IMG/VR virus record: IMGVR_UViG_3300012324_000010 | Source: a virus | Lineage: Duplodnaviria > Heunggongvirae > Uroviricota > Caudoviricetes | Reading direction: 5' to 3' (one strand) | Length of the DNA stretch: 64,000 nt | Shown here: in pieces, positions 1 to 64,000 of the stretch | Layout: every line of letters starts with the position of its first letter | Position numbering within the stretch: position 1 is the first letter of the stretch | The notes under the pieces: generated by a model | Told to the model about the DNA's origin: nothing | The model's database searches: none | The model's input: the letters and a program-made list of their open reading frames with translations, nothing else | Made by a program: the position numbers and the translations under genes

Positions 1-250
1 GTGGTTGTCCGTCCGCTTGCCAAGCTCGGGGCAGGTCAGGGCGTGGGGTGATCATCCACGGGTCAGGTGCCCATGCTGTAGGGCTTGGTGCTCCTGGGTT
101 TACGCATGGTACGCGGCCTGCTTCGTTTACGTCTCCAACCATGATGATGAAGTCTGATGGTTCGCCGCCTTTGACGTGTCGGTTATAGCCGCACCACATT
201 CCTATGCAGTTGGCGCGTTCTTGTGGAGTCATATCTGCCAGTGTTTTCAT
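1..250 (-). CDS. hypothetical protein, 5'-partial in window (runs off the left edge); GC-rich
   Basis: Minus-strand ATG at 248-250 preceded by AGGAGG (rc of 258-263). Open frame continues to window edge (MKTLADMTPQERANCIGMWCGYNRHVKGGEPSDF...). Not in ORF track because it has no in-window stop. GC far above window average. Confidence 0.45.
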   Translation of the reverse strand, partial: MKTLADMTPQERANCIGMWCGYNRHVKGGEPSDFIIMVGDVNEAGRVPCVNPGAPSPTAWAPDPWMITPRPDLPRAWQADGQP

Positions 251-1146
251 TTCTCCTCCTGTTTCCTAGCTGTTGTGAGTAGAGCTAGGGCGGGTTCTTG
301 GATGTTTTGGTGTGTTCATGTTTAAGTATAACGTACTCCTTGCTGTGCGTCAATGCATGTTCATAAAACCCTAAAATTTCCTCATACAAACCACAACTCA
401 TATACTAAAACCATGGCAAACAACGACTGCACAACCATGATCAATAAACAACACCTCGCATGCGAGGGGAATACTAGCATTCTGGGTTGTCATTGTTGCC
501 ATAACGAGGATCACCCCCCCCAGCATACGCGGGGAATAGTGTAAAATAACATATTTTTCTTTCTATGGTTGAAGCTCGGGGTATCCGGCTATCTTTGCGG
601 TGATATCTTCTAGTTGGTCTTTAACCCATGCCAGTGCATTTCTTACAACAAAGTTTTGGGTTGTTATAATCTCAGTATCAATATCGCGCAATAATAATTG
701 TTTGAGTTCATCTCCTGACTCTTGGGTAAGTATAGTTCCGTCGAGTTTTTCGAGAATATCAAGAAGTTCATCGCGGGCAAATGAGACTGTCCACGTAGAC
801 GTAGGTATCTACCCCCAGGGGTATTCTTACCAAACAGTGCACCACCAGCCACAGTCATCACAGGGATAGCCACAAAGATGATCCAAAAAGACACCTTCCG
901 CTGCCAATGGGCAGTACTATAGTCATTGGCAAAACATGTTGACAATCTTTTTCATAACCTCTCCTTATAATCATTATATGGTGGGAGTAAAACCTGCTAT
1001 ATAATACATATATGACAAAACACCACAATCAAGAAGATTCATGAAATAATAGCTAAGGAAACCACGGGGCTTGTCCCCGTGGTAGTTGATCTATGAGTAA
1101 TATTGGTTGAGTAAATGGTGATATTTTTCCAAAGTCATGGTGTCTT

Positions 1147-1668
1147 TTACCAACCCCAGCGCAGCACCTTGCAAGAAAGTCCTGCCAACGCTGCTTCGGA
1201 GAAAGTCTTGTCAAGCATGTTTGACCAATCCCTCTTCCCACTCTTCAGATAAGGGGGGAATCCGTTAAGCGCCACGATAGTGCCCACAGGCGCGTTCTTG
1301 TAGTCCTCTGCCGTGGTCAGTGTCTCCGGGTGACCTGGATTGTCCGTAATCTCCACCAGCTTGTACTCCTTCCCATTAGGGACAAGCGAGTCAGGTGAAA
1401 ATCCCCCTTCATTTGTGACAATACAGTCAATACCCTCTTCATAACACATCATCACCACTTCGTTATCTCCTGACATAGTTGCCCCAGCCAGGTAATGCTC
1501 ATCATCATCCCATTCCGCGTCTGCCATTGTCACCGGGGAGGTGGCACCCAAAATGATCTTAGCGGCGGCGGTAGCTGACTGACCATATGTATTCTCCGGC
1601 GCAGATGTAATGCTCTTAGCCCACTGACGGGCTAGGCGCAGAAGCTTTGTGTCAATATCATTATTCAT
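1147..1668 (-). CDS. hypothetical protein (moderately GC-rich relative to window)
   Basis: ORF-track 1147..1743 trimmed to ATG at 1666-1668 preceded by AAGGAG (MNNDIDTKLL...); no recognisable domain. Confidence 0.55.
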   Translation of the reverse strand: MNNDIDTKLLRLARQWAKSITSAPENTYGQSATAAAKIILGATSPVTMADAEWDDDEHYLAGATMSGDNEVVMMCYEEGIDCIVTNEGGFSPDSLVPNGKEYKLVEITDNPGHPETLTTAEDYKNAPVGTIVALNGFPPYLKSGKRDWSNMLDKTFSEAALAGLSCKVLRWGW

Positions 1669-1822
1669 AGGTGTTCTCCTTGTGTTGGTTGTTTTCCGTA
1701 TTTGTGCTTGAGTATATCGCACAGTGTAAATATTGTCAATCAAGGTTAGCTAGCCTATGCCTATTGTTGTATACTAAGTGAATATTCACATTAATACATG
1801 ATACAGAGAGGTGTATAATAAC

Positions 1823-2830
1823 ATGCCTGCACAGAATACTAACCCTGGTCATTTTGGCCCTAAAGCCCCACCTGTGGTGTTTGGGCGCAAAAATCTTGAT
1901 TATGTAGGTGGTAATCACCCAGCTACTCCAAAAACCTCCGGTAGTGTGTCTAGCATCCGTGATGATTTCAACAGTGCTCCAAGTATTAGTCCAGAGGACA
2001 TCAGTGAGGAGACCTATTATGCTTACCATGATTCCCTTGATGATATGCTCAGTGATTTCGACATGATTGGTGAGCCTTTTGTTAGCGCTACTGTGGGTGG
2101 ATCATGGTCTGATGTAGACGATTTGACTGACACTTTGGCAACCATTAAGGCAGATGAGGCTGAGGCTTTAGCTCGCGGCGAAGAGCCAGATGATGAGGAT
2201 CTTACTGACTACTCCCTGGAAGTTAATGTGAGCACGGGAAATCAGCTAGAAAGCCTTACTAATAAGATTTTCCTTGGTATTGAGCCCTATTTTAGGGATG
2301 GGCATCGCTACACCAGTGATGAACAGGTGCCTGAGGAGTGGGTGAATACCAGCCGTGGAAACATCTCTGTTGATGGTAAAACACTCCTGGAAGGATCAGA
2401 TGATACTAGAGATAAGCTCCGTCAGTTGTCCGAGAGCTTAGAGTATCTGGAGTCTGATGGTGGTGTGATTGACCAGAACCTCTATTATGAACTAGAGGAT
2501 ACAGCAGCCAAGAATACTTTTGGGCCAGATAGTGATGTGCGCTTTATTATCAGTGATCTAGTTGACAATGATCTTGAGAGCCATATTTATGACAATAGGG
2601 ATGACGAAGAGTTCAATGAAATATTCGACGAGGATCAGTACATAGAGGAGAGGACAAAATTCTATGAGGATCAACTCACTTTTGACAGAATGTATATGGC
2701 CTACTCAGATATGCGAGCCGAAGAAGGTATCTATGATGATTATGTAGATACCGGAGATCCTAATACTGGATACTTTGATGTGGATATGCAAACCTTAAGC
2801 AATGTAACTATGAGAGTATTAGATTATTAG
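1823..2830 (+). CDS. acidic hypothetical protein
   Basis: Long ORF; ATG at 1823 with GAGAGG upstream (ORF-track 1811 is a GTG with no spacer); very D/E-rich. Confidence 0.6.
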   Translation: MPAQNTNPGHFGPKAPPVVFGRKNLDYVGGNHPATPKTSGSVSSIRDDFNSAPSISPEDISEETYYAYHDSLDDMLSDFDMIGEPFVSATVGGSWSDVDDLTDTLATIKADEAEALARGEEPDDEDLTDYSLEVNVSTGNQLESLTNKIFLGIEPYFRDGHRYTSDEQVPEEWVNTSRGNISVDGKTLLEGSDDTRDKLRQLSESLEYLESDGGVIDQNLYYELEDTAAKNTFGPDSDVRFIISDLVDNDLESHIYDNRDDEEFNEIFDEDQYIEERTKFYEDQLTFDRMYMAYSDMRAEEGIYDDYVDTGDPNTGYFDVDMQTLSNVTMRVLDY

Positions 2831-3365
2831 GTTACTCACCAAAAAAGATATCCCCTCTGCGATCATTATCAGAGGGGATATCTTTGTGTGTAGTCCGCAG
2901 TTGTCGTTTTTGTTGATCAATCATAACCACTGTTGTCTACACTTCAAGATGAGTCAAGAGGTACTCACTAACGTATGCACAAAAACCCCAAGACCCACAC
3001 TGCGCATAACATTACAACTGTTGTCCCTGCATAAACTCTGGGTTAAAAACCAAAAAGTTGATCATTAAATAAGAACCAATCATCCCTGAAACTAAAGATT
3101 TTGGGGCTTTTTAGATGATTTTCTTGATAAACCTCAAGATTGAGTTGCTTAGTTGAGGTTTAATCTCACTTATAGGATAAGGATTTACTCCACAGACGGA
3201 TGCTAAATTGTCTACAAGGTGCATTGCTCATGCACTAACACGTACCTCTAGAAGGAGTTGCACCCTCACAAGCACCTTATAAGAGTGCTGTGTTAACCGT
3301 TACACCACAGAGTCTTAACTTCTACATGAAATCATTCTGGCAAATAATATGGTCTCATGTAGAGA

Positions 3366-3440
3366 GCGCCCCTGAGAGGATTCAAACCTCCAACCTTCCC
3401 TTTAGGAGAGGGGTGCTCCATCCCGTTGAGCTACGGGGGC
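3366..3440 (-). tRNA. tRNA-Arg (anticodon CCT, tentative)
   Basis: Cloverleaf on minus strand: acceptor gcccccg/cggggc, D-arm gctc..gagc, anticodon loop CTCCTAA, T-loop TTTGAAT; one acceptor mismatch. Confidence 0.75.
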
Positions 3441-3513
3441 TTGTATGACTAGATATCCACTGTGTCAACCACTATGGCTATCTAGTTGTTATGTGGAAGA
3501 TAATCACTTGCCA

Positions 3514-3589
3514 TGGTGCCCCCGGCAGGATTTGAACCCGCGACACATGGGGTAGAAACCCACTGCTCTATCCACTGAGCTACGGAGGC
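3514..3589 (-). tRNA. tRNA-Arg (anticodon TCT), CCA encoded
   Basis: Minus-strand cloverleaf gcctccgtagctcagtggatagagcagtgggtttctaccccatgtgtcgcgggttcaaatcctgccgggggcacca; anticodon loop TTTCTAC; GTTCAAATC T-loop; genomically encoded CCA. Confidence 0.85.
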
Positions 3590-4109
3590 ATGTGTTCAGC
3601 CAATGAAAGCAACCTTTCATGACAACTACCATTTAACCACAGTATCATCTTGATGTCAAGAACAACTCTTCCAAGGGTGTTCAAAGTCCTTTGTCAAGCT
3701 GTTCCATGTGAAAGGAAAGACCCAAGATGTATTTGCAGGAAAATCATCCCTACAAATGACACTGATTATCTCAATACTAGATAATCAGTGCGGGAAGTGC
3801 AAGCATCACCCTATCAAAAAGCACACCATCATAATGTGATGCTTATCACTTGTGCGGTTATGAAGTTGTCATCAGATGATGAGGAAACAAGGAGGAGGAA
3901 AACAGCACTATTTTCTACAATAGCGCACCTCATCACCAGTTTCTGGTGCTCTCATCGGCTGACATGAACTACTATAGCACTGCGCAAAATAACTTGTCAA
4001 CTCCCTTACCCGTTTTCACTTAAATGCTGCTGTTTTGCTATTGTTTTAGTCATTCATACAGTCTCATTTTTCAACATGAAAACAACCTACTAGATAAAGG
4101 AAAAGATTT

Positions 4110-5243
4110 ATGGCAACTCTTACTTTTGATGACTTGACATCCAAAGCACTCAAATGGGTGCTTTCTGGTGCAGACAACTCTGATTATGGACACTACATTA
4201 TAATCTCCATTGACAAGGATGGATTTACTAAACTTTCCACCAACACTCCTTTTGGACGCTCTTTGGAGATGCAGGCTGAAAACACTGAAGGTGAATACTC
4301 TGATGTAGCTTTTGCAGCTTCCACTCTTTCTGGTTTGGCTAAAAGTGTAGAAGAAGGAGATCAACTCACTTTAAACATTGACAATAAAAAAGATGTTGTC
4401 TACATCTCACTCGCTTCTACCACTATCACAGTAGATAACCTCTATGATGTATGTCCTGTGGTTGCCAGTTTGCGCGGAAAGACCACTCTGACCACCGTTG
4501 ATGCTAGTTCTGTAGCTCAGGCTTTGACTACTGCTACAAAGATGCTTCCCAAAAATGGTGATGTAGCTATTGATTGTGATAGTGATCGTTTGACTGTTTC
4601 TGCTATTTCTTCTGAACTAGTTTCTAGAGAAGAGTTCCCTTCTACTCTTCCCGAAGGTGAAGAGTCTCATATTCTTGTATCAGGAAAGAAGCTTTCTCCT
4701 CTTAATGCAGTAGTGCGCACTGGAATTGTAGAGGATATGAAGATTAAGGAAGAACGTGGTGTGGTAAGTTTTGTCTTCCCTATCCATGATGATTCCATTG
4801 GTATTGATGCTTTGTCCATGAATGTTTCTACCGCTGTAGAAAACTACAATGGTGAAGGAGGAGAGTTCCTTGATGATGAGGAAGATGAGATCGCTACCTT
4901 GTCTATTTCTGAAGTCAAAGAAGCTCTTGCTCCTTTGACTGCTGTTGTCTCTGATGCCAATGTCACCATTGATACTACAGGCGCTCATGGTGTATCTCTT
5001 ACTATTACCTCCAAAGGTACAGCTGCAAAAACCATTGTTCTAGATGCTGAAGTGGCTTCTGGCACTACCTATACAGTTTCTTTGTCAATGTTTATGGCTG
5101 CTTTGAAGAACATTTCTACTGCACAGGTTATTATCTCTTCCATTTCTGTTGATAATGAACCACTGTGGTATATCCTTACTCCAGATCATGGTGATGATGA
5201 CAACCCTGGTGAAGATCTCATTGTTGCTATTCCTCTTAGGTAG
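4110..5243 (+). CDS. DNA polymerase III beta sliding clamp-like protein (divergent DnaN homolog)
   Basis: 377 aa, SD AAAGGA; three-domain-length protein with DRLTVSA/TLTxxD type segments and a C-terminus ...LIVAIPLR resembling the DnaN ...VVMPMRL end. Weak similarity, pattern-based only. Confidence 0.5.
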   Translation: MATLTFDDLTSKALKWVLSGADNSDYGHYIIISIDKDGFTKLSTNTPFGRSLEMQAENTEGEYSDVAFAASTLSGLAKSVEEGDQLTLNIDNKKDVVYISLASTTITVDNLYDVCPVVASLRGKTTLTTVDASSVAQALTTATKMLPKNGDVAIDCDSDRLTVSAISSELVSREEFPSTLPEGEESHILVSGKKLSPLNAVVRTGIVEDMKIKEERGVVSFVFPIHDDSIGIDALSMNVSTAVENYNGEGGEFLDDEEDEIATLSISEVKEALAPLTAVVSDANVTIDTTGAHGVSLTITSKGTAAKTIVLDAEVASGTTYTVSLSMFMAALKNISTAQVIISSISVDNEPLWYILTPDHGDDDNPGEDLIVAIPLR

Positions 5244-5262
5244 CCTGAGGGATACTTGATAT

Positions 5263-5303
5263 TGCACCTTTTGCTTTTTTAAAGTTGAAAGGTGCATTTT
5301 TTG
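5263..5303 (+). terminator. intrinsic terminator after clamp-like gene
   Basis: Hairpin gcacctttt...aaaggtgc followed by T-run ATTTTTT. Confidence 0.6.
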
Positions 5304-5314
5304 TGTCCCTTTTA
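5297..5314 (+). repeat. polar intergenic motif TTTTTGTGTCCCTTTTAG (copy 1)
   Basis: See finding: one of at least 16 same-strand copies. Confidence 0.8.
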
Positions 5315-5653
5315 GACCTGTGTAGTGCATATGCAACACTTTGTGTTCCTTTTTGAAGATACCTGATGAAAGTTATTTCCAACAATAATCTTTTGATTTC
5401 TCCCTCAATAAGATCAAGGGGAGAATACAACTTTTTTACAGCATTATTACTGCCACATTTTTCAAGTTGGTTATTTATATTCGTGAATATAAATGCAATG
5501 TGCATGCTTTGACCTGCTGTTTTATAACCACTACCCCCATTTTCCACCCCCGTAGAAGTCAAAAAACTTGCGCTGTTCATCTTGCTGTGTCATACTAATA
5601 ACCACAAGGAAAAAACACACCATATCAACACTTCTTAAAGGAGAAAAAATATC

Positions 5654-8221
5654 ATGCGTTATAACACTGGCGTATCTACTATCAGCAATGCACAGTCTAA
5701 TCTTATGACTGTAGATCCTGACAAGGCTGCAAAGGTAGCAGCAATGCTTGTCAACAACTACACCTCCTATGTCACCCCTGTGCGAGAGGTGATCATCAAT
5801 GGTTTGGAAGCTGTTGAGGGTCAAGAAGATGGTCATGTCACAGTAGAGTTTGATGCTCAACAGGAAAAGGCTAGTGCTGTTTTCTCCAACTATGACATCA
5901 ATGGAGAGGGAGACTACATCATTCATATCACTGATAATGGCTGTGGTATGAGCCATGACTTTGCTAAGAACAAGTTTGTTCACCTGACTGCTTCCAGCAA
6001 GGATGACTCTGATGATTCTATTGGTGGCTTTGGTATTGGTGCTAAGGCTGTAGCTTCCATTTCTCACCACACTGTATTCCGCACTGTTCAAGATGGTGTT
6101 GCTACTGTCATTGTCTTTGGTATGTCTGACAAGGGTGCTACTACCTCTGTGAGTGATCCTATGGAAGTAGATGAACCTAATGGTACTAAGGTATCTATCC
6201 ATGTGGATCGGGATACTTTCTACAGTATTATCTCTGATATTGAGGATCAGTTCCTTGACTGGATTGATCCTGAGACTCCACTAACTGTTTCTTCTCCTGA
6301 AAGGGATTTTCAGGTAGGCAAGAAGTCTCAGGATACATTCCATTCTTATGCTCATAGCAATGGTGTTGTAGTTCACATGGTAAAGAACAATGATAAGGGT
6401 ATGTTTAGTTTTAATCCTGCTGACTCTATGCTTCGCTGTGTAGGAATGCCTTATCCTACTACTAACTCTATGAAAGATTCCTATGAGATTGGTACTTCTT
6501 TTGTCAGGGCTTTGAACGGTGTTATCCCAGGAGCGCAAGTAAGAAACAATAGTTTCTACCTCATCATTGATGTTCCACCACGTGATATCACTATTGACTC
6601 TAGCCGTGAGCGTGTAGCTGACACTGTGCATCTTCGCACTGTCATTGATGAAGCTATTGATGCTGCTGTAGAGGATTATGCTTATAGCATTGCACATAAC
6701 CTTAAAAACTCTAAGGATAGCCAGGAGTTTTTTGATAAGATCGCCCAAGGTTTTCCCTGTGTTGGACTCACCCTACGTAGTGGAGCATTGGGCAATGCTA
6801 ACTCCATTGTGGAAGATTACACTACTTATGTAGAAAAAGATAATGATCTTGAGGGCAAGGGCATCTTTATTATCAATGATGAAGATGATAAGTGCTACAA
6901 GAGTGGCAATCTGTATGAAATGGATAATGATTCCATTAGGTACATTCTTGATGCGTGGCGTGCAGAGTCTATTTCTCGTGTTTTTGCAAGCTCTGACAGT
7001 ATTGATGATGCTTTGGGTGTTGATACACACAAGTGCTCTTTTGTGGTAGTTGTTGATACCAAGAATGGTGGCTATACTACACAGATCAACGGTGGCGGTC
7101 TCTATGATAAGATTCTTCCAGATTCTTTCTTGAGTCTTTTTGATGACAAGGAAGACATTGATCTTACTATGGAACTTGTTAAGTGGCATCTTGGCATTGA
7201 TGCTTATACTGCGCCTAAGAGCTACCATGCTATCCGCAAGTCTATGATGACTCGTGGGCGTAGCAAGGGTAAGAATGGTTCCCATTCTAAGCGTGAGATC
7301 TTCTCCTATATTGACAACAATGGAAATCGCAAGATTGTCACTGCTGGTGATGCCAATGATATTCTTACCCAGTGGAAGAATGATAACATTTCTACCCTTG
7401 TTCTGCTTCAAGACAACAATGACAATACTGGTCTTGACTACTATCAAGAAACACTAAAAAACATTGACAAGGTTGTTCAAAAGGTCTATGGCACAGATCA
7501 CAAGGTAGTATTTGTTTCTGCTAAGCGTTGTGATACTGTGGCAAAGAATGTGCGCATCTTGAAAGAAAATGCTGACAAGGCAGTAATGGAAGTCAATGAA
7601 GATATCTTTGATGGTAAAGATGTCACAAACTCTATGTCTCATATCACCAAGGATATGTCTCAAGGAATGGGTTTCTTGTTCTTTGAAAGCTCTCTAGACA
7701 ACTTCTTTGGTGGGGAATATGTCAATAGTGGAATTGGATACAAGTGGCTAGATGCTGAATATGGCAATGGCACTATCCAGGATATTCTTGTTGATTACTT
7801 GAATCTAGATCCTGAAAAGTATCACAAGGCTAAGGAAAATATCATTGAAGCCATTAATGTTGTTTCTGATGATGAACCTCAATCTCCTGATGACACCTCT
7901 GTAGATTACTACCGTGCTATTACTGGAAGTGCTATTGTTTCTGCATTCCACAAATTCTACTACAGCCTTGGAAACAAGGACAAGACACTTGACACTGTAG
8001 GAAAGCTCTTTGCTGATGATGCAGATTACGATGAATACACCCGCCGAGTGCAAATCCTTTTTAACGTTGTAAACTATACTTGCAAAAACCATGTTGGATA
8101 CAGTGGTATTAGCAACAAGGAATCTGCTAAGTTTATGGGTAATACCATTGCTACTGCTCAGGAACTTGCAGACAATCCTGACTCTTTGGCAACTCAAATG
8201 ATGACAAATGGCTGGGTGTAA
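5654..8221 (+). CDS. GHKL (Bergerat-fold, MutL/MORC/Hsp90-type) ATPase domain protein, 855 aa
   Basis: Strong SD AAGGAG. N-terminal motifs EVIINGLEAV (N-box-like), HITDNGCGM (G1 box), IGGFGIGAKAVASIS (G2 box). The rest is acidic with no recognised Toprim or QTK motifs. Confidence 0.65.
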   Translation: MRYNTGVSTISNAQSNLMTVDPDKAAKVAAMLVNNYTSYVTPVREVIINGLEAVEGQEDGHVTVEFDAQQEKASAVFSNYDINGEGDYIIHITDNGCGMSHDFAKNKFVHLTASSKDDSDDSIGGFGIGAKAVASISHHTVFRTVQDGVATVIVFGMSDKGATTSVSDPMEVDEPNGTKVSIHVDRDTFYSIISDIEDQFLDWIDPETPLTVSSPERDFQVGKKSQDTFHSYAHSNGVVVHMVKNNDKGMFSFNPADSMLRCVGMPYPTTNSMKDSYEIGTSFVRALNGVIPGAQVRNNSFYLIIDVPPRDITIDSSRERVADTVHLRTVIDEAIDAAVEDYAYSIAHNLKNSKDSQEFFDKIAQGFPCVGLTLRSGALGNANSIVEDYTTYVEKDNDLEGKGIFIINDEDDKCYKSGNLYEMDNDSIRYILDAWRAESISRVFASSDSIDDALGVDTHKCSFVVVVDTKNGGYTTQINGGGLYDKILPDSFLSLFDDKEDIDLTMELVKWHLGIDAYTAPKSYHAIRKSMMTRGRSKGKNGSHSKREIFSYIDNNGNRKIVTAGDANDILTQWKNDNISTLVLLQDNNDNTGLDYYQETLKNIDKVVQKVYGTDHKVVFVSAKRCDTVAKNVRILKENADKAVMEVNEDIFDGKDVTNSMSHITKDMSQGMGFLFFESSLDNFFGGEYVNSGIGYKWLDAEYGNGTIQDILVDYLNLDPEKYHKAKENIIEAINVVSDDEPQSPDDTSVDYYRAITGSAIVSAFHKFYYSLGNKDKTLDTVGKLFADDADYDEYTRRVQILFNVVNYTCKNHVGYSGISNKESAKFMGNTIATAQELADNPDSLATQMMTNGWV

Positions 8222-8235
8222 CATTTAGTAAATAG

Positions 8236-8273
8236 AAAACCTCTCCCCTTAGTGGGAGTGGTTTTCATTTTTT
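8236..8273 (+). terminator. intrinsic terminator
   Basis: cctctccc cttagt gggagtgg hairpin followed by TTTTCATTTTTT. Confidence 0.6.
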
Positions 8274-8284
8274 ATTTTCAATGA

Positions 8285-8298
8285 TTTTGTGTCCCTTT
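8285..8298 (+). repeat. polar intergenic motif TTTTGTGTCCCTTT (copy 2)
   Basis: same family. Confidence 0.8.
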
Positions 8299-8453
8299 AG
8301 AAGTATTCTATCCTGCATACTAGACAACATTATTGCTGTATGATACAATTGCTCATGTAAGAAAAACACACCAGAAAATATCAAAAAATGTAGTATATAT
8401 ACTTGTCAGAACAATGACTGACTGATATACTATAAAGTACACACTAATCCTAT

Positions 8454-9299
8454 ATGAAAGGAATAAAGGCAATGGCTCAGCCACTATCTTTTACTATCAT
8501 TTCTCAAGATGACACTTCTATCCTCTCTTTTGTAGATATGACTACAGGACAGTCTGGAAATCTTCCACAGTGGTCTAGTCTTGATGAGAAATCACAAAAC
8601 ACCATCATGGATATTATTAAAGATCCAGAAAGTGTAGATGGTGATGCTATCAAGGCTATCTATGATGCAGCAAGCAACTATAACTCCAATGCTATTCAAG
8701 AGATCCGACGTAAGCTAGGTATCAAGGTAGGTCTTGACAATATCTACATTGGTTCTATTGTTTTGCCTAAGACTTTCCAAAAGCTACTGGGAAATGTTGA
8801 AACACTAGAAGAAGCACAAAGCATTGTTGCTTTTGCTAAGGATCTAGAAAATAATCCTGGTGAGCACTGCAAGGAAGCACTCATTGAGTGGTTAGTAGCT
8901 AATCCTAGCTTGTCTTTCGCACCAGATGGTCGCATCATTGGCTACCGTGCAGTTGATGACAAGTTCCTTTCCTATCACAGTGGTTATGGCATTGTCAATG
9001 GAGAAGAGTTTTCTAACTCTAAGCTAGATAACACTCCTGGAAATGTTTTGCAGTTCCCTCGTTTTATGGTAGATCAAAATACTGATAAGCATTGTTCTAT
9101 TGGTCTCCATGTGGGTACATGGAAGTATGCTTCTACATTTGGACATCAAAAGCACATTTCTGTTGCTTTCAAGGCTTCTGATGTAGTCTCACCACCATCT
9201 GATGCTTATCAGGAGAAGATCCGAGTTTCTGAGTTTACCGTTCTAGAAGAAATCACTGAACCCTACCATGACACCATTGTTGTAGGTAAAACCTACTAA
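8454..9299 (+). CDS. hypothetical protein
   Basis: 281-aa ORF directly downstream of GHKL gene; alternative start at ATG 8472. Confidence 0.55.
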   Translation: MKGIKAMAQPLSFTIISQDDTSILSFVDMTTGQSGNLPQWSSLDEKSQNTIMDIIKDPESVDGDAIKAIYDAASNYNSNAIQEIRRKLGIKVGLDNIYIGSIVLPKTFQKLLGNVETLEEAQSIVAFAKDLENNPGEHCKEALIEWLVANPSLSFAPDGRIIGYRAVDDKFLSYHSGYGIVNGEEFSNSKLDNTPGNVLQFPRFMVDQNTDKHCSIGLHVGTWKYASTFGHQKHISVAFKASDVVSPPSDAYQEKIRVSEFTVLEEITEPYHDTIVVGKTY

Positions 9300-9343
9300 T
9301 AAATCAAGCACCATCACTTTTTTAAGAAAGGACACTTTATACT

Positions 9344-10192
9344 ATGTCTAAGATCATTACCATTTTTTCTAATCCTGGAACCTATAGCTCTACGCTTCCA
9401 TCTTCTTCAGTATCTGACAAGGTAGAAGATAACAAAACTCTTACTGCTTTGGGTCATACTGTCGATGAAAAGAACTTTGCTAAGTCTCGTCATGTAGCAT
9501 CTCTTTTCAATGCTATTTCCCGTGGACGCAACGTTCATACCACAGCACAGCGCATTGGTCTTGTTTCTGATCATCCTGGCAAGGGTGACAATGATATTGA
9601 ATATCTATCAGAAGCCATGAAGAATATCTATGGCATTCATGGTGATAATGCCATTCTGGGTAGCATTGAGGTAACAGATGCACAAATGGAATACCTAGAA
9701 TCTAATCCAGCAGCTATGGAGGTATTCATTGATAATGCAACCATTCAGGCTGATAATCTTTCCTGGGATAAGGAAGATGTAGAGCACCGTGAGTCTTTGT
9801 GTGAAGAAGTTCACTCTTTTGCCAATGATGTCAATGATCTCATTGAACTAGCATCTCATGCAGAATATGAAGATGATGACTGGGGCAATGAAGATGACTG
9901 GGACAATGAAGATGATTGGGATGATGAAGATGATTGGGGTGACTGGGGTGTTGAAGATGACTGGGATGATGAAGATGACTACGGTGTAGAAGAAGATGAT
10001 GAAGTTTCTAGTGCTGGGGTCAACTCACCCTCACAGATCAAGGATGATGAATATATCAGCATTGATGATCTCAGCCCACATGCACAGCTTGTAGTGCTAA
10101 CCCCAGAAGAACTAGAGAAGCTGAAAAAGCACCCACGTTTTGCAAATGCAGAACAGCTAGAGCTTTCCTTTGATGATGTAGATGATGAATAA
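9344..10192 (+). CDS. acidic hypothetical protein with tandem EDDW(D/G)N repeats
   Basis: 282-aa ORF, SD AAAGGA; approx. 9871-9990 is an 18-bp tandem repeat encoding DDWGNEDDWDNEDDWDDEDDWGDWGVEDDWDDEDDY. Confidence 0.6.
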   Translation: MSKIITIFSNPGTYSSTLPSSSVSDKVEDNKTLTALGHTVDEKNFAKSRHVASLFNAISRGRNVHTTAQRIGLVSDHPGKGDNDIEYLSEAMKNIYGIHGDNAILGSIEVTDAQMEYLESNPAAMEVFIDNATIQADNLSWDKEDVEHRESLCEEVHSFANDVNDLIELASHAEYEDDDWGNEDDWDNEDDWDDEDDWGDWGVEDDWDDEDDYGVEEDDEVSSAGVNSPSQIKDDEYISIDDLSPHAQLVVLTPEELEKLKKHPRFANAEQLELSFDDVDDE

Positions 10193-10209
10193 TCTTTCTG
10201 TATCTTAAA

Positions 10210-11640
10210 ATTTCACCAAAACCACAAGTCAGAGAAGCCCCGGAATCTTTAGCTCCGGGGAGTGAATGGCTTAAAACTTTCACCCCTCTGGTCCACTTTT
10301 GACAAAGAGGTGAAGAGTATGATATACTTATCCATATCGCCCACAAGACAAAGAAGGGAGGGTTGAAGACATGGAGATAACCTTAACTAGGAAGATTTTA
10401 ATTGAGCCTAGTGAGGAGCAGGAGATACTGCTCAAGAGTACAGCTCAAGCATATACAGATGCCTGTAACTACATCTCAGCGTTCTGTTTCAGAGAGCATA
10501 CAACTTCAAAGAAGAATATTCAGGAATCTTTGTATTATGATCTCAGAGAGCACTTTAACCTCCCTAGTCAGATGGCGATTTCTGCGATTCGTTCAGTGGT
10601 ATCCGCATATGCTACTGTTCACGCAACACAGAAAAGGTGGTCTGTACAACCTGCTTTTAAGAAGCAAAAGTACAATCTTACCTGGAACAGAGACTATTCT
10701 CTCAACAGAAAAACTGGTGATTTTAGCCTCAATACCCTAGATGGTAGGCAGCACATTAAAACCCAGTGGAAGGGACAAGAAAAGTATTCTAGCTTGGAGA
10801 AATACGGCACAGCCACCATTGCTTTTAAGCATGGAAAATGGTTTGCACATATACCCGTATCTATCACTGTGGACGAGTTGAGTCTTGATGATGTGGTAGA
10901 TATTATGGGAATTGACTTGGGTGTAAACTTTCTGGCGACTGCTTACAGCTCCACCACAGGAAAAACACAGTTCTTCAGTGGAAAGCACATCAAGCACAAG
11001 CGAGCACAGTATAATAATCTGCGTTCTGAGCTGCAAAGAAAAGGTACCCGATCTTCAAGAAAACGACTTAAGGCTATTGGTAATCGAGAAAACCGTTGGA
11101 TGAGTGATATCAATCACACCATCACTAAGGCACTCGTGAATACTACCAATCCCACCTTGTTTGTTTTGGAAGATTTAAGCGGTATCCGCTCAGCTACAGA
11201 AAAGGTTCGCACAAAAGATCGCTATGTGCAAGTATCATGGGCATTTTATGATTTCAGAAAGAAGCTAGAATATAAAGCTCAGCTACATGGGCATAAGGTT
11301 CTTATTGTAGATCCTCGGTACACTTCTCAAATGTGTCCTAAATGCGGTTATACACATAAGAAAAACCGCAATAAGAAAACACACACTTTCTGCTGCACAA
11401 AGTGTGGTTATTGTTCCAACGATGATAGAATAGCAGCAATGAATCTGTGTGCAAAGGGAATTCAGTACCGTGCACAGTTCGCTATGAGCAAAGCTCCTAG
11501 CGAAGGGGAAAGTCATCATCCCCACGATGTTCCGACAGCATCTTAGTATGTTAAAAAGGCAGGAGAGATAATCATTCTCGATTACTGCTGGTCAGGGACA
11601 AGCCCTGGAGTCTTTAGCTCTGGGGTAGATGACCCCTTGT
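10210..11640 (+). mobile_element. IS200/IS605-family insertion sequence carrying only tnpB (IS1341-like); boundaries approximate
   Basis: Left-end hairpin ccccggAATCTTTAGCTccgggg at 10238-10260 and near-identical right-end hairpin ccctggAGTCTTTAGCTctgggg at 11603-11625 flank a single TnpB ORF. No tnpA present. Confidence 0.8.
10371..11546 (+). CDS. tnpB: RNA-guided endonuclease TnpB (IS605 OrfB family transposase-associated protein)
   Basis: 391 aa; RuvC-I motif GIDLGVNF, RuvC-II LFVLEDL region, C-terminal zinc finger CPKCGYTHKKNRNKKTHTFCCTKCGYCSNDDRIAAMNL; typical length and architecture. Confidence 0.9.
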   Translation: MEITLTRKILIEPSEEQEILLKSTAQAYTDACNYISAFCFREHTTSKKNIQESLYYDLREHFNLPSQMAISAIRSVVSAYATVHATQKRWSVQPAFKKQKYNLTWNRDYSLNRKTGDFSLNTLDGRQHIKTQWKGQEKYSSLEKYGTATIAFKHGKWFAHIPVSITVDELSLDDVVDIMGIDLGVNFLATAYSSTTGKTQFFSGKHIKHKRAQYNNLRSELQRKGTRSSRKRLKAIGNRENRWMSDINHTITKALVNTTNPTLFVLEDLSGIRSATEKVRTKDRYVQVSWAFYDFRKKLEYKAQLHGHKVLIVDPRYTSQMCPKCGYTHKKNRNKKTHTFCCTKCGYCSNDDRIAAMNLCAKGIQYRAQFAMSKAPSEGESHHPHDVPTAS

Positions 11641-11668
11641 GTGTTATATATACAAGGGATATTTTTTG
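11633..11668 (+). terminator. hairpin plus T-run at IS right boundary
   Basis: ccccttgtgtgttatatatacaagggat then ATTTTTT. Confidence 0.5.
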
Positions 11669-11676
11669 AATCATTT

Positions 11677-11696
11677 ATTTTTTGTGTCCCTTTTTG
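11677..11696 (+). repeat. polar intergenic motif TTTTTTGTGTCCCTTTTT (copy 3)
   Basis: same family. Confidence 0.8.
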
Positions 11697-12106
11697 CCTA
11701 TCAAGATGACACTCTAAAATGTAAAAATAAATGACAACTAATAATGCCACTCGTTTTTTGCTAAGCTCTTCAAACGCTCAACAAAAGGAGTATAAGGTCT
11801 AGGCTCACGGGATTCCAATTCACCTAGTATGTCACTATCAACCACAGTAACGCTGTCTGCTATAGCTTTGTTTCTAGAACATTCTTGGCATTGTCTTATA
11901 TGTTCATCATGCTCATCCATCAATAATCACTTACCTTTCAAAATATCTTCATCAATAGCTTAGTTGCTACAAGATTAAGTTCCTGTTCTTTCATCTATAT
12001 TGATAGTAGATTTCAGTATAACATCAAAAGGATATGTAGTCATTTCATTGTTGATAGAATGATCCACATATCTTAAAAATCATCAAAAAGAAGAGGTAAG
12101 TTCTCT

Positions 12107-13900
12107 ATGGCAAGAAAAAAGACACGCAAATCACCCGCTAGGCGCTCACGTAAGCGTTCAACATCTTCTAAGAAGTCAACTACCCTCAATAGCTCACAAA
12201 AGTCCTTAAAACAGCGTCAGAAGGCTCCTTGGGATAGGTTGAAATTAGCAGGATATGACAATCCTATTATCTATCAATTCCCCTGGGAGGATAGGGCGTT
12301 ATCTAAAGTAGCACAAGCTGAATACTTTCCTGGTATTGGGTATGTATCTTTAAAAGAAAATCCTCTCTTTGAAGATTACAGGGTAAAAAACTACTCTTGG
12401 GAAAAATTCGTAGAAGATAAAACTAGCAATACAACATCTACTCCTTTCCTAGAGGGAGAAAGCCCTTATGTTTTAAGAGAAGATCAAAAAGAAGATGTTG
12501 CAACTATTATGCAAGCCTATAATGCTGGCTCTCCTGAATTCTTGATTGCTAATGCTACTGGTACGGGAAAAACAGTTACCACTCTTGCAGCATTAGATGA
12601 ACTTTCCCCTCACAGTGTTCTTATAGTGTGTCCTGCAGCAGTCATTCCTGTATGGAGAAGACATATTGAAGATATGGGTGATAAGGGAAGGAAATATGTT
12701 GTCATCAACTATGAATCCTTAAAGAAACTTGTGTCCCCTCCTGATGAAGCAGTTAAAGCTAAAAAGGCAGCAACTCAAAATAAACACATTTCTCTATCAG
12801 GAAAACCCTATACATATTTTGATGCAGTTGTTATTGATGAAGCGCACAAGACTAAAAACCCCACTGCACAACAATCACGCATATGCTCTATGATCTCTGC
12901 ACATGCACGCTTTACTCTAAGGCTAACAGCTACCCCTGGAAAAAATCCTTCACAGCTTCATTACTTATATAGACTTTTATCTTTTAATACTGGAGACAGC
13001 ATTGAAGTAAAAGATGATAAAGATTTCTCCCGCTATATTTCCTGGTGTAAAAAGCATCATGTTGATGGCATTGTCTCTGCTCCTTTTGGAAATGGTATTA
13101 CCTTTGAAGGCGGTAGCGATTCTGTAAGAGCTATGGAAAAAATACTCTATGGAAAAACTACCCACGGTGTTACAACAGCCATAAAGAAGAAACCACACAA
13201 TTGGGATAAAGTAATAAGACAACCCTACCCTATTGACATTTCTGCACAAGAAAAACAGGACTATCAACTTCTAGTGGAAGATGTAAAAAACATTATGCTC
13301 AATGCTGGAAAATCTAGAAGAATGGATATGTCTAAAGGTATTGCTGCAATGATGAAGATGCGTCAAAAAGCTGGTCTTTTAAAAGCATCACATATTGCTG
13401 ATTATGCACAGTATTGTGTTCAAGATCTAGGAGAACAAGTAGTCATATCTACTGTATTTCACAACACTGCAGAAGTTATTGAAGAAAAACTCCACTCCTT
13501 AAAAATTGATTGTGTGACAATCACAGGAAAAGACTCTGCTGAAGACAAAGAAGATAAAAGACTAGCCTTCCAACAAGGCAAGGTTCCTGTGGTGATTACC
13601 TCTATTACTACAGGTATTTCTTTACACAGTAATGAAGAATCAGTAGGAGGAAACTCTACTCCTCGCAGACTCATTGTAGGAGATATTCACTTTTCTCCTA
13701 TTGAACATACACAACTAGAGGGAAGGATCAACAGGAATGGAGAAAACGGGATTGTAGTCATTCCCATGCTTGCTGATACAGTAGATGAGAAAGTTGTATC
13801 TACTTTGCTTCATGGTGTAGAAACTCAATCTATTTTGCAATCAAATGGTGATGAAGATGATATTGCTTTTTTGGCTGATGCTTTAGGAGTTAAGCTATAG
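12107..13900 (+). CDS. SNF2/Rad54-family DEAH-box helicase with basic N-terminal tail
   Basis: 597 aa; motif I ANATGTGKT, motif II VIDEAHKTKN, motif III LTATPGKN, C-terminal motif VI QLEGRINRNGE; N-terminus is K/R/S-rich. Confidence 0.85.
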   Translation: MARKKTRKSPARRSRKRSTSSKKSTTLNSSQKSLKQRQKAPWDRLKLAGYDNPIIYQFPWEDRALSKVAQAEYFPGIGYVSLKENPLFEDYRVKNYSWEKFVEDKTSNTTSTPFLEGESPYVLREDQKEDVATIMQAYNAGSPEFLIANATGTGKTVTTLAALDELSPHSVLIVCPAAVIPVWRRHIEDMGDKGRKYVVINYESLKKLVSPPDEAVKAKKAATQNKHISLSGKPYTYFDAVVIDEAHKTKNPTAQQSRICSMISAHARFTLRLTATPGKNPSQLHYLYRLLSFNTGDSIEVKDDKDFSRYISWCKKHHVDGIVSAPFGNGITFEGGSDSVRAMEKILYGKTTHGVTTAIKKKPHNWDKVIRQPYPIDISAQEKQDYQLLVEDVKNIMLNAGKSRRMDMSKGIAAMMKMRQKAGLLKASHIADYAQYCVQDLGEQVVISTVFHNTAEVIEEKLHSLKIDCVTITGKDSAEDKEDKRLAFQQGKVPVVITSITTGISLHSNEESVGGNSTPRRLIVGDIHFSPIEHTQLEGRINRNGENGIVVIPMLADTVDEKVVSTLLHGVETQSILQSNGDEDDIAFLADALGVKL

Positions 13901-13996
13901 ATTATTGCTGATTTAGCATATATAACTATATTATGATATAGTTTTCAACTATGAACATTTGCACATATCTTTTGTCACGAAGAGAAGAGGAAAAAC

Positions 13997-14380
13997 ATGG
14001 CAAAAACTTACCAAACTCATATCATGTGGTCAGGTCACGGAGATGACATCTACAATCAACCTGTCAGTCTTTTAGCTTCTGGAGAAGACAATGCACGAGA
14101 GATGTTTAGCAACATTGTCTCTGAAGGTCTTGCTATTAAAAATGATGGTCTTTTCCTAGCGGCTGTTTCACCAGAGATGACTGAGGAAGAAATCAACACC
14201 TACTCTGGTGACAAGGAAGCACTATGTGCAATCATCAAGGGTGAGGATGAAAAGTTCTCCCTTGGATCACTGATTAAAGAATATGCTACCAGCAATGATG
14301 ATTGGGCAGAAGGATCTTTGACTGTTGTCTATGATAATGATGAAACTGATGCTGATGTTACTATGACTAACCGTGGATAG
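13997..14380 (+). CDS. acidic hypothetical protein
   Basis: 127-aa ORF with SD GAGGAA; followed by strong terminator. Confidence 0.6.
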   Translation: MAKTYQTHIMWSGHGDDIYNQPVSLLASGEDNAREMFSNIVSEGLAIKNDGLFLAAVSPEMTEEEINTYSGDKEALCAIIKGEDEKFSLGSLIKEYATSNDDWAEGSLTVVYDNDETDADVTMTNRG

Positions 14381-14396
14381 TTTTTCTATGGTGTAG

Positions 14397-14443
14397 AAAA
14401 ATCCCCCTTCTAAGGTTGTTTTCCTTAGGAGGGGGATTTTTAT
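14397..14443 (+). terminator. bidirectional intrinsic terminator
   Basis: aaaaatccccc...gggggattttt perfect hairpin flanked by A-run and T-run; sits between convergent genes. Confidence 0.8.
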
Positions 14444-14454
14444 GTCCCTTTTAG
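14437..14454 (+). repeat. polar intergenic motif TTTTTATGTCCCTTTTAG (copy 4, ATG variant)
   Basis: same family. Confidence 0.75.
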
Positions 14455-14465
14455 AAGGTTGGTTG

Positions 14466-15761
14466 TTACTTGCTATCTACTTTTTCAGTAGGATTTTCTT
14501 CTTGAAACTCTACACTATCTTTTTGGCTATTATCTTGAAGTGGTTGAGCACCAGCTTTCTCCATAGCCTTCTGGTAAGACTTTGCAGCTTTTTCTTTCTG
14601 CTTTCTTCTTTCACGAAGTTGCTGGGTAGATTGAGATTCATCTGTTTCCTGATAACGGAATTGAGGAACAACCCAACCACGGTTTTGAGGGCTAGAAGAA
14701 CCTCCTACACCCTTCTTTTTGTTGGTATTAGCAAAACGAGCCTTAGTCAAGGAACGTCCTACCTGTGCAATAGTTCCAGCAAAGTTAACCCTTTGATCAT
14801 CAGGAAGATTTTTAGCATTATTAGCAATCATTCCACGGCGAGTGGTAGCAGCATGAAGAGAATCAAATTCACCCAACTTGACAGTGACATCTTTACCTCT
14901 GGTATTGGTAAGCATATGTCCTAGTTCTTGAGTGTTTTTATCCACTGGAGAAGCATCCTCAAAAGAGGTTGCTACAGTGGTGCGCATGGATACTACATAT
15001 TTACCATCTTTATTTTCAGTAACATGCATATCATGGCGTCCCTCAACTACAGAACCATCTGGCATGGAAAGACGAGTCATCTTAGTCAAGCTGTCAGCAG
15101 CTTTAGTACCAATTTCTTCCCCATCAATCTTTTTTGGAGGTCTAGTTGACTCCTCTTTTCTCCATGCAGAATCTGCACCAGTTTCTACCCATGTAGATGC
15201 ACGCTGTAGCTGTTCATCACTAAGATCATCAAGTTCTACTTTTTGAGGTTTTCCTGTAGTGTAGTCAATCCCTGATTTGTTGCGTTGTGCTCTAGGAGAA
15301 AACTCTGCACCACGGTTGATTGCTTCTTGTCTAAGGATTGGTCTTTCACTAATAAACTCATGATAGTCCTTATAGGAATCATCCCTTCTAGCAATACCTT
15401 CTTTCAAGAGCTTATCATAACGCTCAATCTTGCCTTGCTTTTCCTCCCACAATCTTAGAGCACCTTGTTTGGAAGGAGAAGGTTTGCGTTTAGGCAAAGA
15501 GTCTTGCACCTCTTTAATCTGCTCTGCAAGGTACTCTTGTCCAGCTGGAGTAGCATAAAACACACGGTTTGCCTGCTCCATGCGAAGTTCAGCATTATGT
15601 AGACTTTTAGCTACCTTTTCTGGCATAGGATTGTCATTGCCACCATCTTCAAAAGGTTGTGCTTGTGCTTGTGCCTTTTGAAGATTTTTCCTTGCTGCTG
15701 CATGACGTTTCCTACCGCTATTAGAACACCGTGGGCCTGGTCTTGCTCTACACATGTTCAT
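14466..15761 (-). CDS. hypothetical protein (431 aa; basic N-terminal and charged C-terminal regions)
   Basis: Long uninterrupted minus-strand ORF with SD AGAGGGA; no recognised motif. Confidence 0.65.
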   Translation of the reverse strand: MNMCRARPGPRCSNSGRKRHAAARKNLQKAQAQAQPFEDGGNDNPMPEKVAKSLHNAELRMEQANRVFYATPAGQEYLAEQIKEVQDSLPKRKPSPSKQGALRLWEEKQGKIERYDKLLKEGIARRDDSYKDYHEFISERPILRQEAINRGAEFSPRAQRNKSGIDYTTGKPQKVELDDLSDEQLQRASTWVETGADSAWRKEESTRPPKKIDGEEIGTKAADSLTKMTRLSMPDGSVVEGRHDMHVTENKDGKYVVSMRTTVATSFEDASPVDKNTQELGHMLTNTRGKDVTVKLGEFDSLHAATTRRGMIANNAKNLPDDQRVNFAGTIAQVGRSLTKARFANTNKKKGVGGSSSPQNRGWVVPQFRYQETDESQSTQQLRERRKQKEKAAKSYQKAMEKAGAQPLQDNSQKDSVEFQEENPTEKVDSK

Positions 15762-15919
15762 CCCTCTTTCTTTTATATATTATTTGTTGTAATAAGATTA
15801 CATTGTTTAATAATAACAGTGTCCCCTATCACTGTGCATTAGATGATTTTTGACTTTTTATCTATTCTCATCTACCATAAAATACACATAGGAAAACAAC
15901 CACTAGAAAGGATATACCA

Positions 15920-16264
15920 ATGACTGCACAGTATTTCTTTGTTAAATATGCCAAGGGGCAAGATGGAGGATTTGGAGACTACTGTTCTCCTGACTGGGAA
16001 TGCGCAGAATATCTCAGGGATGATAATGGAAACCTATTATGGTTTTCTAATGGGGAAGAAGCAGGCAAGTTTGTTCAATCTTGCAATGACTATTCTGAAA
16101 ATGTGTTTTACTCTCATGGTGACCATTATGATTATGATGGCGATTTTCCTGTAGAATACACTGTATTTTCTTTTGCAATCCCCAATACTGAACCTGCTGT
16201 AGATGCTGATGCTGCATTTGCAGAATACAAAGAAAAGGTAAAAGAAGAAGCGCTTTCTTGGTAA
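15920..16264 (+). CDS. hypothetical protein
   Basis: 114-aa ORF with SD AAAGGA. Confidence 0.55.
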   Translation: MTAQYFFVKYAKGQDGGFGDYCSPDWECAEYLRDDNGNLLWFSNGEEAGKFVQSCNDYSENVFYSHGDHYDYDGDFPVEYTVFSFAIPNTEPAVDADAAFAEYKEKVKEEALSW

Positions 16265-16377
16265 AAGGTTGCACTGCAACAAACAACCATGCTATGATAT
16301 AGTTAGTTGTTAACCTTTTATTAACTTTCTATCAATATAGATGAACATACACAATAAAAGTAAGGAGATGTTATATC

Positions 16378-16470
16378 ATGAAGTTCATTGCTAAGCTCTT
16401 CAAGATCAAGAAGGATGTCACCCCTGTTGATGCTGCTTACCAGCGTGGCTATGTAATGCTAGTTCGATAA
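16378..16470 (+). CDS. small ORF (30 aa, MKFIAKLFKIKKDVTPVDAAYQRGYVMLVR)
   Basis: Perfect SD AAGGAG 8 nt upstream of ATG; immediately followed by a strong terminator; below ORF-track size cutoff. Confidence 0.4.
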   Translation: MKFIAKLFKIKKDVTPVDAAYQRGYVMLVR

Positions 16471-16480
16471 TAATAGCATA

Positions 16481-16517
16481 AAAACACCCCTTGATATCTC
16501 TGTCAAGGGGTGTTTTT
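16481..16517 (+). terminator. bidirectional intrinsic terminator
   Basis: aaaaacacccctt...aaggggtgttttt. Confidence 0.8.
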
Positions 16518-16536
16518 ATGTATGCCTGAAATCTCT

Positions 16537-17313
16537 TTATACCGCTGGTCCCGTGCTTCCTACTGCAATAGCAAAAAGTGATACAATGATAAACAGAAAT
16601 AGCACTGCCAATGGTAGCAAGAGTGCTACCCAGTTTATCACCTTGGATGCTTTATCTTTCTTGTAAGAGTCATCTAGTATAAACAGGTAGTAGAATGGAA
16701 GAATGATGCCAATTCCAGTTCCCAATGATACCGCTAGGTTGATCATAGAAAAGAAAAGTTGATTCCCCTGTGTTTTCAAAAACTCAGGCCAGTTGCTACT
16801 ACCATCACCAGTATCACCAGAATGAATGAAATCTTCATACTGTTGTTTCACCTGAGCAGGTGGAATAGGAGGAACTGGTCCTCCTCCAGTGAAATAAGAG
16901 TTTCCTTGCTGCTGTTGAAGATGGCTATCTTCATCATAGTCATATCCATCATAGTGTGAAGAAGAAAAGTCTTCATACTGTGCAGCATTGGATTCTGGAA
17001 TATTATCTACATCAGCAAAAGGAGTTCTGCGAGGAGTGTATTCTTCTGCAGTGTCTTCTTCCTGGTAATCATTGTCATCATCATTGATAAAATCATCACC
17101 AGTGTAGTATTCATCAAGACCACTGTCAGTATCTGGGTAGTAATCTTGATCTTCAGTATTATCTTCTTCTACTACAGCATGTGTATCTTCCTGTTCTGTA
17201 TAAGGAGTGGCTGTAGAGTTATTTTCTTCTGTATTATCCACCTCATCATCATAAGGTGCATGGGTGGGGTATTTATTGTTTTGTGGTTGAGTCACTATGG
17301 TGTCACCTTCCAA
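16537..17313 (-). CDS. acidic protein with C-terminal double transmembrane anchor
   Basis: 258 aa; D/E/Y-rich N-terminal 170 aa, then two hydrophobic helices at the C-terminus. Confidence 0.6.
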   Translation of the reverse strand: MEGDTIVTQPQNNKYPTHAPYDDEVDNTEENNSTATPYTEQEDTHAVVEEDNTEDQDYYPDTDSGLDEYYTGDDFINDDDNDYQEEDTAEEYTPRRTPFADVDNIPESNAAQYEDFSSSHYDGYDYDEDSHLQQQQGNSYFTGGGPVPPIPPAQVKQQYEDFIHSGDTGDGSSNWPEFLKTQGNQLFFSMINLAVSLGTGIGIILPFYYLFILDDSYKKDKASKVINWVALLLPLAVLFLFIIVSLFAIAVGSTGPAV

Positions 17314-17408
17314 TTGCGAGGTTAAAAGATTGAAAAAATGTATATAACATATGATAACAGGAAAAGTGCTTATCCTGTTATAGTTGTTACTAGTGTGTTT
17401 TAAAAAAA

Positions 17409-17425
17409 GTTTGTGTCCCTTTTAT
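17409..17425 (+). repeat. polar intergenic motif GTTTGTGTCCCTTTTAT (copy 5)
   Basis: same family. Confidence 0.8.
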
Positions 17426-17494
17426 ATATGTAAAAAAATAACCTCTTTTCCTTATAAAGGGTTAACTTATAGGGAAAAGAGGTTATAAGTTATT

Positions 17495-18211
17495 TTATAC
17501 ACTCAAAGCACGGTGTCCTGAAATGCATCCAGTCTTTCCTGTATCAAACTTAGAACCATCAGCATAACCTGCATTATAAGAGTTCCTATCTACAGAAGAT
17601 CCAGAAGAAGTCTTAAGCTTTCCCTTGCAATCACCCATAGCATATTCTTTAGCCTTTTCCTGATCATTGATAATGGATACTACACCATCACCATTATCAC
17701 TGCGAGCTTCAGCTTCATGTCCTCGAAGAGAATCCTTAATAGCAGAAGCATAACCTACCATGTGGGAAAGACGCTTTTTGCGAACCCCATATACTCCAGA
17801 AGGAATAGCTTTCATGGCAGAATCAACCATGGTCAAAGACGCTACAGAAAACAACATCTTCACACGCTCACGATCAATATCTCGACCATAAATATCCACA
17901 GTATTAACAGCCTTCCCTGGAATATTACTTCCCACTGCATAGCAACCTAGAGCATGAGCAATGACTGTTACTAGAATGTGCTGTTGCTTCTTATAAGGAA
18001 TAGTTGAATCAAAGACAATGCTATCTTTACCCATTTCATTATTGTTATGTGCATTGTGATCATGAACATCATTTTCTTCAATGCCATATTGAGCCATAAG
18101 CTTCATGGCACGAGATAGAGCTGCATCTCCCTCTGCTGTTCCTTGCTGATCATTAGCAAGGTTAAGAAGCTTAGAAATCTTTGCAGTAATAGTAGCACTC
18201 TTATGAGACAA
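17495..18211 (-). CDS. DUF2786-like (phage-associated) protein
   Basis: N-terminus KISKLLNLANDQQGTAEGDAALSRAMKLMAQYGI matches the K(I/V)xKLLALA...NExEAxxAL..AQ.LM signature of DUF2786. Confidence 0.5.
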   Translation of the reverse strand: MSHKSATITAKISKLLNLANDQQGTAEGDAALSRAMKLMAQYGIEENDVHDHNAHNNNEMGKDSIVFDSTIPYKKQQHILVTVIAHALGCYAVGSNIPGKAVNTVDIYGRDIDRERVKMLFSVASLTMVDSAMKAIPSGVYGVRKKRLSHMVGYASAIKDSLRGHEAEARSDNGDGVVSIINDQEKAKEYAMGDCKGKLKTSSGSSVDRNSYNAGYADGSKFDTGKTGCISGHRALSV

Positions 18212-18486
18212 GATATTCTCCTTGATATGGATGGTGTTTTTCTTTGATGTAGTTTCTACTATATACCACTGTGTTTTTCTTGTCTATCTATATCCCTCAT
18301 ATGTGGGTGGATAGGTAGCATGAATATAACTATTGACAAATATCAATCATTATGATAGAGTTGTAAGCAACTGCATTGGTTGATCAATAGCAGGAATATA
18401 TGTTTTTTCTTTGACATTTTTTCAAAGAAATGGTGGAGCTAAAAAAGACACAGGAAAAATCCTGTGTCTTTTTCTATTTATCTTTC

Positions 18487-18735
18487 TCAATGAGAAACAT
18501 CATCAGGTTGAGGGGTTTGTGAAACCCCTACATCACGAGAATAAGTATTGTGATCACTGTGGCGGGTAGGTCCAGCAAAAATAACAGCCATTAATACAAT
18601 TACAAGAATAGCGCAAGATAATACTAAAGATACAGCAAAATCCTGAGCATTATTTTCTTGTGGAGTTCTGTTTTCCCTATAATACATGTCTTGATAGTCT
18701 TTAATGCTTTGAGAACTGTCAGTATAAGTGCTCAT
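18487..18735 (-). CDS. small membrane protein
   Basis: 82 aa with one central TM helix. Confidence 0.5.
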   Translation of the reverse strand: MSTYTDSSQSIKDYQDMYYRENRTPQENNAQDFAVSLVLSCAILVIVLMAVIFAGPTRHSDHNTYSRDVGVSQTPQPDDVSH

Positions 18736-18802
18736 GATAAATGTTCCTTCACAGTTGATATTTTCTTTTTGACAACCATTATAGTTGCTTCAACTTCTTT
18801 AA

Positions 18803-19069
18803 TCAAGGAGTATTTTCTTCAGAAGTACTTTCTGGTTCTACCACTTTATCATTCATAGGATTAATGATTTTTCCTTCACTGTTTCTGATAGTGTTGCCTG
18901 GTCCAATATTATAGTCTGTGGTTTCCTCTTCTATAGGAGAGCTGTCATTGAAATTTGTTTCAAAAGTAACAGATGTTGTTTCTTTATCTCCCTCTACATC
19001 AGAACACGCACTAAGGATAATAGAGCTTATAATGATTGCAGCTGTTGCGCATTGTGACTTTGTAGACAT
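18803..19069 (-). CDS. small lipoprotein
   Basis: Signal peptide ending in lipobox LSAC. Confidence 0.55.
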   Translation of the reverse strand: MSTKSQCATAAIIISSIILSACSDVEGDKETTSVTFETNFNDSSPIEEETTDYNIGPGNTIRNSEGKIINPMNDKVVEPESTSEENTP

Positions 19070-19142
19070 GTTTTTTATTCCCTTTGGATTTTATGTATTT
19101 GTACCATTTTAACATAGAAAACATGTCTAATCATTTGATATA

Positions 19143-19159
19143 TTTGTGTCCCTTTTTAT
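19143..19159 (+). repeat. polar intergenic motif TTTGTGTCCCTTTTTAT (copy 6)
   Basis: same family. Confidence 0.8.
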
Positions 19160-19305
19160 CAAAAGAAGAATGGAATGTGAGAAATGCAGTATAGAGCACC
19201 AATACCAGTACTACAATTCCTCCTCCTCTACCACTATAATGCTCTATAAGGAAGAGCAAAAGAGCACATGTGCAAAACACACATGTGCTCAACAGCATTA
19301 TCTTT

Positions 19306-19524
19306 CTAGTTATCAAAGAAATATCCCTTGATGACATCATAGACATACCAGTATCCTACAAGAGGAATAAGCCCTGCAATATTTTCTAGATACACAGTGC
19401 CATAATAAGCTATGACACCAGGAGTGATAAGAAGAATAGCCAAGGCAACAAACACTGCAATGTTAAATGCATATTGAGATGCCTTATGTTGGATATTCTT
19501 TTCAGAATGGGTAAAAGTAGTCAT
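19306..19524 (-). CDS. small membrane protein
   Basis: 72 aa, two hydrophobic helices. Confidence 0.45.
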   Translation of the reverse strand: MTTFTHSEKNIQHKASQYAFNIAVFVALAILLITPGVIAYYGTVYLENIAGLIPLVGYWYVYDVIKGYFFDN

Positions 19525-19825
19525 TGTGGTGCTACATCCTTTTTCTTATCAGGAGTTGAACAAGTGAAATGTTCTTTTCTTGAAGAACACCTTTCACTGT
19601 AGTCACAAAAGCACCACAAGTCAATATTCACCCCATTTAGGGTGTAGTAGACACTGTTTCTGCTTGTTCCACCTGTGTATTTTCAACAGAAGAAGATTCA
19701 ACCTGATGATGAAAATAAATGGCCATCGCAGCTCCAATAGCTAGAATCCCCAGCAAAATCAAAGCACAGAGAAAGTCTTTCCCTTTTTCATTTAGTTGTT
19801 TCATAAATACTTTATCTCCTTTGTA

Positions 19826-20662
19826 TTACCAGCTAGATAGTAGAGAAGAGCCAGAGCTTAGACCAGGAACTGCAGGTTTAGGCAGTGTAGAAGGAATGTC
19901 TGGAAGAGGGGAAGGAGAAGGATCTGGTGCAGGTGAAGGCTGTGGAATATTATCCTGTCCAGAAACCTCTACACCCCATTGTGCAAAATCTTCAGATACT
20001 TCATCACCAAAATTAAGATCATCATTGTCAACATATCCACCAGAAAGAGAAGCAATGATATGTGCTACACCATTGTCATCTACAGAATAAATAGGAGATC
20101 CTGAATCACCACCAATAGCAAAAACACTAGCTTCTACACTTCCACGCTGGTAATCAATCTTAGTGACTTTACCACATGTCTTTTGAGTGCTCCTGCCATA
20201 TTTACATACAGCGTCTCCTTTACGCACATCACCAAGGGGTTGTGCATTTCCAACAGGAGTATTTCCATTAATAACACCAGAAGTTGTCACTCCTGGTGTT
20301 AGTTTGAAGATAGCCATATCACTAAATACCTTACCATCAGGATTGTGATGATAAGAGTTAGGACCATAGTAGTTTTTCATAAAAGTATCATCAGAAATGG
20401 GAACATTGCGAGAAGAAATCTTCTTCACAGTAGATCCATCATCACGCTTGCGCACACAATGTGCTGCTGTTACACCATAAAGATCTCCCTTTTTATCTTT
20501 TACCACTGAAGTAAGGGTGCATAGTGACACCCTGTTGTTAGAAAACTGGATTTCAATTTGATCTCCAGGATTTACTGAAGCAGGTGCAGCATGTGCCGCA
20601 ACAGGAGATAAGATAGCAACAGATGCAGCAAAAACAGCCGCTGCAAACTTAATCTTAAACAT
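19826..20662 (-). CDS. secreted S1-family (trypsin-like) serine protease with Pro-rich C-terminus
   Basis: Start trimmed to MFKIKFAAAV (SD GAAAGG). Signal peptide, catalytic His motif VTAAHC and Ser motif GGDSGSP; C-terminal PSPAPDPSPSPLP tail. Confidence 0.8.
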   Translation of the reverse strand: MFKIKFAAAVFAASVAILSPVAAHAAPASVNPGDQIEIQFSNNRVSLCTLTSVVKDKKGDLYGVTAAHCVRKRDDGSTVKKISSRNVPISDDTFMKNYYGPNSYHHNPDGKVFSDMAIFKLTPGVTTSGVINGNTPVGNAQPLGDVRKGDAVCKYGRSTQKTCGKVTKIDYQRGSVEASVFAIGGDSGSPIYSVDDNGVAHIIASLSGGYVDNDDLNFGDEVSEDFAQWGVEVSGQDNIPQPSPAPDPSPSPLPDIPSTLPKPAVPGLSSGSSLLSSW

Positions 20663-20793
20663 AGATAATGTGCCTTTCCAGATAGGTTTTTGATAGTTTG
20701 TATAGTAATAGATACTACTGTACAAGCAGAAGAGTACTACGCTGTGAAAAATCTGTCAAGAATATAGAAAAGAAATATGCATTATTTATATAG

Positions 20794-20814
20794 GTTTTCG
20801 TGTCCCTTTTTTAA
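20794..20814 (+). repeat. polar intergenic motif GTTTTCGTGTCCCTTTTTTAA (copy 7)
   Basis: same family. Confidence 0.75.
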
Positions 20815-20890
20815 TCTTATATAAAAATTCCCCTTTGATTCTTATAGAAAATCAAAGGGGTAGCTGAAAGAAGTGATTCTTCATATCACC

Positions 20891-21145
20891 CTAGAAGGTA
20901 ACACGATCAAGAATCTCTACATCAGACTTAGACTCAATGGATTCTTCCTCAATAAGCTCACGCTCTAGTGCAGAGATTGCACGCTTAAGGTTGGAACCAT
21001 AAATAGCACGCTTGTGAACGTCCTTGTTAAGGTCAAACTTTCCTTTATCATCTTTGTCCTTTTTGAAAACATAAGCAAAAACGTAGTTCATATAGTTTGT
21101 CCTTTGTCTAGGGTACAGTTTCTTTCTATGTGTTATGTGAAACAC
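20891..21145 (-). CDS. small basic/acidic hypothetical protein
   Basis: 84-aa ORF. Confidence 0.45.
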   Translation of the reverse strand: MFHITHRKKLYPRQRTNYMNYVFAYVFKKDKDDKGKFDLNKDVHKRAIYGSNLKRAISALERELIEEESIESKSDVEILDRVTF

Positions 21146-21192
21146 ATTGCAAGCATTTTACCACTATAAAAAATACTTTGTTGACAATAAAA

Positions 21193-21233
21193 ATAAAACA
21201 CCACTGTTTTCCCTTGATACAGTGGTGTTTTTG
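21193..21233 (-). terminator. intrinsic terminator downstream of tRNA-Thr
   Basis: acaccactg...cagtggtgt hairpin with flanking A/T runs, abutting tRNA 3' end. Confidence 0.7.
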
Positions 21234-21306
21234 AGCCTTCTATCGGGATCGAACCGATGACCTACGCATTACAAGTGCGTTGCTCTACCATCTGAGCTAA
21301 GAAGGC
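21234..21306 (-). tRNA. tRNA-Thr (anticodon TGT)
   Basis: gccttcttagctcagatggtagagcaacgcacttgtaatgcgtaggtcatcggttcgatcccgatagaaggct; anticodon loop CTTGTAA. Confidence 0.85.
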
Positions 21307-21503
21307 ATATGTGCTTATTAACCTGTGTCTTTATCACTGTCAATCAGCATAAATATAACTATAACACACAGTTTTTCTAACTGTCAAATTGATGCTCAAG
21401 ATTGTTTCTAACCAGAGGAAATTGAAAATAATAGAATAAGAATATCAATTGCTATAATCAATACATTGTAGTACTTTTTAACCTCTACTTTATTTTTAAG
21501 GAC

Positions 21504-21953
21504 GTGTCACCCATGGAGTTTTTTACCACCCCTTCTTGGTCAACATTGAGTGGAATATTTGTTCTATCACTCATTCTTTTTGGAGCTTTCATTGCCATCA
21601 TCTATGATCAGCAAGGTGAAGAAAATCACAGAAATGTAAGAATCATCACTGTGATATATGCAGCCTTGCAAATTACACTTAAAGTATTCCTTGTCATTGG
21701 AATATTCAAAATCACAGGTGGAACAGCTCAAGCAGGATGGGGGCTTTTCATTGGATATATCCTTGTTTTGGTTGTTGACATTCCTACTATTGCTTTAGCA
21801 TCTATTAAACGTCTTTCTCGTGGATATGAGGTATTGCAAGATAGTCTATTTGAAGATGAAGATGATATTAGCAAGGATGGAGATGAGGGTGAAAACAAGG
21901 ATGAAGATAAAGATGAGGATGACATTGACAAAGATAATGAGCCAACCAAATAG
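21504..21953 (+). CDS. membrane protein with acidic C-terminal tail
   Basis: 149 aa, 3-4 TM helices then DEDDISKDGDEGENKDEDKDEDD. Confidence 0.55.
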   Translation: MSPMEFFTTPSWSTLSGIFVLSLILFGAFIAIIYDQQGEENHRNVRIITVIYAALQITLKVFLVIGIFKITGGTAQAGWGLFIGYILVLVVDIPTIALASIKRLSRGYEVLQDSLFEDEDDISKDGDEGENKDEDKDEDDIDKDNEPTK

Positions 21954-22030
21954 AGCTGGTTGTTCCCATACATTCACAGCAGGTAATAACTTATACCTTC
22001 ATCCACATCATGCGGTTAAATACTAGTACT

Positions 22031-22414
22031 TTATAAATGAATCTCTTTGTAAAAAGCACAAGAGACATCTTTGCACACAGCATCAACCATAGATCTTTGT
22101 ACATTTTCCAAATATGATTCATCATCTTCTAATGGAAGCAAAGGAAAATCTCGGTTGTATAAGTTCTGCTCAAAAATATCAAATCCAATATCTTCCACTA
22201 CAAACTTAACTGCATCTATTAACTCTTTGAAGATCTCTTGGACAGTTGCGCCATATCCAAAGATATCCTCATACAGAACATCTTTGATAGCATCCTGTAT
22301 ATCTTTGAAATCCTCTTCATTGATATTGATTCTCATATAGTTTCTAAGACTGTCATCAACAATATCAGTGCATAGCTTCTTGTACATATCCAAATGAGTT
22401 TCCACTGATGTCAT
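22031..22414 (-). CDS. acidic hypothetical protein (paralog of 61884..62309)
   Basis: C-terminal LENVQRSMVDAVCKDVSCAFYKEI aligns with LETVIRSMSAAVVEDISSALQKEI of the 61884 ORF. Confidence 0.55.
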   Translation of the reverse strand: MTSVETHLDMYKKLCTDIVDDSLRNYMRININEEDFKDIQDAIKDVLYEDIFGYGATVQEIFKELIDAVKFVVEDIGFDIFEQNLYNRDFPLLPLEDDESYLENVQRSMVDAVCKDVSCAFYKEIHL

Positions 22415-22569
22415 TTTATTCTCCTTATTATGATTGCAATGATATCTTCAACAAAAAGAATATAAGAGTATGTAGTATATAGACATAGCAACACACCTAT
22501 ATGTGATAGAAAAAACCACCCTGTATAAAATGTTACACAGGGTAGCAAAAGACTGATTAAATATCAGTT

Positions 22570-23673
22570 TTATTCTTCTTCATCATCACGTTGAGCTTGC
22601 ACAACAGATTCTAGAGAGCGAACAATGGTAACGGTAGAATCCTTGGTATAAGGACTTTGCTTCAAGAAAGGATATTCTGGAATATCAATATCCTGTGTAG
22701 CAAAAACCTTGATATCACCTTCATCATCTTCTTCCATAATGAAAGATGCAATAGTGTCAAGGAAATCACCAATTTGATCCTTAGCACTTTCAGAAGAAAG
22801 ACCTTCTACCCAATTATGAGATACCTTCCATACAGCAACCATGTTTGTAGGAGATGAATCATCTTCATTAATATCAAGATCAGCATTGCAAGCAACTACA
22901 ACATGACCTGGAATAATACCTTCAATAGCACTCAAAACCATTGCGTTATCTACTGCAAGGTATCTTCCTTCACCAGTTCTTGCTATCTGAATATCTCCAC
23001 TTGTGCCAGGGGAGTTATCATCATAGATATCCATTCTATATGCAGAAGACATCATTGCTAAACCTTCATATTCAGCTTCTTCCAAATAAGAAGTGTCAGG
23101 AATGAAGAAAAGAGCATACACATCACTTTCATGAGGAAGCATCCTAGGAAGGATACTCATTGTTTCTGTATCTACAATTGTAGAAAGAGCATCATCTACC
23201 TCATCTTTATGAGCTTTTTCATCTGGTTTCTCATCCATCAATGAATCAAACTCATCCTGGTTGAATACTGCAGTAGTAGAAATCCTTCCCAAGAAATCTA
23301 CTGCACGCTCACGGTTTAAGATATAACTTTCTTCTTCTACAGAATCAATGATGTCTTCAATTTCTTGCTCTTGGTTTTCATCTTTGTTCTTTTCATCCTC
23401 TAAAAGGTCTACTTCAAAAGGTGGAAGAGAAAATCCATAGTCATCCAAAACTTGTTTCATTTCTGAAAGTTGCTCTTGTGAAGAACAATGAATAAAACAT
23501 AGATCTTTGCTTTCTACATCTAATACATCAGCTTCTTCTTTAGAAAGATATATCCTAGTGCTTTGTGACACCACTGCTAGAGGTGTGAGAACCTTGACGT
23601 TGGTGAAGTTGGTTGTTTCCAAAAACTTCTCCATAGTAGACAGAGGAGATTGTACCGCAATAATATAAGACAT
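22570..23673 (-). CDS. acidic hypothetical protein
   Basis: Start trimmed to MSYIIAVQ (ATG 23671-23673, SD GAGAAAG); 367 aa. Confidence 0.55.
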   Translation of the reverse strand: MSYIIAVQSPLSTMEKFLETTNFTNVKVLTPLAVVSQSTRIYLSKEEADVLDVESKDLCFIHCSSQEQLSEMKQVLDDYGFSLPPFEVDLLEDEKNKDENQEQEIEDIIDSVEEESYILNRERAVDFLGRISTTAVFNQDEFDSLMDEKPDEKAHKDEVDDALSTIVDTETMSILPRMLPHESDVYALFFIPDTSYLEEAEYEGLAMMSSAYRMDIYDDNSPGTSGDIQIARTGEGRYLAVDNAMVLSAIEGIIPGHVVVACNADLDINEDDSSPTNMVAVWKVSHNWVEGLSSESAKDQIGDFLDTIASFIMEEDDEGDIKVFATQDIDIPEYPFLKQSPYTKDSTVTIVRSLESVVQAQRDDEEE

Positions 23674-23772
23674 AAAAACTTTCTCTTTCTTTCTCAAAAA
23701 GACTATTGTGCTTTTATGCTATCATGCTACAGTTATATAAAGCAAGGAAAACAAAACAACAAGGAGAAAAAA

Positions 23773-23964
23773 ATGATTATTTATACTTCGATCCATAACC
23801 ATAAAAGAGCAGAAAAACAACAGGAAATGCGCAGAAGCAATGCTGCAGGTGTTCATAGCTGTACTGTTTCTCGAAGTGCAGCAGCACATTCTGACATCTA
23901 TGACAACCTGGAATCTTTTGGGCTATCCAGTGCTGATGATGCACTAAACCTAGAAAACTGGTGA
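23773..23964 (+). CDS. small hypothetical protein
   Basis: ATG with perfect AAGGAG SD; 63 aa. Confidence 0.4.
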   Translation: MIIYTSIHNHKRAEKQQEMRRSNAAGVHSCTVSRSAAAHSDIYDNLESFGLSSADDALNLENW

Positions 23965-23969
23965 TTTAG

Positions 23970-24290
23970 ATGATAAAGATTTTTGTTGATGATATGAGAG
24001 TACCTTTATCTAAAGATTGGGTTTTAGCTTCCACTGTGAAAGAAGCACAAGATCTCATCAAACAAGGAGGAGATTTTGTACTTTCCCTAGATCATGATCT
24101 AGGTCAAAGGGAAGGAGATGATGATAACACACGTTCATTGCTTTTATGGTGTATAGACAATGGATATATACCACAAGCTGCAGCAGTGCATTCTTCCAAT
24201 CCTGTTGGTGCTCAATGGCTTAGAGAATGTCTTTTCTATGATTTCCCAGAACCTATTCCTCCTATCACACCTCCATCATGGTCTATTTAG
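23970..24290 (+). CDS. hypothetical protein (contains SLDHDLG and HSSNPVG motifs)
   Basis: 106-aa ORF, SD GGTGA. Confidence 0.5.
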   Translation: MIKIFVDDMRVPLSKDWVLASTVKEAQDLIKQGGDFVLSLDHDLGQREGDDDNTRSLLLWCIDNGYIPQAAAVHSSNPVGAQWLRECLFYDFPEPIPPITPPSWSI

Positions 24291-24335
24291 AAAAAACTTC
24301 CCTCTTATCTTCTAAGAGGGAAGTTTTTCCATATA

Positions 24336-26573
24336 CTAGGGAATAGGATGGACAGCTTTCCTTCCAAACATCTGATCTTCAATCATAGGAGTCAATGTCT
24401 CTGCAAAGAGATTAGTAATGTGATGACTATCACGGTACACTACAACATTTCCCACAATAGGATTAACCCACCCATCAGTGATAATAGAGCTGTTAATATC
24501 CATCAAAGTAACTCCAGGAATACCCCTATATGCTTCTAGAGAAGGATCTATATCATTTAAAAGACCTTGTGAAGAAAATCCACATTCACTTGAGATATCT
24601 TTTCCATCTACCCTAGACTTGCTAACACAAATGCGCATATCATCATATTTACCATCTTCAGTAGTAGACCATGCAACATCTCGCATGAGATAGATGGGAA
24701 TATTCTTATCAGCAAACTTGCGCATAGATTCTACATACTTTTCTGGAACGATCTCTGGTCCTACACCTGTAGCAGTGCTAGGTCTAGTAGAGGTATGGAA
24801 AATACCTTCTGTAGGAGGGTTATTGAGAACATAGTCTACAACTTTGTCAGAGAAGTCTTTACATCCAGGATAATCTGAATTATCCCACTTCTTATCTAGA
24901 TAAAGAGCACAACCCATCTTAATCAAGGGTATAAGCTTTATACCTCTACGCTTAGCAATATCATCTAAAGCTGGTAGATACATTTCAGAATGGGATCCAC
25001 CTAGAATATACATTGTCTTATCAGAAGAGGTGTCTCCATATTCACAAGGAGTACCATCTTTTTTATTAAACACAATGTCATCGTTTTTAAAATCAGAAAA
25101 ACAGCCATCTTTCTGACTTTGTGGATACATGTTATCTACCCCTTCATCAGGGTTAGGCATAATGTCTACACCATCAGGAACAATCTTATTTTCTGTTACA
25201 GCCCTAGCTCCAGGATAAGCAACATCTTTGCCACCATTAGCAGCAATAGCATGTTCTACCTGAATCTTTTTAAGATGTTCCACCCCTGCATAAATTCCAG
25301 GAGAAGTAGCAACAGTAGCAATCATTACCACAATACATGTTGCAGCAGAACGCATTGCCACAGAAGGAGATCTGCGATGCTTCCTCTTAGCTTTTCCTGA
25401 AAGTATCTCTTTTAGTGTTGCTCTTTTAGGCTTTTTCTTTTGCCTTAATGGTTGTTCTACATAAACATGAGTAACCCATGCAAGAGCACTAGATATAACA
25501 ATGACAACAATACCTTGAAGAATGTCAAATTGTGGTCTAGACGTAATATGAGTAGCAATGATAAGCACCATCCAATGCCACAAATAAAGGCTATAAGAAA
25601 TTTTTCCTAGCCATAGCATAAAAGGAGTTTCAAAGATAAGCACTGGACCCATAGTTGCCCATGATTTCTCTTCTGCTTGATTATGATTTCCAGAAAAGAT
25701 AATCAACATAGCACCAACTAAAGGAACTAGTGTTAAAGGACCAGGAAACTGCTCTACACCATTGAGAACTAAGCCTGTACCTATAATGAGCACTACTCCT
25801 ACTAGTGTAGATACCCACCTTAGAAGAGGAGAAAATACTACCTTGTCCAATACAAAAAGACCAATAAGACCACCTAGTGCAATCTCCCAGAACCTAGAAA
25901 AAGTAGAATAATAGTTTTCTACCTGATTGTGACCACCTAGCCATATAGCATAAACAAAGGAGGAAACAGCTAAAATACCAACTACTGTTGCAACAAGATT
26001 CTTAGCATCTTTCCCTGTCTTCTTACACAGTGAAACACATATCACAATCAAAGCAATGACAAGTGCATAGATTTGTACCTGCACTGACATTGACCATAAA
26101 TGCTGGAAGGCATCAGCATCACTGCTAGCTCGTGCATAGGAATCACCATCTTGGATAAAAATCCAGTTAATACAATACAGTGCTGCAGCAGAAGCATGCC
26201 TTAGCATATCCTCCCACTGTGCAGGAGGAATAACCATAAGAGACAAGACAACTCCTGTGGCAATCATCACAATCAAAGCAGGATACAACCTACGCAAGAT
26301 TCTCAACATAGACTGTGTGTAGGATAGACCATCTTCTTTTTGTGCATTGCGTAGCTGAGAAGAAATCAGCAAAAGACCACCAATAAACAAAAAGATATCC
26401 ACACCAGAAGATACCCTGCCAATAAAGACATGGAAGATAACCACTAGAGCCAGAGCAAACCCTCTAAGACCATCAATGTGATGATAATAGCGCCGAGTGG
26501 AAGTAGAACTACTAGCCCTGTGACTCCCCCCTTTTCTAGGAACTAGTGTTTTAGGTGTCATCATTGTAGTCAC
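24336..26573 (-). CDS. acyltransferase-3 family membrane protein with C-terminal SGNH/GDSL hydrolase domain (OatA/OafA-like O-acetyltransferase)
   Basis: 745 aa; about 10 TM helices with acyltransferase-3 motifs (HHIDGLRGFALALVVIFH); C-terminal soluble domain containing GGSHS-type SGNH block. Confidence 0.8.
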   Translation of the reverse strand: MTTMMTPKTLVPRKGGSHRASSSTSTRRYYHHIDGLRGFALALVVIFHVFIGRVSSGVDIFLFIGGLLLISSQLRNAQKEDGLSYTQSMLRILRRLYPALIVMIATGVVLSLMVIPPAQWEDMLRHASAAALYCINWIFIQDGDSYARASSDADAFQHLWSMSVQVQIYALVIALIVICVSLCKKTGKDAKNLVATVVGILAVSSFVYAIWLGGHNQVENYYSTFSRFWEIALGGLIGLFVLDKVVFSPLLRWVSTLVGVVLIIGTGLVLNGVEQFPGPLTLVPLVGAMLIIFSGNHNQAEEKSWATMGPVLIFETPFMLWLGKISYSLYLWHWMVLIIATHITSRPQFDILQGIVVIVISSALAWVTHVYVEQPLRQKKKPKRATLKEILSGKAKRKHRRSPSVAMRSAATCIVVMIATVATSPGIYAGVEHLKKIQVEHAIAANGGKDVAYPGARAVTENKIVPDGVDIMPNPDEGVDNMYPQSQKDGCFSDFKNDDIVFNKKDGTPCEYGDTSSDKTMYILGGSHSEMYLPALDDIAKRRGIKLIPLIKMGCALYLDKKWDNSDYPGCKDFSDKVVDYVLNNPPTEGIFHTSTRPSTATGVGPEIVPEKYVESMRKFADKNIPIYLMRDVAWSTTEDGKYDDMRICVSKSRVDGKDISSECGFSSQGLLNDIDPSLEAYRGIPGVTLMDINSSIITDGWVNPIVGNVVVYRDSHHITNLFAETLTPMIEDQMFGRKAVHPIP

Positions 26574-26732
26574 AGTATCAAGTCACTTCCTTGCATATCC
26601 TTTTTATTGGTGTGGTTCTTATTATTAAAAGATAATATTTTTAACTCTCATTGTATATCAGTATTGTTTAATATCCAACTTTTTGCAGCTATAGCACTCT
26701 TTTGTGGCATTCCATTGAAAAAACAATGATTC

Positions 26733-27110
26733 CTATATCTCTTTATAATCAATAATGTTTAATGGTCTGCTATAAGGTTCAACCCCTGTACCTGTTACTG
26801 TAAACTCATACAAAGAGTCTTCTTTAATGTGGGAGAAAATATCATCAGGATCAGTGCTCAAAGATAGAAAAGAAGGCTTAACAACCAATGTTCCACATTC
26901 TAAAGTGTCAACCTTATATTGCTTTTCATCTTCCTTCCCTTCACCTGAATAGGAAGCTATCTCTTTGCCTGAAACAGTACAGGGAATGGTGTTTTTATGG
27001 CTAGAGTGATAAACCCACAAAGAAAATACCAAAATAGATACAGCACATATAGCTAAAACTGCTAATGCAATCAAGCTGATTGTATAACTTTTCTTTGTGT
27101 TCATCATCAC
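26733..27110 (-). CDS. membrane-anchored/secreted hypothetical protein
   Basis: 125 aa, N-terminal TM/signal. Confidence 0.5.
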   Translation of the reverse strand: MMMNTKKSYTISLIALAVLAICAVSILVFSLWVYHSSHKNTIPCTVSGKEIASYSGEGKEDEKQYKVDTLECGTLVVKPSFLSLSTDPDDIFSHIKEDSLYEFTVTGTGVEPYSRPLNIIDYKEI

Positions 27111-27253
27111 TCTTTCTCTCTATGATTTTTCATCCTTATAGAAGATAAAAATACCACAAAAATAACACCAATCTAAATCAATCATCTGTGATTTTTAAAA
27201 TGATATAGTTTTCAAAATGCCATTAAACAAATCTTTTAAGAGGAAATCAATCC

Positions 27254-27925
27254 ATGACAACAACGTTTCTTATTGCTCAAATCCTAGGATTTTGCGCTGC
27301 TAGTGCAGCATGTATGCAGCACCCATCTCATGTGATTTACCTTTGGGGGCATAGAAAAGATGTTTCTATTCTTAAAGGTTTATCTCTGTTATCTATCCTT
27401 TTTACCACTGCAAACTCTATTGCATGGGGTGTATATGGATTGATGTATAAAGCTTATCCTACAGCACTTATTGCAGTATCAGGAACCATTGTCATGGCTA
27501 TCACAGTAGGAATCCTAGTCAAAGCGCGCATGTGGAAGATTCCTGCACTGATAGGATATATCCTTTTTATCTTGCTGTTGATATTTTTGTCCCTTATAGC
27601 ACCACAGGATCAACTAGGTTTTTGGGGAAATATGATTTCTATTGGAATGTGGATTCCAGCTGCATTAAAAGTTATTAAAGTCAGAAACACACCAGCAGCT
27701 TTATCTTATCCTCCTGTAACATCCTGGACAATCATCATCACCAATATTCTATGGATATCCTATGGTGTTCTTTTACAAGATATATGGCTATGGCTTTCTG
27801 CACCTTTTTCTATCACATGTGCTCTCATGATGCTATGGGCATATCACAGCACAAAGAAACACCTTGATGGTCACGCAACCCATATCATAGAAGAAGATTA
27901 CTCTTTCACTTCTGAAAACTCATAA
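27254..27925 (+). CDS. 7-TM membrane protein with internal 3-TM duplication (PQ-loop/SWEET- or PnuC-like, tentative)
   Basis: 223 aa; two halves each carry the TN..W..YG....P pattern. Confidence 0.35.
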   Translation: MTTTFLIAQILGFCAASAACMQHPSHVIYLWGHRKDVSILKGLSLLSILFTTANSIAWGVYGLMYKAYPTALIAVSGTIVMAITVGILVKARMWKIPALIGYILFILLLIFLSLIAPQDQLGFWGNMISIGMWIPAALKVIKVRNTPAALSYPPVTSWTIIITNILWISYGVLLQDIWLWLSAPFSITCALMMLWAYHSTKKHLDGHATHIIEEDYSFTSENS

Positions 27926-28347
27926 GTCCTATCAGGAGTATTATCTGCTTGGAGTTTTCCTCTGGGCCTTACTTTGAACTCATAAGTATGTCTAGGTTTA
28001 ATAGAGTTATCTATGACTCTGCTGTGCAACTCCTCAATGTTCACTTTAGCTTCAATATCATGATCACACTCATCATCTTGCTTGGTATCAATAAGATATA
28101 TACCCCCAGAATATGATGAGTTATATTGCCCTCCTCCAATCAATCTTTTTAGCTTCACTGCATCAGGAGAATCTTCTATAGTACAAGTCTTTACTGTCTC
28201 CTCTGGATCTGCCTGCTTGACAATATTTTTAGACAAGGAGTTTTCCCCTGAAAACATTCCAGAAGCAACTGCGGTACTTACTGTTACCACTACTACTGCA
28301 AAAAAGAAAAACGCTATTTTCTTCTTGCTAAGATTGTTGTTTTCCAT
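27898..28347 (-). CDS. secreted hypothetical protein
   Basis: 149 aa with N-terminal signal/TM. Confidence 0.5.
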   Translation of the reverse strand: MENNNLSKKKIAFFFFAVVVVTVSTAVASGMFSGENSLSKNIVKQADPEETVKTCTIEDSPDAVKLKRLIGGGQYNSSYSGGIYLIDTKQDDECDHDIEAKVNIEELHSRVIDNSIKPRHTYEFKVRPRGKLQADNTPDRTYEFSEVKE

Positions 28348-28353
28348 ATTGAT

Positions 28354-28370
28354 TTCATGTCCCCTTTTAT
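28354..28370 (+). repeat. polar intergenic motif TTTCATGTCCCCTTTTAT (copy 8)
   Basis: same family; 7 nt from start codon of 27898..28347 (-), its reverse complement doubles as an SD-like AAAGGGGA. Confidence 0.7.
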
Positions 28371-28414
28371 GAGTTGGTTATTCCTTAAAAGTGTGGTTTA
28401 TATGTTATTTCCTT

Positions 28415-30145
28415 TTACAGTATAATCAACCAACGCTTTTTCCCATAATCCCACACCTTATCCAACTCATTAAGCTCAGCAAGTTGAGACTCAGTAAGAC
28501 CATCTATATATTTCAAAGTGGGATCTTGTCTAAACCTAGAAATCCTATAGTTAAACTTATGCTTTCTTTCCATGCCAACTTTGTAGTAGTAATCTGGAAG
28601 AAGATCACCATCAAATGTAAATCCAAGAGTTTTATATAAGCTTCCATCAGAAACTGAATTGTCAGAAAATGTCACAATCTTTTCCAAACCATATTCTCTT
28701 GCGTAAGACATACCCTTTTTAAGAAGCTTTCCCATGCCACCTACAACCACACAAGAGGTTGCATACCTGTCTAGGTAGAGGGTGTTTTTATTCTTTCTCC
28801 AAGAAGACACAGCAACTAGATCACTATCTTGATCATAGAGACCAATATATTTACTTCCCTTTGAGCTTCCCTGAATATGGTATTCATCTAGGAAATCTCG
28901 TGCTGTAGCAAAATCCACAAAATCAAGAGTGGTATTTCTAGCATAAACTTTTCTATCTTGAGATACCCCAAGTTTATGAGAAATCATAGACTCTACTACT
29001 TTTCTTCTTTGCATCCAGTCATCTTCCCATACCACAATCAACTGAATTCCCTTATCTGCACAAATCTTCCACTTGGTAATGTGCTTATCTTTGGTTCTTC
29101 CTACCTTTTCACTGTGCCAATAAAGACCATTGAACTCAATAGCAATGGAAAGTTCTGGAATATAAATATCTAGCTCATGAGTTCTCAAAGCAGATCTATT
29201 GGAAGTTTTCACCTCTATTTCTTGAGGAAGTATAGATTTTACAAAATCAGCAACTTCAGTTTCCATGGTGGATACTTTCTTGCAGCAATGAGGACATCCA
29301 CTACCTCTTGTTCTATCACTTACAAGAGATTTCCAACTGTGACCATTGCCACATAGCCACCATACTTTCTTGGTTGAACTAGCAGGTACATCCTGTGGTG
29401 TAAGAGGAAGATTTTTGCTTGCATCCCATTCTTTAGATAGATCTGGAAAAAGAGTAGCAATATCATTGTCTCCAGATAGTACCTTTTGACCTGCGCATAT
29501 TGGACATCCACTTTTGTTCATGGATCTGTGATAAATGGAAGCTTTGTAACTATGATTTTTCTTTGGACATAACCACCATACTTTTTTACGAGATCCATAG
29601 CTATAAGATGTAGGTGGTAGGTCATTTTTATCACAATCCCATTCTTTTATAAGCTCAGGGAAACGTGTTTCAAGATCTGTTTCTCCTATAATCACCTTGT
29701 TTCCAGAACAATAAGGACATCCTGTTCCACCTGAAACACGTGAATTAATTTTGGTTTCCCACTCATGACCTTTATCACATATCCACCATGCTTTCTTTCC
29801 AGAATTTTGCATTACTTCCTGAGGACTAATCACATTCTTTTGGTGATTCCATTCCTTTGCAATATCAGGATGAATATGTGCAAAGTCATTAAATCCTTGC
29901 AAAACCTTTCTCCCTGCACAATAAGGGCATCCTCTTCCATGCACCCTGCTTTTAATAACAGCAGCCCAACTATGACCTTTATCACATTTCCACCATGCCT
30001 TCTTATGTGATCCAGGAAGTACTTGTTCAGGAGGAATGGTATTTTTATCCTCATCCCATTGTTGAGCAAGTCCAGGGTGTAAATAGACAAGGTTGTTTTT
30101 GCTTGTTACACTCCTGCTTGGTTTAGAAATGATATCATTTTCCAT
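28415..30145 (-). CDS. protein with four tandem zinc-ribbon repeats plus a Vsr/DUF559-like PD-(D/E)xK nuclease-fold domain and an unassigned C-terminal domain
   Basis: Four repeats of W(W)xCxxGHxWxxxxxxRxxGxGCPYCxGxKVxxGxNDxxxxxPxLxKEW; then ELDIYIPELSIAIEFNGLYWHSE...IQLIVVWEDDW. Confidence 0.6.
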   Translation of the reverse strand: MENDIISKPSRSVTSKNNLVYLHPGLAQQWDEDKNTIPPEQVLPGSHKKAWWKCDKGHSWAAVIKSRVHGRGCPYCAGRKVLQGFNDFAHIHPDIAKEWNHQKNVISPQEVMQNSGKKAWWICDKGHEWETKINSRVSGGTGCPYCSGNKVIIGETDLETRFPELIKEWDCDKNDLPPTSYSYGSRKKVWWLCPKKNHSYKASIYHRSMNKSGCPICAGQKVLSGDNDIATLFPDLSKEWDASKNLPLTPQDVPASSTKKVWWLCGNGHSWKSLVSDRTRGSGCPHCCKKVSTMETEVADFVKSILPQEIEVKTSNRSALRTHELDIYIPELSIAIEFNGLYWHSEKVGRTKDKHITKWKICADKGIQLIVVWEDDWMQRRKVVESMISHKLGVSQDRKVYARNTTLDFVDFATARDFLDEYHIQGSSKGSKYIGLYDQDSDLVAVSSWRKNKNTLYLDRYATSCVVVGGMGKLLKKGMSYAREYGLEKIVTFSDNSVSDGSLYKTLGFTFDGDLLPDYYYKVGMERKHKFNYRISRFRQDPTLKYIDGLTESQLAELNELDKVWDYGKKRWLIIL

Positions 30146-30307
30146 TAATATTTTTCCTTTTGTATTTAATATGTTTTGATATTCCTTTTGTAGAGGGTAT
30201 TTCTCTATGCGCTGCTAAATATATAGTTCCATTATAGCATAAAGAAAAACCCTAGAGCAAACATCAACATGCTCTAGGGTTAATATTGTAACTATATTTC
30301 CCATTTG

Positions 30308-31189
30308 CTAAACACGGGAAAATTCGGCAATGAAGTTATCATTGCTAGATTGCATACAGGTAATAAAGACAAGGCGGTTAGGCTTCTTCTCATTCCAAAT
30401 ATCCTTATCTCTTGAAATCAAACCTTTACCAGCACGGTGAGACTTCTCAAATTTAAACTTTACTCCGCCAACTTCCATAATATCACCAGGGTTAAGTTTA
30501 GACTCTCTGGTTACAGGATCATAAAGCCAGTTTCCAGGTGCTAGACCTGATAGTGCTCTACCATCAGGAGTTGTGTCGAGCGCATGAGCCGCCAGGTAGG
30601 ACGTACCTTGTGAGGTCTTATCATACTTCACACCACGGTTTTTAATCCAGAACACGGAAGTAAAGTTGGTTGGCTCAACAGTGCCGTTCTTTGGCTCTAC
30701 CAAAGATCCCAATGCAAAATCAGCATTGAGGGAAGGAATCTTCACTCTTTTACCAGTATTGGAAATCTGTTTCATTTCCTTAGCACTAGGCTTCCTATCA
30801 GTCTGCGCTGGGGTGCTTCCCCTGCGATGAGTATTCTTGTCCCTTTTATTCTTGTTCTTATTATCATTGTGAGGAGATGAGCTGCCATCTCCTCGTCCTG
30901 GAAGATCTGAGTGATTAACTGGATTTCCTAGAAGATCCACATTCTGGTTAGGATCATCATCTTTATCTTGTCTTCCTACAGGTGCATCTTTTACTGCTGT
31001 TAGCTGTGAAGAATCTTCAGGCACTGTCACAGCATTGAACTGGGCACCTGCGTTATCAGATACTTCTTGTCCCTTATCTGACTTCATAAACATTGTTACA
31101 GAACCAACAATGACTAGAATAGCCACTACTGCTACAGCAACAATGATTGCTAGAGTCTTTTTCTCTTTTGCTCCAATTTTTGATGACAT
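30308..31189 (-). CDS. putative sortase (class E/F-like transpeptidase)
   Basis: N-terminal TM anchor, S/P/N-rich linker, catalytic-domain motifs YLAAHAL (His), LVFITCMQ (TLxTC-like Cys), C-terminal Arg (AEFSRV). Confidence 0.55.
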   Translation of the reverse strand: MSSKIGAKEKKTLAIIVAVAVVAILVIVGSVTMFMKSDKGQEVSDNAGAQFNAVTVPEDSSQLTAVKDAPVGRQDKDDDPNQNVDLLGNPVNHSDLPGRGDGSSSPHNDNKNKNKRDKNTHRRGSTPAQTDRKPSAKEMKQISNTGKRVKIPSLNADFALGSLVEPKNGTVEPTNFTSVFWIKNRGVKYDKTSQGTSYLAAHALDTTPDGRALSGLAPGNWLYDPVTRESKLNPGDIMEVGGVKFKFEKSHRAGKGLISRDKDIWNEKKPNRLVFITCMQSSNDNFIAEFSRV

Positions 31190-31194
31190 TATAC

Positions 31195-31211
31195 TTTGTG
31201 TCCCTCTCTTA
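31195..31211 (+). repeat. polar intergenic motif CTTTGTGTCCCTCTCTT (copy 9, degenerate 3' part)
   Basis: same family; 6 nt from sortase start codon. Confidence 0.65.
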
Positions 31212-31358
31212 GTGTTATCCTTGTACTTATAAGAAGTATACTCTATTTTCTATTATCTTCTCATATCAAGAAGCATGTACAAAAACTGCATTGATTCCTA
31301 ATATAAAAAGACATTCTATACCTTCATAGAGTACAACATAGAATCAAGAAAAAGAAAA

Positions 31359-31392
31359 AGCCACAAAGAAAAGTCATCCTTTGTGGCTTTTT
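31359..31392 (-). terminator. intrinsic terminator downstream of flotillin-like gene
   Basis: aagccacaaag...ctttgtggcttttt. Confidence 0.7.
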
Positions 31393-31409
31393 ATACAAGC
31401 TTCTTTGCT

Positions 31410-32528
31410 TTAGCTATTGTCAGAAGATACTTCCTTGTTGTCATTGTCATCAATGGAAAGAGACTTCTTTAGCTCATTGAGAACAGTGGTAGAAGAAACA
31501 GCTAGAGTAGAAAGAGTCTTGGTGATATCCTTGTCATCTCCTACAATGGTGAGGTTGGAGTTAGCAAGAGACTTTCCTAGAGACTCCATGATTTCTGGAA
31601 GATACTTAATCATCTCAGCTTGCAAGGTAACAGAGTTGGAAGAAGATAGTGCTTCTGCTTCCAGCTTGGTAGCCTTTGCCTTGGTTTCTGCAGCAATAGT
31701 ATCTCGCTTGGATTCTGCTTCTGCTAGCTTGACAATATCAGCTTCATACTCAGCTTGACGCAGCTCAGCTTCAGCTTGACGAAGCTTAGTTTGCTCTTGT
31801 GTCACAGAAAGCTTCTCGCGGGCTTCTGCCAATGGACCTGATTGTTCTGCTTCAGCTCGTGCCTTGGCGGTTTCTACAGTGTTCTGGGAGGTCTTGAGAT
31901 CAGTTTCCTTCTGGTTTTCAGAAATATCCCTATCAGCTTCTAGCTGTGCCTTGCGAATTCGTGCCTGGGAAGCTGCATCTTCCCGTGCTGCATTTTCTGC
32001 AACACGAATAAGCTCTGGCTTGGAAAGGTTCTGGATATGTCCATTGTCATCTGTGACACCATTGATCTGGAAAGAATCAATCTTCCAGCCGAATTCTGCC
32101 ATCTTCATTGATACTTCTTCCATAACAGAAACAGCTAGTTCCATGCGATCATTGATGATTTGTTCTACAGAAAGTCCACCAATGAGTCCACGTGTTGCAC
32201 CTTCAAACACATCAGCTGCTGCCTTTTCAATATCATCATCGCTATAGTTCAAGAACTTGGATGCAGCCCTGGTAATACCTTCAATAGAACGTTCTACAGA
32301 AAAGACCACAGTAGCAGAGACTTTGATTTCTACATTGTCCTTTGTCTGTGCTAGAAGTTTAAAGCTAACATTGTGTGCATCTGTGCGAAAACGCTCCACC
32401 CTGTGAAGAAGTGGAATAACCCACGTTCCTGAACCTACCACTACCTTGAATGGTTGCTTAGGATCTCTTTTGCCAAATCCACCTGTGATGATAATGGCTT
32501 CTGTAGCCTTTGGAGTGATAAAAAACAT
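31410..32528 (-). CDS. flotillin/SPFH (band-7) family protein
   Basis: Start trimmed to MFFITPK (SD AAAGGAAA). SPFH-like N-terminal region (IIITGGFGKRDPKQPFKVVVGSGTWVIPLLHRVERF) followed by long E/A-rich coiled coil typical of FloT. Confidence 0.7.
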   Translation of the reverse strand: MFFITPKATEAIIITGGFGKRDPKQPFKVVVGSGTWVIPLLHRVERFRTDAHNVSFKLLAQTKDNVEIKVSATVVFSVERSIEGITRAASKFLNYSDDDIEKAAADVFEGATRGLIGGLSVEQIINDRMELAVSVMEEVSMKMAEFGWKIDSFQINGVTDDNGHIQNLSKPELIRVAENAAREDAASQARIRKAQLEADRDISENQKETDLKTSQNTVETAKARAEAEQSGPLAEAREKLSVTQEQTKLRQAEAELRQAEYEADIVKLAEAESKRDTIAAETKAKATKLEAEALSSSNSVTLQAEMIKYLPEIMESLGKSLANSNLTIVGDDKDITKTLSTLAVSSTTVLNELKKSLSIDDNDNKEVSSDNS

Positions 32529-32776
32529 TGTTTTCCTTTCTTTTGTGATATATTTTTCATCAGTTGAATACATAGTACTGGATATAGATTAAAAGATCAA
32601 CAAAAACACATAAAAGCATAATGAGTAGTAATGTGGTATTATATGCTTAAAGACTTATATGTGATTGTAATCACATATACAATATGGTCTTGTTTTTCAG
32701 TATAATAACAACCTAGATATAATAAACCTTAGAAAAAACCATTGAATAAATAGCACTTGCAGAAAGGGATACACCT

Positions 32777-33235
32777 ATGAACTCTCCTAGTGCATCGCTG
32801 CGCACTCTTGCTGCAAAGGGTCTAGTTCCTTTGTCTTTAGTTGCAGCTCTTGTTACTGGAAACCCTACTGTTTCTGCACAAGAAACCACCTCTTATAATA
32901 AAGATTACAGCTTTTCCCAAGAGGAAAAACCACAGGACAAAAAGCCTTCTTATTCTTTTGGAGCTAAACTCTTTGCTCCTTCTTCTTTTGATGGCCATGC
33001 TGGAATGTGGATAAGCAGAAACCTATCTACTACATCATCTGGGGATATGAACATACCTCAGCTTCATGAGTATTTTGTCTCCAATGAAGGAGTTTTGTAC
33101 AAAACCACTATTACTTCTGGAAAAAACACTATGGAAGAAAAACACACTGGTGTTCTTCCTGAAAAAATAGCACAAAGTCTTAGAGAAAAAATGCCTTCTA
33201 TGCCTGCTGAACTGGTATTTCAGCACTTTTCTTAG
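32777..33235 (+). CDS. secreted hypothetical protein
   Basis: Signal peptide ...VTGNPTVSAQ. Confidence 0.55.
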   Translation: MNSPSASLRTLAAKGLVPLSLVAALVTGNPTVSAQETTSYNKDYSFSQEEKPQDKKPSYSFGAKLFAPSSFDGHAGMWISRNLSTTSSGDMNIPQLHEYFVSNEGVLYKTTITSGKNTMEEKHTGVLPEKIAQSLREKMPSMPAELVFQHFS

Positions 33236-33324
33236 AATATAAGAGATACTATACTACCTCTTTTTAGGGGTGGCATTTTTTTATCTCTTGACAATGTTTT
33301 TTCTTCTATGTCATACTATATTCA

Positions 33325-33675
33325 GTGCTTCACACAGTAGGGAAGAATCTTGCTGTATTAACAAGCACTATGAACTTTGTACAACAACACACTATATCAA
33401 GGAGAAACCTCGTGTTTAGCTTTACTACCCCTGGAATGGAAGAGACTTCTAACGCTATGGAAGACAATCTTGTTGCTTCTGGGGATGACATCACTACCAT
33501 TGATGATTTTGACTTTGAAGATATGGAATATTCATATGATGATTTTGATGATGTGGAAGAAAATCCATATGAGGAAGAGTATGGTGATCTCAGTGATGAA
33601 TGGCTAGATGATTGCTATGAAGACAATCTTCGCATGAAGTTTTCTCGCAGCGCTCGAAACAATGGTGATTGGTGA
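33325..33675 (+). CDS. acidic hypothetical protein (start uncertain)
   Basis: 116-aa ORF, D/E/Y-rich. Confidence 0.4.
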   Translation: MLHTVGKNLAVLTSTMNFVQQHTISRRNLVFSFTTPGMEETSNAMEDNLVASGDDITTIDDFDFEDMEYSYDDFDDVEENPYEEEYGDLSDEWLDDCYEDNLRMKFSRSARNNGDW

Positions 33676-33681
33676 TATATA

Positions 33682-34386
33682 ATGGCTGATCAGCCGTCAT
33701 CTAACAAAAAGGATAATGACTATCTAGATATGCAACTTTTTACCAAGGAGCATTTCTATCTTTTCCCTGTGATTAAATATGATTACACAGGTGATGATGG
33801 TCATATCATTGCAGTATCTTCAGAAGTTTTTGATGGTGGTCTATCCAATGCTATTGATTATACCCAAGGAAAAGCTCTAGAAGAACAGCAGGTACAAAAA
33901 TACAGGCTGATTACTATTCTACCTGCTGTTGCTATGGCTTCTTTTATGATTTTATCTGGAGGTATTTTCAACTACATCATTGCCACTGCTTTGATGATCT
34001 CTATCTTTTTATCTATTAGAAAGTTTCTTAATGCTGAAGCTTTAGTTACTGTGATGAAAAAGTCTTTTAGAGACAACCGCATTATGGATAAATCCACTGA
34101 TCTATACAAGATAGCAACAGTAAAAGAAATACAATCTTTTAACTGTCCTATGGATGTTTCTGAAAATCTCCATCAGATTCCACGAAAAGTATGGGAAGAA
34201 GCTGGTCTGGGAACATATTTTGCCCCACAGGATATGTTTTCCATTATTGTTCTCATAGCACTATCTTCTCCTATGACACACAATAAAACTGTGAGCATAG
34301 TAGAAGATATGATTTATGCTACTGAGGAAGAGAAAATGAAATATATTGACAAGCTTCTAGATCTTGTCATGCAGAAAGTGGATTGA
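33682..34386 (+). CDS. membrane hypothetical protein
   Basis: 234 aa with two central TM helices. Confidence 0.55.
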   Translation: MADQPSSNKKDNDYLDMQLFTKEHFYLFPVIKYDYTGDDGHIIAVSSEVFDGGLSNAIDYTQGKALEEQQVQKYRLITILPAVAMASFMILSGGIFNYIIATALMISIFLSIRKFLNAEALVTVMKKSFRDNRIMDKSTDLYKIATVKEIQSFNCPMDVSENLHQIPRKVWEEAGLGTYFAPQDMFSIIVLIALSSPMTHNKTVSIVEDMIYATEEEKMKYIDKLLDLVMQKVD

Positions 34387-34432
34387 AAAAAACACCCTCT
34401 TGTTAATAAGTTTTTCAAGAGGGTGTTTTTTG
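34386..34432 (+). terminator. bidirectional intrinsic terminator
   Basis: aaaaaaacaccctcttg...caagagggtgtttttt. Confidence 0.8.
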
Positions 34433-34440
34433 CTATCTAG

Positions 34441-35724
34441 TTAAAAGAATACCTTTTTTACTTTATCTAGGAAAGATACACTAACTTCTCCACCTGTATT
34501 AACCTTAGGTCCTACATTGGTAGAAATATTTTTCTTCTTTACAGGTGTAGAGTCATTTTTGTCCCTTGATACCCTTTCTTTGTTGGAAGTATCATTGTCT
34601 TCTTTATCTTCAGTATCATCTACTGATACTGATATATCATCTTGTGAAACTTCTCCCTCAGCTGGTTGTGGGGGTTGTATGGTATAGCCATCATCACTAG
34701 GCTCGCTGGTAGAGGTTGTGGATTGGTCAGAATCTGTGCTGCTATCTTCTGAGGAAGAAGGAAATTGAGATGAGCTACTGGGTGTAGAACTTTCTGTGTG
34801 AGAAGATGCTGTAGAAGGAGATTTATCATCTACATCCTTGTCACCATCTACATCTTTATTCCCGTTAGTTTCCTCTGGTGAAGTTGTAGAAGGTTGTGGT
34901 TCATTCTCAGAAGGATTGGGTTCATCTTCTCCTGTACTATCATCTCCTGTATTATCAACAAACACTTCCTGTCCTACTGTTTTTTCAATCCAGTCTTTGT
35001 ACCCAGAAACAGGCATGTACATAGTTCTTTTGTTTCCTACTGGATCTATTCCTTGTGGGGTTGCTCCAAAAGCAAGAACACCATAAAGTGTATCATTGAT
35101 CACAAATGGTCCTCCAGAGTCTCCCACTGTGGAGATACCATCTTTGAAGATAACAGGATTGATAGTCATTCCTGGGTTAAACTCGTCATCTTTTTCTGTC
35201 TTATGAAACATTGTTCCATCTAGAGTATTAAGATTTTCTAGTTTCTTCTTTTCACCTGGACCCCAACCATATCCTTTTCCTGGGGTATCTTTACTAATAG
35301 TACCATTGTAAAGTTTCATAGGAGTAGCATTGTCTACAGGTTTATTAAGACGAAACAACGCCATATCTCTATCTGAGGAGTAAGTCTTTACATCATCTAC
35401 TGTATAAACAGGCTGTGATTTAGCACTGGTTCCAAAAGAAATATTTGAATACCATTTATCCATTCCATCTTTAGGAATGCAGTGTTGTGCTGTCAACACC
35501 CATTGTGGAGAAATCAAAGTGCCAGTACAAGTCAAGGTATGAACTGTAGGGTTTACATTATCAATATCCTCTTTATTTTTCATAAAAATTCTTGCTACTG
35601 CACTGGTGGTGTCATTGTCAGGTGCATCTGTGGTAGAAACCATTGCTGATGCTGGTACTGCACAAGATGCAAGTGCAATAGCAGCTGTAGCAGAAGATGT
35701 ATATATTTTGCGTTTTAAAGACAT
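34441..35724 (-). CDS. secreted S1-family serine protease with S/T/D-rich linker and conserved C-terminal tail
   Basis: Signal peptide; CTGTLISPQWVLTAQHC (His), GDSGGPF (Ser); C-terminal VGPKVNTGGEVSVSFLDKVKKVFF. Confidence 0.85.
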   Translation of the reverse strand: MSLKRKIYTSSATAAIALASCAVPASAMVSTTDAPDNDTTSAVARIFMKNKEDIDNVNPTVHTLTCTGTLISPQWVLTAQHCIPKDGMDKWYSNISFGTSAKSQPVYTVDDVKTYSSDRDMALFRLNKPVDNATPMKLYNGTISKDTPGKGYGWGPGEKKKLENLNTLDGTMFHKTEKDDEFNPGMTINPVIFKDGISTVGDSGGPFVINDTLYGVLAFGATPQGIDPVGNKRTMYMPVSGYKDWIEKTVGQEVFVDNTGDDSTGEDEPNPSENEPQPSTTSPEETNGNKDVDGDKDVDDKSPSTASSHTESSTPSSSSQFPSSSEDSSTDSDQSTTSTSEPSDDGYTIQPPQPAEGEVSQDDISVSVDDTEDKEDNDTSNKERVSRDKNDSTPVKKKNISTNVGPKVNTGGEVSVSFLDKVKKVFF

Positions 35725-35895
35725 AAAAGAGCATTCCTTTTTTAGACATCATTGTGTTGTTATGCATATTTTGCACATAGCATTGTATATCTATGATACA
35801 TTTTTTCTCCTTTTATTGTCACAGGAGAAAACAATACAAAAACACCTCCATTCCTTAGAATGAGAAATAGAGGTGTTATAAACTAAATTGCAATA

Positions 35896-37185
35896 TTAGA
35901 ACAGATTTTTTATCTTAGAGAAAAATGATTTCTGCTCTACATTTCCACCAGTTTTCACTGTTGGTCCTACAGCATCATCCTCTGACTCATTGTGAATATT
36001 ATCCTCTTCTAAGACAGGTGCTGCATTGTTATTGTCTTCTGCAACATTGCCCCCTAAGGTAGTGTTTTCTACTCCATTGCCACCTAGAGTAGCGTTTCCT
36101 ACTCCATTATTACCTACAGTAGTGTTTCCTGCAACAGTTGCATCACCAACAGGGATGGCTTCAGAAGAATCTTCCTCAGGTGGGTTTATTACTGTTGCTT
36201 CAGTAATACCGCCATCATCATTATTGTGTGTCCCTTCAGATGTGGAAGCTTTCTTGGAAGATGATGGTTTGGAAGATGATGGTTTGGTTGTATGTGATGT
36301 AGAAGGAGTGGAAGATTTGTCTCCATTGGAATCATCTTCTTCAGTGGGTACTTCTGCATCAACAGTTCCACCGTCTTCTTGTGGTTGGGTGTTTCCAGAG
36401 TCTGATCCTGGAGTAGAGACAAAGCTATCACTTTGTTTAATAGTATTTTCAATCCACTCTTTGTATTGTGCTACAGGCATATACAAACCATGAGACACTT
36501 CACCTTCATCAGGAATGGTTGCCATAGACAACACTCCATATACTGTGTCATCTATGATAAATGGAGATCCAGAATCACCCTTTGCAGAATGTCCTCCATT
36601 AAAGATTACCTCATTGGTATCCATTTCTTTGAACGGTCCACCGTGAATAGCTTCTGGTGACATTGTTCCATTAAGAGTGTTGAGAGCTTTTAGTCGTGGC
36701 TCGTCCATGGGCTTTCCCCATCCATAAGCTTGACCTTGTTTTTCTTCTTGCAAGACACTATCCCAAAGTTTCAATGGTTCAACATCATTGACTGGTTTTT
36801 CCAGGTGGAATAAAGCCATATCATCCTGATTAGAATGTGTTTTAACATCATCTATCTTATATGATTGTCCATCATCAGTAGTTCCAAAAGTGACACTTCC
36901 AGAATACTTGTCTAGTCCTCCATTAACACAGTGTGCAGCAGAAAGAATCCATTGTGGAGAAATCAAAGTTCCTGTACAAGATGTAACATGCACAATTCCA
37001 CTACCATTAGCTTGCACTGCATCTAGTTCAGCTTTATCACTTAGCTGAATATGTGCTATAGCATTAGTAGTATCATTAGCTTCTGCATTTGTATCACTCA
37101 CTAGAGCTTGTGCAGGAATGGCCATAGTTGTCAATGCTAGTGCTGCTGTTGCAGAAGCTGTAGCCATTTTTGTTTTACAACCCAT
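35896..37185 (-). CDS. secreted S1-family serine protease paralog with conserved C-terminal tail
   Basis: CTGTLISPQWILSAAHC, GDSGSPF; C-terminal VGPTVKTGGNVEQKSFFSKIKNLF. Confidence 0.85.
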   Translation of the reverse strand: MGCKTKMATASATAALALTTMAIPAQALVSDTNAEANDTTNAIAHIQLSDKAELDAVQANGSGIVHVTSCTGTLISPQWILSAAHCVNGGLDKYSGSVTFGTTDDGQSYKIDDVKTHSNQDDMALFHLEKPVNDVEPLKLWDSVLQEEKQGQAYGWGKPMDEPRLKALNTLNGTMSPEAIHGGPFKEMDTNEVIFNGGHSAKGDSGSPFIIDDTVYGVLSMATIPDEGEVSHGLYMPVAQYKEWIENTIKQSDSFVSTPGSDSGNTQPQEDGGTVDAEVPTEEDDSNGDKSSTPSTSHTTKPSSSKPSSSKKASTSEGTHNNDDGGITEATVINPPEEDSSEAIPVGDATVAGNTTVGNNGVGNATLGGNGVENTTLGGNVAEDNNNAAPVLEEDNIHNESEDDAVGPTVKTGGNVEQKSFFSKIKNLF

Positions 37186-37268
37186 GAAAAATCCTTCTTT
37201 CTTTTATTATCTATCCCTCTTATGAAAAATCATGAACTCATGATTGGTAACATGTCTATTGTAGATGT

Positions 37269-38651
37269 CTACCGTGTTGCATTGTCATGGCTGGATGCAT
37301 GAGCATGGTGGGTATCTACATCATGATCATGAGTAACATCTTTTCTTACAGTGCTTTTGTTTCCATAGGCACTATCTTGTGCAACTTTTTTGTGAGAAGA
37401 GTTTTTGATTGTCTTGAGACGTTTATGCAAACTATCAAATCTCTTGCCACTTTTCCTTTCTACTTTGGAGATTATCTTTTCAGCCAAAGATGCATCAGTT
37501 CCTGCTAGAGCATGTGACTGTGCTCCACCTTGTGCTGTTGCATGTGCTGTGTTTTTACCACCAATAGATGAAGCATGTGCTGAAGAGTGTGATTTGCGTC
37601 CCTTCTGTGCATGATGGGAAGGTTTCTTATTCCCCTTCTTTGCATGTGAAGAAGGTTTCTTCCCTGCTGCTTTAGACCTGTGGTGTCCAGATGCAGGCTG
37701 AGGAGAAGATACTAGTTTCTCACCTGTGGTCTCATTGATCCACTTGCCATAAGGAGAAACAAGAGCATAAAGCACAGTATCAGTAGCCTTTTGCCCATCA
37801 TCATGAATAACACCCTGAGACAAGATTCCATAAACTTTTCCATTGATAATAAATGGAGAGCCAGAATCACCATAGGTAGACTGTCCAGAGTTTAATGTAG
37901 CACGCTGAGTTTTCATACCTGGTACAGCACTGTCAGTTTCTACTTTGGGTTGAATCTGTGCAATATCAGCAGTGAGATTTTCTGCTTCTGCAGGCACACC
38001 TTGATCATCTACATCACCCCATCCATATACAGCACCAGGGGTAGGTGATTTTACTATTTTGGAAGCAATCTTCAAAGGTTGCGCTGCAGAAGGAGTACTA
38101 AGATGAAGCAAAGAAAGATCTACCTTGTCATTATTGACAACGCTATCCACTTCAATTTTATCTGTAGATTCTGGTGTTTCCCCCAAAGTCACTTCAGAAA
38201 ATGCTTCTTGTTTATCTACACAGTGTTTTGCTGTGAGAATCCACTCAGGAGCAATGAGAACACCTGTACAAATAGTGGAACCATATCCTTGACCTGAAGA
38301 GATATCATCAGAGTCAGAGGAATCATCAGAGGAATCATCAGTAGAATCTTCCTTATTGTCCTCATCTTTTATTTCATCAGAATCATCATTGTTGTTGTCT
38401 TCTGAAGATTTTTCATCTGAAGATGATCCATCCTCTTCATTAGCATAGTTTTCTGTTTCTTTGTCCCCAGAACCAGATTCCTTATTACTATCTTCTGGGA
38501 ATGTTGTTTCAACTCTAGCAATAGCACCAACATTTTCTTGATTTTTAGGCTGAGAGCCATCAACAATAGCAAAAGCAGGTGAAGCAACAACACTTGTTGT
38601 TACCACACCTGCACATAGCGCTGCTACATATCTAGACATGTGCTTAGTCAT
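37269..38651 (-). CDS. secreted S1-family serine protease paralog with acidic pro-region and His/basic-rich C-terminus
   Basis: CTGVLIAPEWILTAKHC, GDSGSPF; lacks the VNTGG tail. Confidence 0.8.
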   Translation of the reverse strand: MTKHMSRYVAALCAGVVTTSVVASPAFAIVDGSQPKNQENVGAIARVETTFPEDSNKESGSGDKETENYANEEDGSSSDEKSSEDNNNDDSDEIKDEDNKEDSTDDSSDDSSDSDDISSGQGYGSTICTGVLIAPEWILTAKHCVDKQEAFSEVTLGETPESTDKIEVDSVVNNDKVDLSLLHLSTPSAAQPLKIASKIVKSPTPGAVYGWGDVDDQGVPAEAENLTADIAQIQPKVETDSAVPGMKTQRATLNSGQSTYGDSGSPFIINGKVYGILSQGVIHDDGQKATDTVLYALVSPYGKWINETTGEKLVSSPQPASGHHRSKAAGKKPSSHAKKGNKKPSHHAQKGRKSHSSAHASSIGGKNTAHATAQGGAQSHALAGTDASLAEKIISKVERKSGKRFDSLHKRLKTIKNSSHKKVAQDSAYGNKSTVRKDVTHDHDVDTHHAHASSHDNATR

Positions 38652-38751
38652 GGGTAAATCACACCTTCATGGATAGGAAAACATTTTTCCTTGATATTTT
38701 ATCAGGTTGAAGGTGTTATTAGAGTTGACTTATTTTTCGCTGTGTGCCTTT

Positions 38752-39054
38752 CTACAAAGCTGCATATTCTGCAGCAGAACACAACATCTTTCCCCACTGT
38801 GCCTGGCTGCTATCTTTGTCCTCTTCCCCACGGAAGACTTTCCTTCCTAGCTTATATGCTTCAGCAGAGCTAAAAGAAGCTACCAGTTCTTCTGATGACA
38901 GCAATTCAACGCTATTAGAGTGTGCTTTAGCTACTACACTTTTACCTTCTAGAGACCACGTACAGGTATCACCAATAGATACAGTAGCCTTAATGCGGGG
39001 AACATCCCCATTTCTGTAATAGTTCTTCTTGCTCTTATTATAAGTCATTGTCAT
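38752..39054 (-). CDS. hypothetical protein
   Basis: 100-aa ORF; weak support. Confidence 0.35.
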   Translation of the reverse strand: MTMTYNKSKKNYYRNGDVPRIKATVSIGDTCTWSLEGKSVVAKAHSNSVELLSSEELVASFSSAEAYKLGRKVFRGEEDKDSSQAQWGKMLCSAAEYAAL

Positions 39055-39238
39055 TTTCTCCTTTTATTACATGATATATATTGTGCTTGTTGATATTACA
39101 AAATCAATAGTACCTGATACTACTTATAAATGCAAGATTGTTCTACTTTTGCATAAAAAGTAAAACAGGCTGTGAGCTTGTTATTATAATATATGACCTT
39201 TTCACATTGTAAAAAAAAGATTGGATACTGAAACACCC

Positions 39239-41752
39239 ATGAAGAAAAACACTATTTTAGCTTGTACTGCTCTGTCTCTTATTCTACCTTGTGTCCCTGC
39301 TCATGCTGCTAATGATATTTACAATATATCTCCAGCTTCCACCCCACAGCAGATAAAAGACTCTACCTCTTCCCAGGTAATGACTATCCATGATAGAGAA
39401 CGATCTTCTGATCTCACTACCATTTGGATAGCACCAAGGAAAGACTGTAATGATAAAGCTGATGGTAGTGAAAGCAACCCAGTATGTGATGTGTCACAGG
39501 CTAGCTCTATTCTTAACAACCTTTACCAACAAGGAAAAGCCCAAGGTGATGTAGACATTAGATTTAAAACAGGAAAAGGTGTTGTCTATCAGCCTGAGAA
39601 TGGAAAAAGATTTGGTGATTTTACCTTCGCTCCTACAGCAGGACATGTAGTGAGGTTTATTCCTGATTGGTACAACAACATTGATGACCTAAAGAAAATC
39701 AATGCTGATAACAGAATCAATGTTAAGGGATATCCAGCTTCACAATCTAAAAACAATGACTCTGGGGTGGGTCTATCTATTTCTCCTAAATCTAATAAGG
39801 GAGGAACATATCAAATCAGTGGATTCCATTTTGACAACCTGGTAAACCCCTTAAAAGTTATCACCCCTCAAGTAACCAAAGATAAAATATCCAATAGCTC
39901 TGATCCAGAAGCTATCTACAAAAACATTAGACATTCCCAGAATGCACCCATAGGGAACATGCTTATTTCCAATAACGTTTTTGATCATGTAGGTGATGCT
40001 TACACAGCTGGTGGTGGCAACTACATCTCAGGTGCAATGAGGGTATGGGGTGCTACCAACATGCTTATCAAAGACAACACTTTCATCAATGGAAAAGCAA
40101 CCTCTAAAAACACTTCTACTTCCCATGTTATCTACAACTATATGACATCAGGAACAGTCTATGAAGGAAATACCTTCAAAAATAATAACTACTCTTTGAT
40201 CAGAGCACGTTTGAGCAATGATGATGTTATTACCGGAAATAACTTTTCTACATCTAAAAGCCTTTTTGGAAAAGACAAGGAAGTGATTGGAACATGGTAT
40301 CAAGGATACCTCTATGGTAAAGGTGGTTTAAGAGATAATAAATCTTATGCAGAATGCAAAGGTGATGGTCCTTTTGAGTTCAACAACACCTTTACAGGAA
40401 GACACTCTACTGTCATCAGAAAACTTAGACAACAACCTTATTGCACAGACAAAAAACGCATCACAGCACCTATGTTTCTAGAAGGAATACAAACTGGAGA
40501 AAAAGAATATTCCCTTCGTTGGGGAGATGCTGATACCAATGGTGATGGTGTGAAAAACTACCATGTCTATGTAGGAAAAGCTAATAAATATGGAACCCCT
40601 ACCTCTGATGTACCTGTAAAGGTAAAAACCACTTCTTCTTCTGTACATGAAGCCACAATTGATAAATCTATGTTTGACAAAGCTGGTATTAAACCAGGAG
40701 ACAACTTCCACTATTACGTGGTAGCAGAATCTACATCTGGATGGTTGTCTTCTAGAAACCAGCTAAAGACATCAGCATTCCTTGATAAAACCTACCAGGG
40801 AAGAGACAACTATAACGTAGCTAGAGTGGAATCATGGGATAGAATCACTGATGGAAAGAAGCCAGAAAAATCCACCTTCAACTATGAACTTGTCTCACAT
40901 AAGGTATCACCTAGCTATAAGAGTGTGAAAGTAAAACCAGGAGACAAGGCAACACAATCTGTGTCCCTCTCCAAGGTTCCTGCTTATACTACATTTTCCT
41001 TAAAAGATTCCACGTTCCCTAAAAAGGTATCTATAGATCCACACACAGGGAAAATCACTGCTGACACTGAAGAAGTAAAACCTGGAAAATACACAATAGA
41101 TGTTGATGTGCAATATGGTGACTGGTCTCATGATACAGCAACATTGAACCTTGAAGTAGAAGAATCAACAGCTGACAAGACAACCACTGATAAACCCTCT
41201 ACTAGCAAGCCAACCACTGATAAACCCTCTACTAGCAAGCCAACCACTGATGCTGGTGAAAAACCTTCTACTAGCACTAGTGAAAAACCAACTTCTGCTG
41301 ACAAGCCAACTAGCACATCTAATAATGTCTCTTCCAAGACATCTAGTTCTAAGCCATCATCTAGTTCTAGTGGTGTAACAACTAGCAAAAATCCTACTTC
41401 TCACACAACATCAACTAGTAAGAAGAAAACCACTTCTAGTGCTGTAGATCCTTCTACAGCACAACCTTCTTCTTCAGTAGATAAAGGAAGCTCTCATCAC
41501 TTGTCACTATGGGATAAAATAAAGTCCATCTTTTCTCCACATAAAGAAGATCAACCTTCTTCCAATGGACAAGTAAGAACCTCCTATCATGCAGTTGATA
41601 CAGAAAATAGTGAAAACAACACAGGAGATAGATATAACTATCACCCTGATGATACAAACAATGACATGGAAGAAAAAGTAGGTCCAGAAGTCAACACAGG
41701 TGGAAAAGTGGATAGATCTTTCCTAGATAAAGTTGTATCCATTGTGAGATAG
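39239..41752 (+). CDS. large secreted right-handed beta-helix (pectate-lyase-like) surface protein with S/T/P-rich stalk and conserved C-terminal tail
   Basis: Signal peptide MKKNTILACTALSLILPCVPAHA; repeated N.(F/V).(N/D)N..xG beta-helix turns; TTDKPSTSKP tandem repeat (30-bp unit at 41183-41242); C-terminal VGPEVNTGGKVDRSFLDKVVSIVR. Confidence 0.8.
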   Translation: MKKNTILACTALSLILPCVPAHAANDIYNISPASTPQQIKDSTSSQVMTIHDRERSSDLTTIWIAPRKDCNDKADGSESNPVCDVSQASSILNNLYQQGKAQGDVDIRFKTGKGVVYQPENGKRFGDFTFAPTAGHVVRFIPDWYNNIDDLKKINADNRINVKGYPASQSKNNDSGVGLSISPKSNKGGTYQISGFHFDNLVNPLKVITPQVTKDKISNSSDPEAIYKNIRHSQNAPIGNMLISNNVFDHVGDAYTAGGGNYISGAMRVWGATNMLIKDNTFINGKATSKNTSTSHVIYNYMTSGTVYEGNTFKNNNYSLIRARLSNDDVITGNNFSTSKSLFGKDKEVIGTWYQGYLYGKGGLRDNKSYAECKGDGPFEFNNTFTGRHSTVIRKLRQQPYCTDKKRITAPMFLEGIQTGEKEYSLRWGDADTNGDGVKNYHVYVGKANKYGTPTSDVPVKVKTTSSSVHEATIDKSMFDKAGIKPGDNFHYYVVAESTSGWLSSRNQLKTSAFLDKTYQGRDNYNVARVESWDRITDGKKPEKSTFNYELVSHKVSPSYKSVKVKPGDKATQSVSLSKVPAYTTFSLKDSTFPKKVSIDPHTGKITADTEEVKPGKYTIDVDVQYGDWSHDTATLNLEVEESTADKTTTDKPSTSKPTTDKPSTSKPTTDAGEKPSTSTSEKPTSADKPTSTSNNVSSKTSSSKPSSSSSGVTTSKNPTSHTTSTSKKKTTSSAVDPSTAQPSSSVDKGSSHHLSLWDKIKSIFSPHKEDQPSSNGQVRTSYHAVDTENSENNTGDRYNYHPDDTNNDMEEKVGPEVNTGGKVDRSFLDKVVSIVR

Positions 41753-41766
41753 ATTGAAAACACACC

Positions 41767-41802
41767 AAAAAAGCGCTGAGAGCATTTCTCAGCGCTTTTT
41801 GC
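41767..41802 (+). terminator. bidirectional intrinsic terminator
   Basis: aaaaaagcgctgagag...ctcagcgcttttt. Confidence 0.8.
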
Positions 41803-41874
41803 TTTCCTATACCATATCTATATCATATTCACTTTTTAACCTTTCAGAATGCGATATAGAAGCATTTTTGTCAT

Positions 41875-42243
41875 CTAGAAATAGGTAACAAAAGATATAT
41901 CATTTAGGTTGATATCATCATCTCCAATGACAGTATCACCTTTAACCTCAGAATAATCCACAGTGAAATATTCAGGATAATCTTGAATCAAAGAGGAAAT
42001 ATCATAGTAGTAGTCTCCATCCCAGAAAAACCTATCATCTTCATCATAGATATCCTGAGAAGAAATATCACCATAGTCATCTTGCAAAGACCCATCTTTG
42101 ATGAGATTAAAAAGATCAACAAAACCCTCAGGTGCTAGATTATTGATATGGCAATCAACTTCAGCAATATAGTCTTGTGCAATCTCATCATCTTCTACAG
42201 TCTTAAATACTCCAGTAAAAGAAAAGACCTTATCCTTGTTCAT
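41875..42243 (-). CDS. acidic hypothetical protein
   Basis: Start trimmed to MNKDKVF with AAGGAG SD. Confidence 0.55.
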   Translation of the reverse strand: MNKDKVFSFTGVFKTVEDDEIAQDYIAEVDCHINNLAPEGFVDLFNLIKDGSLQDDYGDISSQDIYDEDDRFFWDGDYYYDISSLIQDYPEYFTVDYSEVKGDTVIGDDDINLNDISFVTYF

Positions 42244-42341
42244 GTTGTTTCTCCTTGTTGTGATGGTGTTTTTATCTTCACCTCTTACCTTAGACAAGAA
42301 AGAACAACATTTCCACCCAACACCCTCTTTCAGGGGTGTTT

Positions 42342-42755
42342 TTAGATTGTGTCTTTGCTGGATTTAATAGTGATATCCTGAGCATTGTTGCTGTGTTGTG
42401 CTGTGGTGAGATCTACTACAATATAATCATCTTCCTCAGCAAGCTTGTTTTCAATATCCTTGCTTTGAACCTTATGGACTACAGCATGTACAGTTCCCAT
42501 ACTTCTATCAGTTTCACAATACTCCATACCTAAGTGAAGAGTACTAAGATAGACCTTAAATACAGTACGCAAAATAGTATTTGCAGCTCCATATGTTCCT
42601 ATATTTTTCAACATAGAAGAAAAGAAGTCATCTCCAAAGATCTCTTCTTCCAAAATCTTTGAGTAGTACTCTGAAACAACTGGAGTGGTAACTATTACTG
42701 CTGTGAAAGTATCTTTATTAATGTTGCTTTCCATCAAAATATCACACTGTGACAT
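42342..42755 (-). CDS. hypothetical protein
   Basis: Start trimmed to MSQCDIL with AAGGAG SD. Confidence 0.5.
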   Translation of the reverse strand: MSQCDILMESNINKDTFTAVIVTTPVVSEYYSKILEEEIFGDDFFSSMLKNIGTYGAANTILRTVFKVYLSTLHLGMEYCETDRSMGTVHAVVHKVQSKDIENKLAEEDDYIVVDLTTAQHSNNAQDITIKSSKDTI

Positions 42756-42819
42756 AAATATCATTCTCCTTTATTATATTTTTCTATTGATTTTCATATT
42801 ACCAGAAAATTTAAAAGCC

Positions 42820-42924
42820 ATGACAGTACTTGAACAAACCATTGATCCAGCAAAGACAGCTAAAGCCACCAGTATGGATGGTAGCGAGACTGTCACGCTT
42901 AACACACATCTGCTACAACCGTGA
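42820..42924 (+). pseudogene. truncated remnant of the 43047/43700 paralog family
   Basis: Encodes MTVLEQTIDPAKTAKA... (compare MTILEQHIDPDQ and MTVFEQHVDLSQ) but terminates after 34 codons. Confidence 0.5.
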
Positions 42925-43046
42925 CACTCAACTGGTGAAGCTTACAGTAGAGGGTGATAAGTAGCGCTCTCTCTTGTGTTAGCAATACAACTACTGTAGT
43001 GTTAACACTTATCAATACTAACCTACCACGCAAAGGAACATACCTT

Positions 43047-43619
43047 ATGACTATTTTGGAACAACACATTGATCCTGATCAGATTCAGATGTCACTACAC
43101 ATTGTCGCTCTGTTGTGTATATGTGTAGTTATCGCTTTTGTAATGGCGTTCGGCCTCTTCAAATATGTAAATAAAACGAAGAATGAAGATAAGGAAGGTA
43201 AGATATCTGCCAAGTCTTTCCTTTTGAGAATTTTCCTAGCAGTATTTGTTGCGGGGTTTGGCGCTATGGGCAGTATATATCTTGTCAATGTTTATGCATA
43301 CAAAGTACCAGGTCTAGATCACTTTGCTCAGCCACAAGGTAGTCCAAATACCCCATCTTTCAATAAGCAACTCTTTGCTGATGCTTACCGCGATGAAATC
43401 AATTATGCAGTAGCAGATAAACTCAGCGACTACGATATGCCAGAGTGCTCAATTGACAAGAATCTCAAATCTCTTCTGTGCCCTGATGGTAGCTATGGCT
43501 ACAATATAGCAGCCACCCGAGATGGTAAGACTTACACCCTCACTCCACATCTTAACTATGACAAAGACACCTCTACTGCCACACTCGATGTAGATATTGA
43601 GGAGGGCTACCATGAGTAG
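43047..43619 (+). CDS. membrane-anchored hypothetical protein (tandem paralog A)
   Basis: Start MTILEQHID with SD AAAGGA; one TM; C-terminal domain shared with next gene (YRDEIN..ADKL..Y...RDGK.Y.L.P...(Y/F)DK.TST). Confidence 0.6.
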   Translation: MTILEQHIDPDQIQMSLHIVALLCICVVIAFVMAFGLFKYVNKTKNEDKEGKISAKSFLLRIFLAVFVAGFGAMGSIYLVNVYAYKVPGLDHFAQPQGSPNTPSFNKQLFADAYRDEINYAVADKLSDYDMPECSIDKNLKSLLCPDGSYGYNIAATRDGKTYTLTPHLNYDKDTSTATLDVDIEEGYHE

Positions 43620-43699
43620 ACTTACTCTTGTGTTAATACTGTAGTCATTATAGCATTACACAGTATCGTAACCACTTACTAAACAAAGGGAACACACCT

Positions 43700-44263
43700 A
43701 TGACTGTCTTTGAACAACATGTTGACCTATCTCAGATTGCTACAGAACCAACACTGCTGGGGCTTGCAATCATTATCCCCATTGGCCTTGTTGTCTCTGG
43801 TACAATCTTTTATCTTTTTGATAAACTTGCTGACAATAAATGTAAAACCTCAACGCAGAGTCTCTATGTAAATGTAATGCTTATCGGGTTTATAGTGGCG
43901 ATTATGGCCTTCTTTGGCTCCGTATTGGCAATCACCGCACTTACCGCAAATAACAGCACAACTGCACAACCAGAGATAGCAAAAAATATTTTCAGCAGCA
44001 ATAAACCCCTTCTCGCTGACAAATACCGTGAAGAAATCAACGCTGGTATTGCTGATAAGCTCGGTGGTTACACCATTGACAACGTTGATCTTGCTGATGA
44101 CTCTATTCTCAACGGCGGTTATTATGACCACGACATCACCGTTCACCGCGATGGTAAGAACTACCTTCTGCACCCGGAAACGAGCTTTGACAAGAGTACT
44201 TCTACTATCAGCATCACCATTGATGTAGAACAACTACCTTTCGATCGTACCACCAAGGAGTAA
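43700..44263 (+). CDS. membrane-anchored hypothetical protein (tandem paralog B)
   Basis: Paralog of preceding gene; SD AAAGGGAA. Confidence 0.6.
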   Translation: MTVFEQHVDLSQIATEPTLLGLAIIIPIGLVVSGTIFYLFDKLADNKCKTSTQSLYVNVMLIGFIVAIMAFFGSVLAITALTANNSTTAQPEIAKNIFSSNKPLLADKYREEINAGIADKLGGYTIDNVDLADDSILNGGYYDHDITVHRDGKNYLLHPETSFDKSTSTISITIDVEQLPFDRTTKE

Positions 44264-44624
44264 TCAACTATGTTTATCACTGTCCTACCTCTACTACTCT
44301 ACTTCGCTGGCTTCTGTGCAGCACTATACAATATGTTCTTCGCTGCTGCACCGTGAAGGTATCAACCGTGTCCTCTGGATACTGTGCAATTTTGGCTTCG
44401 CAGCCTGGCTTGGTTTTCAACTCATTGTCAGCATCACTCAGAGCACCTAGACAGACACAGATATGTTTTCTTTCCTTACACTTATCGTTGCGCGGCAGTG
44501 TGATGCACATGCCATCTAACCGTGGTAAAAGTGATATGCAAAACATCTCAACATTGGATTTTTAAGAGCAGTTGGTATACTTTTTGCATATATCAGAAAA
44601 TAAAAAAAGAAAAGGTGTAAAAGT

Positions 44625-45152
44625 ATGGATACCACAGAAAAACCCCACAACTCTACTGCTAAAAAGCTTGCCACTATTGCAGCAGCTATAGGTGTGCTCA
44701 TAGCTATGATTGTAGCTTTTGTCATTTTTTCTCAAAAAGATAGCAATGATTCTGAAAAAATCAACTCAACACAAACACAGCAACCTTCTGATGAAGACAT
44801 GCTCCCAGAAGAGTCAAAGACTTCATCTGCACGAGACTTGCTAGAAAAACATGATGGAAAAGTAACACAACAGGATAAAGATGCAGTAAAATCAGCTAAA
44901 AAGTATCTTGACAACCCTGGTGGATTCTCTCCTGATACACTAACAGAAAAGCTTAAAAAAGATCATATTCCTGAAACTTCCATTGACTATGCACTAGATA
45001 ACGCTGATGCAAATTGGAATGAACAAGCAAAAACTTCTGCACAAGAGATCAAAAACAGTCTTGGATGGACCAATGAGCAAATCACCAACACACTAGTTCT
45101 TTCAGGTTTTACTGATGAACAAGCACAATATGCTGTAAATAATATTTCCTAA
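44625..45152 (+). CDS. Ltp-like (host cell surface-exposed lipoprotein family) membrane-anchored protein
   Basis: N-terminal TM; C-terminal repeats AKKYLDNPGGFSPDTLTEKLKKD... and LGWTNEQITNTLVLSGFTDEQAQYAVNNI match the Ltp repeat pattern (A..YL....FSr..L..QL...GFs...A.YAV..). Confidence 0.5.
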   Translation: MDTTEKPHNSTAKKLATIAAAIGVLIAMIVAFVIFSQKDSNDSEKINSTQTQQPSDEDMLPEESKTSSARDLLEKHDGKVTQQDKDAVKSAKKYLDNPGGFSPDTLTEKLKKDHIPETSIDYALDNADANWNEQAKTSAQEIKNSLGWTNEQITNTLVLSGFTDEQAQYAVNNIS

Positions 45153-45168
45153 AAAGCATATTATACAA

Positions 45169-45210
45169 AAAGCAGGGAAGAGCACAAAGCTTTATCCCTG
45201 CTTTTTTCTA
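45169..45210 (+). terminator. bidirectional intrinsic terminator between convergent Ltp-like genes
   Basis: aaaagcagggaag...cttatccctgctttttt. Confidence 0.7.
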
Positions 45211-45666
45211 ATTGAGATGATATTCTTTTAAAGCATTTTTAATCATTTTTCTAGTGAAACCATCTGCAACCAACATATCTATCATGTCATTGGTAGATAA
45301 TCCTGTTGTCTTTTCTATATCCTGTAATGCTTGCTGTATTTCTTTGGTATAATCAACATCAACATTATCCAAAGCATATTTAATAGCTTCATCATTATTG
45401 ATATCTTTTTCCAGCTTCTCATAAAGTTTCTTTTTAGAAACAGAATCACCATCAACATACCCTTGAGCTGCATCAAGTGCTTTTTCAAAAAGTTCAGGAG
45501 TTTCTCCTTGTGCGGCTTTTTCTGCAGTAGAAACTATATCTTCTGCAGGTTTAACTTCCTTATCTTTTCCAATATAAGTATCTTTGTCCATAAGAGTACT
45601 ACAAGAAGAAGTAAGCACAGAAGATATAGCTACACTACATATCATTGTTGTTTTTCTAGAAAACAT
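45208..45666 (-). CDS. Ltp-like lipoprotein (second copy, convergent)
   Basis: Signal peptide with lipobox-like LTSSCS; repeats EAIKYALDNVD...LVADGFTRKMIKNALKEY. Confidence 0.5.
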   Translation of the reverse strand: MFSRKTTMICSVAISSVLTSSCSTLMDKDTYIGKDKEVKPAEDIVSTAEKAAQGETPELFEKALDAAQGYVDGDSVSKKKLYEKLEKDINNDEAIKYALDNVDVDYTKEIQQALQDIEKTTGLSTNDMIDMLVADGFTRKMIKNALKEYHLN

Positions 45667-45758
45667 CTCTCCTCCTGTGATACATAATGCATATTATTAA
45701 TATACACTAATAATATCACAGTTATATATCTTTTCTTACAACAACAACAACTTACTTC

Positions 45759-46190
45759 CTACTCGACATAAGAGTCAATAAAGGCTAGTGCATAGGTGAT
45801 ATTCATTGAGTGACGCTGAAGCTGCTCAGCAGAGATATCACCCATGTTGTTTTCTTTAAGGTGAGCAGACAAACGCTGATAATCCTCTTCTTCTACCACC
45901 AAATTCTCTGCTGCTTGACTCAAGCTATGAAACATTCCCACATAAAACCCAAACTGGAATGCTACTAGATGAGACATGTTATCTACACTATATCCTAGAG
46001 AATCAGCTATAGTATAGAACTCATCTTCTCCTACTCCATGAGCCTGAGCATTATCCCCTGTCATCATTCCATGATAAATAGGGGTAGAAAACCCGTAAAA
46101 ACGCTCCTTGTCTAGAGCATAAGTATTCATAGTCTCTACCATGTCTTCAAAATTGTTGCGAAGAAAAGTAGAAGAAAAGATGTTAATCAT
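45759..46190 (-). CDS. hypothetical protein
   Basis: 143-aa ORF. Confidence 0.5.
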   Translation of the reverse strand: MINIFSSTFLRNNFEDMVETMNTYALDKERFYGFSTPIYHGMMTGDNAQAHGVGEDEFYTIADSLGYSVDNMSHLVAFQFGFYVGMFHSLSQAAENLVVEEEDYQRLSAHLKENNMGDISAEQLQRHSMNITYALAFIDSYVE

Positions 46191-46270
46191 TTGATATTTC
46201 TCCTTGAAAAATAGTGGTGTGTTTTTTTGATACTCTTAAAGCATAGCTTACAAAACAACAATGAGCAACC

Positions 46271-46312
46271 TTTTCATAGAAAAACACCTTCTTGGTGAAA
46301 AATCACGAAGAA
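46271..46312 (-). terminator. intrinsic terminator
   Basis: aaaaacaccttcttggtg...cacgaagaaggtgttt. Confidence 0.7.
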
Positions 46313-46360
46313 GGTGTTTATGTCTTTTAAGAGGAGATAAGATACACCTCTTAAAGTTGA

Positions 46361-47224
46361 TTAAATCAAGTTAGCAAATGTCATAAGAACATTCCTATCA
46401 CCTGTAGGGTAGACATCAAAATTAACAGATGGTTTGAGGTTAGCCACCTGAGATACAACCTCAAAAGTCTTATCAGCAGGGAAAGAAACCACTGCTGTTA
46501 CAAAAGTGTTCTTATTAACAGTAGAGATAATATCTACTGCTTCTTCTGCACTATCAACCTCTACACTATAAGAACGCACATCCTTATCATCTACCTCGCT
46601 AAGAACAGTGACCACAGTAGGGTTATCTTTGAGATAGTCTGTAACAAGCTTTTTAGCGTTGCCAATGTGAGAAAGATCCTCATCATATTCAGGGTTGTCA
46701 ATGATAATAACAACCTTGGAGTTTTCACCTAGATAGGCAATAAACTCAGTGTCTTTGTTTTCATTTTCATCACCAAGAACATCCCACATATTCTTCTTAA
46801 TCTGCAAGGTAGCATCACTAACAGTGATAGTCTTGTTCTTATACTTTACCTCAGTAGAGATTTCTTTAAAGAATTGTGAGCATTCTTGTGAGTTGTTATT
46901 TGAATCTTCTTGAGAGTTTGTTTCATCTGCAACAGGAAATCCAGAGAGTGGATCTTTTTCAAGTGTTGATTCCTTGTCACAGCAACAATCATCCTCACAC
47001 TTGTTGGAACAGTCTTTGTCAAAAGAAAAATTCTTTTCTAGAAGAGCAGAGACAACATCAAGAGCAGAGAAAACGTCAGGAGCGGAGTTATTGAAGTTTT
47101 TAAACCCTTCCTTAGGATCACAGACAATAAAGTTGAAATCCTCTTCAGTCGCTTTTCTAATTTGAGGAAGGTGTTCTTCTACTTGGTCAAGAATATTGTT
47201 GATCATATTCTCAGAATAAGACAT
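46361..47224 (-). CDS. acidic hypothetical protein with Cys cluster (CSNKCEDDCCCDK)
   Basis: 287-aa ORF. Confidence 0.55.
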   Translation of the reverse strand: MSYSENMINNILDQVEEHLPQIRKATEEDFNFIVCDPKEGFKNFNNSAPDVFSALDVVSALLEKNFSFDKDCSNKCEDDCCCDKESTLEKDPLSGFPVADETNSQEDSNNNSQECSQFFKEISTEVKYKNKTITVSDATLQIKKNMWDVLGDENENKDTEFIAYLGENSKVVIIIDNPEYDEDLSHIGNAKKLVTDYLKDNPTVVTVLSEVDDKDVRSYSVEVDSAEEAVDIISTVNKNTFVTAVVSFPADKTFEVVSQVANLKPSVNFDVYPTGDRNVLMTFANLI

Positions 47225-47305
47225 GTGTGGTGCTCCTTAAAAATGTTAAAACTACAGTTGCATAATGCATCATAGCATATAGAAAAACAGTTTTTCAACT
47301 ACAGT

Positions 47306-47659
47306 TTATTGTGCTGCAGCAATGCACTCTTTTTCCAGTTGAGGAATCTCAAAAGAAATGCGCTCAATCTTTTCAGTAGAGCGGTATCCATCTCGCACTA
47401 GATAATCACACTCCCTTAAAGCTTTGTCTAGTTTTTGTCCCTCTGGAGTATCTTGTAAAGAAATATTTTTCTCTTTTAGATGCAAGCGCACCTGTTCTAC
47501 TTGTTGTTGCACTCTATCTCTAATCTTTTTGCTTTTCACGTGTGCTCTTTTCTGCTTCTTTTTCTCATTTCCAGCCAGAAACAAAAAAGTAACTAACCCA
47601 ACCAAGAGAATGATAGCAACTGCAACAATGCCAATAGTGACCCAAGTACTTATGCCCAT
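47306..47659 (-). CDS. membrane-anchored hypothetical protein
   Basis: Start trimmed to MGISTWV (SD AAAGGA); one TM then charged coiled region. Confidence 0.5.
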   Translation of the reverse strand: MGISTWVTIGIVAVAIILLVGLVTFLFLAGNEKKKQKRAHVKSKKIRDRVQQQVEQVRLHLKEKNISLQDTPEGQKLDKALRECDYLVRDGYRSTEKIERISFEIPQLEKECIAAAQ

Positions 47660-47824
47660 AGAAATATAATCCTTTTTTATTGAAAAACTTTTTTGTATAT
47701 TCCTTCCACTGTAGTTGTAAACAGTGACATAATCCAAATTTCAATGAAAGTCAAGGATGTAGGGTTGATTTTTTAAAATATACCAACTATCTTGTACAAA
47801 AACAAAAAATGTTACATGGGAAAA

Positions 47825-47839
47825 CCATGTCCCTTTTAG
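47825..47839 (+). repeat. polar intergenic motif CCATGTCCCTTTTAG (copy 10)
   Basis: same family. Confidence 0.7.
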
Positions 47840-48171
47840 TGATTGCAAAAATAAAAGCTCTATTTTCCATTTTAAGCCTTTGAAAACACTTGTATGGGTA
47901 TTTGTACAAATCTCTCCCCTGCAACGCTCTCACAGCCACGCAGGGTATCTATTTAGCTCATTTTGAATACAGCATCAGAAGACATCTTCTCTATATAGGA
48001 TCTTCTTCTCTTTGAGTTGAGTTGTTTCTCATCTCTTTGCACAAAAAAGCAAATCCATTTTAAGAAGATAAACTCTTTTCATGTAGGACCCTACCTAGAT
48101 CTTGTGCTCAACTTCTTAAAACGTCTCATAGAACAAAAACTTCTATCTTTCCCCTTGAAAAATCACAAAAT

Positions 48172-48193
48172 AATAACAGAATAATAACAGAAT
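48172..48193 (+). repeat. direct repeat AATAACAGAAT x2 (iteron-like)
   Basis: aataacagaataataacagaatag in a large non-coding region. Confidence 0.5.
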
Positions 48194-48318
48194 AGTATAC
48201 TTATTTTTCTCAGATTTTTCTTATGAAAATATGAACTTCAGTAAGGGGTAATGTTAAGGTTCCAAATTTTACCAATTTTCACCATATCAGCAGGTAGATT
48301 TATGTTTTTTGCAAAAAC

Positions 48319-48334
48319 TAGACAGAGCTGTCTA
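48319..48334. promoter_or_regulatory. perfect palindrome TAGACAG-AG-CTGTCTA (operator-like), copy 1
   Basis: 7-bp inverted arms with 2-bp spacer; related copies at 48710 and 51435. Confidence 0.5.
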
Positions 48335-48709
48335 TAAAGTTATACAAATGTTATCAAAATTAGTGTTTCTGTGAAATCCCTGTGAATCCTGATTTTTGAT
48401 AGATCTGTGCTTAAATCCAGAAACATTATCTGGAAGAGACATTTAAAGAATCATGGAAGTGAACATTCAAGACAACTAGCAAAGATTATCTAAAGCTTCA
48501 TGGAAATAATGTTTCAAGATCTTTACAAGTTTCAAGATAAGTTGTCTTATGTTCATCTGCAGAATCTTTTTTCAAAAGCTTCAGCAGATGTCTTAAACGG
48601 AATGCTAACGCATTCCTAGAGAAGATTACTTAGAGGTGAATCAAATTGCATAATTTTGTTTAATTTAACCCCCCTATAATTCCCCCCTAAACAATAGTCA
48701 CGTGGTAAG

Positions 48710-48725
48710 TAGACCGAGCTGTCTA
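48710..48725. promoter_or_regulatory. palindrome TAGACCGAGCTGTCTA, copy 2 (one arm mismatch)
   Basis: Same element as 48319 with A>C in the left arm. Confidence 0.45.
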
Positions 48726-48778
48726 TCAGAGATTTCACAGAATACAATATTTTCAAACTATCTCCTGGTAGAGGTATG

Positions 48779-48834
48779 TTTTTCCACCTGGGAAAACGTT
48801 TTATACACATTTTTATCCACAGGGTTGTGGATAA
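48779..48834. promoter_or_regulatory. cluster of DnaA-box-like sequences
   Basis: TTTTCCACC (48779), TTATCCACA (48813), and inverted TTGTGGATAA (48825), which is rc of TTATCCACAA. Lies in AT-rich non-coding DNA. Confidence 0.5.
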
Positions 48835-49195
48835 CTCTAAATAAGCTTTCTACCTGCTGTTATGCAAAAATGTGATCAAACTCATATAGAGGTGAAAATG
48901 ACTTATTTTTATACCTTGAGCTGCAAGTTAATCTTTTGTTAACCTAATGTTCATCTATTATTTTTATTCATAAGTGGTTTTTTGCGAAAAAATGACTCTG
49001 GGGACATGAAAATAGCACCTTTTCTAGTGGTTGAAAATAACGATTTTTGCGTGATCCACTTCACAAAAATGCCCTAAAAATTCAGCCAATTTCTCCATAT
49101 AAACGATTTTTTATAAGGTCTGCACTTTTGATGTAAAAAGTGCAAAAACTTAACATAATGGAGAAGTTTTCTTGGGTTTCTTTTCCTCAAGTATC

Positions 49196-49214
49196 ATTTT
49201 TGTGTCCCTTTTAC
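49196..49214 (+). repeat. polar intergenic motif TTTTTGTGTCCCTTTTACC (copy 11)
   Basis: same family. Confidence 0.8.
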
Positions 49215-49556
49215 CAATTGCTGTTAGTGGATAACACCTATCATTGGATATATCTTCCTACAGCAAAATCGCACCCAAAATCTATTGCTTTAAAAGTGAA
49301 TCTGAAACAGAAGATAAACACCCCTGAAAAACTAAAAAATATAGCTATACAAGGAAAGAAAAACGCATTGAAGTACAAATACTCACAAAAATACTTTCAA
49401 CCGCTTAGAAAGCAATATAGAGCTTTTTATCTCTTCTTCTTTTAAAGATCAAAAATGAGACTGATCTTCAAAAAAACCAGTCTCTTTTCCAACCTATTTG
49501 GTTGTATATTTCATGATAACCTGTGAGGAAAACACAGCTCTTGTTCCTGTGGTAGA

Positions 49557-50540
49557 TTACCACTGTCCATAGATTTCAGAATGTGCTTTAATATTCATAT
49601 TTCCAGCAATAATACCTCCATGGCAGATTGCATGATCTAGAACATGAACATTTTCGCATACCATGCTATCTCCTTGGATTGCACAGTTGCCATAAACATG
49701 TGAAGTGCCGCACACCTGGGAGTTATCTTTTACTACAGCATTGTCATAAACGTGAGATCTTCCATAGCACAATGCTTCACCTGATACTTCTGCATGTCCA
49801 TAGACAACACTGTTGTTATAGATTTTGGCGCTTCCCTTGATTACACAATGTCCATAGGCTTTAGCTTCATCTGATAGACAAGCATGATCAGAAACATGAC
49901 AATATCCTTTAAGTTGAACACTGTCTACAACAATAGAAGATCCATCAACTCGTGCATAGTCTGAAACTACAACATTTCCACAAACATGAGCATTGTCTCC
50001 TACTTGAGCATCATCTTTTACTTGTGCTTTTCCATAGACACAAGCTTTCCCACAAAGGTAAGCATAGCCATAAATATCAGCACTTCCACTGACTTTCACA
50101 CTGTCTTTGACAGTAGCCCTTTGATGCACTTGAGCATTGTCAAAGACTTGACTGTTATCTCTAATGATTGCACTGCTATAGACATGAGCATTGCCATATA
50201 CTTGTGCATTTCCTAGAACAGAAGATTTGCCTGAAACATGAGCTTTGTCATACACCTGCGCATTGTTTTTAATAGTTGCATAATCTTTTACTACTGCATT
50301 TCCATATACTTGTGCAGTGTCTTTTGCACAACTAGAACCAGAAAGAACAGCATTGTCATATACCTTGGCGTTATCAAAAACCCATGCATTATCAGAAAGG
50401 TTATGTGGTGATTCTACAAAACCTCCTTTGTCTCCCTGAGATACACCATGATCAGGAATATCTTTTAATGCTTGAATCCTGTGTAGAGTATGTCCTGAAA
50501 CAACAATGGTGTCATGGGTGAGTCTAAAATAGGTATCCAT
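49557..50540 (-). CDS. hexapeptide-repeat (left-handed beta-helix) protein
   Basis: 327 aa composed of about 45 consecutive hexads ([AS]x[VI]x[GDN]N-type, e.g. AQVYGNAVVKDYATIKNNAQVYDKAHV...). Confidence 0.65.
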   Translation of the reverse strand: MDTYFRLTHDTIVVSGHTLHRIQALKDIPDHGVSQGDKGGFVESPHNLSDNAWVFDNAKVYDNAVLSGSSCAKDTAQVYGNAVVKDYATIKNNAQVYDKAHVSGKSSVLGNAQVYGNAHVYSSAIIRDNSQVFDNAQVHQRATVKDSVKVSGSADIYGYAYLCGKACVYGKAQVKDDAQVGDNAHVCGNVVVSDYARVDGSSIVVDSVQLKGYCHVSDHACLSDEAKAYGHCVIKGSAKIYNNSVVYGHAEVSGEALCYGRSHVYDNAVVKDNSQVCGTSHVYGNCAIQGDSMVCENVHVLDHAICHGGIIAGNMNIKAHSEIYGQW

Positions 50541-50833
50541 AGTTGATAAGATCTCCTTTTAAAGATATGTAGTGCTTTTTAAAACCTAATGATAGGCTTG
50601 TGTAAACAAAAAGTCAATAGCATTTATCACATCATTAACATTTCAAGAGCACAGAAAAAAATCCCTGTGGAAAAAACTCCACAGGGAAAAGTTCTTTTTT
50701 TATTCTGTGCTAATAGCAGCTAGTTGCTCTGCTGTAGCAAGAACAGCAATGAGACCCCATGCTAAAGCTAGTGGCATCATAACAGCACTAATAGCAGCAA
50801 TAACAGTATTTTTCACCATGTGATATCACCTTT

Positions 50834-51271
50834 CTATACAAGATTAGGTTGTGCAGTCTTGTGGAAATCTAGTTCAATAGAGCGCACATCATAAGTAGAT
50901 GCAGCCTTGGATAGATTGATGATCATGAAGTTGTCATCATCACCTGCAAGATTATACACCTCATGCATGGAATCTAGAGCAAAAATATCGGCATCAGTCC
51001 AGTTACGTGCAGCAGCATTTCGGTGGTAGTTATCTTTACCCAAATCCAGCTTAGAATAATCAATCATAAAGACATCTTGCAAAATCAGTCCTGTTACAGA
51101 GTGTACTCCTCGCTTGTTGAGCATCATGGTGATGTCGTTGTCACCAAGTACATTTTCAATCAAAGAAACAGTGGAATCAAAAGTATTCTTGGTAGATGCT
51201 ACTACTCCAGTGACAACTCCAGCACCCTGGTAGTGGTTTTCTACAATAATAAACTTGGACATATATCTCAT
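50834..51271 (-). CDS. hypothetical protein
   Basis: 145-aa ORF. Confidence 0.5.
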   Translation of the reverse strand: MRYMSKFIIVENHYQGAGVVTGVVASTKNTFDSTVSLIENVLGDNDITMMLNKRGVHSVTGLILQDVFMIDYSKLDLGKDNYHRNAAARNWTDADIFALDSMHEVYNLAGDDDNFMIINLSKAASTYDVRSIELDFHKTAQPNLV

Positions 51272-51392
51272 CTCTTTCTGATAGATGGTGTGTTTTCCTC
51301 TTGAACAACTTCCATATTAGTGGGTGATTGAATGGTGATCAAGTTGTAGAAAAGTGGAATACCCCTGTATGGGTGTAGATAGAGAATATATG

Positions 51393-51412
51393 TTTTGTGT
51401 CCCCTTTTTACC
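51393..51412 (+). repeat. polar intergenic motif TTTTGTGTCCCCTTTTTACC (copy 12)
   Basis: same family. Confidence 0.8.
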
Positions 51413-51434
51413 AAATGAAGAGAACTATGAAAAA

Positions 51435-51452
51435 TAGACAGACTTGTCTGTA
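51435..51452. promoter_or_regulatory. palindrome TAGACAGACTTGTCTGTA, copy 3 variant
   Basis: ACAGAC..GTCTGT inverted repeat upstream of 50834..51271 (-). Confidence 0.4.
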
Positions 51453-51523
51453 TATTCCTACCTTGAAGATATAACTATAAAAGAAAAGACAGCACAAGGT
51501 GTTCTTGTACTGTCTTATTCCTG

Positions 51524-51597
51524 CGCTTCTGACGGGACTCGAACCCGCGACCCCTTGCGTGACAGGCAAGTGCGCTAACCGGCTGCGCCACAGAAGC
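51524..51597 (-). tRNA. tRNA-Asp (anticodon GTC)
   Basis: gcttctgtggcgcagccggttagcgcacttgcctgtcacgcaaggggtcgcgggttcgagtcccgtcagaagcg; anticodon loop CTGTCAC. Confidence 0.9.
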
Positions 51598-51731
51598 AAT
51601 AAATATACTATAACACACGTGAAAATATGGTGTCAAGTTCTAGCTTAAAAAACTTTTTATACACAAGAAATACTATGCTGATATGATAGAAAAGAACATT
51701 TATTCCTCTATTTTTTGCAAAGGAAAAGCAC

Positions 51732-52142
51732 ATGGCTAAAAAGAAAAAGACCACCTCTTCATCTACACCCTCTAGAACTGATATTGCAGCATCATTTATT
51801 GCTGACAACATCTACCGCTATAACACCATGACTGTTGAAGATAAATCTGTTAATCCTTGGGATCTCAAAGATGCACTGATTTTAAAAAATCCTGGAAACC
51901 TTTATGAAGTAAAAAACACCTCTGATGGTGATGTAATATCTATCAATGGCAATAACTGTGTTATCTATGCAGGTGATTCTGCTTTTAGTGATGCTGGACA
52001 GAGAGGTTTTAAACTAGACAGGATCATCTATGACCGCATGGGTGGATCTAGAGGGAAAGGATCTGGATCAGGGGGAAGTTTTGTCACTGTTGCACTTGTA
52101 CTTCTTCTTGTCATTATCATTGCAGTGGCTATTTTCTTCTAA
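51732..52142 (+). CDS. tail-anchored membrane protein
   Basis: 136 aa; basic N-terminus, Gly/Ser linker, C-terminal TM VTVALVLLLVIIIAVAIFF. Confidence 0.55.
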   Translation: MAKKKKTTSSSTPSRTDIAASFIADNIYRYNTMTVEDKSVNPWDLKDALILKNPGNLYEVKNTSDGDVISINGNNCVIYAGDSAFSDAGQRGFKLDRIIYDRMGGSRGKGSGSGGSFVTVALVLLLVIIIAVAIFF

Positions 52143-52334
52143 GTTTCACTTGTTCAATGCAAGTAGGCTGGTTTTGTTCTTATACAAGACCAGCTTTTTA
52201 TCTATCACACAAGATAAAAACACCTCTAATAATGCCATATTCTTGCCTGAGATAGCTTGAAACAAGCTCTCTGGATAACTTATGCATAAAGAGATTTCCG
52301 ACTGCTTAGAAAGCAATCTAGGAGGTATTATTAC

Positions 52335-52353
52335 ATTGTGTCCCTTTCTTTTT
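52335..52353 (+). repeat. polar intergenic motif ATTGTGTCCCTTTCTTTTT (copy 13)
   Basis: same family. Confidence 0.75.
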
Positions 52354-52365
52354 CTTTTAAAAAAA

Positions 52366-52412
52366 GAAAAACACCCCTTAAAACACATCTAAGAGGTGCA
52401 TTTAAATCATAG
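52366..52412 (-). terminator. intrinsic terminator downstream of deoxyribonucleotidase-like gene
   Basis: aaaaacaccccttaaaacacatctaagaggtg hairpin with flanking A/T runs. Confidence 0.55.
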
Positions 52413-52419
52413 GCTGTTT

Positions 52420-53106
52420 CTATACAGCCACAGAACCATGATGATCAATGACTACATCAGCAAAATCTTCCAAGGTAGAAACACGAACACCAGGAAGATG
52501 ATTGTTATAGGGCTGGTTGTAGATAACAGGGAAAGACTGAGAATTAGCTAGAGCATCAATAATGTTTTTAGGTGCATCATCAATGATATAGTCAAACCCC
52601 ATTTCTGACTTGTTCTTTTTATCCATGAAGAACAAACGATCATCAGTGATATTGATATTATGGCGAGAGAAGAAACGCAAAGTCTCCTTCCTCCATGGCT
52701 CACGGCGAGCTGTAACAGCAAGTACCTTGAAACCATGATCTACAAGCTTATTGACAGCTGTAGGTGCAGTAGAATCAGCCAAAGGAATATCTCCTGCCTT
52801 ATCCATGACTGAAACATGTGCTTTTTCAAAGTCATCAAAGTTTCTAAACCATCCAGAATCAACAAAGTTATAAGATTCTGGACAGTCAATATCACTGTGT
52901 GCAACAAGAGAATAAGGCTTCATAGCTGCATTAAAATCAGCCATAACACCATCAATGTCCAGTGCTACTACAGGAGACTTCTTAGTAATGGTAAAAGTCT
53001 TTTCTACCATAAGATCTTTGATAAGATGTGCTTCTTTGATCTTTCCTGGAGATACCTGATCTACAGGAAGATGAGAATACGTAGTGTAGAAATCCAATGA
53101 GGACAT
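52420..53106 (-). CDS. HAD-superfamily 5'(3')-deoxyribonucleotidase (NT5C family)
   Basis: Start trimmed to MSSLDFY (AAGGAG SD). Motif I VVALDIDGVMADF matches the NT5C DxDGVxADF signature; later DHGFKVLAVTAR and IIDDAP blocks fit HAD motifs II and III. Confidence 0.65.
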   Translation of the reverse strand: MSSLDFYTTYSHLPVDQVSPGKIKEAHLIKDLMVEKTFTITKKSPVVALDIDGVMADFNAAMKPYSLVAHSDIDCPESYNFVDSGWFRNFDDFEKAHVSVMDKAGDIPLADSTAPTAVNKLVDHGFKVLAVTARREPWRKETLRFFSRHNINITDDRLFFMDKKNKSEMGFDYIIDDAPKNIIDALANSQSFPVIYNQPYNNHLPGVRVSTLEDFADVVIDHHGSVAV

Positions 53107-53787
53107 AAGTGATAAAACTCCTTGATAATATAAGTGCTTTTTTTTAGATACACACAGTACTATAGCAGTGTATCTTTGCTTGATCAAGGGAAATGCAAAG
53201 AAAAATAAAAAACACCCCCTCTATGCAGAGGTAGCTCTTTGCATAAAGGGGTGTTTTAATTGAATACTAAGGAGTAAATAGTTCATCAGATACACCGCAG
53301 CATAAGCTATAAGTAAGCTTCTGCTGCATGTATGACTATACCACAAGATAAAAGAAGATAAAAAGAAAAAGCACACATGTACTTTTTACTCCTTGGTAGC
53401 GATCAAGCCCCCACCACACAATAAGGAAAACAACAGCAAAGGGCGATCAAGCTGGTGGAATAAAAAGCAAACATATGTGCTTCTCCCTCTATTCATTTAT
53501 ATGAGCACTATATAAGAAAACATCCTTTTCCTCAAGTGCTGTTTTTAAGTATACTACATAGGGTAAAAATGTGTCAAAATAGGGTGTATGAAATGGGAGT
53601 TTTTGCAGGTAGATGGCAATAAAATATGTTGATTATTTTTTGCACATCTTTACAGCTTTACAGATTTGCAGATTTACAGCTTTTTCTTGGTTTTTCTCTT
53701 TTCCCTAGTAGTTAGACAAAGATATTATTAAAAAATATAATGCAGATTACAATGGAGTTTATCTTTCAAAAACAAAAGGAGTGCTCT

Positions 53788-54255
53788 ATGGAGAATACAA
53801 ACTATCTTGTTACTTCTTCTGATGAGGATATGTATTATCTTTTAAAGGATGATACTTCTACCCCACAAGAAAGCTTAGAATACTTCCTGCATTGTGATAT
53901 GAAAGCTTTGTCAGAGTTTATAGCAACAGTAGAATCTTCTTCCACGTTGATTTACTACTGGAGGGAAATAGAATCATTGGATATTTCCCTAGATTATTGC
54001 ACTCAATCTCAAGAACTTCTTTTCTCTTTTGTGGGAAATGATAATACTCCACAAGAAATCATCCATGATGTAGTGAGCAATAATACTGTATTAAAAGATG
54101 ACAGGCTAGGAGTAGAACCTTGTGTGGCGCATATGTTTGCTGCGCATAAAAACTCCACTGGAGAACTCATGGAAACATATCATGATAACTTTGATCATCA
54201 TCAGGATATACAAGATGATTTTAATGAGTTAATGGTAGAAAAGTTATTGAATTAA
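53788..54255 (+). CDS. acidic hypothetical protein
   Basis: Start trimmed to MENTNYL with AAAGGAG SD. Confidence 0.55.
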   Translation: MENTNYLVTSSDEDMYYLLKDDTSTPQESLEYFLHCDMKALSEFIATVESSSTLIYYWREIESLDISLDYCTQSQELLFSFVGNDNTPQEIIHDVVSNNTVLKDDRLGVEPCVAHMFAAHKNSTGELMETYHDNFDHHQDIQDDFNELMVEKLLN

Positions 54256-54326
54256 ACCACAATAGCTAAATCTTCTTCTAACTTTTCTATTGTGGCTGCT
54301 TTTGACGCTTGCTGCATCATAGATTC

Positions 54327-54346
54327 TATTTGTGTCCCCTTTTGAC
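54327..54346 (+). repeat. polar intergenic motif TATTTGTGTCCCCTTTTGAC (copy 14)
   Basis: same family. Confidence 0.8.
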
Positions 54347-54483
54347 TTCTTCCAATAGCACTCTTTGAAACAATGCTATGTTCTGCTATCATTGTGTATT
54401 CTTAAAAAAGATACCCCCCATGTAATCACATTCTCTAGATCCTTTTCCACTTAAGCCTATAAAACTCAAGGAGATAACAACTT

Positions 54484-54768
54484 ATGACTACCTCAAATAT
54501 TTCAAGTATAGAAGCAACTGAGCTTCTCTATAGAAAAGTACGCTATACAGGATACCTTCTTCCTGTAGACAACTACATCATTGCTATTGAACAAACATGG
54601 AATGATGATACCAACACCAACAACTTTGATGTTCACATCTTTGCTTATGAAGAAGATCCACAGTTTGTTTCCCACATAACTTCTAGTCTTGTGGAAGATA
54701 ACACCTTGTTTGAGACAGAAAACGCTGCAGGAAAATGGGCTATTGATAAGCTAAACAAGATTGCGTAA
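54484..54768 (+). CDS. hypothetical protein
   Basis: 94 aa with AAGGAG SD. Confidence 0.55.
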   Translation: MTTSNISSIEATELLYRKVRYTGYLLPVDNYIIAIEQTWNDDTNTNNFDVHIFAYEEDPQFVSHITSSLVEDNTLFETENAAGKWAIDKLNKIA

Positions 54769-54775
54769 ATGTAAG

Positions 54776-54826
54776 AAAAAACACCCCATTGGAAGATTAT
54801 AAAATATCAACCAAGGGGTGTTTTTC
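54776..54826 (+). terminator. bidirectional intrinsic terminator
   Basis: aaaaaacaccccattgg...ccaaggggtgttttt. Confidence 0.8.
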
Positions 54827-54836
54827 ATATATTTAA

Positions 54837-55076
54837 CTACAATGCAATGTGAGTAGAAACAACAGTCTTTTCTCCATTGTCTTCTACTTTTACCTTATCT
54901 ACAAAAATGAAATCATAGTGTAGAGATTGAATATGTAGCTCTGCTTCCTTTTTGCTTTTCCACTCTGACTCTACATGAGTATCCTTGCTATAAGAATGAG
55001 CAACCCTTACTACCCACAGGTATCCATCTTCTTGTGGTTTGGATGTTGTTGCTAGAGTATCTAGAACATTAAACAT
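54837..55076 (-). CDS. hypothetical protein
   Basis: 79-aa ORF. Confidence 0.5.
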   Translation of the reverse strand: MFNVLDTLATTSKPQEDGYLWVVRVAHSYSKDTHVESEWKSKKEAELHIQSLHYDFIFVDKVKVEDNGEKTVVSTHIAL

Positions 55077-55171
55077 TGTATCTTCTTTTCTCTCCTTGAA
55101 ATAGTGGTGTGGATTTATCTTCTAATAATGATTATTGCATAGATAGTTTTGTTAGAGCAAATAAAAGAAAG

Positions 55172-55243
55172 CTCCCCCGGTAGGATTCGAACCTACATAT
55201 CACGCATTAACAGTGCGCTGCTTTACCAATCAGCCACGGAGGA
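55172..55243 (-). tRNA. tRNA-Asn (anticodon GTT)
   Basis: tcctccgtggctgattggtaaagcagcgcactgttaatgcgtgatatgtaggttcgaatcctaccgggggag; anticodon loop CTGTTAA; U1-A72 first pair. Confidence 0.8.
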
Positions 55244-55284
55244 ATGTTTACAAAAAATAGTATAATACATAAAGTGAATCATTG

Positions 55285-56007
55285 TCAAATACCATTTTCA
55301 CCAGCAGTATTGCCACTATTTTCTGTATTTGGGTTAGGAAGAGGAATATTAGGTAAAGGCTGATCTCCTACTCCACTGTTGTTATCAGAAGTGCTACCAC
55401 CACTATTTCCTTGAGTTGCATTTCCTTGGGTGGTATTTCCCTGATCTGTAGGAGAAGGACTATTTCCATTATTTCCAGATGTGTTTCCTTGTTGAGCAGG
55501 GGTGTTGTTTCCCCTGTTGTTTCCCCTGCTGTTTCCTCTGTCAGAAGTGTTTTTATCTGGTGTATTAGGACTGTTGTGTCTTTGTGGAGTATTCACATTT
55601 TCTTCAGGATAGCTATTCCCATTGGTGTTTCTTTTTTGATTATTACCTCCAGTATTATCACTGTCATTTTGCTGCTGGTTTTCACCATTTCCTGTGGTAT
55701 TGTCATTTCCTTTCCCAGGAATGCCAGTAGGTGTTGTACCAGTGTTTGCAGAAGAATCTTGCCCTGGATTGTAGGTCTCTACAGTATCTACTGTAGTGGT
55801 AGTAGGGGTGTTGTTTTTGATAATAACCCTTTCTGTAGGAACAGTGGTAACAATCACTGTTTTAACAACAGGATCTTCAGGACCTTTCTTTCCTTCATAA
55901 TAGTCAAAAGCTTTCCCTACAAGGTTATAAGACAGAAGGGAAGATAATACTGCTCCTATAGAGTAGATAACAATGGTTGTTTTCTTGCCGGGATTAAACT
56001 CAAACAT
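55285..56007 (-). CDS. membrane-anchored low-complexity N/G/T-rich surface protein
   Basis: N-terminal TM then ~170 aa of NTxGN-type low complexity. Confidence 0.55.
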   Translation of the reverse strand: MFEFNPGKKTTIVIYSIGAVLSSLLSYNLVGKAFDYYEGKKGPEDPVVKTVIVTTVPTERVIIKNNTPTTTTVDTVETYNPGQDSSANTGTTPTGIPGKGNDNTTGNGENQQQNDSDNTGGNNQKRNTNGNSYPEENVNTPQRHNSPNTPDKNTSDRGNSRGNNRGNNTPAQQGNTSGNNGNSPSPTDQGNTTQGNATQGNSGGSTSDNNSGVGDQPLPNIPLPNPNTENSGNTAGENGI

Positions 56008-56090
56008 GTCTTTTTCCCTCCTTGAAAGTACGTTGTATTTTTTTACCTGTGGTGTGGTTTTTGCCTTATCATATCACTACAGTGCAGCAT

Positions 56091-56966
56091 CTACATCATT
56101 GACATTTTATGTGCCAGCTTCTCCATGGCTTTTTCTATAAATAGTACCTGTGTAGAGTAAGGATGCGGGATAAAAGAAAGAGAAGAAAAGTAAGTTTTTG
56201 CCAATGTATAGCTATCTGCAGAAAATCCCCTCCATTGAGGACCAGTAGCACGAGTGCTAATAAGGAAGTTTTCTGCTCTAGAGATTATGAAACTTTTGTA
56301 CTTATTATCACTATTGTACTTTTTCTCATTATCAATAGTGGTATAAAAATTGGAATAGTTATTACCAAAAAATCCAATGTATACTCCTAAAAGTCCTTTC
56401 CCAGGAATCCATACAGGTCCACCAGAATCCCCAAGTTTCCCATAAGCTCCAGAATCTCCTACAATGACATTGCCTGCTACTATTTTGATACTTCCACAGT
56501 TAATCTTTTTCTGCACTCTGCTATATACACATACTTTTTCACTGCTTTTAACATCAGAAATATCTACTTTTCTATCACCAGAATAGATATTTTCTCCCAA
56601 GGAAACATAGTTGTTAAGTTTTATAACATTGAAATCATTTCCCATAGATTGAGACAAAAGAGTTTTGCTACTTCTGTCAGTGCGAGACTCAATAGTTCCA
56701 ATGATGTGATCATCATTGTCATATACTACTGATTTCTTCCCTTTGAAAGAACAGTGATCTGCGGTATAAGCAAGCCTTTCTTTATGATCTATATATCCAA
56801 TAGTGCAAGTTTTCTTTTCATCAATAGATATTTGATCACCTTGCACAAGGGTAGGAAGATCCTCAATAGGTGTGGTATAAATAGGTTGTGCAGAAGCGTG
56901 AGCGGGAAAAAGAGCAATAAAGCAGAAGGCACACAGTAGCGCTATCTGCTTTGTCAAAGTATGCAT
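56091..56966 (-). CDS. secreted S1-family serine protease
   Basis: Signal peptide ...FPAHASA; His motif YTADHC; Ser motif LGDSGGPVW. Confidence 0.8.
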   Translation of the reverse strand: MHTLTKQIALLCAFCFIALFPAHASAQPIYTTPIEDLPTLVQGDQISIDEKKTCTIGYIDHKERLAYTADHCSFKGKKSVVYDNDDHIIGTIESRTDRSSKTLLSQSMGNDFNVIKLNNYVSLGENIYSGDRKVDISDVKSSEKVCVYSRVQKKINCGSIKIVAGNVIVGDSGAYGKLGDSGGPVWIPGKGLLGVYIGFFGNNYSNFYTTIDNEKKYNSDNKYKSFIISRAENFLISTRATGPQWRGFSADSYTLAKTYFSSLSFIPHPYSTQVLFIEKAMEKLAHKMSMM

Positions 56967-57047
56967 AATAGTTTTATAACCTTTTTGTGTATCTAGGATA
57001 GCTGATCTGTTTTAAACAACTATCCTAGCACAATCATTTCACTATAT

Positions 57048-57575
57048 CTATGCAACATTGACAGTTTCAGGAAGAGTGAGAAGAACATGATCTTTTCCAA
57101 TGCTTCTGTTGAGGATTTTAATAGCAGCATTATGCATATCTTGTCCTCCTGAAGAAGAACACCATGGTTCTACAATGAAAGTTTCTACTCCCTGATCAAA
57201 AAGATCTAGTGCTGTAGCAAGAACACAGCCATCAGTATCAAACCCTGCAAGGAATACCTCACAGTCATCTCCTTGCATCTCTATAAGAGGTACAAGCTGC
57301 TCTGCTGCACTATAGGTATTTTTAGGAAGAGAAATGTCATAAGCATGCTGGATTTGTTTAATGGAAGCGGTTTTCTCATTTTTAATCATCATGTCATCCC
57401 ATCCTAGTTGTTTAACAAAAAGACTGGTAGGATCATTGTAAAATGCAGTAGCAGCAACAAGATCAAATCCAGAAAGATCTGCTGATGCAATAGAAGACAC
57501 TACATCTTGTGTCCCTTGAGTAGTGTTAAAACCATCTTGCATATCAATCAAAGCAAGAAGTTGTGGTGAATCCAT
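57048..57575 (-). CDS. isochorismatase-family cysteine hydrolase
   Basis: LLALIDMQDGF (N-terminal D motif) and GFDTDGCVLATALDLFDQG (catalytic Cys block). Confidence 0.7.
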   Translation of the reverse strand: MDSPQLLALIDMQDGFNTTQGTQDVVSSIASADLSGFDLVAATAFYNDPTSLFVKQLGWDDMMIKNEKTASIKQIQHAYDISLPKNTYSAAEQLVPLIEMQGDDCEVFLAGFDTDGCVLATALDLFDQGVETFIVEPWCSSSGGQDMHNAAIKILNRSIGKDHVLLTLPETVNVA

Positions 57576-57742
57576 AGATATCATCTCCTTGTATTAAAAG
57601 GTGATAGTTAATATTATTTTTACCTATCATAACATTGATACATTGTTTTTATACCAGTGAAAACATCATTTTTAACACATCAGTGCTACTCTATAATAGT
57701 TAAAAACATACAAAATACTACATAGGAGGTTGTATCTATCTT

Positions 57743-58627
57743 ATGGATTTTTTACGTCACATATGGTGGGTGATAAACCACAATCCAATAATCATTGGTC
57801 TATGGTGGTTTGTCATGATCGTCATAGCAGGGGTGCTTATCACCAGAATGCTCAATATGTTGCAGAAAATATTGATTAAGTTCTATGGCATCACTATCAC
57901 AGATTCACAGTGGAATATCACTCTTGTTCAAGCAGTGGTGTGGCTAGCAAAAGTTATGACATGGATTATTATCATTGCCATGATTGCTTCTAGAGTAGGA
58001 ATCCCTGCAGGACTCATTGCAGCTATGGGCACTATTATTGGTGCAGCATTAGGTTTTGGTTCTCAAGAAACAGTAAGAGATGTGGTTAAAGGAAGCATCC
58101 ATCTTCTAGAAAAGCAGTTTTCTGTAGGAGACTATATTGGACTTAATGTTTCAGGCGTAGAACATGAAGGTGTGGTTAAAGATGTATCTTTGAGAACTTT
58201 AACTCTAGCTACAGAAGAATATGGCGTGGTAACCATTCCACAGGGGAATATTACTTTGATCCAAAACTACTCTAGAAATGTTGGTGAATTTGTAGTGCGT
58301 CTTCCTTTTGACACTTCTACTCCAGTATCACCTATTATTGCACTTACAGAAGAAGTAGTGGAAGACATTCACATCAAAGATCACAGTGTTGTTAAAAAAT
58401 ACATCACAGAAGATGATATTAAAGATCTCACCACTATCACTAGTGCAACAGTAAGAGGAGTATCTAGTGTAGAAGATGGAAAGATTATCATCCAGGTAAA
58501 AGGTGAATCTATCCCAGGTTCTCAGTTTGCAGCAAAAAGAGCATTACTTAAAGCTATTGCAGGACATCTAGAAGAAAATGATGTTCAGTTCTACTCTATC
58601 CACCTTCCAGCAAGACAGGAGGTATAA
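57743..58627 (+). CDS. MscS-family mechanosensitive channel
   Basis: Three N-terminal TMs then FSVGDYIGLNVSGVEHEGVVKDVSLRTLTLATEEYGVVTIPQGNI matching the MscS beta-domain signature. Confidence 0.8.
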   Translation: MDFLRHIWWVINHNPIIIGLWWFVMIVIAGVLITRMLNMLQKILIKFYGITITDSQWNITLVQAVVWLAKVMTWIIIIAMIASRVGIPAGLIAAMGTIIGAALGFGSQETVRDVVKGSIHLLEKQFSVGDYIGLNVSGVEHEGVVKDVSLRTLTLATEEYGVVTIPQGNITLIQNYSRNVGEFVVRLPFDTSTPVSPIIALTEEVVEDIHIKDHSVVKKYITEDDIKDLTTITSATVRGVSSVEDGKIIIQVKGESIPGSQFAAKRALLKAIAGHLEENDVQFYSIHLPARQEV

Positions 58628-58630
58628 TAT

Positions 58631-59185
58631 ATGTCTTATATTACAAAGATTATTGAAACATTAGGTGGATGGAAACAAGCATGGTCATTGGTAAAACCAT
58701 CTACCTCTACTACTGTTATGGCTATTGTGCTTTTCATCTTGGTGATATTTTTCCCGGAAAATCAGTGGCAATCACAAGAAGATAAAGATGAAGCATCCCA
58801 TCCACTATTTACTCAAACCCAGCAAGTAGAAGAAACTGAGACCTCTTCTACACCTCAGGAAACTACCACCACTCAGGTAGAAGATGACACTAACAATGAA
58901 GAAACTGATGATACTTCTGTGCAAGACACCCCACCTACCAGTGAGGTAGAAAATGATGATTCCTATAATGATCAAGGAAGCAATGAATCTTATGCTCCAC
59001 AACCATCACAGCAAGAATCAGTACACAATGATCCTAATGGCACACAGGGTGTAGATGATACAACAGATGGATATAGTGGTTATAACAATAGACAAAATAT
59101 ACCTTCTCAAAATCAAGAACCTACACCTGAAGAAGATGCACCTGCACAAAACTATAATGGAGAAGAAAACAATAATCAGCAATAA
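58631..59185 (+). CDS. membrane-anchored acidic Q/T/E/D-rich protein
   Basis: SD AGGAGG; one TM then low-complexity tail. Confidence 0.55.
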   Translation: MSYITKIIETLGGWKQAWSLVKPSTSTTVMAIVLFILVIFFPENQWQSQEDKDEASHPLFTQTQQVEETETSSTPQETTTTQVEDDTNNEETDDTSVQDTPPTSEVENDDSYNDQGSNESYAPQPSQQESVHNDPNGTQGVDDTTDGYSGYNNRQNIPSQNQEPTPEEDAPAQNYNGEENNNQQ

Positions 59186-59187
59186 AT

Positions 59188-59206
59188 AGTTTTGTGTCCC
59201 TTCTAT
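59188..59206 (+). repeat. polar intergenic motif AGTTTTGTGTCCCTTCTAT (copy 15)
   Basis: same family. Confidence 0.75.
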
Positions 59207-59210
59207 GCAT

Positions 59211-59264
59211 AAACAAACTCCTCTTTAACTTTTAGAAGTTATCAAGAGGAGTTTGTTGCTTTTG
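59211..59264 (+). terminator. intrinsic terminator
   Basis: aaacaaactcctcttt...aagaggagtttgtt. Confidence 0.7.
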
Positions 59265-59340
59265 GGGTGAAAACACCACTTTGCTATGATTTTTATCAAC
59301 AACAAAACTTTTTCAAACCACATACAAGGAAATATCTACC

Positions 59341-60264
59341 ATGACAGAAAACAAAGAAGTAATCTCTTCTCCTGATAGTAAAAACTGTTCTGATATCTAT
59401 CCAGCTAGCTCTAATGAGGTAATCAACAATCTCATTATGCGCAATGATAATCAAGAAATATCCTTCTTTCCTACTACCTTTCAAGGTCTTTCCTACATTG
59501 ATGATCTGGTAAGAAACTATAAAAGAAATGGCATTTCTTTTAAAAACAAAACATCAAGAAAAATATCTATTGCTACTTTCAAAGTTGCACGTGTTATAGC
59601 TAGTTTAATAGCTCTTGTTCTTTTTGTGGCCATAGTTGTTTGTGCAGAGCTATTATTTTTCCATCATTTCTCCTACAGTGCTACTAGGCTGGGAGAGTTT
59701 ATTATAGGTCTTAGCATTGGATCTTTAATAATTTATCTTGCCATGAAATCAATGGGAAAAATCAATGATGTAGAAATGAAGATAGAAAACAATATCACTG
59801 GAGACAAAAAGCTCTTTTCTGCTAAAGAGGAAAAGACACTGGATTCTATTGAGGTCATTGATCTCAATGCAACTATCAATAATGATACAGAAGAGATACA
59901 TCATTATTTTCTTAACTCTGTTAAAGATATTTTTGTCTTAAACAAAGACACTTTGCAACATATTGATCTTTTCCCTGTTGCACAGCAATATGATAAATAC
60001 ATGTCCCTTTATAGTTTCTTGATTGCTAACCAACATTCCATCTCACAAGATTTGTCAGAAAAATACATAAGACAGCTAGAAGCTACAGCAAAAAAGTTTA
60101 ATCTAGAAGTGCAAGATGTCTTAGATTTATCACAAAAGTATGACAAAGACATTGAAAAATCACAACTAGAACAAAAACAACTGAAACAAAAAATGATTGA
60201 TGAAGATGCTTTGAGGGCTGTACCTGTAGAAGAAGATGGTCTTTTTGGATTGATGGAAAAGTAA
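59341..60264 (+). CDS. membrane protein, tandem paralog 1
   Basis: 307 aa; shares YD(K/R)YMSLY.FL.AN and C-terminal KQKM(I/L)D(E/D)DALRA.P...DGLF with next gene. Confidence 0.6.
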   Translation: MTENKEVISSPDSKNCSDIYPASSNEVINNLIMRNDNQEISFFPTTFQGLSYIDDLVRNYKRNGISFKNKTSRKISIATFKVARVIASLIALVLFVAIVVCAELLFFHHFSYSATRLGEFIIGLSIGSLIIYLAMKSMGKINDVEMKIENNITGDKKLFSAKEEKTLDSIEVIDLNATINNDTEEIHHYFLNSVKDIFVLNKDTLQHIDLFPVAQQYDKYMSLYSFLIANQHSISQDLSEKYIRQLEATAKKFNLEVQDVLDLSQKYDKDIEKSQLEQKQLKQKMIDEDALRAVPVEEDGLFGLMEK

Positions 60265-60265
60265 A

Positions 60266-61183
60266 ATGTTAGGAAGAGAAAAAATGGCACTAGAAACAAC
60301 ACAAGTTAATGACACCCCCACTATAGAAAACTGTGATGCTTTAATAGATTATTCTGATGATAGATTTGTCTTTCAATGGTTTTTCAACAGGGAAAAAGAA
60401 AACCCTACTATATATCCCCAAGAGCTGAAGGATGTCATATTCATCAATAATATATCTCACAGAAGGGAAAAAGTAGAGAAGCAGTATGGATTGTTCTCTG
60501 AGATTGAAGAAATAGAAAAATCTTTTCTATTGTGTAAAGCAGTTTTATCAATAGTACTTACTCTAACAATGTTTTTGTTACTTGTTATTGCATCTCATAT
60601 TTTTATTCCAGAAGATTTTCCTCTATGGCACTGGTTAGTAGAGCACAACCTTTCTGTTGGCTTACCTTTTCTTATCTCCTTGTCTACTACTTTTCTTCTT
60701 CCTATTAAACAGTGGTCTGAACACATTGATAAAAGCATTTTAATGCAATCTGGAGGGAAGGAAATGAGAAGGATAAAAAATATCACCTTGGTGGATTTTT
60801 CTTTCACTATAAATCAAGAAGTAGATAGTATCAATCAACAGTTTTTGAGAACAATGAAAGAACTTCTATCTCTGGAAAATAATGCACTATCTCACTCAGG
60901 ATGGGAATGTCTTTTCCCTTATTATGATAGGTATATGTCTTTGTATATCTTCTTATCAGCAAACAGAAATGCTATATCCTCTTCCCTTATGGATGAATAT
61001 AGTAGGAAGTTAAATATCAGTTATAAAGAGTTTTATCAGGCTGCACAAGATGTCATTGTCAATGGAAGAAAATATCAAAAAGATATTGATGCAGAAAAAG
61101 ATAATGCAAGACAGATTAAGCAAAAGATGCTAGATGATGATGCATTGAGAGCTATTCCATTAGATAAAGATGGTCTTTTTTAA
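60266..61183 (+). CDS. membrane protein, tandem paralog 2
   Basis: Start 2 nt after the preceding stop; paralogous to 59341..60264. Confidence 0.6.
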   Translation: MLGREKMALETTQVNDTPTIENCDALIDYSDDRFVFQWFFNREKENPTIYPQELKDVIFINNISHRREKVEKQYGLFSEIEEIEKSFLLCKAVLSIVLTLTMFLLLVIASHIFIPEDFPLWHWLVEHNLSVGLPFLISLSTTFLLPIKQWSEHIDKSILMQSGGKEMRRIKNITLVDFSFTINQEVDSINQQFLRTMKELLSLENNALSHSGWECLFPYYDRYMSLYIFLSANRNAISSSLMDEYSRKLNISYKEFYQAAQDVIVNGRKYQKDIDAEKDNARQIKQKMLDDDALRAIPLDKDGLF

Positions 61184-61202
61184 AAGATGTCTTTCCTCTT
61201 GT

Positions 61203-61222
61203 GGTTTTATGTCCCTTTTTTG
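61203..61222 (+). repeat. polar intergenic motif GGTTTTATGTCCCTTTTTTG (copy 16)
   Basis: same family. Confidence 0.75.
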
Positions 61223-61227
61223 AACTT

Positions 61228-61281
61228 AAAAGAAAATCCTTTCTTCCCTCAAGTACTTAAAGGAAGAAAGGATTTTTTCTT
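61228..61281 (+). terminator. bidirectional intrinsic terminator
   Basis: aaaatcctttcttcc...ggaagaaaggatttttt. Confidence 0.75.
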
Positions 61282-61600
61282 ATGCTATTGCTTCAGGAGT
61301 ACCATCCTGGTTCAAAGTGATAACCAAACGCTTCTTATTGAGCATCTTGTACTGGAATTTTACCCTGTAGCTACTTAGTGGCATTTTCATAATGTCATAG
61401 TTTCCAGCAAGATCCTGAGCTGGGGTGTTATTAGCATCCTTCTTCTTGATGCAGTACCAACGGATTCCCTGGTTATCCACTGCATAGATATGGCCACGCC
61501 CATTAGGTGCATTGTTATTAACTGCTTGAAAAATGTTGAGGTATTTCTTACCACTCTTGCTTAGCTGAATGGTTCCCAGTTCAATGTCATTGTTGTTCAT
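61280..61600 (-). CDS. hypothetical protein
   Basis: Start trimmed to MNNNDIELG (SD AAAGGAAAAA). Confidence 0.5.
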   Translation of the reverse strand: MNNNDIELGTIQLSKSGKKYLNIFQAVNNNAPNGRGHIYAVDNQGIRWYCIKKKDANNTPAQDLAGNYDIMKMPLSSYRVKFQYKMLNKKRLVITLNQDGTPEAIA

Positions 61601-61883
61601 GATGTTTTTCCTTTGATGGTGTGGTGTTTTCCTTTGAACACTTATTACTTTAGTGGGTAGACAAGAAGTGGTCAAGTTATCTAAAGGTAAAACACCCCTT
61701 AATGGGTGTAGATGAATAAAAAGAGTATCATGTCATAGGCTTCAACTTGCGCCCCTTTTACTTCACCCCCCTATTAGGGGGTATTTCACACCCCCTCCAC
61801 TTGACCTCCTGCCAACAACCCTATAAAGTAATAAGTGTTCAAGAGGAAAACAACAAATACATCTTCTCAGAAAGGAAAAAACA

Positions 61884-62309
61884 ATGTACACCACTTTGGA
61901 TAATAAGGAAGAATTTTGCCTGGCAGTAAGCAATGTCATGAGATGCAAGCTTGAAGATTATATGCGCATCAAGCTCACTAAGAAAGATATGTCTATTCTT
62001 TTCAGTGAAGCAAATAGTGTGTCTTTTCCAGAAAATTTCCCTCCTGTGACATCTACTAAAAATGTCATTGATGATGTTTTGTGGACGTGCCAGGATGTTG
62101 TGAGCTGGATCTCTTCTGATATCTTAGAGCACAACTGCTACAACAATGATTATGAGCTTTTGCAGGCTAAGGAAGATGAATCTCCTCTAGAAACTGTTAT
62201 CAGGTCTATGTCTGCTGCTGTGGTAGAAGATATCTCTTCTGCTTTGCAAAAAGAGATCGAAGCTAAAACTGGACGCAATCCACTTAAAGATCCTTGGGTC
62301 TTGAAGTAG
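61884..62309 (+). CDS. acidic hypothetical protein (paralog of 22031..22414)
   Basis: 141 aa; shared C-terminal block. Confidence 0.55.
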   Translation: MYTTLDNKEEFCLAVSNVMRCKLEDYMRIKLTKKDMSILFSEANSVSFPENFPPVTSTKNVIDDVLWTCQDVVSWISSDILEHNCYNNDYELLQAKEDESPLETVIRSMSAAVVEDISSALQKEIEAKTGRNPLKDPWVLK

Positions 62310-62318
62310 AAAAACATA

Positions 62319-62365
62319 AAAACACCCTAGAAAGATGTGTTTCTTCTAGGGTGTTTTTCTTTTTA
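62319..62365 (+). terminator. bidirectional intrinsic terminator
   Basis: aaaaacaccctagaa...ttctagggtgttttt. Confidence 0.8.
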
Positions 62366-62659
62366 CAAGACAACCATGCTGTTAGATAAAGCTACCTCTT
62401 CTTGTGTGATATCAGTGAACTCCAACCCACAATGATGCAATATCTTATCCAATCCAGCACTTTCCTTAATGTATAAGCTGTAGCTGCTGTTTTCATCTAA
62501 AGCAAAACAATACCCATAATCATCCCAGCACTGTTGTGCATCTTTTCCTTTGCATAGTTGCATAGCATGTCCATAGGAAATATTATCTCCCAAACCTTGA
62601 ATAATATAGATAGTTTTGTTATTGATAGTTTCTTCTTCCACAGGGAAGATGTCTTGCAT
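62363..62659 (-). CDS. hypothetical protein
   Basis: Start trimmed to MQDIFPV (SD GAAGGAAAG). Confidence 0.5.
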   Translation of the reverse strand: MQDIFPVEEETINNKTIYIIQGLGDNISYGHAMQLCKGKDAQQCWDDYGYCFALDENSSYSLYIKESAGLDKILHHCGLEFTDITQEEVALSNSMVVL

Positions 62660-62777
62660 CACAGTTTTCTTTCCTTCTTGAAAAATCAATCTTTTATGTG
62701 GTGTGTTTTTTAACACCTAGATATTTTAGCATAGATAGACACCTAGGTGTTAAAAACCACTACAGAAGAAGCATTCA

Positions 62778-63284
62778 TTATGCAGCATCAAGAGTCCAAA
62801 CTACTTCACCTGAAGAAGTAGTCATCTTTCCCTGCACAAAATCATTTCGCCACATTTCACCACCTTCTGCTTGCCACTCAATAAAGGATCCAGGCTTGAC
62901 ATAAGGTGCTAGAGCTTTCAAAAACACCTCTTCATCTCCACCATGATCACTTTCAAAAGAAAGAATATGAACATTTCCTTCTAGATCTTTTTCTACTGAA
63001 AAGTTCAACAGCTCTAGGATTTCTTCTACTGCTTCACATACCTCATCATAGTTCCATGGCATGTTGATAAAACGCACAGAAGGATCTTCTGCTAGAGAAG
63101 TGGAGTTTTCTGGCTTGATAAGTTTTTTGCTGGAAAAGATGCATCCACTTTTGAGATCATCTTTGGTGTTAAGATTGCATAATGCTTGGAAAGCTTCCTG
63201 AGTGTTTTCTGCAGGAATGGTCAAATCAACATCCATGGTTTTTAGTGCAATATCACAATCCATGAGATTTAGCTTGTTGTACAT
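62778..63284 (-). CDS. acidic hypothetical protein; poly-G(9) tract in its 5' leader
   Basis: 168 aa, SD AAAGGAGAG; G9 run at 63309-63317 just upstream. Confidence 0.6.
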   Translation of the reverse strand: MYNKLNLMDCDIALKTMDVDLTIPAENTQEAFQALCNLNTKDDLKSGCIFSSKKLIKPENSTSLAEDPSVRFINMPWNYDEVCEAVEEILELLNFSVEKDLEGNVHILSFESDHGGDEEVFLKALAPYVKPGSFIEWQAEGGEMWRNDFVQGKMTTSSGEVVWTLDAA

Positions 63285-63485
63285 GATAGTTTTTCTCTCC
63301 TTTATGATGGGGGGGGGTAAAAAAAGATATGTTCTTGTTTGGTTTCTATTGTACTTTATCTTTGGAAGTATGTCTAGAAAAATATGAAAAAATGCATTCT
63401 CAACTGGAAAAACATAAAAACTTGAATAAAAATTTGCTTTCTTTTTTAGATGGTGCTAAACTAGATTCTTGTCAAGGCAAACAAA

Positions 63486-63558
63486 GCCCCTATAGCTCAG
63501 TTGGTAGAGCAACGGACTCTTAATCCGTGGGTCGCAGGTTCGATCCCTGCTGGGGGCA
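63486..63558 (+). tRNA. tRNA-Lys (anticodon CTT)
   Basis: gcccctatagctcagttggtagagcaacggactcttaatccgtgggtcgcaggttcgatccctgctgggggca; anticodon loop CTCTTAA. Confidence 0.85.
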
Positions 63559-63708
63559 CATAGAGTCTTTACCCGTGGAAGGCTCTGAAAAACAAGGCAC
63601 TAGTGATTTGGGATTTATTTCCACCACCTCTTGTTGCTCACACGGAAAACAAAATAATGTACCCCCTCCCCAACTCCTGTGTGTTCTTGCGTGGAAGGGT
63701 GCATTTTA

Positions 63709-63782
63709 GCCCTGGTAGCTCAGCAGGATAGAGCAACCGTCTCCTAAACGGTAGGTCGAAGGTTCAAATCCTTTTCAGGGCG
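63709..63782 (+). tRNA. tRNA-Arg (anticodon CCT)
   Basis: gccctggtagctcagcaggatagagcaaccgtctcctaaacggtaggtcgaaggttcaaatccttttcagggcg; anticodon loop CTCCTAA. Confidence 0.85.
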
Positions 63783-63887
63783 CAGTTCCTATCTATCCCC
63801 ACAGAAACTTCTTATCTCTATTATTGTAAAAGAGAAGAAACTTCACAGGGGGTAAAGCTAATATTTGTTTTTGAAAAAGGAATCATC

Positions 63888-64000
63888 ATGCAAGAAACTA
63901 GAGTGTACGGTAGAAACACAAGAGTTAATACCATCAGTGCTGAAGAAGCCAAGGATTTTTGCATCAAGTATCACCGGCAAGGATTCCCATCTAGAGCTAC
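63888..64000 (+). CDS. hypothetical protein, 3'-partial at window edge
   Basis: ATG at 63888 (MQETRVYGRNTRVNTISAEEAKDFCIKYHRQGFPS...) open to end of window. Confidence 0.35.
   Translation, partial: MQETRVYGRNTRVNTISAEEAKDFCIKYHRQGFPSRA

Follow-up and report, generated by a model that had tools for sequence, protein, structure and literature searches.

A Putative rIIA/rIIB Locus and a Predicted, Divergent DnaN-Type Sliding Clamp in an Uncultivated Huge-Phage Lineage

Introduction

The rIIA and rIIB genes of phage T4 are adjacent, and their products are known as protectors from prophage-induced early lysis, in connection with Rex exclusion. The pair lies in an early-type region of the genome, where rIIA adjoins topoisomerase genes. 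To our knowledge, the molecular mechanism of the rII proteins is not established even in T4. RIIA has been described as an N-terminal GHKL domain followed by a variable C-terminus, with a poorly understood role in counter-defence (PMC7824862). RIIB is required against RexAB, and it triggers a gasdermin defence system (PMC10312443).

DnaN-type (beta) sliding clamps are composed of three domains. They are found in bacteria, as the beta subunit of Pol III, and in phages such as Pseudomonas phage PaBG, Achromobacter phage Motura, and Gordonia and Nodularia phages, in which they are ~365-380 residues long. Phage SNF2/Swi2 helicases (PHROG 62) possess an SNF2 ATPase core with a DEAH motif. TnpB-only elements of the IS200/IS605 type harbor an OrfB_IS605 and a zinc-ribbon TNB domain between hairpin-containing left and right ends. 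Relatives of all these systems are present in the phage region described here.

The Region and Its Phage Context

The window is the whole 64,000-nucleotide stretch of DNA that was analysed. Its positions 4110-14380 harbor seven plus-strand ORFs, and the coordinates given for them in a preliminary description of the sequence were reproduced. Homologues of all seven are kept in related metagenomic contigs, and all seven are therefore real genes. These contigs are 249-379 kb (~250-380 kb) long and look like huge phages, a lineage without an entry among GenBank phage records. Eight tRNAs are scattered across the window, which elsewhere contains an HNH homing endonuclease and further PHROG matches. 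Since structural or packaging genes were not seen within the 64 kb, the phage assignment rests on the rII genes, the tRNAs, the PHROG matches and the contig sizes. Neither a polymerase nor a clamp loader was found within the window. The locus had been said not to be a chromosomal dnaA-dnaN-recF-gyrB arrangement, which agrees with our results; the element in question is a phage.

The block is a known kind of phage gene set with divergent members, not a new system, and nothing in it is categorically new. It very probably belongs to the non-structural (early or DNA-metabolism type) part of an uncultivated huge phage, in which several independent functions share an orientation by chance. The analysis establishes folds, family matches, synteny and an insertion.

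The rIIA/rIIB Pair

The GHKL protein and the first of two proteins previously listed as unknown form, as judged from sequence comparison, a classic phage rIIA/rIIB pair. The putative RIIA (5654..8221, plus strand, 855 residues) matches PHROG 612 "RIIA" with an E-value of 1.3e-22, residues 92-673 covering profile positions 81-604 of 725. The N-terminal Bergerat-fold (GHKL) ATPase noticed earlier was thus correctly recognised, but it is not the only recognisable part, as the RIIA match reaches residue 673. The ATPase domain matches Pfam HATPase_c (2.7e-6) and carries the motifs HITDNGCGM (residues 91-99) and GGFGIGAK (residues 124-131); its N, G1 and G2 boxes (E45/N49, D94xGxG98, G124GxGxG129) are invariant across 10 homologues. 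BLASTP aligns the protein over 355 residues with gp244 of Microbacterium phage A3Wally (2e-9), which is encoded directly 5' of rIIB. With T4 RIIA, the G2 motif alone aligns pairwise (1e-4), the box GGFG[IL]G[AS]K being common to both. In contrast with T4, the window RIIA is 130 residues longer and its long, variable C-terminal region is not alignable pairwise.

Topo VI-B and MutL have the GHKL domains closest to that of the window protein. A GyrB or MutL identity was considered and rejected, in keeping with the earlier remark that obvious GyrB features are lacking: the match is confined to the ATPase core and includes neither a Toprim or transducer domain (GyrB) nor the C-terminal dimerisation domain of MutL, with scores below the family cut-offs (Topo VI-B, 29.8 bits against a 274-bit cut-off; MutL in the PDB, E 0.022, residues 73-155).

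Alignment with three related contigs (L010, L011 and L002) delineates a conserved promoter-like and Shine-Dalgarno region 5' of rIIA (5463..5653, plus strand). A promoter-like TTGAC-N17-CATACT is present in L010 and L011 and is degenerate in the window (TTGCG-N17-CATACT), and AAAGGAGA follows it ahead of the rIIA ATG. Within this region, a 65-nt block (5463-5527) shows 85% identity to L010 despite diverged flanks.

The rIIB homologue (8454..9299, plus strand) probably starts at 8472, yielding 275 residues, as in the gene call of contig L013, where an identical gene carries the flag PF26926 Phage_T4_rIIB. It matches PHROG 609 "RIIB" (3e-31), and its C-terminal domain aligns with that of T4 RIIB over 164 residues (BLASTP 8e-21, 29% identity). 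With tblastn it hits 2,432 phage records, the best at 31% identity and 95% coverage; among the matches listed, all those with a gene name are rIIB, the rest being unannotated or "hypothetical", and the closest relatives are actinophage proteins. The gene begins 232-250 nt 3' of rIIA. The same order, rIIA then rIIB, occurs in L010, L011 and L013, and in actinophages A3Wally and NiceHouse, as in T4, rIIB likewise comes after the gene of a large GHKL protein. By analogy with T4, the ATPase RIIA and its small partner RIIB would act together early in infection, shielding the phage against systems of abortive infection or exclusion, for example RexAB. What looked like an enigmatic cassette of a GHKL protein plus unknowns can now be recognised as the rIIA/rIIB locus of a huge-phage lineage.

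An Acidic Companion of rIIB

Unlike in T4, a clade-specific acidic gene is located 3' of rIIB (9344..10192, plus strand; 282 residues, pI 4.05), and the same place is occupied in L010, L011, L002 and L013. This second of the two former unknowns still has no family match in Pfam, PADLOC, NCBIfam or PHROG. It is composed of a conserved N-terminal part of ~170 residues, a length-variable D/E/W/Y repeat and a C-terminal QLELSF. The EDDW repeats noticed earlier correspond to an 18-nt tandem repeat at 9875-9997. Homologues, 214-296 residues long, are confined to this phage clade. The AlphaFold2 (AF2) model is poor (pLDDT 57) and yields no fold match. The protein may be a lineage-specific companion of RIIB, and divergent rII loci with companions of this kind are candidates for comparative study.

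The TnpB Insertion

The TnpB gene is an insertion, as had been proposed. A TnpA-less IS200/IS605-type element (10232..11625, plus strand) carries tnpB at 10371-11546, whose product, a TnpB with RuvC and zinc-ribbon domains, matches NF040570 (2e-58) and PF07282 (2e-21). The element is bounded by 29-nt direct repeats (10232-10260 and 11597-11625) that are 86% identical and both contain palindromes; their core motif occurs twice in the window, against 0 occurrences expected. The site is empty in L010 and L011, and in L010 the SNF2 gene follows the acidic gene after 154 nt. The element has inserted between these two genes. It shares with known TnpB-only elements the two protein domains and the hairpin-containing ends; it differs in having no TnpA, no match to an Rfam omega-RNA family, and a phage as host replicon. 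In L002, a minus-strand TnpB occupies the spacer between the clamp gene and rIIA. TnpB elements are thus seen actively reshaping huge-phage genomes.

Independent Units or One Module

The preliminary description viewed the array as operon-like. The data do not bear this out: the intergenic gaps are, in order, 410, 232, 44, 178, 560 and 96 nt, and rIIA is preceded by its own conserved promoter-like region. Terminator-like hairpins are found 3' of rIIA and of TnpB; promoter and terminator scans showed no enrichment over shuffled sequences. Neither an operon nor one functional module is supported. It had also been left undecided whether the genes form a replication module or a defence or anti-defence cassette. 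Both labels apply, to different genes, the clamp and the SNF2 helicase being of replication type and rIIA/rIIB a counter-defence pair.

Such a single module would bring RIIA, with its MutL- or Topo VI-B-like N-terminus, together with RIIB and the acidic protein on DNA with the clamp and the SNF2 helicase, the acidic protein docking on the clamp via QLELSF. In relatives whose RIIA is only 45% identical, the genes indeed keep their order (clamp, rIIA, rIIB, acidic protein, SNF2, 127-residue protein), so that some functional coupling is possible. Moreover, relatives encode the A subunit of a type II topoisomerase directly 5' of the block, recalling the topoisomerase genes beside rIIA in T4, and the affinity of the GHKL domain for Topo VI-B and MutL points the same way. 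This comparison of neighbourhoods supports a conserved order among close relatives only: clamp homologues at 45-48% identity (L004, L006) have no rII genes nearby, and clamp-rII linkage holds only in the closest clade. RIIB, for its part, occurs in the 2,432 phage records mentioned above with no reported clamp linkage, the neighbours having been checked in A3Wally and NiceHouse only.

QLELSF, which resembles beta-clamp-binding hexapeptides, lies 6 residues from the C-terminus of the acidic protein and is the sole such motif in any credible gene of the window. It is, however, missing from the L011-type orthologues (P0082 and P0085), although the clamp is ~70% identical in those phages. Together with the separate promoter-like region of rIIA, this makes the single module unlikely. 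A more specific proposal, that the conserved order, QLELSF and the upstream topoisomerase subunit reflect a physical link between rII and the replisome, with RIIA a clamp-associated GHKL DNA ATPase like MutL, is very unlikely; if true, it would open a first mechanistic way into rII function, a question that has stood for 70 years. We thus favour independent units of shared orientation.

The Sliding Clamp

The first gene of the block (4110..5243, plus strand) encodes an acidic protein of 377 residues (pI 4.24) that, according to structure prediction, has the three-domain DnaN-type clamp fold, as the label of a divergent beta clamp had anticipated. The AF2 model (pLDDT 84.5, pTM 0.82) displays three beta-alpha-beta domains with six helices, two per domain. 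In Foldseek searches of the PDB, the best 50 matches are all bacterial beta clamps, aligned over the full length at 11-15% identity (E ~1e-17, TM 0.70-0.74), and the top matches in BFVD are phage DnaN clamps (TM 0.72-0.74).

Sequence profiles give a fainter picture. The protein has no match in Pfam, PHROG, NCBIfam or PADLOC. A profile of its family ranks DnaN first in the PDB, weakly (E 0.005 and 0.012), hhalign gives a probability of only 5% with a weak in-register signal to bacterial DnaN, and PF02768 is matched by one family member (7e-7). The family counts 25 representatives among 1.84 billion proteins. It thus shares fold and length with the described phage clamps and differs from them by its 11-15% identity, by being missed by Pfam DNA_pol3_beta models and PHROGs, and by forming a small separate family. 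Fold and domain number are those of bacterial DnaN, whereas the dnaA, recF and gyrB context is absent, the genome is that of a phage, and the residues of the C-terminal pocket are not conserved in the family. The C-terminal IPLR, formerly likened to the MPMRL of DnaN, is not conserved across the family either; an acidic loop before the last strand is. This very divergent and rare family, missed by current sequence profiles, should help the annotation of huge phages.

Here, as for the other proteins of the block, we infer the biochemical activity: the clamp would form a head-to-tail dimeric ring that keeps a polymerase, of the phage or of its host, or other DNA enzymes tethered to DNA. Clamps can serve other purposes. 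T4 gp45 is a clamp serving late transcription. Phage Mu uses a clamp for late transcription (PMC12867686). The window protein might accordingly be a transcription co-activator or a decoy sequestering host clamp-binding proteins, and its strong acidity, the rarity and divergence of its family, the unconserved pocket and the absence of a polymerase or clamp loader nearby would suit such a role. Against this, the complete three-domain architecture is retained with two helices per domain, the nearest structures are all replicative clamps, and basic residues are concentrated in the inner helices: 9 of the 25 K/R fall in six helices making up 19% of the length, with 3 D/E beside them against 59 D/E in the whole protein, counts that use predicted secondary structure only. 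A non-replicative role is therefore very improbable, and a replication-type clamp is preferred.

The SNF2 Helicase and Its Downstream Partner

The SNF2-family DEAH helicase (12107..13900, plus strand, 597 residues) matches PHROG 62 "DNA helicase" (1.8e-50) and Pfam SNF2-rel_dom (5e-15) and ResIII (5.5e-16), and finds 44 phage records by tblastn at 22-27% identity. GTGKT is located at residue 152 and DEAH at residue 244; the N-terminus is basic, with 17 K/R within the first 45 residues, so that the initial assignment is borne out in both respects. Compared with known phage helicases, this one has the basic tail and a conserved partner directly downstream. The partner (13997..14380, plus strand) is the small acidic protein of the initial description, with 127 residues and a pI of 4.09; its gene is also found directly 3' of the SNF2 gene in L010, L011 and L013, and it has no family match in Pfam, PADLOC, NCBIfam or PHROG. 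Together with this partner, the helicase would act in the remodelling of forks or in recombination-dependent replication.

Systems of the DISARM, Zorya or Dpd type suggest another reading, a defence island of a bacterium or plasmid that pairs a MORC or GHKL-type ATPase with an SNF2 helicase; it is highly improbable. In its favour are PADLOC matches of the SNF2 protein to DpdE, PbeA, DrmD and ZorD (E 1e-9 to 1e-12), which are weak, partial and limited to the helicase core, and a marginal match of the GHKL protein to TmtA (0.0077). Against it, every PADLOC and NCBIfam score falls far short of the family cut-off (DrmD 38.9 bits vs 610, ZorD 16.3 vs 1500, DpdE 15.8 vs 500), and the GHKL protein is a far better match to phage RIIA with a bona fide rIIB next to it. 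Pfam and PADLOC searches found no partner genes of these systems, the block has no match among plasmids and GTDB genomes, and the surrounding contig is rich in tRNAs and longer than 300 kb. The helicase has no fused nuclease or methylase domain of the kind present in ZorD, DrmD and DpdE.

Between the TnpB element and the SNF2 gene, the ORF list contains a small minus-strand ORF of 61 residues (11738..11923). In L002, a 60-residue minus-strand gene is called at its place.

Gene Content of the Block

All seven plus-strand ORFs that the preliminary description reported between 4110 and 14380 are present. Related metagenomic contigs contain conserved homologues of every gene of this block, so the ORFs are real genes. 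The block combines familiar kinds of element (an rIIA/rIIB pair, a phage DnaN-type clamp, a phage SNF2 helicase, and a TnpB element), represented here by highly divergent members.

The rIIA/rIIB Pair and Its Acidic Companion

By sequence similarity, the GHKL ATPase gene (5654-8221) and the next gene (8454-9299), at first listed as an unknown, are assigned as an rIIA/rIIB pair. The 281-aa product of the second gene matches PHROG 609 "RIIB" (3e-31) and T4 rIIB (BLASTP, 8e-21). It also matches 2,432 phage records by tblastn; among the matches listed, all those that name the gene call it rIIB, the others being unannotated or "hypothetical". Actinophages supply the best matches (31% identity, 95% query coverage). 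Its true start is probably 8472, yielding the 275-aa protein called in the related locus L013. The 855-aa GHKL protein matches PHROG 612 "RIIA" (1.3e-22, aa 92-673). Directly upstream of rIIB, Microbacterium phage A3Wally and Rhodococcus phage NiceHouse have a 650-730-aa gene; that of A3Wally encodes a protein alignable to the GHKL protein of the window (355 aa, 2e-9). The HITDNGCGM (aa 91-99) and GGFGIGAK (aa 124-131) motifs are found as described, and all ten homologues keep the N, G1, and G2 boxes of GHKL proteins unchanged. In pairwise comparison with T4 rIIA, the G2 box alone aligns, and tblastn of rIIA against phages returns nothing at 1e-5. Matches to GyrB, MutL, and Topo VI-B are confined to the ATPase core and lie far below cut-offs, in agreement with the initial remark that obvious GyrB features are missing. 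Protection against RexAB depends on RIIB, which can also act as the trigger of a gasdermin defence system (PMC10312443).

The acidic 282-aa protein gene (9344-10192) starts 44 nt after rIIB, a position kept in every relative examined. Its homologues, found in this phage clade only, have MSKIITIF as their invariant N-terminus and a conserved part of ~170 aa, followed by a D/E/W/Y repeat of variable length; in the window, the EDDW region is an 18-nt tandem DNA repeat (9875-9997). This companion of rIIB is lineage-specific. Its AlphaFold2 model is of low confidence (pLDDT 57), and a fold search with it gave no match. One idea, by analogy with the neighbour of rIIAB in Acinetobacter phage 133, is that it might be an anti-defence protein of the CARD-only type. 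Closer relatives have a C-terminal QLE[LI]SF, which in the window is QLELSF (10156-10173, aa 271-276); no other credible window gene encodes a sequence fitting Q[LMV]x[LM]x[FL] close to the C-terminus. We take this hexapeptide to resemble those that bind beta clamps. Only orthologues with identities of 70% or more conserve it; the L011-type orthologues P0082 and P0085 lack it, and their phages retain a clamp of ~70% identity. As a putative clamp-binding motif, it is a lead only.

The Clamp

The 377-aa protein encoded at 4110-5243 has no match in Pfam, NCBIfam, PHROGs, or PADLOC, nor in the PDB by phmmer. From 16 homologues, AlphaFold2 yields a high-confidence model (pLDDT 84.5, pTM 0.82) in which the clamp beta-alpha-beta unit occurs three times and the helices number exactly six. 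In a Foldseek search of the PDB, the best 50 matches are all bacterial DnaN beta clamps, aligned over the full length with E values of ~1e-17, TM scores of 0.70-0.74, and 11-15% identity. Among viral models, the top matches are the annotated DnaN-type clamps of PaBG, Motura, Nodularia, Gordonia, and Arthrobacter phages, PCNA-type two-domain clamps ranking below them. Since the model shows the three-domain DnaN fold, whose absence had been named as refuting the clamp, and Foldseek retrieves DnaN structures, the initial call of a divergent beta clamp stands as a structural prediction. The protein is very acidic (pI 4.24), but the six helices in the predicted secondary structure hold 9 of 25 K/R and 3 of 59 D/E, a pattern as expected for a DNA-facing channel.

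A profile search of 1.84 billion representatives collects a small family of 25 proteins, with no ordinary DnaN among them. Its sequence links to DnaN are weak: the family profile ranks DnaN first in the PDB (E 0.005), one member matches PF02768 (7e-7), and hhalign gives no significant score between the family and E. coli DnaN. This clamp family is rare and escapes current profiles. The C-terminal likeness between VAIPLR and the MPMRL of DnaN, initially offered as support, is not a family feature, "IPLR" being found in the closest relatives only.

The TnpB Element, the SNF2 Helicase, and Their Neighbours

The ORF at 10371-11546 encodes TnpB (NF040570, 2e-58; also PF07282 and PF01385). It is flanked by 29-nt direct repeats, 86% identical (10232-10260 and 11597-11625), each containing an imperfect palindrome, as do the ends of IS200/IS605 elements. 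The repeat core motif occurs at these two window sites only, with 0 expected by chance. That TnpB is an insertion is confirmed by the related loci L010 and L011, which lack it at this site; in L010, the SNF2 gene comes 154 nt after the acidic gene. An Rfam search of the window yields tRNAs only and no omega-RNA family. In the close relative L002, a stretch of 21 kb contains three TnpB-type genes (5120-6343, 11273-12553, and 18133-19308), one of which adjoins a resolvase-type gene (IS607-like). The phage lineage has many TnpB elements and is polymorphic for them, with sites varying between 96%-identical genomes.

The 597-aa product of 12107-13900 matches PHROG 62 "DNA helicase" (1.8e-50), as well as SNF2-rel_dom and ResIII, and shares 22-27% identity with helicases of 44 phages. 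GTGKT and DEAH motifs and 17 K/R in the first 45 residues agree with its description as an SNF2 DEAH helicase with a basic N-terminus. The last ORF (13997-14380) is indeed small and acidic (127 aa, pI 4.09), and directly follows the SNF2 gene in L010, L011, and L013. Between the insertion and the SNF2 gene lies a minus-strand ORF of 61 aa with a QCQEC motif (11738-11923), called in L002 too; L011 has a 110-aa minus-strand gene there. A basic protein (431 aa, pI 9.4; 14466-15761, minus strand) for which no family was found converges on the block, and has orthologues of 415-429 aa at the same position in L010, L011, and L013.

Organisation of the Block

The block was initially viewed as an operon-like array, possibly one replication module, interrupted by TnpB. 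In favour of one module, L010 and L011 keep the order clamp, small ORF, rIIA, rIIB, acidic protein, SNF2, and 127-aa protein despite ~45% identity of their rIIA to that of the window, with a type II topoisomerase A subunit two genes upstream. However, the intergenic gaps are 410, 232, 44, 178, 560, and 96 nt, and rIIA is preceded by promoter-like elements and then a strong Shine-Dalgarno sequence. TTGAC-N17-CATACT is kept there in L010 and L011, and is degenerate in the window (TTGCG at -35). Hairpin-plus-T-run motifs stand 3' of rIIA and TnpB, with promoter and terminator scans as a whole giving no enrichment over shuffles. Furthermore, the clamp-rIIA spacer of L002 is occupied by one of its TnpB-type genes (minus strand), and clamp homologues of 45-48% identity (loci L004 and L006) have different neighbours, with no rII genes nearby. 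We conclude that the block is a run of co-directional genes within an early-type phage region, with at least three independent functions: the shared direction and the interruption by TnpB stand, the operon-like single system does not. A physical link of the rII proteins with the clamp or the replisome is very improbable. The defence cassette also proposed is rejected, the SNF2 matches to DpdE, DrmD, and ZorD being limited to the core and, like other defence-family scores, far below cut-offs.

A non-coding 65-nt stretch upstream of rIIA (5463-5527) is 85% identical to L010 between diverged flanks, and contains TTGCAT and TTGAC-like elements; it may be a promoter or operator. In L011, a RibLong protein gene is inserted between clamp and rIIA.

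The Replicon and Its Host

The window harbors eight dispersed tRNA genes, at 3242-3589 (minus strand), 21233, 51523, 55171 (minus), 63486, and 63709 (plus). The set includes a cluster of Ile(TAT), Arg(CCT), and Arg(TCT) immediately upstream of the clamp gene, as well as another Arg(CCT). Such rare-codon tRNAs are typical of large phages. Other window genes include an O-antigen acetylase from a phage family, an HNH homing endonuclease, and several members of PHROG-only families, the remaining ORFs being mostly orphans. Block genes recur on contigs of 249, 311, 337, 364, and 379 kb. Megablast of the region against GenBank phages and PLSDB plasmids gives no nucleotide match, and scans of IMG/VR and of 185,579 GTDB genomes find no clamp relatives. 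Taken together, the tRNAs, homing endonuclease, phage-family genes, contig sizes, lack of database relatives, and rII genes indicate a lineage of huge (jumbo) phages that is uncultivated. The homing endonuclease (576 aa; 28415-30145, minus strand; PHROG 559 and 3339, ~1e-87) is a further mobile element.

A TnpB scan of GTDB genomes, meant to infer the host, gave no match. Long Rib domains (PF18957) are found in Gram-positive surface proteins, and one occurs in an 843-aa protein (39221-41752, plus strand); with the strong AAAGGAG-type ribosome-binding sites, it hints at a Gram-positive host.

Membrane-related accessory genes comprise the O-antigen acetylase (24336-26573, minus strand), a SWEET/MtN3-like transporter (27254-27925, plus), an SPFH/flotillin protein (31410-32573, minus), and an MscS-type mechanosensitive channel (57743-58627, plus), a notable set beside the membrane-integrity-linked rII genes in one phage. 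NiceHouse also has a Band-7 gene near rIIB. Three tandem paralogues of trypsin-like serine proteases are encoded on the minus strand (34441-35724, 35896-37185, and 37269-38651), and the 249-kb relative L004 carries two similar genes near its clamp homologue.

What the first reader, a model, noticed from the sequence alone, without database searches (positions are those of the whole stretch)
5297..61222. Strand-polar intergenic motif (T)TTTGTGTCCCTTTT: at least 16 copies, all on the + strand
A 14-18 nt motif occurs in at least 16 intergenic sites spread over 56 kb. Its core is GTGTCCC, sometimes ATGTCCC or CATGTCCC, flanked by T-runs. Every clean copy is on the + strand (2^-16 if orientation were random).

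The flanking genes run in either direction. For + genes the motif lies shortly 3' of the stop codon (for example after 5243, 8221, 54255, 59185, 61183). For - gene blocks (14.4-21 kb, 28-31 kb) it lies just 5' of start codons or between genes. So the motif is polar with respect to the DNA, not to transcription.

It often sits beside an intrinsic terminator hairpin, on either side of it. The motif is neither palindromic nor hairpin-forming. Its reverse complement, AAAAGGGACAC, is SD-like, and two copies (28354 and 31195) sit exactly where the SD of a minus-strand gene would be.

Only degenerate near-matches occur inside CDSs (+ strand at 30836, 40961, 59995, 61749). There is one partial inverted copy at 49003 (GGGGACATGAAAA).

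A strand-specific intergenic signal of this kind fits a DNA-level polar function. Candidates are replication-direction or packaging or transfer-polarity signals, single-strand initiation sites, or an uptake/recognition sequence. A transcription signal used only by one strand's RNA is also possible. I know of no described motif like it.
Basis: seen in the sequence. Interest (0 to 1): 0.85.

Follow-up and report, generated by a model that had tools for sequence, protein, structure and literature searches.

The report
One-strand non-coding motif in skin jumbo phage
An uncultivated giant phage from human skin carries a conserved 14-base signal, TTT-R-TGTCCC-Y-TTT, in the gaps between genes, always on the same DNA strand whichever way the neighbouring genes point, so it is probably read on the DNA itself, perhaps as a strand-specific nicking site, rather than as an ordinary gene-expression signal.

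Summary
RTGTCCC occurs 23 times on the + strand and once on the - strand. GTGTCCC is 24:0 over 82 kb of the same contig. The motif is 14 nt, TTT-R-TGTCCC-Y-TTT, with no wider conservation, so it is not a MITE.

The window belongs to a 232-kb phage-like contig from human skin metagenomes. It encodes rIIA-like and rIIB-like proteins, GyrB and GyrA-like proteins, tRNAs and many ORFans. It has no relatives in GenBank phages, IMG/VR or GTDB.

The same motif, on the same strand, recurs at syntenic and at newly gained non-coding sites in relatives. These relatives reach down to 37% protein identity and span 37-49% GC.

The motif does not follow gene orientation. It occupies 5/11 tandem+, 7/28 tandem-, 3/13 convergent and 1/15 divergent spacers. 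A control leader motif, GGAAAAC, does flip with its genes.

Eight of 17 copies lie 45 nt or less past an intrinsic terminator (background 12.6%). Polarity does not flip across a candidate DnaA-box origin at 47.7-49.6 kb.

My best reading, at low confidence (0.3), is a recognition site for strand-specific nicking, as in phages T5, tf and phiKMV. Strand-restricted transcription and other DNA-level functions remain open.

The parts
5300..5313 (+). Motif copy (TTTGTGTCCCTTTT). It lies 7 nt after the terminator hairpin 5263-5296 of + gene 4110-5243.
5340..5353 (+). Decayed second copy (TTTGTGTTCCTTTT). It is intact in strains L120, L128 and L133, 40 nt after the first copy. Homology with L120 breaks exactly at its 3' edge.
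8286..8299 (+). Motif copy 68 nt after the rIIA-like stop and 22 nt after the terminator hairpin. The same syntenic site is present in L120, L122, L123 and L213.
11681..11694 (+). Motif copy 26 nt after terminator hairpin 11634-11658. The TnpB IS is inserted into the left arm of that hairpin, not into the motif.
14439..14452 (+). Motif copy (ATGTCCC variant) in a convergent spacer, 6 nt after the bidirectional terminator 14402-14436.
15816..15829 (+). Weaker copy (ACAGTGTCCCCTAT) in a divergent spacer. Its flank AATAATAACA is conserved in all relatives.
17410..17423 (+). Motif copy between - genes. The - strand terminator 17440-17484 lies 20 nt to its right, and the next - gene start at 17313 lies 100 nt to its left.
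19143..19156 (+). Motif copy between - genes, 77 nt upstream of the ATG at 19069.
20797..20810 (+). Motif copy between - genes, with the - terminator 20830-20860 lying 24 nt to its right.
28354..28367 (+). Motif copy (ATGTCCCC variant). Its reverse complement lies 10 nt upstream of the ATG of - gene 27898-28347, at the SD position.
31195..31208 (+). Motif copy. Its reverse complement lies 9 nt upstream of the ATG of - gene 30308-31189.
47824..47837 (+). Motif copy (ATGTCCC variant) at the left edge of the 1.8-kb non-coding region, 90 nt upstream of - gene 47306-47737.
49199..49212 (+). Motif copy inside the right part of the 1.8-kb non-coding region (the candidate origin).
51394..51407 (+). 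Motif copy between tRNA-Asp (-) and - gene 50834-51271. It lies about 100 nt upstream of that gene's own GGAAAAC leader motif at 51298.
52335..52348 (+). Motif copy in a convergent spacer, with the - terminator 52372-52398 lying about 25 nt to its right.
54329..54342 (+). Motif copy 77 nt after the stop of + gene 53740-54255.
59191..59204 (+). Motif copy 9 nt after the stop of + gene 58631-59185.
61206..61219 (+). Motif copy (ATGTCCC variant) in a convergent spacer, 18 nt left of the bidirectional terminator 61233-61276.
49001..49007 (-). The only opposite-strand RTGTCCC. It has poor flanks (no T-run after the core) and lies inside the candidate origin region. It is probably not a functional copy.

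Best explanation
The motif TTT-R-TGTCCC-Y-TTT is a genuine signal specific to one phage clade, and it is read on the DNA rather than as a promoter, terminator or ribosome-binding site of the neighbouring genes. It is kept in non-coding DNA. It sits preferentially in the gap just past intrinsic terminators, whichever strand those terminators serve, and always on the same DNA strand.

The mechanism I think most likely is this. The motif is the recognition site of a conserved phage-encoded enzyme that acts on one strand only, namely a site-specific nickase. That enzyme would leave localized single-strand interruptions in one strand of the packaged genome, as in phages T5, tf/LUZ24-like and phiKMV-like. 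The cut would probably fall at the T|R border (TTTT/RTGTCCC; compare tf, TACT/RTGMC).

Keeping every site on one strand leaves the complementary strand continuous, so the genome stays intact. Placing sites outside transcription units avoids template-strand nicks inside genes that must be transcribed before the nicks are sealed.

Shown: the motif is real; its polarity holds over about 92 kb; it is conserved in relatives; it is restricted to non-coding DNA; it is enriched after terminators; it is independent of gene orientation and of the candidate origin.

Inferred by analogy only: that the site is nicked, where it is cut, and why its placement matters.
For: (1) One-strand rule independent of transcription. 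RTGTCCC is 23:1 in the window. GTGTCCC is 24:0 over 82 kb of the contig. All 47 T-flanked copies in the window, both flanks and three relatives are on the window's + strand. Counts in further loci are 5:0, 5:0 and 3:0.

(2) Density is similar in + gene arrays and - gene arrays. Spacer occupancy is tandem+ 5/11, tandem- 7/28, convergent 3/13, divergent 1/15. That is the reverse of what a promoter would show.

(3) A control motif, GGAAAAC, lies 25-40 nt upstream of ATGs and does flip with gene orientation.

(4) The core is invariant in relatives at 87%, 45% and 37% protein identity and at GC contents from 37% to 49%. It recurs at syntenic sites, for example 67-119 nt after the rIIA-like stop. 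It also recurs at lineage-specific new sites, always on the same strand.

(5) There is no wider conservation around the core, so it is not a MITE.

(6) Polarity does not change across the candidate origin at 47.7-49.6 kb.

(7) Precedent. Phage tf has 14 nick sites in 46 kb, about 1 per 3.3 kb, which is the same density as here. All are on the top strand although the genes form two convergent arms. Near-matches are also confined to that strand, and the sites hold similar positions in related phages (PMC3517423). The tf consensus T/RTGMC shares the T|R-T-G-N-C pattern and the G-over-A preference at the first position.

(8) Eight of 17 copies lie 45 nt or less downstream of a terminator hairpin in that terminator's own direction, against 12.6% of non-coding positions (P = 5e-4).
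Against: No physical evidence for a nick can be obtained with these tools.

No cognate nickase was identified. No tf protein has a homolog in the 82 kb available. The only candidate is the nuclease at 28415-30145, which has four zinc-ribbon domains and a Vsr/EDxHD-like domain, and it looks like an ordinary homing endonuclease.

The nick sites of tf lie mostly inside coding sequences or on start codons, whereas this motif is almost exclusively non-coding and T-flanked.

Several copies in relatives sit inside compact operons, 3-17 nt upstream of - strand start codons, so they are not all in untranscribed DNA.

Contig ends in fragmentary assemblies do not coincide with motif sites. This rests on my own reading of the locus tables against the motif positions, not on a separate computation.

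Only about 40% of the genome could be examined.

The resemblance to the tf consensus was noticed after the fact.
Confidence: 0.3

Rival explanations
1. The motif is a class-specific promoter or start element that drives - strand transcription only. In this reading AAAAGGGACACAAA acts as a -10-like element for a phage sigma factor or RNA polymerase. Upstream of - genes it gives sense mRNAs, some of them nearly leaderless. At the 3' ends of + genes it gives short antisense RNAs like lambda OOP. These would run into the + gene's terminator hairpin and help shut those genes off.
For: Short, highly conserved intergenic motifs in phages are usually promoters (general knowledge). The reverse complement lies 3-126 nt upstream of many - strand starts. 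In + arrays it points straight into the upstream gene's terminator, 5-39 nt away. Copies occur in tandem, 12, 40 and 61 nt apart. The purine-rich strand would provide a purine start.
Against: About half of the copies would be antisense. Not one + gene uses the motif over about 92 kb and five lineages. Occupancy is lowest in divergent spacers, which contain only promoters (1/15), and higher in convergent spacers, which need none (3/13). There is no second promoter element and no fixed distance to starts. With only 3-5 nt between the core and the ATG there is no room for a start site downstream of the motif. Genes with the motif upstream also have their own sigma-70-like promoter and GGAAAAC leader.
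Confidence: 0.17
2. The motif is a binding site for an asymmetric phage DNA-binding protein that marks the boundaries of transcription units. It could be a fail-safe roadblock or insulator just past terminators, or a strong site for the phage's own gyrase-like topoisomerase, relieving supercoils at the ends of units. Some other genome-wide polar process, such as packaging or ejection direction, would then fix its orientation.
For: Copies are enriched after terminators in both transcription directions, and some sit between two convergent terminators. Spacing to right-hand hairpins is tight, 19-24 nt. Tandem copies suggest cooperative binding. GyrB and GyrA/ParC-like genes are encoded about 3-7.5 kb left of the window. 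From my own knowledge, E. coli REP/BIME elements bind gyrase at the 3' ends of operons, and Reb1, TTF-I and mTERF are polar roadblocks at the ends of units.
Against: Nothing in this function requires a fixed DNA orientation, so the key feature stays unexplained. Copies inside compact operons would block their own operon. No candidate binding protein was identified. No phage precedent is known to me.
Confidence: 0.13
3. The motif is a replication-linked single-strand signal. It could be a preferred primase or primer-start site, or another initiation site read on one template strand, or a Chi/KOPS-like signal oriented with fork movement.
For: The motif is strictly strand-specific. Its first core position is always a purine, as expected for the 5' nucleotide of an RNA primer with + strand sequence. 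From my own knowledge, GTGTC is one of the strong T7 primase sites. Left of 48 kb, skew at four-fold degenerate sites makes the - strand look like the leading strand. The same sign of asymmetry is seen in three relatives.
Against: Polarity does not flip across the candidate DnaA-box origin and skew minimum at about 48 kb. There are gaps of 7.6 kb and 16.6 kb without any copy. Chi, KOPS and primase sites are not confined to non-coding DNA and need no T flanks. The two TnpB insertions, in the window and in L213, lie in opposite orientations relative to the motif.
Confidence: 0.1
4. The motif is the core site of a site-specific recombination system that moves gene cassettes, following the logic of integron attC or VCR sites. 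Inserting a circle that carries one site into a resident site yields two direct sites. Uniform polarity would therefore maintain itself and would be independent of gene orientation within a cassette.
For: L122 has an extra 557-aa gene flanked by copies at 7437 and 9270. At the same place L123 has three tandem copies, L120 has two, and the window has one plus a decayed one. Two homology breakpoints between strains fall exactly at motif edges, at window 5353 and -7564.
Against: Gene order and site positions are conserved across relatives down to 37-45% protein identity, so the sites are not freely mobile. Most strain breakpoints are not at motifs. Two hits out of 10 is not significant once restricted to intergenic DNA. 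The motif has no attC-like secondary structure. The only recombinases seen are IS607-type ones in a single strain.
Confidence: 0.07
5. The pattern is a by-product of composition or coding bias, or of a repeated mobile element, and is not a maintained signal.
For: Another strand-biased word, CATTGTC (30:7), is explained by the codon usage of the - strand genes, which are in the majority. The + strand is somewhat pyrimidine-rich at synonymous sites.
Against: Copies are non-coding. The excess over shuffles is huge, 8 against 0.05. The core is invariant across relatives that differ by 12 points in GC. There is no extended repeat.
Confidence: 0.01

Closest known systems
Localized single-strand interruption (nick) sites of phages T5/BF23, tf and other LUZ24-like phages, and phiKMV-like phages
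   Same: A short asymmetric consensus occurs many times per genome on one strand only, regardless of gene direction; in tf the genes form two convergent arms. Near-matches are also confined to that strand. The consensus and its positions are conserved among related phages. Density is about 1 per 3 kb in tf. The T|RTGNC pattern resembles the tf site TACT/RTGMC (PMC3517423).
   Different: No nick has been demonstrated here. The sites in tf lie mostly within coding sequence or on start codons. Here the motif is 14 nt, T-flanked, almost only non-coding and enriched after terminators. No nickase was identified. The host phage is an unrelated jumbo phage.
Stoperators of cluster A mycobacteriophages (L5 gp71 repressor sites)
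   Same: Both are 13-14-bp asymmetric sites present in dozens of copies, in short intergenic spaces near gene starts and stops, and conserved across related phages (my own knowledge).
   Different: Stoperator orientation follows the direction of transcription and flips between genome arms. This motif does not flip with gene direction.
Chi, KOPS/SRS and other replichore-oriented polar sequences
   Same: Both are strand-polar over long distances and are read directionally by DNA-translocating enzymes.
   Different: Those motifs are 5-8 nt, occur mainly inside genes, and flip at the origin and terminus. This one is non-coding, T-flanked and does not flip at the candidate origin.
Orientation bias of Type III restriction sites in T7 (all CAGCAG sites on one strand)
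   Same: An asymmetric site is found in one orientation only. From my own knowledge, inverted pairs of such sites would be deleterious.
   Different: In T7 the bias is a composition effect in a genome transcribed in one direction, and the site is not enriched. Here the motif is strongly enriched and conserved. Its absence from the other strand (0 observed against about 1-2 expected) is not in itself significant.
Integron attC / Vibrio cholerae repeats
   Same: Both are intergenic repeats in uniform orientation at the 3' ends of gene cassettes.
   Different: attC sites are 57-141-bp imperfect palindromes, and cassette order is highly variable. Here the motif is a 14-nt non-palindromic core at stable syntenic positions.

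Membership tests
Phage localized nick (single-strand interruption) sites | The consensus sequence is confined to one DNA strand genome-wide, independent of gene orientation. | tested here: met
   23:1 in the window and GTGTCCC 24:0 over 82 kb. All 47 filtered copies across lineages share one strand, in spacers of all four types. Only about 40% of the genome was seen.
Phage localized nick (single-strand interruption) sites | The consensus and its site positions are conserved in related phages. | tested here: met
   The identical core occurs at syntenic sites in relatives at 87%, 45% and 37% protein identity.
Phage localized nick (single-strand interruption) sites | A ligase-repairable nick is physically present at the site in virion DNA. 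| not testable with these tools
   This needs native virion DNA or raw reads. Assembly contig ends showed no coincidence with sites, which is a weak test. It rests on my reading of the locus tables against the motif positions.
Phage localized nick (single-strand interruption) sites | A cognate phage-encoded nicking function exists. | tested here: inconclusive
   tblastx of the tf genome against the 82 kb gave only low-complexity hits. The DUF4379 x4 plus Vsr/EDxHD-like nuclease at 28415-30145 is a weak candidate.
Phage or host promoter | The motif is oriented with, and upstream of, the gene it drives, and is enriched where genes start. | tested here: not met
   The motif keeps one DNA orientation for + and - genes. 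Occupancy is divergent 1/15 against convergent 3/13. The control leader motif GGAAAAC flips with gene orientation. There is no second element and no fixed spacing.
Intrinsic (hairpin plus U-run) terminator | A G+C-rich hairpin is immediately followed by a U-run on the transcribed strand. | tested here: not met
   The motif has no self-complementarity. It lies 5-39 nt beyond separate canonical terminators.
Shine-Dalgarno / ribosome-binding site | The motif lies 5-10 nt upstream of a start codon on the coding strand of the gene. | tested here: not met
   This holds for a minority: 28357 and 31198 in the window, and L122 1225/1902/2440, L123 3216/4445 and L132 9338 in relatives. It fails for the roughly half of copies that follow + genes with no conserved - ORF. 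No + gene uses GGGACAC as its SD.
Chi/KOPS-type replichore-oriented sequences | Polarity switches at the replication origin or terminus, and the sequence occurs throughout coding DNA. | tested here: not met
   There is no switch across the DnaA-box region and skew minimum at about 48 kb, although the origin itself is inferred. The enrichment is confined to non-coding DNA.
MITE / IS-derived repeat | Sequence similarity extends beyond a short core (terminal repeats, element body). | tested here: not met
   Information content falls to background outside the 14 nt. Flanks differ in all 47 aligned copies. The nearby TnpB IS is inserted in a terminator arm and does not carry the motif.
Mycobacteriophage stoperators | Orientation is fixed relative to the direction of transcription. 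| tested here: not met
   The same DNA orientation occurs in + and - gene arrays.
Integron attC-like cassette sites | The site has an imperfect palindromic structure, and variable cassettes are bounded by the sites. | tested here: inconclusive
   There is no palindrome. One extra gene is flanked by copies and two breakpoints fall at motif edges. However, synteny is conserved over long divergence.

The most novel reading that the evidence does not exclude
The motif is a previously undescribed kind of genome-wide polar DNA signal in a jumbo phage. In this reading a conserved phage factor recognises it in non-coding DNA just past the ends of transcription units. Its uniform orientation over the whole genome, across a replication origin and regardless of gene direction, would encode the direction of a whole-genome process. 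That process could be packaging, ejection or internalisation, or strand-selective transcription or processing. It would then be a 'genome direction code' rather than a nick site or a promoter.
Probability: 0.35. Interest if true: 0.9.

Novelty: new variant of a known kind. Interest (0 to 1): 0.75.

Why it matters
Strand-polar motifs that ignore gene orientation are rare. The known ones (Chi, KOPS, Ter, phage nick sites) each revealed a directional DNA machine. Here such a motif is conserved without change across a deep, uncultivated clade of roughly 230-360-kb phages that live on human skin. It sits at the boundaries of transcription units.

If the sites are nick sites, the still unexplained T5/tf phenomenon would extend to jumbo phages. 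The link to terminators would also give the first clue that nick placement is constrained by transcription.

If they are not nick sites, the motif points to an unknown directional process in large phage genomes. Either way it gives a precise 14-nt handle for pull-downs, end-mapping and genetics. The motif may also serve as a sequence marker for recognising members of this clade in metagenomes, though its specificity for the clade was only checked against one out-group (L215).

Tried and rejected
1. Bacterial chromosome or archaeal origin. Rejected: the contig is phage-like, with rIIA-like and rIIB-like genes, GyrB and GyrA-like genes, tRNAs and mostly ORFans.

2. Annotated relatives. There are no DNA or protein relatives of the rIIA-like protein in GenBank phages, IMG/VR or GTDB genomes. 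The metagenome-contig scan found one near-identical strain. The exact 15-mer in IMG/VR gave only single chance hits.

3. MITE or longer repeat. Rejected.

4. Known RNA family. Rfam found only tRNAs.

5. Second strand-biased word, CATTGTC. It is explained by codon usage of the - genes.

6. TnpB/IS605 connection. The IS is inserted after TTCACC in a terminator arm, about 50 nt from the motif, and is absent in L120 and L133. A second TnpB, in L213, lies in the opposite orientation. I judged it unrelated.

7. Avoidance of the motif on the - strand. Zero observed against about 1-2 expected is not significant.

8. Exclusion from divergent spacers. 1/15 is only a trend.

9. Contig ends at motif sites as a proxy for nicks. 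No coincidence, from my reading of the locus tables against the motif positions.

10. tf nickase homolog. None found in the accessible 82 kb.

11. Coincidences recalled from memory and not testable here. GTGTC is a strong T7 primase site. CCCTT is the poxvirus topoisomerase IB site. GGGAC is the BsmFI site. RTGRYC is the old gyrase cleavage consensus. The purine-rich strand resembles a polypurine tract. I treated all of these as leads only.

12. Walking the contig. It was limited to about 92 kb. The last homolog search was wasted on a repetitive beta-solenoid protein, and three look-ups failed because my start codons differed from the called genes.

13. Literature searches for the motif string and for polar intergenic phage motifs gave nothing relevant apart from the nick-site paper.

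Full report
**What the window is.** The 855-aa protein at 5654-8221 is encoded on a 231,935-bp metagenomic contig (ENA ERZ26880680 NODE_1). The window is the reverse complement of positions 104,605-168,604 of that contig. Near-identical or related contigs of 261-364 kb come from human skin metagenomes. The region encodes an rIIA-like GHKL ATPase, an rIIB-like protein, an SNF2 helicase, a TnpB, three trypsin-like proteases, an acyltransferase, a RibLong surface protein, an MscS-like channel and eight scattered tRNAs. GyrB and GyrA/ParC-like genes lie just to the left. Most proteins match no Pfam or PHROG family. There are no relatives in GenBank phages, IMG/VR, GTDB genomes or PLSDB, apart from distant homologs of housekeeping domains. 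I therefore treat it as an uncultivated jumbo phage lineage. Genes use ordinary AAGGAG-type SD sequences.

**The observation.** RTGTCCC occurs 24 times, 23 of them on the + strand, against 9.5 expected over both strands. GTGTCCCYTTT is 8:0, against 0.05 expected. GTGTCCC is the most strand-asymmetric word in the window at 18:0. Seventeen + copies lie in the 14.5 kb of non-coding DNA. Six lie in ORFs, about the chance level, and mostly lack T flanks. An information-content profile of the 17 copies shows a 14-nt motif, TTT-[G/A]-TGTCCC-[T/C]-TTT, with nothing conserved beyond it. Only a purine is tolerated at the first core position in non-coding copies; all TTGTCCC copies fall inside my ORF calls. 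The motif is not palindromic and is not part of a longer repeat, which rules out a MITE.

**Extension along the genome.** Using window proteins and one homolog search, I read 8.9 kb to the left and 9.3 kb to the right on the same contig, and about 10 kb further left in a 90% identical strain. RTGTCCC counts, in window orientation, are 2:0, 6:0 and 5:0. GTGTCCC is 24:0 over the contiguous 82 kb, against 2.5-2.8 expected on the + strand and about 1-2 on the - strand. The enrichment is massive. The zero on the other strand is not in itself significant.

**Conservation.** Homologs of the rIIA-like protein gave syntenic loci at several depths:
- 87% identity (L120, GC 40%)
- 46% and 45% identity (L122 and L123, GC 48-49%)
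- 37% identity (L213, GC 41%)
- 35% identity over 22% of the query (L215, GC 29%)

All except L215 carry the identical core on the same strand relative to the conserved genes, with counts of 11:0, 13:0, 13:3 and 3:0. The three opposite-strand copies in L123 are inside genes. Sites are syntenic, for example 67-119 nt after the rIIA-like stop in five lineages. There are also lineage-specific gains, for example upstream of three consecutive - genes in L122, and these are again on the same strand. With a T-flank filter, all 47 copies in the window, both flanks, L120, L122 and L123 share one strand. The upstream T flank weakens in the GC-rich relatives, while RTGTCCCYTT persists.

**Relation to genes.** The motif does not follow gene orientation.
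- In + gene arrays the order is: stop codon, canonical intrinsic terminator, 5-39 nt, motif, 70-425 nt, next start. Sigma-70-like -35 and -10 boxes lie in between.
- In - gene arrays, read along the - strand, the order is: terminator, about 20 nt, reverse-complement motif, 9-126 nt, start.
- In compact - operons of relatives the reverse complement lies 3-17 nt before the ATG. One example is a 13-nt spacer, TAGAAAGGGACACAGTATG, where it must double as the SD.

Spacer occupancy is tandem+ 5/11, tandem- 7/28, convergent 3/13 and divergent 1/15. Convergent spacers need no promoter, and divergent spacers contain only promoters, so this pattern is the reverse of a promoter's. A control is available in the same window. 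The word GGAAAAC, often as GTTCAAGAGGAAAACA, lies 25-40 nt upstream of start codons just after sigma-70-like boxes, and it flips with gene orientation on both strands. Genes with the polar motif upstream, such as 50834-51271 and 15920-16264, also have this leader.

Eight of 17 copies lie 45 nt or less downstream of a terminator hairpin in that terminator's own direction, against 12.6% of non-coding positions (P = 5e-4). Some copies sit between two convergent terminators. The motif is therefore associated with the ends of transcription units on either strand, yet it keeps one DNA orientation.

**Relation to replication.** The window contains a 1.8-kb stretch (47,740-49,556) without credible ORFs and with GC of 30-33%. 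It holds TTATACACA, TTATCCACA and an inverted TTATCCACA within 34 nt (48801-48834), a further near-box at 49226, and a 55-nt inverted repeat near its edges. Only three perfect DnaA boxes exist in the whole window.

At four-fold degenerate sites the coding-strand GC skew differs between + and - genes to the left of this region, -0.49 against -0.27. To the right the difference vanishes, -0.27 against -0.33. The same sign of asymmetry appears in three relatives. After removing the mean coding effect, the cumulative residual falls from about 1 kb to a minimum at 47.7 kb and is then flat or rising. The curve is noisy and is dominated by a few genes.

I read this region as a candidate bidirectional origin, with moderate confidence. 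The motif is on the + strand on both sides of it, with ten or more copies to the right. That argues against functions tied to fork direction, such as lagging-strand priming sites or Chi/KOPS-like signals. It leaves processes whose polarity is uniform over a genome.

**Other leads.** Homology breakpoints between strains coincide exactly with motif edges twice. One is at window 5353, where L120 carries a 72-aa gene. The other is at window -7564, after the GyrA-like gene. An extra 557-aa gene in L122 is flanked by copies at a place where other lineages have one to three tandem copies. This suggests that the motif can be a recombination boundary. Against that, most breakpoints are elsewhere, and site positions are stable across deep divergence, so a mobile-cassette system is unlikely to be the main explanation. 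The TnpB IS (about 10,218-11,653) is inserted into a terminator arm next to a copy but does not involve the motif.

**Interpretation.** Every expression-level reading (promoter in either direction, terminator, RBS, RNA target) explains only about half of the copies. None explains why the other orientation is never used over about 92 kb and five lineages. A DNA-level, strand-specific signal explains all copies.

The only described family with the same combination is the nick sites of T5, tf/LUZ24-like and phiKMV-like phages. The shared features are: one strand only, independence from gene direction, conservation of consensus and positions in relatives, and about one site per 3 kb. In tf, all 14 TACT/RTGMC sites, and all near-matches, are on the top strand of a genome with two convergent gene arms (PMC3517423). 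The shared T|R-T-G-N-C pattern, with G preferred over A, is suggestive, but I noticed it after the fact.

Keeping all nicks on one strand leaves an intact complementary strand. Placing them past terminators would avoid template-strand nicks within early transcription units. That last step is my inference.

The differences are these. The tf sites are mostly inside genes. No nick and no nickase has been shown here. Some copies lie in transcribed operon spacers.

I therefore commit to 'strand-specific nick or recognition site' at a confidence of about 0.3. The rivals are:
- a strand-restricted promoter with OOP-like antisense output, 0.17
- a boundary-binding protein or topoisomerase site, 0.13
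- a replication-linked site, 0.10
- a cassette recombination site, 0.07

A substantial remainder goes to an undescribed directional signal.

**Limits.** Gene coordinates are my own ORF-based calls, checked against the collection's gene calls where those were available. Only about 40% of the genome was read. The origin is inferred. No transcript or DNA-end data exist. Its suggestion of replichore coupling is weakened, and a known precedent, phage nick sites, exists.

Noticed in passing
window 47740-49556: A 1.8-kb stretch with no credible ORF and GC of 30-33%. It holds a DnaA-box cluster: 48801 TTATACACA, 48813 TTATCCACA, an inverted perfect box at 48826-48834, and a near-box at 49226. A 55-nt inverted repeat lies at 47853-47907 and 49373-49427. 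The region sits at the minimum of the coding-corrected cumulative GC skew. It is a candidate replication origin that uses host DnaA.
   Followed up: partly
window about 10218-11653 (TnpB ORF 10371-11546): An IS200/IS605-family element that carries only TnpB. It is inserted after TTCACC in the left arm of the terminator hairpin that follows the 282-aa gene. The empty site is present in strains L120 and L133. A larger TnpB-like gene (548 aa) sits in the opposite orientation in the distant relative L213.
   Followed up: partly
window 15891, 23746, 53425, 61845 (+); 1697, 51298, 61632 (-): The word GGAAAACA, often as GTTCAAGAGGAAAACA, lies 25-40 nt upstream of start codons just after sigma-70-like -35 and -10 boxes. 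It flips with gene orientation. It is probably a conserved 5' leader or start region of the phage's host-RNAP-dependent transcripts.
   Followed up: partly
window 28415-30145 (-): A 576-aa protein with four DUF4379 treble-clef zinc-ribbon domains and a Vsr/EDxHD-like nuclease segment. Its weak matches are to PF18741 and to the I-Bth0305I 'mobile intron protein' (3r3p). It is probably a free-standing homing endonuclease. It is also the only candidate for a sequence-specific nuclease in the window.
   Followed up: partly
window 34441-38651 (-), 39221-41752 (+), 24336-26573 (-), 57743-58627 (+): A cluster of accessory genes: three tandem trypsin-like protease paralogs, an 843-aa RibLong-domain surface protein, an AT3-SGNH acyltransferase and an MscS-like channel. 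The 16.6-kb stretch 31.2-47.8 kb that contains the proteases has no non-coding motif copy.
   Followed up: no
window 3242-3589, 21233, 51523, 55171, 63486, 63709: Eight tRNA genes, mostly single and on both strands. They include tRNA-Ile(TAT) and two tRNA-Arg(CCT). The phage tRNA-Thr is 92% identical over 52 nt to the tRNA-Thr of phiKZ-like Pseudomonas phages.
   Followed up: no
L128 6004-8080 and 11029-13060; the second lies at window about 3516-3520: A 267-kb sister strain carries two IS607-like insertions, each a serine recombinase plus a 468-478-aa TnpB-like gene. The second one corresponds to the 2.2-kb insert at window about 3516-3520, at the edge of a tRNA-Arg gene. Strains also differ by defence-like islands: Eco57I-like plus ResIII in L120, and N6_N4 methyltransferase plus helicase in L128 and L131.
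   Followed up: no
L123 9132, 9193, 9205; L120 9436, 9476; window 5303 plus the decayed copy at 5343: The spacer after the conserved 377/378-aa gene holds one to three motif copies in tandem, spaced 12, 40 or 61 nt apart depending on lineage. L122 has an extra 557-aa RibLong gene inserted there, with a copy on each side.
   Followed up: partly
window 9344, 32777, 43700 (+ gene starts): Some + strand genes have SD regions that resemble the reverse-complement motif but are interrupted by one base or lack one G: AAAGGACAC, AAAGGGATACAC and AAAGGGAACAC. The exact heptamer GGGACAC never appears on the + strand.
   Followed up: partly
window about -500 to 1150 (L129 region) and 64001-65821: The coding-corrected skew curve has a local maximum near the start of the window. 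Two genes have atypical synonymous-site composition: 1147-1668, and the 644-aa HNH/Mom-like protein just right of the window. These may be recent acquisitions or a second skew switch.
   Followed up: no

What the first reader, a model, noticed from the sequence alone, without database searches (positions are those of the whole stretch)
10210..11700. Intact IS1341-like element (tnpB only) with clearly paired LE/RE hairpins; candidate omega-RNA at the right end
The TnpB ORF (10371..11546) has its RuvC motifs and a C-terminal zinc finger. It is flanked by near-identical subterminal hairpins, ccccggAATCTTTAGCTccgggg (10238) and ccctggAGTCTTTAGCTctgggg (11603), each embedded in a longer block of similarity (agcccYggaRtctttagctcYgggg...gaWKRc). 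There is no tnpA.

By analogy with characterised IS200/IS605 TnpB systems, the 3' ~150 nt (11500-11640) should encode the omega/re-RNA scaffold, with its guide derived from flanking DNA just past the right end. The element sits in an intergenic gap between the acidic EDDW-repeat gene and the SNF2 helicase gene.

An intact, possibly active RNA-guided nuclease element is useful for mobility and genome-editing mining. It also helps define the element's TAM, the target-adjacent motif 5' of the left end.
Basis: partly seen in the sequence, partly recalled or inferred. Interest (0 to 1): 0.55.

Follow-up and report, generated by a model that had tools for sequence, protein, structure and literature searches.

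The report
Phage TnpB element showing homing signature
This is an intact 1.4-kb mobile element in a giant phage that encodes only an RNA-guided nuclease (TnpB) and its guide RNA, and comparison with related phages suggests it spreads between them by cutting the empty site and copying itself in.

Summary
Window 10217..11633 (1417 bp) is an intact, tnpA-less IS200/IS605 (IS1341-type) element in a ~230-310 kb jumbo phage.

What is there:
- It sits 3' of TTCAC (10212-10216), with no target duplication, between the stop codon of the acidic gene and that gene's terminator.
- Empty sites in three close phage relatives read ...TTCAC|CCCTTGTG..., which fixes the ends to within 1 nt.
- TnpB (10371..11546) keeps D182/E267/D352 and its zinc finger.
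- The omega-RNA scaffold is 11474..11633. A covariance model built only from cellular relatives hits it at 88 bits (E=2.5e-28). Across the alignment 27 of 38 pairs covary. The guide should start at 11634.

- The element differs by 0.1-1% between phage genomes whose flanks differ by 6-11%.
- Occupied and empty genomes are interspersed in flank comparisons.
- All occupied genomes share a flank haplotype next to the element.
- Two of three empty alleles carry TAM point mutations.

This is the pattern expected of RNA-guided homing between co-infecting phages. That step is inferred, not shown. The element is a new member of a known kind. The population signature is the interesting part.

The parts
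10212..10216 (+). TAM / target pentanucleotide TTCAC. This is flank, not part of the element.
   Evidence: All 18 occupied loci read TTCAC|CAAAACC. At least 17 related elements in unrelated contexts have TTCAC or TTCAT 17-22 nt 5' of the LE hairpin. The empty sites read TTCAC/TTCGC/TTTAC|CCCTTG.
10217..11633 (+). The whole IS1341-type element, 1417 bp. The ends are ambiguous by 1 nt either way because of a run of C at both junctions.
   Evidence: Comparison of empty and occupied sites. The family-wide RE terminus is ...GGGTAGTTGAC|, after which flanks diverge. There is no target-site duplication.
10238..10260 (+). LE subterminal hairpin CCCCGGAaT-CTTTA-GCTCCGGGG.
   Evidence: The stem sequence differs but the hairpin is kept in relatives L018, L019 and L025. 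A10245 is private to the window's allele.
10299..10328 (+). Sigma-70-like promoter inside the LE: TTGACA, 18 nt spacer, TGaTATACT. It would drive tnpB and the omega-RNA.
   Evidence: 11 of 12 matches with an extended -10 TG. The equivalent TTGAC..TATAAT is conserved in cellular relatives. Function is inferred.
10371..11546 (+). tnpB, 391 aa, preceded by the RBS GGGAGGG at 10356-10362.
   Evidence: Pfam OrfB_IS605 and Cas12f1-like_TNB. D182, E267, D352, C322, C325 and C345 are invariant across 32 homologues, and C342 is nearly so. These residues align to the catalytic motifs of solved Cas12f/TnpB chains.
11474..11633 (+). Omega-RNA (reRNA) scaffold. It overlaps the last 73 nt of tnpB and the RE.
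   Evidence: Covariance model R1, built without any phage sequence, gives 88.3 bits, E=2.5e-28, a full-length match ending at 11633. 95% of cells are paired against 35-46% in slid controls, and 27 of 38 pairs have compensatory changes. The single-sequence fold has z=-4.6 and its centroid gives the same helices. Helices in the window:
- hairpin 11478-11504
- hairpin 11506-11524, whose loop GUCAUC (11512-11517) pairs with GAUGAC (11628-11633), forming a pseudoknot
- 11528-11536 with 11591-11600
- 11558-11562 with 11585-11589
- RE hairpin
11603..11625 (+). RE subterminal hairpin. It is also the last stem of the omega-RNA.
   Evidence: helix 8, where all 8 pairs covary.
11634..11649 (+). Predicted guide CCCTTGTGTGTTATAT. 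This is flank, and is the 5' arm of the terminator. The 16-nt length is assumed by analogy with ISDra2.
   Evidence: It lies immediately 3' of the RE terminus. It is unique in the window. Together with TTCAC it reconstitutes the empty site seen in L115-L118.
11634..11667 (+). Intrinsic terminator of the upstream acidic gene: stem-loop 11634-11658 and T-run 11662-11667. It now lies just after the element.
   Evidence: The same stop-spacer-terminator layout occurs at all empty sites.
10051..11800 (.). Low-divergence island shared by all occupied genomes: the element plus co-converted near flanks. The edges are approximate.

Best explanation
**Shown from sequence**
- 10217..11633 is an intact, autonomous-looking but transposase-less IS200/IS605-family (IS1341-type) element in a jumbo phage.
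- It is inserted 3' of TTCAC, without target duplication, between the stop codon and the terminator of the acidic gene.
- It carries its own promoter.
- It encodes a TnpB with an intact RuvC triad and zinc finger.
- It carries a structured omega-RNA scaffold (11474..11633) that ends at the right terminus. The adjacent flank (11634 onward) would therefore serve as the guide.

**Inferred mechanism**
1. TnpB and the omega-RNA form a nuclease that recognises TTCAC followed by CCCTTGTGTGTTATAT. That sequence is exactly the unoccupied allele of this locus.
2. When an occupied and an empty phage co-infect one cell, the empty allele is cut.
3. The break is repaired by homologous recombination from the occupied genome. 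This copies in the element together with about 100-200 bp of flank. This is transposon 'non-restorative' homing.

Transposition to new sites would need a compatible TnpA supplied in trans. That is probably how the element first reached the phage.
For: **Identity**
- Pfam domains.
- Invariant D182/E267/D352 and zinc-finger cysteines.
- About 3400 homologues. The closest cellular ones (50-55% identity) are IS605/IS1341 elements of Bacillota, including Geobacillus and Anoxybacillus.

**Ends**
- Family-wide RE terminus and TTCAY target.
- Precise empty sites in close relatives L114-L118.

**Omega-RNA**
- Covariation.
- An independent covariance-model hit of 88 bits.
- The window has its own compensatory swap, GUCAUC/GAUGAC, against the family's GUCAAC/GUUGAC.

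**Homing**
1. The element shows 2-14 differences in 1417 nt, while flanks differ by 6-11%.
2. Occupied and empty genomes are interspersed. In 9344-9850 the window is 95% identical to empty L114 and L117 but 85-86% to occupied L001 and L108. Empty L115 is 95% identical to L001 and L108.
3. In the 166 nt left of the element, all occupied genomes differ from each other by 0-13 positions but by 38-44 from empty L115 and L117. By 170-470 nt to the right the background haplogroups reappear.
4. All 18 occupied loci keep TTCAC. Two of three independent empty alleles have TAM point mutations (TTCGC, TTTAC), and two have guide-target mismatches.
5. There are about 136 TTCAC sites in this 64-kb window alone, which makes repeated independent insertion at this one site unlikely.

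**Concept.** Homing by TnpB is described by Meers et al. (10.1101/2023.03.14.532601) and in the review PMC13565253.
Against: - No expression or cleavage data exist. The nuclease may be inactive for reasons that sequence does not show.
- Ordinary phage-phage recombination, with selection or hitchhiking on the linked flank allele, could produce the same island without any cut.
- The TAM-mutation pattern rests on three empty alleles and is not statistically significant. About 0.75 changes would be expected at local divergence, and 2 were seen.
- Empty L115/L116 keeps an intact TAM and matches the guide at positions 1-12, yet is still empty.
- The few differences within tnpB are about as often non-synonymous as synonymous. 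Recent purifying selection on the protein is therefore not demonstrated.
- No TnpA source was identified.
Confidence: 0.7

Rival explanations
1. The element is a passive passenger. It is a real IS1341-type element but no longer acts. The element and its near flanks moved between phage lineages by ordinary homologous recombination during co-infection, and rose in frequency by drift or by hitchhiking with a favoured allele of the acidic gene's C-terminus or of the terminator region.
For: - Phage genomes in this group are visibly mosaic. Haplogroup relationships change between rIIB, the acidic gene and SNF2.
- The shared left flank 10051-10216 encodes the C-terminus of the acidic protein, which could itself be under selection.
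- Substitutions within tnpB show no clear excess of synonymous changes.
Against: - The island is centred on the element. Divergence is at its minimum (0-1%) exactly within 10217..11633.
- Catalytic residues, zinc finger, promoter and every omega-RNA helix are intact, including a lineage-specific compensatory pair.
- Occupied alleles outnumber empty ones among the contigs retrieved.
Confidence: 0.22
2. The element inserted independently, by a TnpA supplied in trans from a host IS605 element, at the same TTCAC in different phage lineages. There was no transfer between phages.
For: - LE and RE hairpins and the TTCAC/ATGAC cleavage motifs are intact, so mobilisation in trans is conceivable.
- Many cellular relatives carry an adjacent tnpA.
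Against: - The window alone has 69+67 TTCAC sites, yet every one of 18 occupied loci uses the same one.
- Independent insertion would not carry a shared 166-nt left-flank haplotype.
- No cellular or other copy closer than 80% protein identity was found to serve as a source.
Confidence: 0.03
3. The TnpB is domesticated and serves the phage. It might be a weapon that destroys competing, unoccupied phage genomes (marker exclusion without repair), or an RNA-guided regulator of the neighbouring genes.
For: - The element sits at a fixed site between conserved early-type genes (rIIA/rIIB-like, SNF2) in most genomes sampled.
- Its closest relatives (71-80% identity) are also on phage-like contigs, which suggests a phage-resident lineage.
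Against: - The catalytic triad is intact, so this is not a TldR-type nuclease-dead repressor.
- The guide target is the element's own empty site, not a promoter.
- The locus is polymorphic for presence and absence, so it is dispensable.
- Competitor killing and homing are not mutually exclusive.
Confidence: 0.05

Closest known systems
ISDra2 TnpB/omega-RNA of Deinococcus radiodurans (Karvelis et al. 2021, PMC8612924; structures 8EXA/8H1J, PMC10097598)
   Same: - RuvC D/E/D triad plus zinc-finger nuclease.
- The omega-RNA is encoded across the tnpB 3' end and the RE, with the guide taken from the flank 3' of the RE.
- A 5-nt TAM equals the transposon's target motif.
- The window's RNA shows a loop-to-3'-end pseudoknot. 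My recollection, not re-checked in the papers, is that the ISDra2 omega-RNA also has a pseudoknot.
   Different: - Only distant sequence similarity: E=1e-8 to 8EXA, and the best solved relatives are Cas12f and other TnpB chains.
- The TAM is TTCAC, not TTGAT.
- There is no tnpA.
- The host is a phage.
- The omega-RNA matches no Rfam family.
Geobacillus stearothermophilus ISGst elements (Meers et al. 2023, 10.1101/2023.03.14.532601)
   Same: - The paper describes TnpB or IscB cutting the vacated donor site so that recombination restores the transposon.
- It reports TTCAT as a TAM and TTCAC as a transposon-end motif in that organism. The same motifs are used here.
- The closest cellular TnpB relatives of the window protein include Geobacillus, Parageobacillus and Anoxybacillus.
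   Different: - Those elements have TnpA, and homing there restores a sister chromosome after excision.
- Here there is no TnpA, and the inferred recipient is a different, co-infecting phage genome.
- Protein identity to the Geobacillus loci is about 50%.
IS1341 group of the IS200/IS605 family (tnpB only)
   Same: tnpB as the only ORF, subterminal hairpins instead of inverted repeats, no target duplication, and insertion 3' of a short specific motif.
   Different: - The reference IS1341 sequence itself was not available for comparison.
- Many TnpBs of the same clade sit next to a tnpA (IS605 type). 'IS1341-type' therefore describes the gene content, not a separate lineage.
Free-standing homing endonuclease genes of T4-like phages (SegF, SegB, Mob), summarised in PMC13565253
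   Same: - An intergenic selfish nuclease gene between conserved phage genes.
- Presence/absence polymorphism among related phages.
- Co-conversion of flanking markers.
- An island without sharp borders.
   Different: - The target is recognised by a guide RNA and a TAM rather than by protein.
- Self and non-self are distinguished by the insertion itself, which splits the TAM from the target, rather than by substitutions in a nearby gene.
TldR (nuclease-dead TnpB-like repressors)
   Same: A TnpB fold, found in some cases in prophages, with a guide RNA encoded downstream.
   Different: TldRs have lost the RuvC catalytic residues and the transposon ends. Here both are intact.

Membership tests
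IS200/IS605 family, IS1341 (tnpB-only) group | Encodes a TnpB (OrfB_IS605) protein | tested here: met
   Pfam PF01385 at 2.3e-10 and PF07282 at 2.4e-21. About 3400 homologues.
IS200/IS605 family, IS1341 (tnpB-only) group | Subterminal imperfect palindromes at both ends, and no terminal inverted repeats | tested here: met
   Hairpins at 10238-10260 and 11603-11625, in direct orientation. They are conserved as hairpins in relatives.
IS200/IS605 family, IS1341 (tnpB-only) group | Insertion 3' of a short specific motif, with no target-site duplication | tested here: met
   The empty site reads TTCAC|CCCTTG and the occupied site TTCAC[element]CCCTTG. TTCAY lies 5' of the LE in at least 17 relatives.
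IS200/IS605 family, IS1341 (tnpB-only) group | No tnpA in the element | tested here: met
   tnpB is the only long ORF in 10217..11633. tblastn with the TnpA of relatives finds nothing in the 64-kb window.
IS200/IS605 family, IS1341 (tnpB-only) group | Single-strand 'peel and paste' transposition by a Y1 TnpA | not testable with these tools
   Needs an excision/insertion assay with a compatible TnpA.
TnpB/omega-RNA RNA-guided nuclease (OMEGA) | Intact RuvC D/E/D triad and C-terminal zinc finger | tested here: met
   D182, E267, D352, C322, C325 and C345 are invariant in 32 homologues, and C342 is nearly invariant. They align to GVDMG / EDLTGI / NADFNA of solved Cas12f.
TnpB/omega-RNA RNA-guided nuclease (OMEGA) | Conserved structured RNA that overlaps the tnpB 3' end and stops at the RE terminus | tested here: met
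   A covariance model built from cellular relatives only gives 88.3 bits, E=2.5e-28, at 11474-11633.
TnpB/omega-RNA RNA-guided nuclease (OMEGA) | The guide matches the empty or donor-joint site next to the TAM | tested here: met
   TTCAC followed by 11634 onward reconstitutes the natural empty allele. L117/L118 match 16 of 16 guide positions and L115/L116 match 14 of 16.
TnpB/omega-RNA RNA-guided nuclease (OMEGA) | Omega-RNA expression and TAM-dependent DNA cleavage | not testable with these tools
   Needs RNA-seq and cleavage assays.
Rfam-curated RNA families | A match to a described family | tested here: not met
   No hit at E<=1 in 9000-13000. This omega-RNA type is not represented in Rfam 15.
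TldR (nuclease-dead TnpB-derived repressor) | Loss of the RuvC catalytic residues and of the transposon ends | tested here: not met
   The triad and both ends are intact.
Homing element (transposon non-restorative homing) | Presence/absence polymorphism at one orthologous site among genomes able to recombine | tested here: met
   18 occupied loci against empty L114-L118, with 92-96% identical flanking genes.
Homing element (transposon non-restorative homing) | The element is much younger than its genomic backgrounds, and flanking markers are co-converted | tested here: met
   0.1-1% divergence in the element against 6-11% in flanks. Phylogenetic interspersion of occupied and empty genomes. A shared near-flank haplotype.
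Homing element (transposon non-restorative homing) | Spread depends on cleavage of the empty allele by the encoded nuclease | not testable with these tools
   Needs co-infection crosses with wild-type and catalytically dead TnpB.

The most novel reading that the evidence does not exclude
This TnpA-less TnpB/omega-RNA element behaves in nature as an RNA-guided gene drive among co-infecting jumbo phages. It has swept through diverged lineages of one phage species complex at a single locus, carrying about 100-200 bp of flank with it. The remaining empty alleles are enriched for drive-resistant variants, namely TAM point mutations (TTCGC, TTTAC) and guide-target mismatches. If so, homing rather than transposition would be the main way tnpB-only elements persist in viruses.
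Probability: 0.5. Interest if true: 0.75.

Novelty: new member of a known kind. Interest (0 to 1): 0.55.

Why it matters
**As an object**, this is one more IS200/IS605 TnpB element, which is a very abundant kind. Its ends, TAM (TTCAC), guide and an omega-RNA scaffold with strong covariation support are now defined. That makes it a ready candidate for nuclease mining.

**The less ordinary point is the population pattern.** Homing of TnpB elements into homologous replicons has been shown experimentally for chromosomes and plasmids, and proposed for co-infecting phages (PMC13565253). Natural evidence is scarce. Here a transposase-less element is nearly identical across phage genomes whose flanks have diverged by 6-11%. 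It has a co-converted flank island and co-circulating empty alleles, some of which have mutated TAMs.

This gives a concrete natural system in which to test two things:
- whether tnpB-only (IS1341-type) elements persist by RNA-guided homing;
- how resistance alleles arise.

It would also explain why such elements are common in phage genomes that lack any transposase.

Tried and rejected
- **Rfam scan of 9000-13000** at E<=1: no hit.
- **Phage GenBank collection.** Only about 100-nt matches to Lactobacillus phage transposase genes, and a tRNA match to phiKZ-like phages. The phage has no close relative there.
- **IMG/VR.** No relative of the TnpB, and only a 26%-identical SNF2.
- **Pattern scan of JGI metagenomes for the predicted empty junction.** It returned one chance match in a GC-rich bacterial contig (L026).
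- **Exact look-up of the window's own SNF2 protein.** All four contigs carry the element.
- **First empty sites found (L013, L014).** They were too divergent (77% and 68% nucleotide identity in rIIB) to fix the junction. Closer ones came from variants of the acidic protein.
- **Automatic LE detection through the RE arm.** It was noisy, with many false arms. Only loci with a recognisable LE hairpin were counted.
- **RNAalifold on the smaller alignment A5.** It chose the local hairpin rather than the long-range stem. Both are supported and together form a pseudoknot.
- **Rejected readings:**
  - TldR-type repressor, because the triad is intact.
  - Independent insertions, because one site among many TTCAC sites is used and the flank haplotype is shared.
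  - Chance similarity of LE and RE, because 0 of 100 shuffles reproduce it.
- **Not attempted:** structure prediction and fold search. Sequence evidence already places the protein.
Full report
**1. The observation**

The ORF 10371..11546 (+, 391 aa) exists. It matches Pfam OrfB_IS605 (2.3e-10) and Cas12f1-like_TNB (2.4e-21).

The degenerate 25-mer occurs exactly twice in the window, against 0 expected in 100 shuffles.

Each block contains a hairpin. In the RE the stem is 9 bp (11603-11611 with 11617-11625) with a CTTTA loop and three G.U pairs. The LE of every other copy has the same extended stem. The window's copy has a private A at 10245 that breaks one pair.

**2. Context**

The window belongs to an uncultured jumbo phage.
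- The identical TnpB protein is found on 22 contigs of up to 232 kb. A 99%-identical one is found on contigs of up to 311 kb. One source is a human-skin metagenome.
- The gene order is always the same: an rIIA-like HATPase gene, rIIB, the acidic EDDW-repeat gene, tnpB, then the SNF2 helicase gene.
- The window has 8 tRNA genes and no close relative among deposited phages.
- No Y1 transposase (TnpA) is detectable in the 64 kb.

**3. The protein**

In an alignment of 32 homologues, D182, E267 and D352 (the RuvC I/II/III residues) are invariant. So are C322, C325 and C345, and C342 is nearly invariant.

The same residues align with the catalytic GxDxG, ExL and (N/H)xD motifs of solved Cas12f and TnpB chains. 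The best match is 9nzq at 2.6e-24, and ISDra2 TnpB 8EXA scores 1e-8. The protein is therefore not a nuclease-dead TldR-type derivative.

The closest relatives (71-80% identity; P0002-P0004) are also on phage-like contigs that carry RecA and a fused gyrase. The closest cellular relatives reach only 50-55% identity. Nearly all are from Bacillota, including Geobacillus, Anoxybacillus, Lachnospiraceae and Catenibacterium. Many of those have a divergent tnpA next to them.

**4. The ends**

Across 73 related elements the right end is nearly always ...GGGTAGTTGAC, after which flanks are unrelated. The window has ...GGGGTAGATGAC, ending at 11633.

On the left, relatives with a recognisable LE hairpin have TTCAC or TTCAT 17-22 nt upstream of it. 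The window has TTCAC at 10212-10216, 21 nt before the hairpin.

This prediction was then confirmed by true empty sites. Three sets of contigs from close relatives have the acidic gene followed directly by its terminator and no tnpB. Their rIIB is 95-96% identical and their SNF2 93-94% identical to the window's. They are L114 on a 267-kb contig, L115/L116, and L117/L118.

| Locus | State | Junction |
|---|---|---|
| L115/L116 | empty | ...AAAACTTCAC\|CCCTTGTGTGTTGCAT... |
| L117/L118 | empty | ...AAAACTTCGC\|CCCTTGTGTGTTATAT... |
| L114 | empty | ...AAAACTTTAC\|CCCTTGTGCATTATGT... |
| 18 occupied loci | occupied | TTCAC\|CAAAACC...GATGAC\|CCCTTGTG... |

The element is therefore 10217..11633, 1417 bp. 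The ends are uncertain by 1 nt because of a run of C at both junctions. There is no target duplication. The element sits between the stop codon (10190-10192) and the intrinsic terminator (11634-11667) of the acidic gene.

**5. The omega-RNA**

The last 200 nt of 73 elements align well. RNAalifold predicts a multi-helix structure.

On the named structure, 95.2% of cells form standard pairs, against 35-46% when partners are slid by 1-3 columns. 27 of 38 pairs have changes on both sides, and 0 of 500 shuffles reach the observed values.

A local hairpin (window 11506-11524) is also supported. Its loop GUCAUC pairs with the 3'-terminal GAUGAC (11628-11633). Together they form a pseudoknot. This long-range helix is mostly invariant in the family (GUCAAC/GUUGAC), so its support comes from only two covarying pairs. 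One of these is the window's own A>U/U>A swap.

Frequent G.U pairs, such as 68 of 73 at one position, indicate that an RNA of the + strand is under selection, not merely a DNA hairpin.

A covariance model built only from 37 cellular relatives (no phage sequences) finds window 11474-11633 (+) at 88.3 bits, E=2.5e-28. The match is full length and ends exactly at the RE terminus. Nothing else credible is found in the window.

The window sequence folded alone gives the same helices in its centroid structure, with z=-4.6. Rfam has no family for it.

By position, the guide is the flank from 11634 (CCCTTGTGTGTTATAT...), which is the 5' arm of the terminator. A strong sigma-70-type promoter with an extended -10 lies inside the LE (10299-10328, 11 of 12 matches). 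Read-through from the acidic gene is also possible. Expression is inferred, not shown.

**6.

*Divergence.* Aligning the window with other occupied genomes shows that 10293..11641 has no mismatch in L001, L003, L005, L006 and L008, while flanks carry 3-30 differences per 100 nt. Over the whole element the differences are 2 to 14 in 1417 nt (0.1-1.0%), against 6-11% in 2.5-4 kb of flank.

*Interspersion.* Occupied and empty genomes are interspersed.
- In 9344-9850 the window (+) is 95% identical to empty L114 and L117, but 85-86% to occupied L001 and L108.
- Empty L115 is 95% identical to L001 and L108.
- The element is therefore much younger than the split of the backgrounds that carry it.

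*Co-conversion.* Next to the element the picture inverts.
- In 10051-10216 all occupied genomes differ from each other by 0-13 positions, but by 38-44 from empty L115 and L117.
- To the right the same trend holds for 11634-11800.
- By 11801-12100 the background haplogroups are back.
- This is a co-conversion island centred on the element.

*Why not independent insertion.* Independent insertion cannot explain the pattern. The window alone has 136 TTCAC sites, yet one site is used throughout, and it comes with a shared flank haplotype.

**7. Mechanism**

The encoded nuclease and guide are predicted to recognise TTCAC followed by CCCTTGTGTGTTATAT. That is the empty allele. In occupied genomes the insertion separates the TAM from the target by 1.4 kb, so they are immune.

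The simplest reading is that the element spreads between co-infecting phages by cleavage of the empty allele and recombinational repair. This is the process described for TnpB/IscB at vacated donor sites (10.1101/2023.03.14.532601). The review PMC13565253 extends it to homologous replicons, including co-infecting phages, and calls it non-restorative homing.

Two observations are consistent with resistance to such a drive:
- two of three independent empty alleles have TAM point mutations;
- two have guide-target mismatches, while all 18 occupied loci keep TTCAC.

With three alleles this is only suggestive. L115/L116 keeps an intact TAM and a 12-nt seed match and is still empty.

The main rival is ordinary recombination with hitchhiking on the linked flank. 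It cannot be excluded from sequence. The few tnpB substitutions do not show clear purifying selection.

**8. Classification and novelty**

All testable defining features of an IS200/IS605 IS1341-type element and of a TnpB/omega-RNA system are met. Activity, RNA expression and TnpA-dependent mobility are untestable here.

The element is a new member of a very common kind.

The additional finding is the natural signature of homing-like spread of a transposase-less TnpB element among jumbo phages, with candidate resistant alleles. I found no paper reporting this for phages. The idea itself is already in the literature.

Noticed in passing
window 5301, 8287, 11682, 17411, 19144, 49200, 52336, 57507, 59192 and 13 further sites: TTGTGTCCCTT (up to 1 mismatch) occurs 22 times, all on the + strand, against 1.6 expected. 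The three sites checked against genes (5301, 8287, 11682) lie in intergenic gaps ahead of the rIIA-like, rIIB and SNF2 genes, and 11682 follows the terminator. The core GTGTCCCTT is conserved at the same place in related phages (L013, L014, L114-L117). It is probably a phage-specific promoter motif.
   Followed up: partly
window 11738-11923 (-): A 61-aa ORF on the minus strand between the element and SNF2. It is called as a 60-aa gene in L005, L006, L109, L114 and L117. It is absent from the shorter intergenic gaps of the more distant phages L013 and L014. It is not part of the IS.
   Followed up: no
window 10279-10314: An inverted repeat, TTCACCCCTCT / AGAGGTGAA, brackets the -35 box of the tnpB promoter. 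Cellular relatives have an analogous TTCACTAA...TTAGTGAA palindrome around theirs. It may be an operator or an RNA/DNA structure that regulates tnpB.
   Followed up: no
window 10245: The window's allele (shared with L002, L004 and L007) has A where the LE of the other allele types examined (L001, L003, L005, L006, L008, L012, L108) has G. This breaks a stem pair of the LE hairpin. It could impair TnpA recognition without affecting TnpB or the omega-RNA.
   Followed up: partly
L014/L015 9121-10455 (-); L018 853-2100 (-) and 2661-3797 (+); P0034 on the 311-kb contig: Related phages carry further, different TnpB genes: a 444-aa one a few kb downstream in L014/L015, and two back-to-back in L018. 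The phage that holds P0001 has a second TnpB (P0034, 55% identity). TnpB-only elements seem recurrent in this phage group.
   Followed up: no
window 9860-10050: The acidic (E/D)DDW repeat tract varies strongly in length and sequence between otherwise similar phages, giving proteins of 264-296 aa.
   Followed up: no
window 3242-3589, 21233-21306, 51523-51597, 55171-55243, 63486-63783: Eight tRNA genes (Ile-TAT, Arg-CCT x2, Arg-TCT, Thr-TGT, Asp, Asn, Lys-CTT). The tRNA-Thr is 92% identical over 52 nt to that of phiKZ-like Pseudomonas phages.
   Followed up: no
L006 right junction (window 11642-11670 equivalent): Occupied genome L006 has the L114-type long-loop terminator (CCCTTGTGCATTATGTGATGTG...) immediately after the RE. 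The recombination breakpoint therefore lies within 8 nt of the element's end, and its omega-RNA would carry a different guide from position 9 on.
   Followed up: partly
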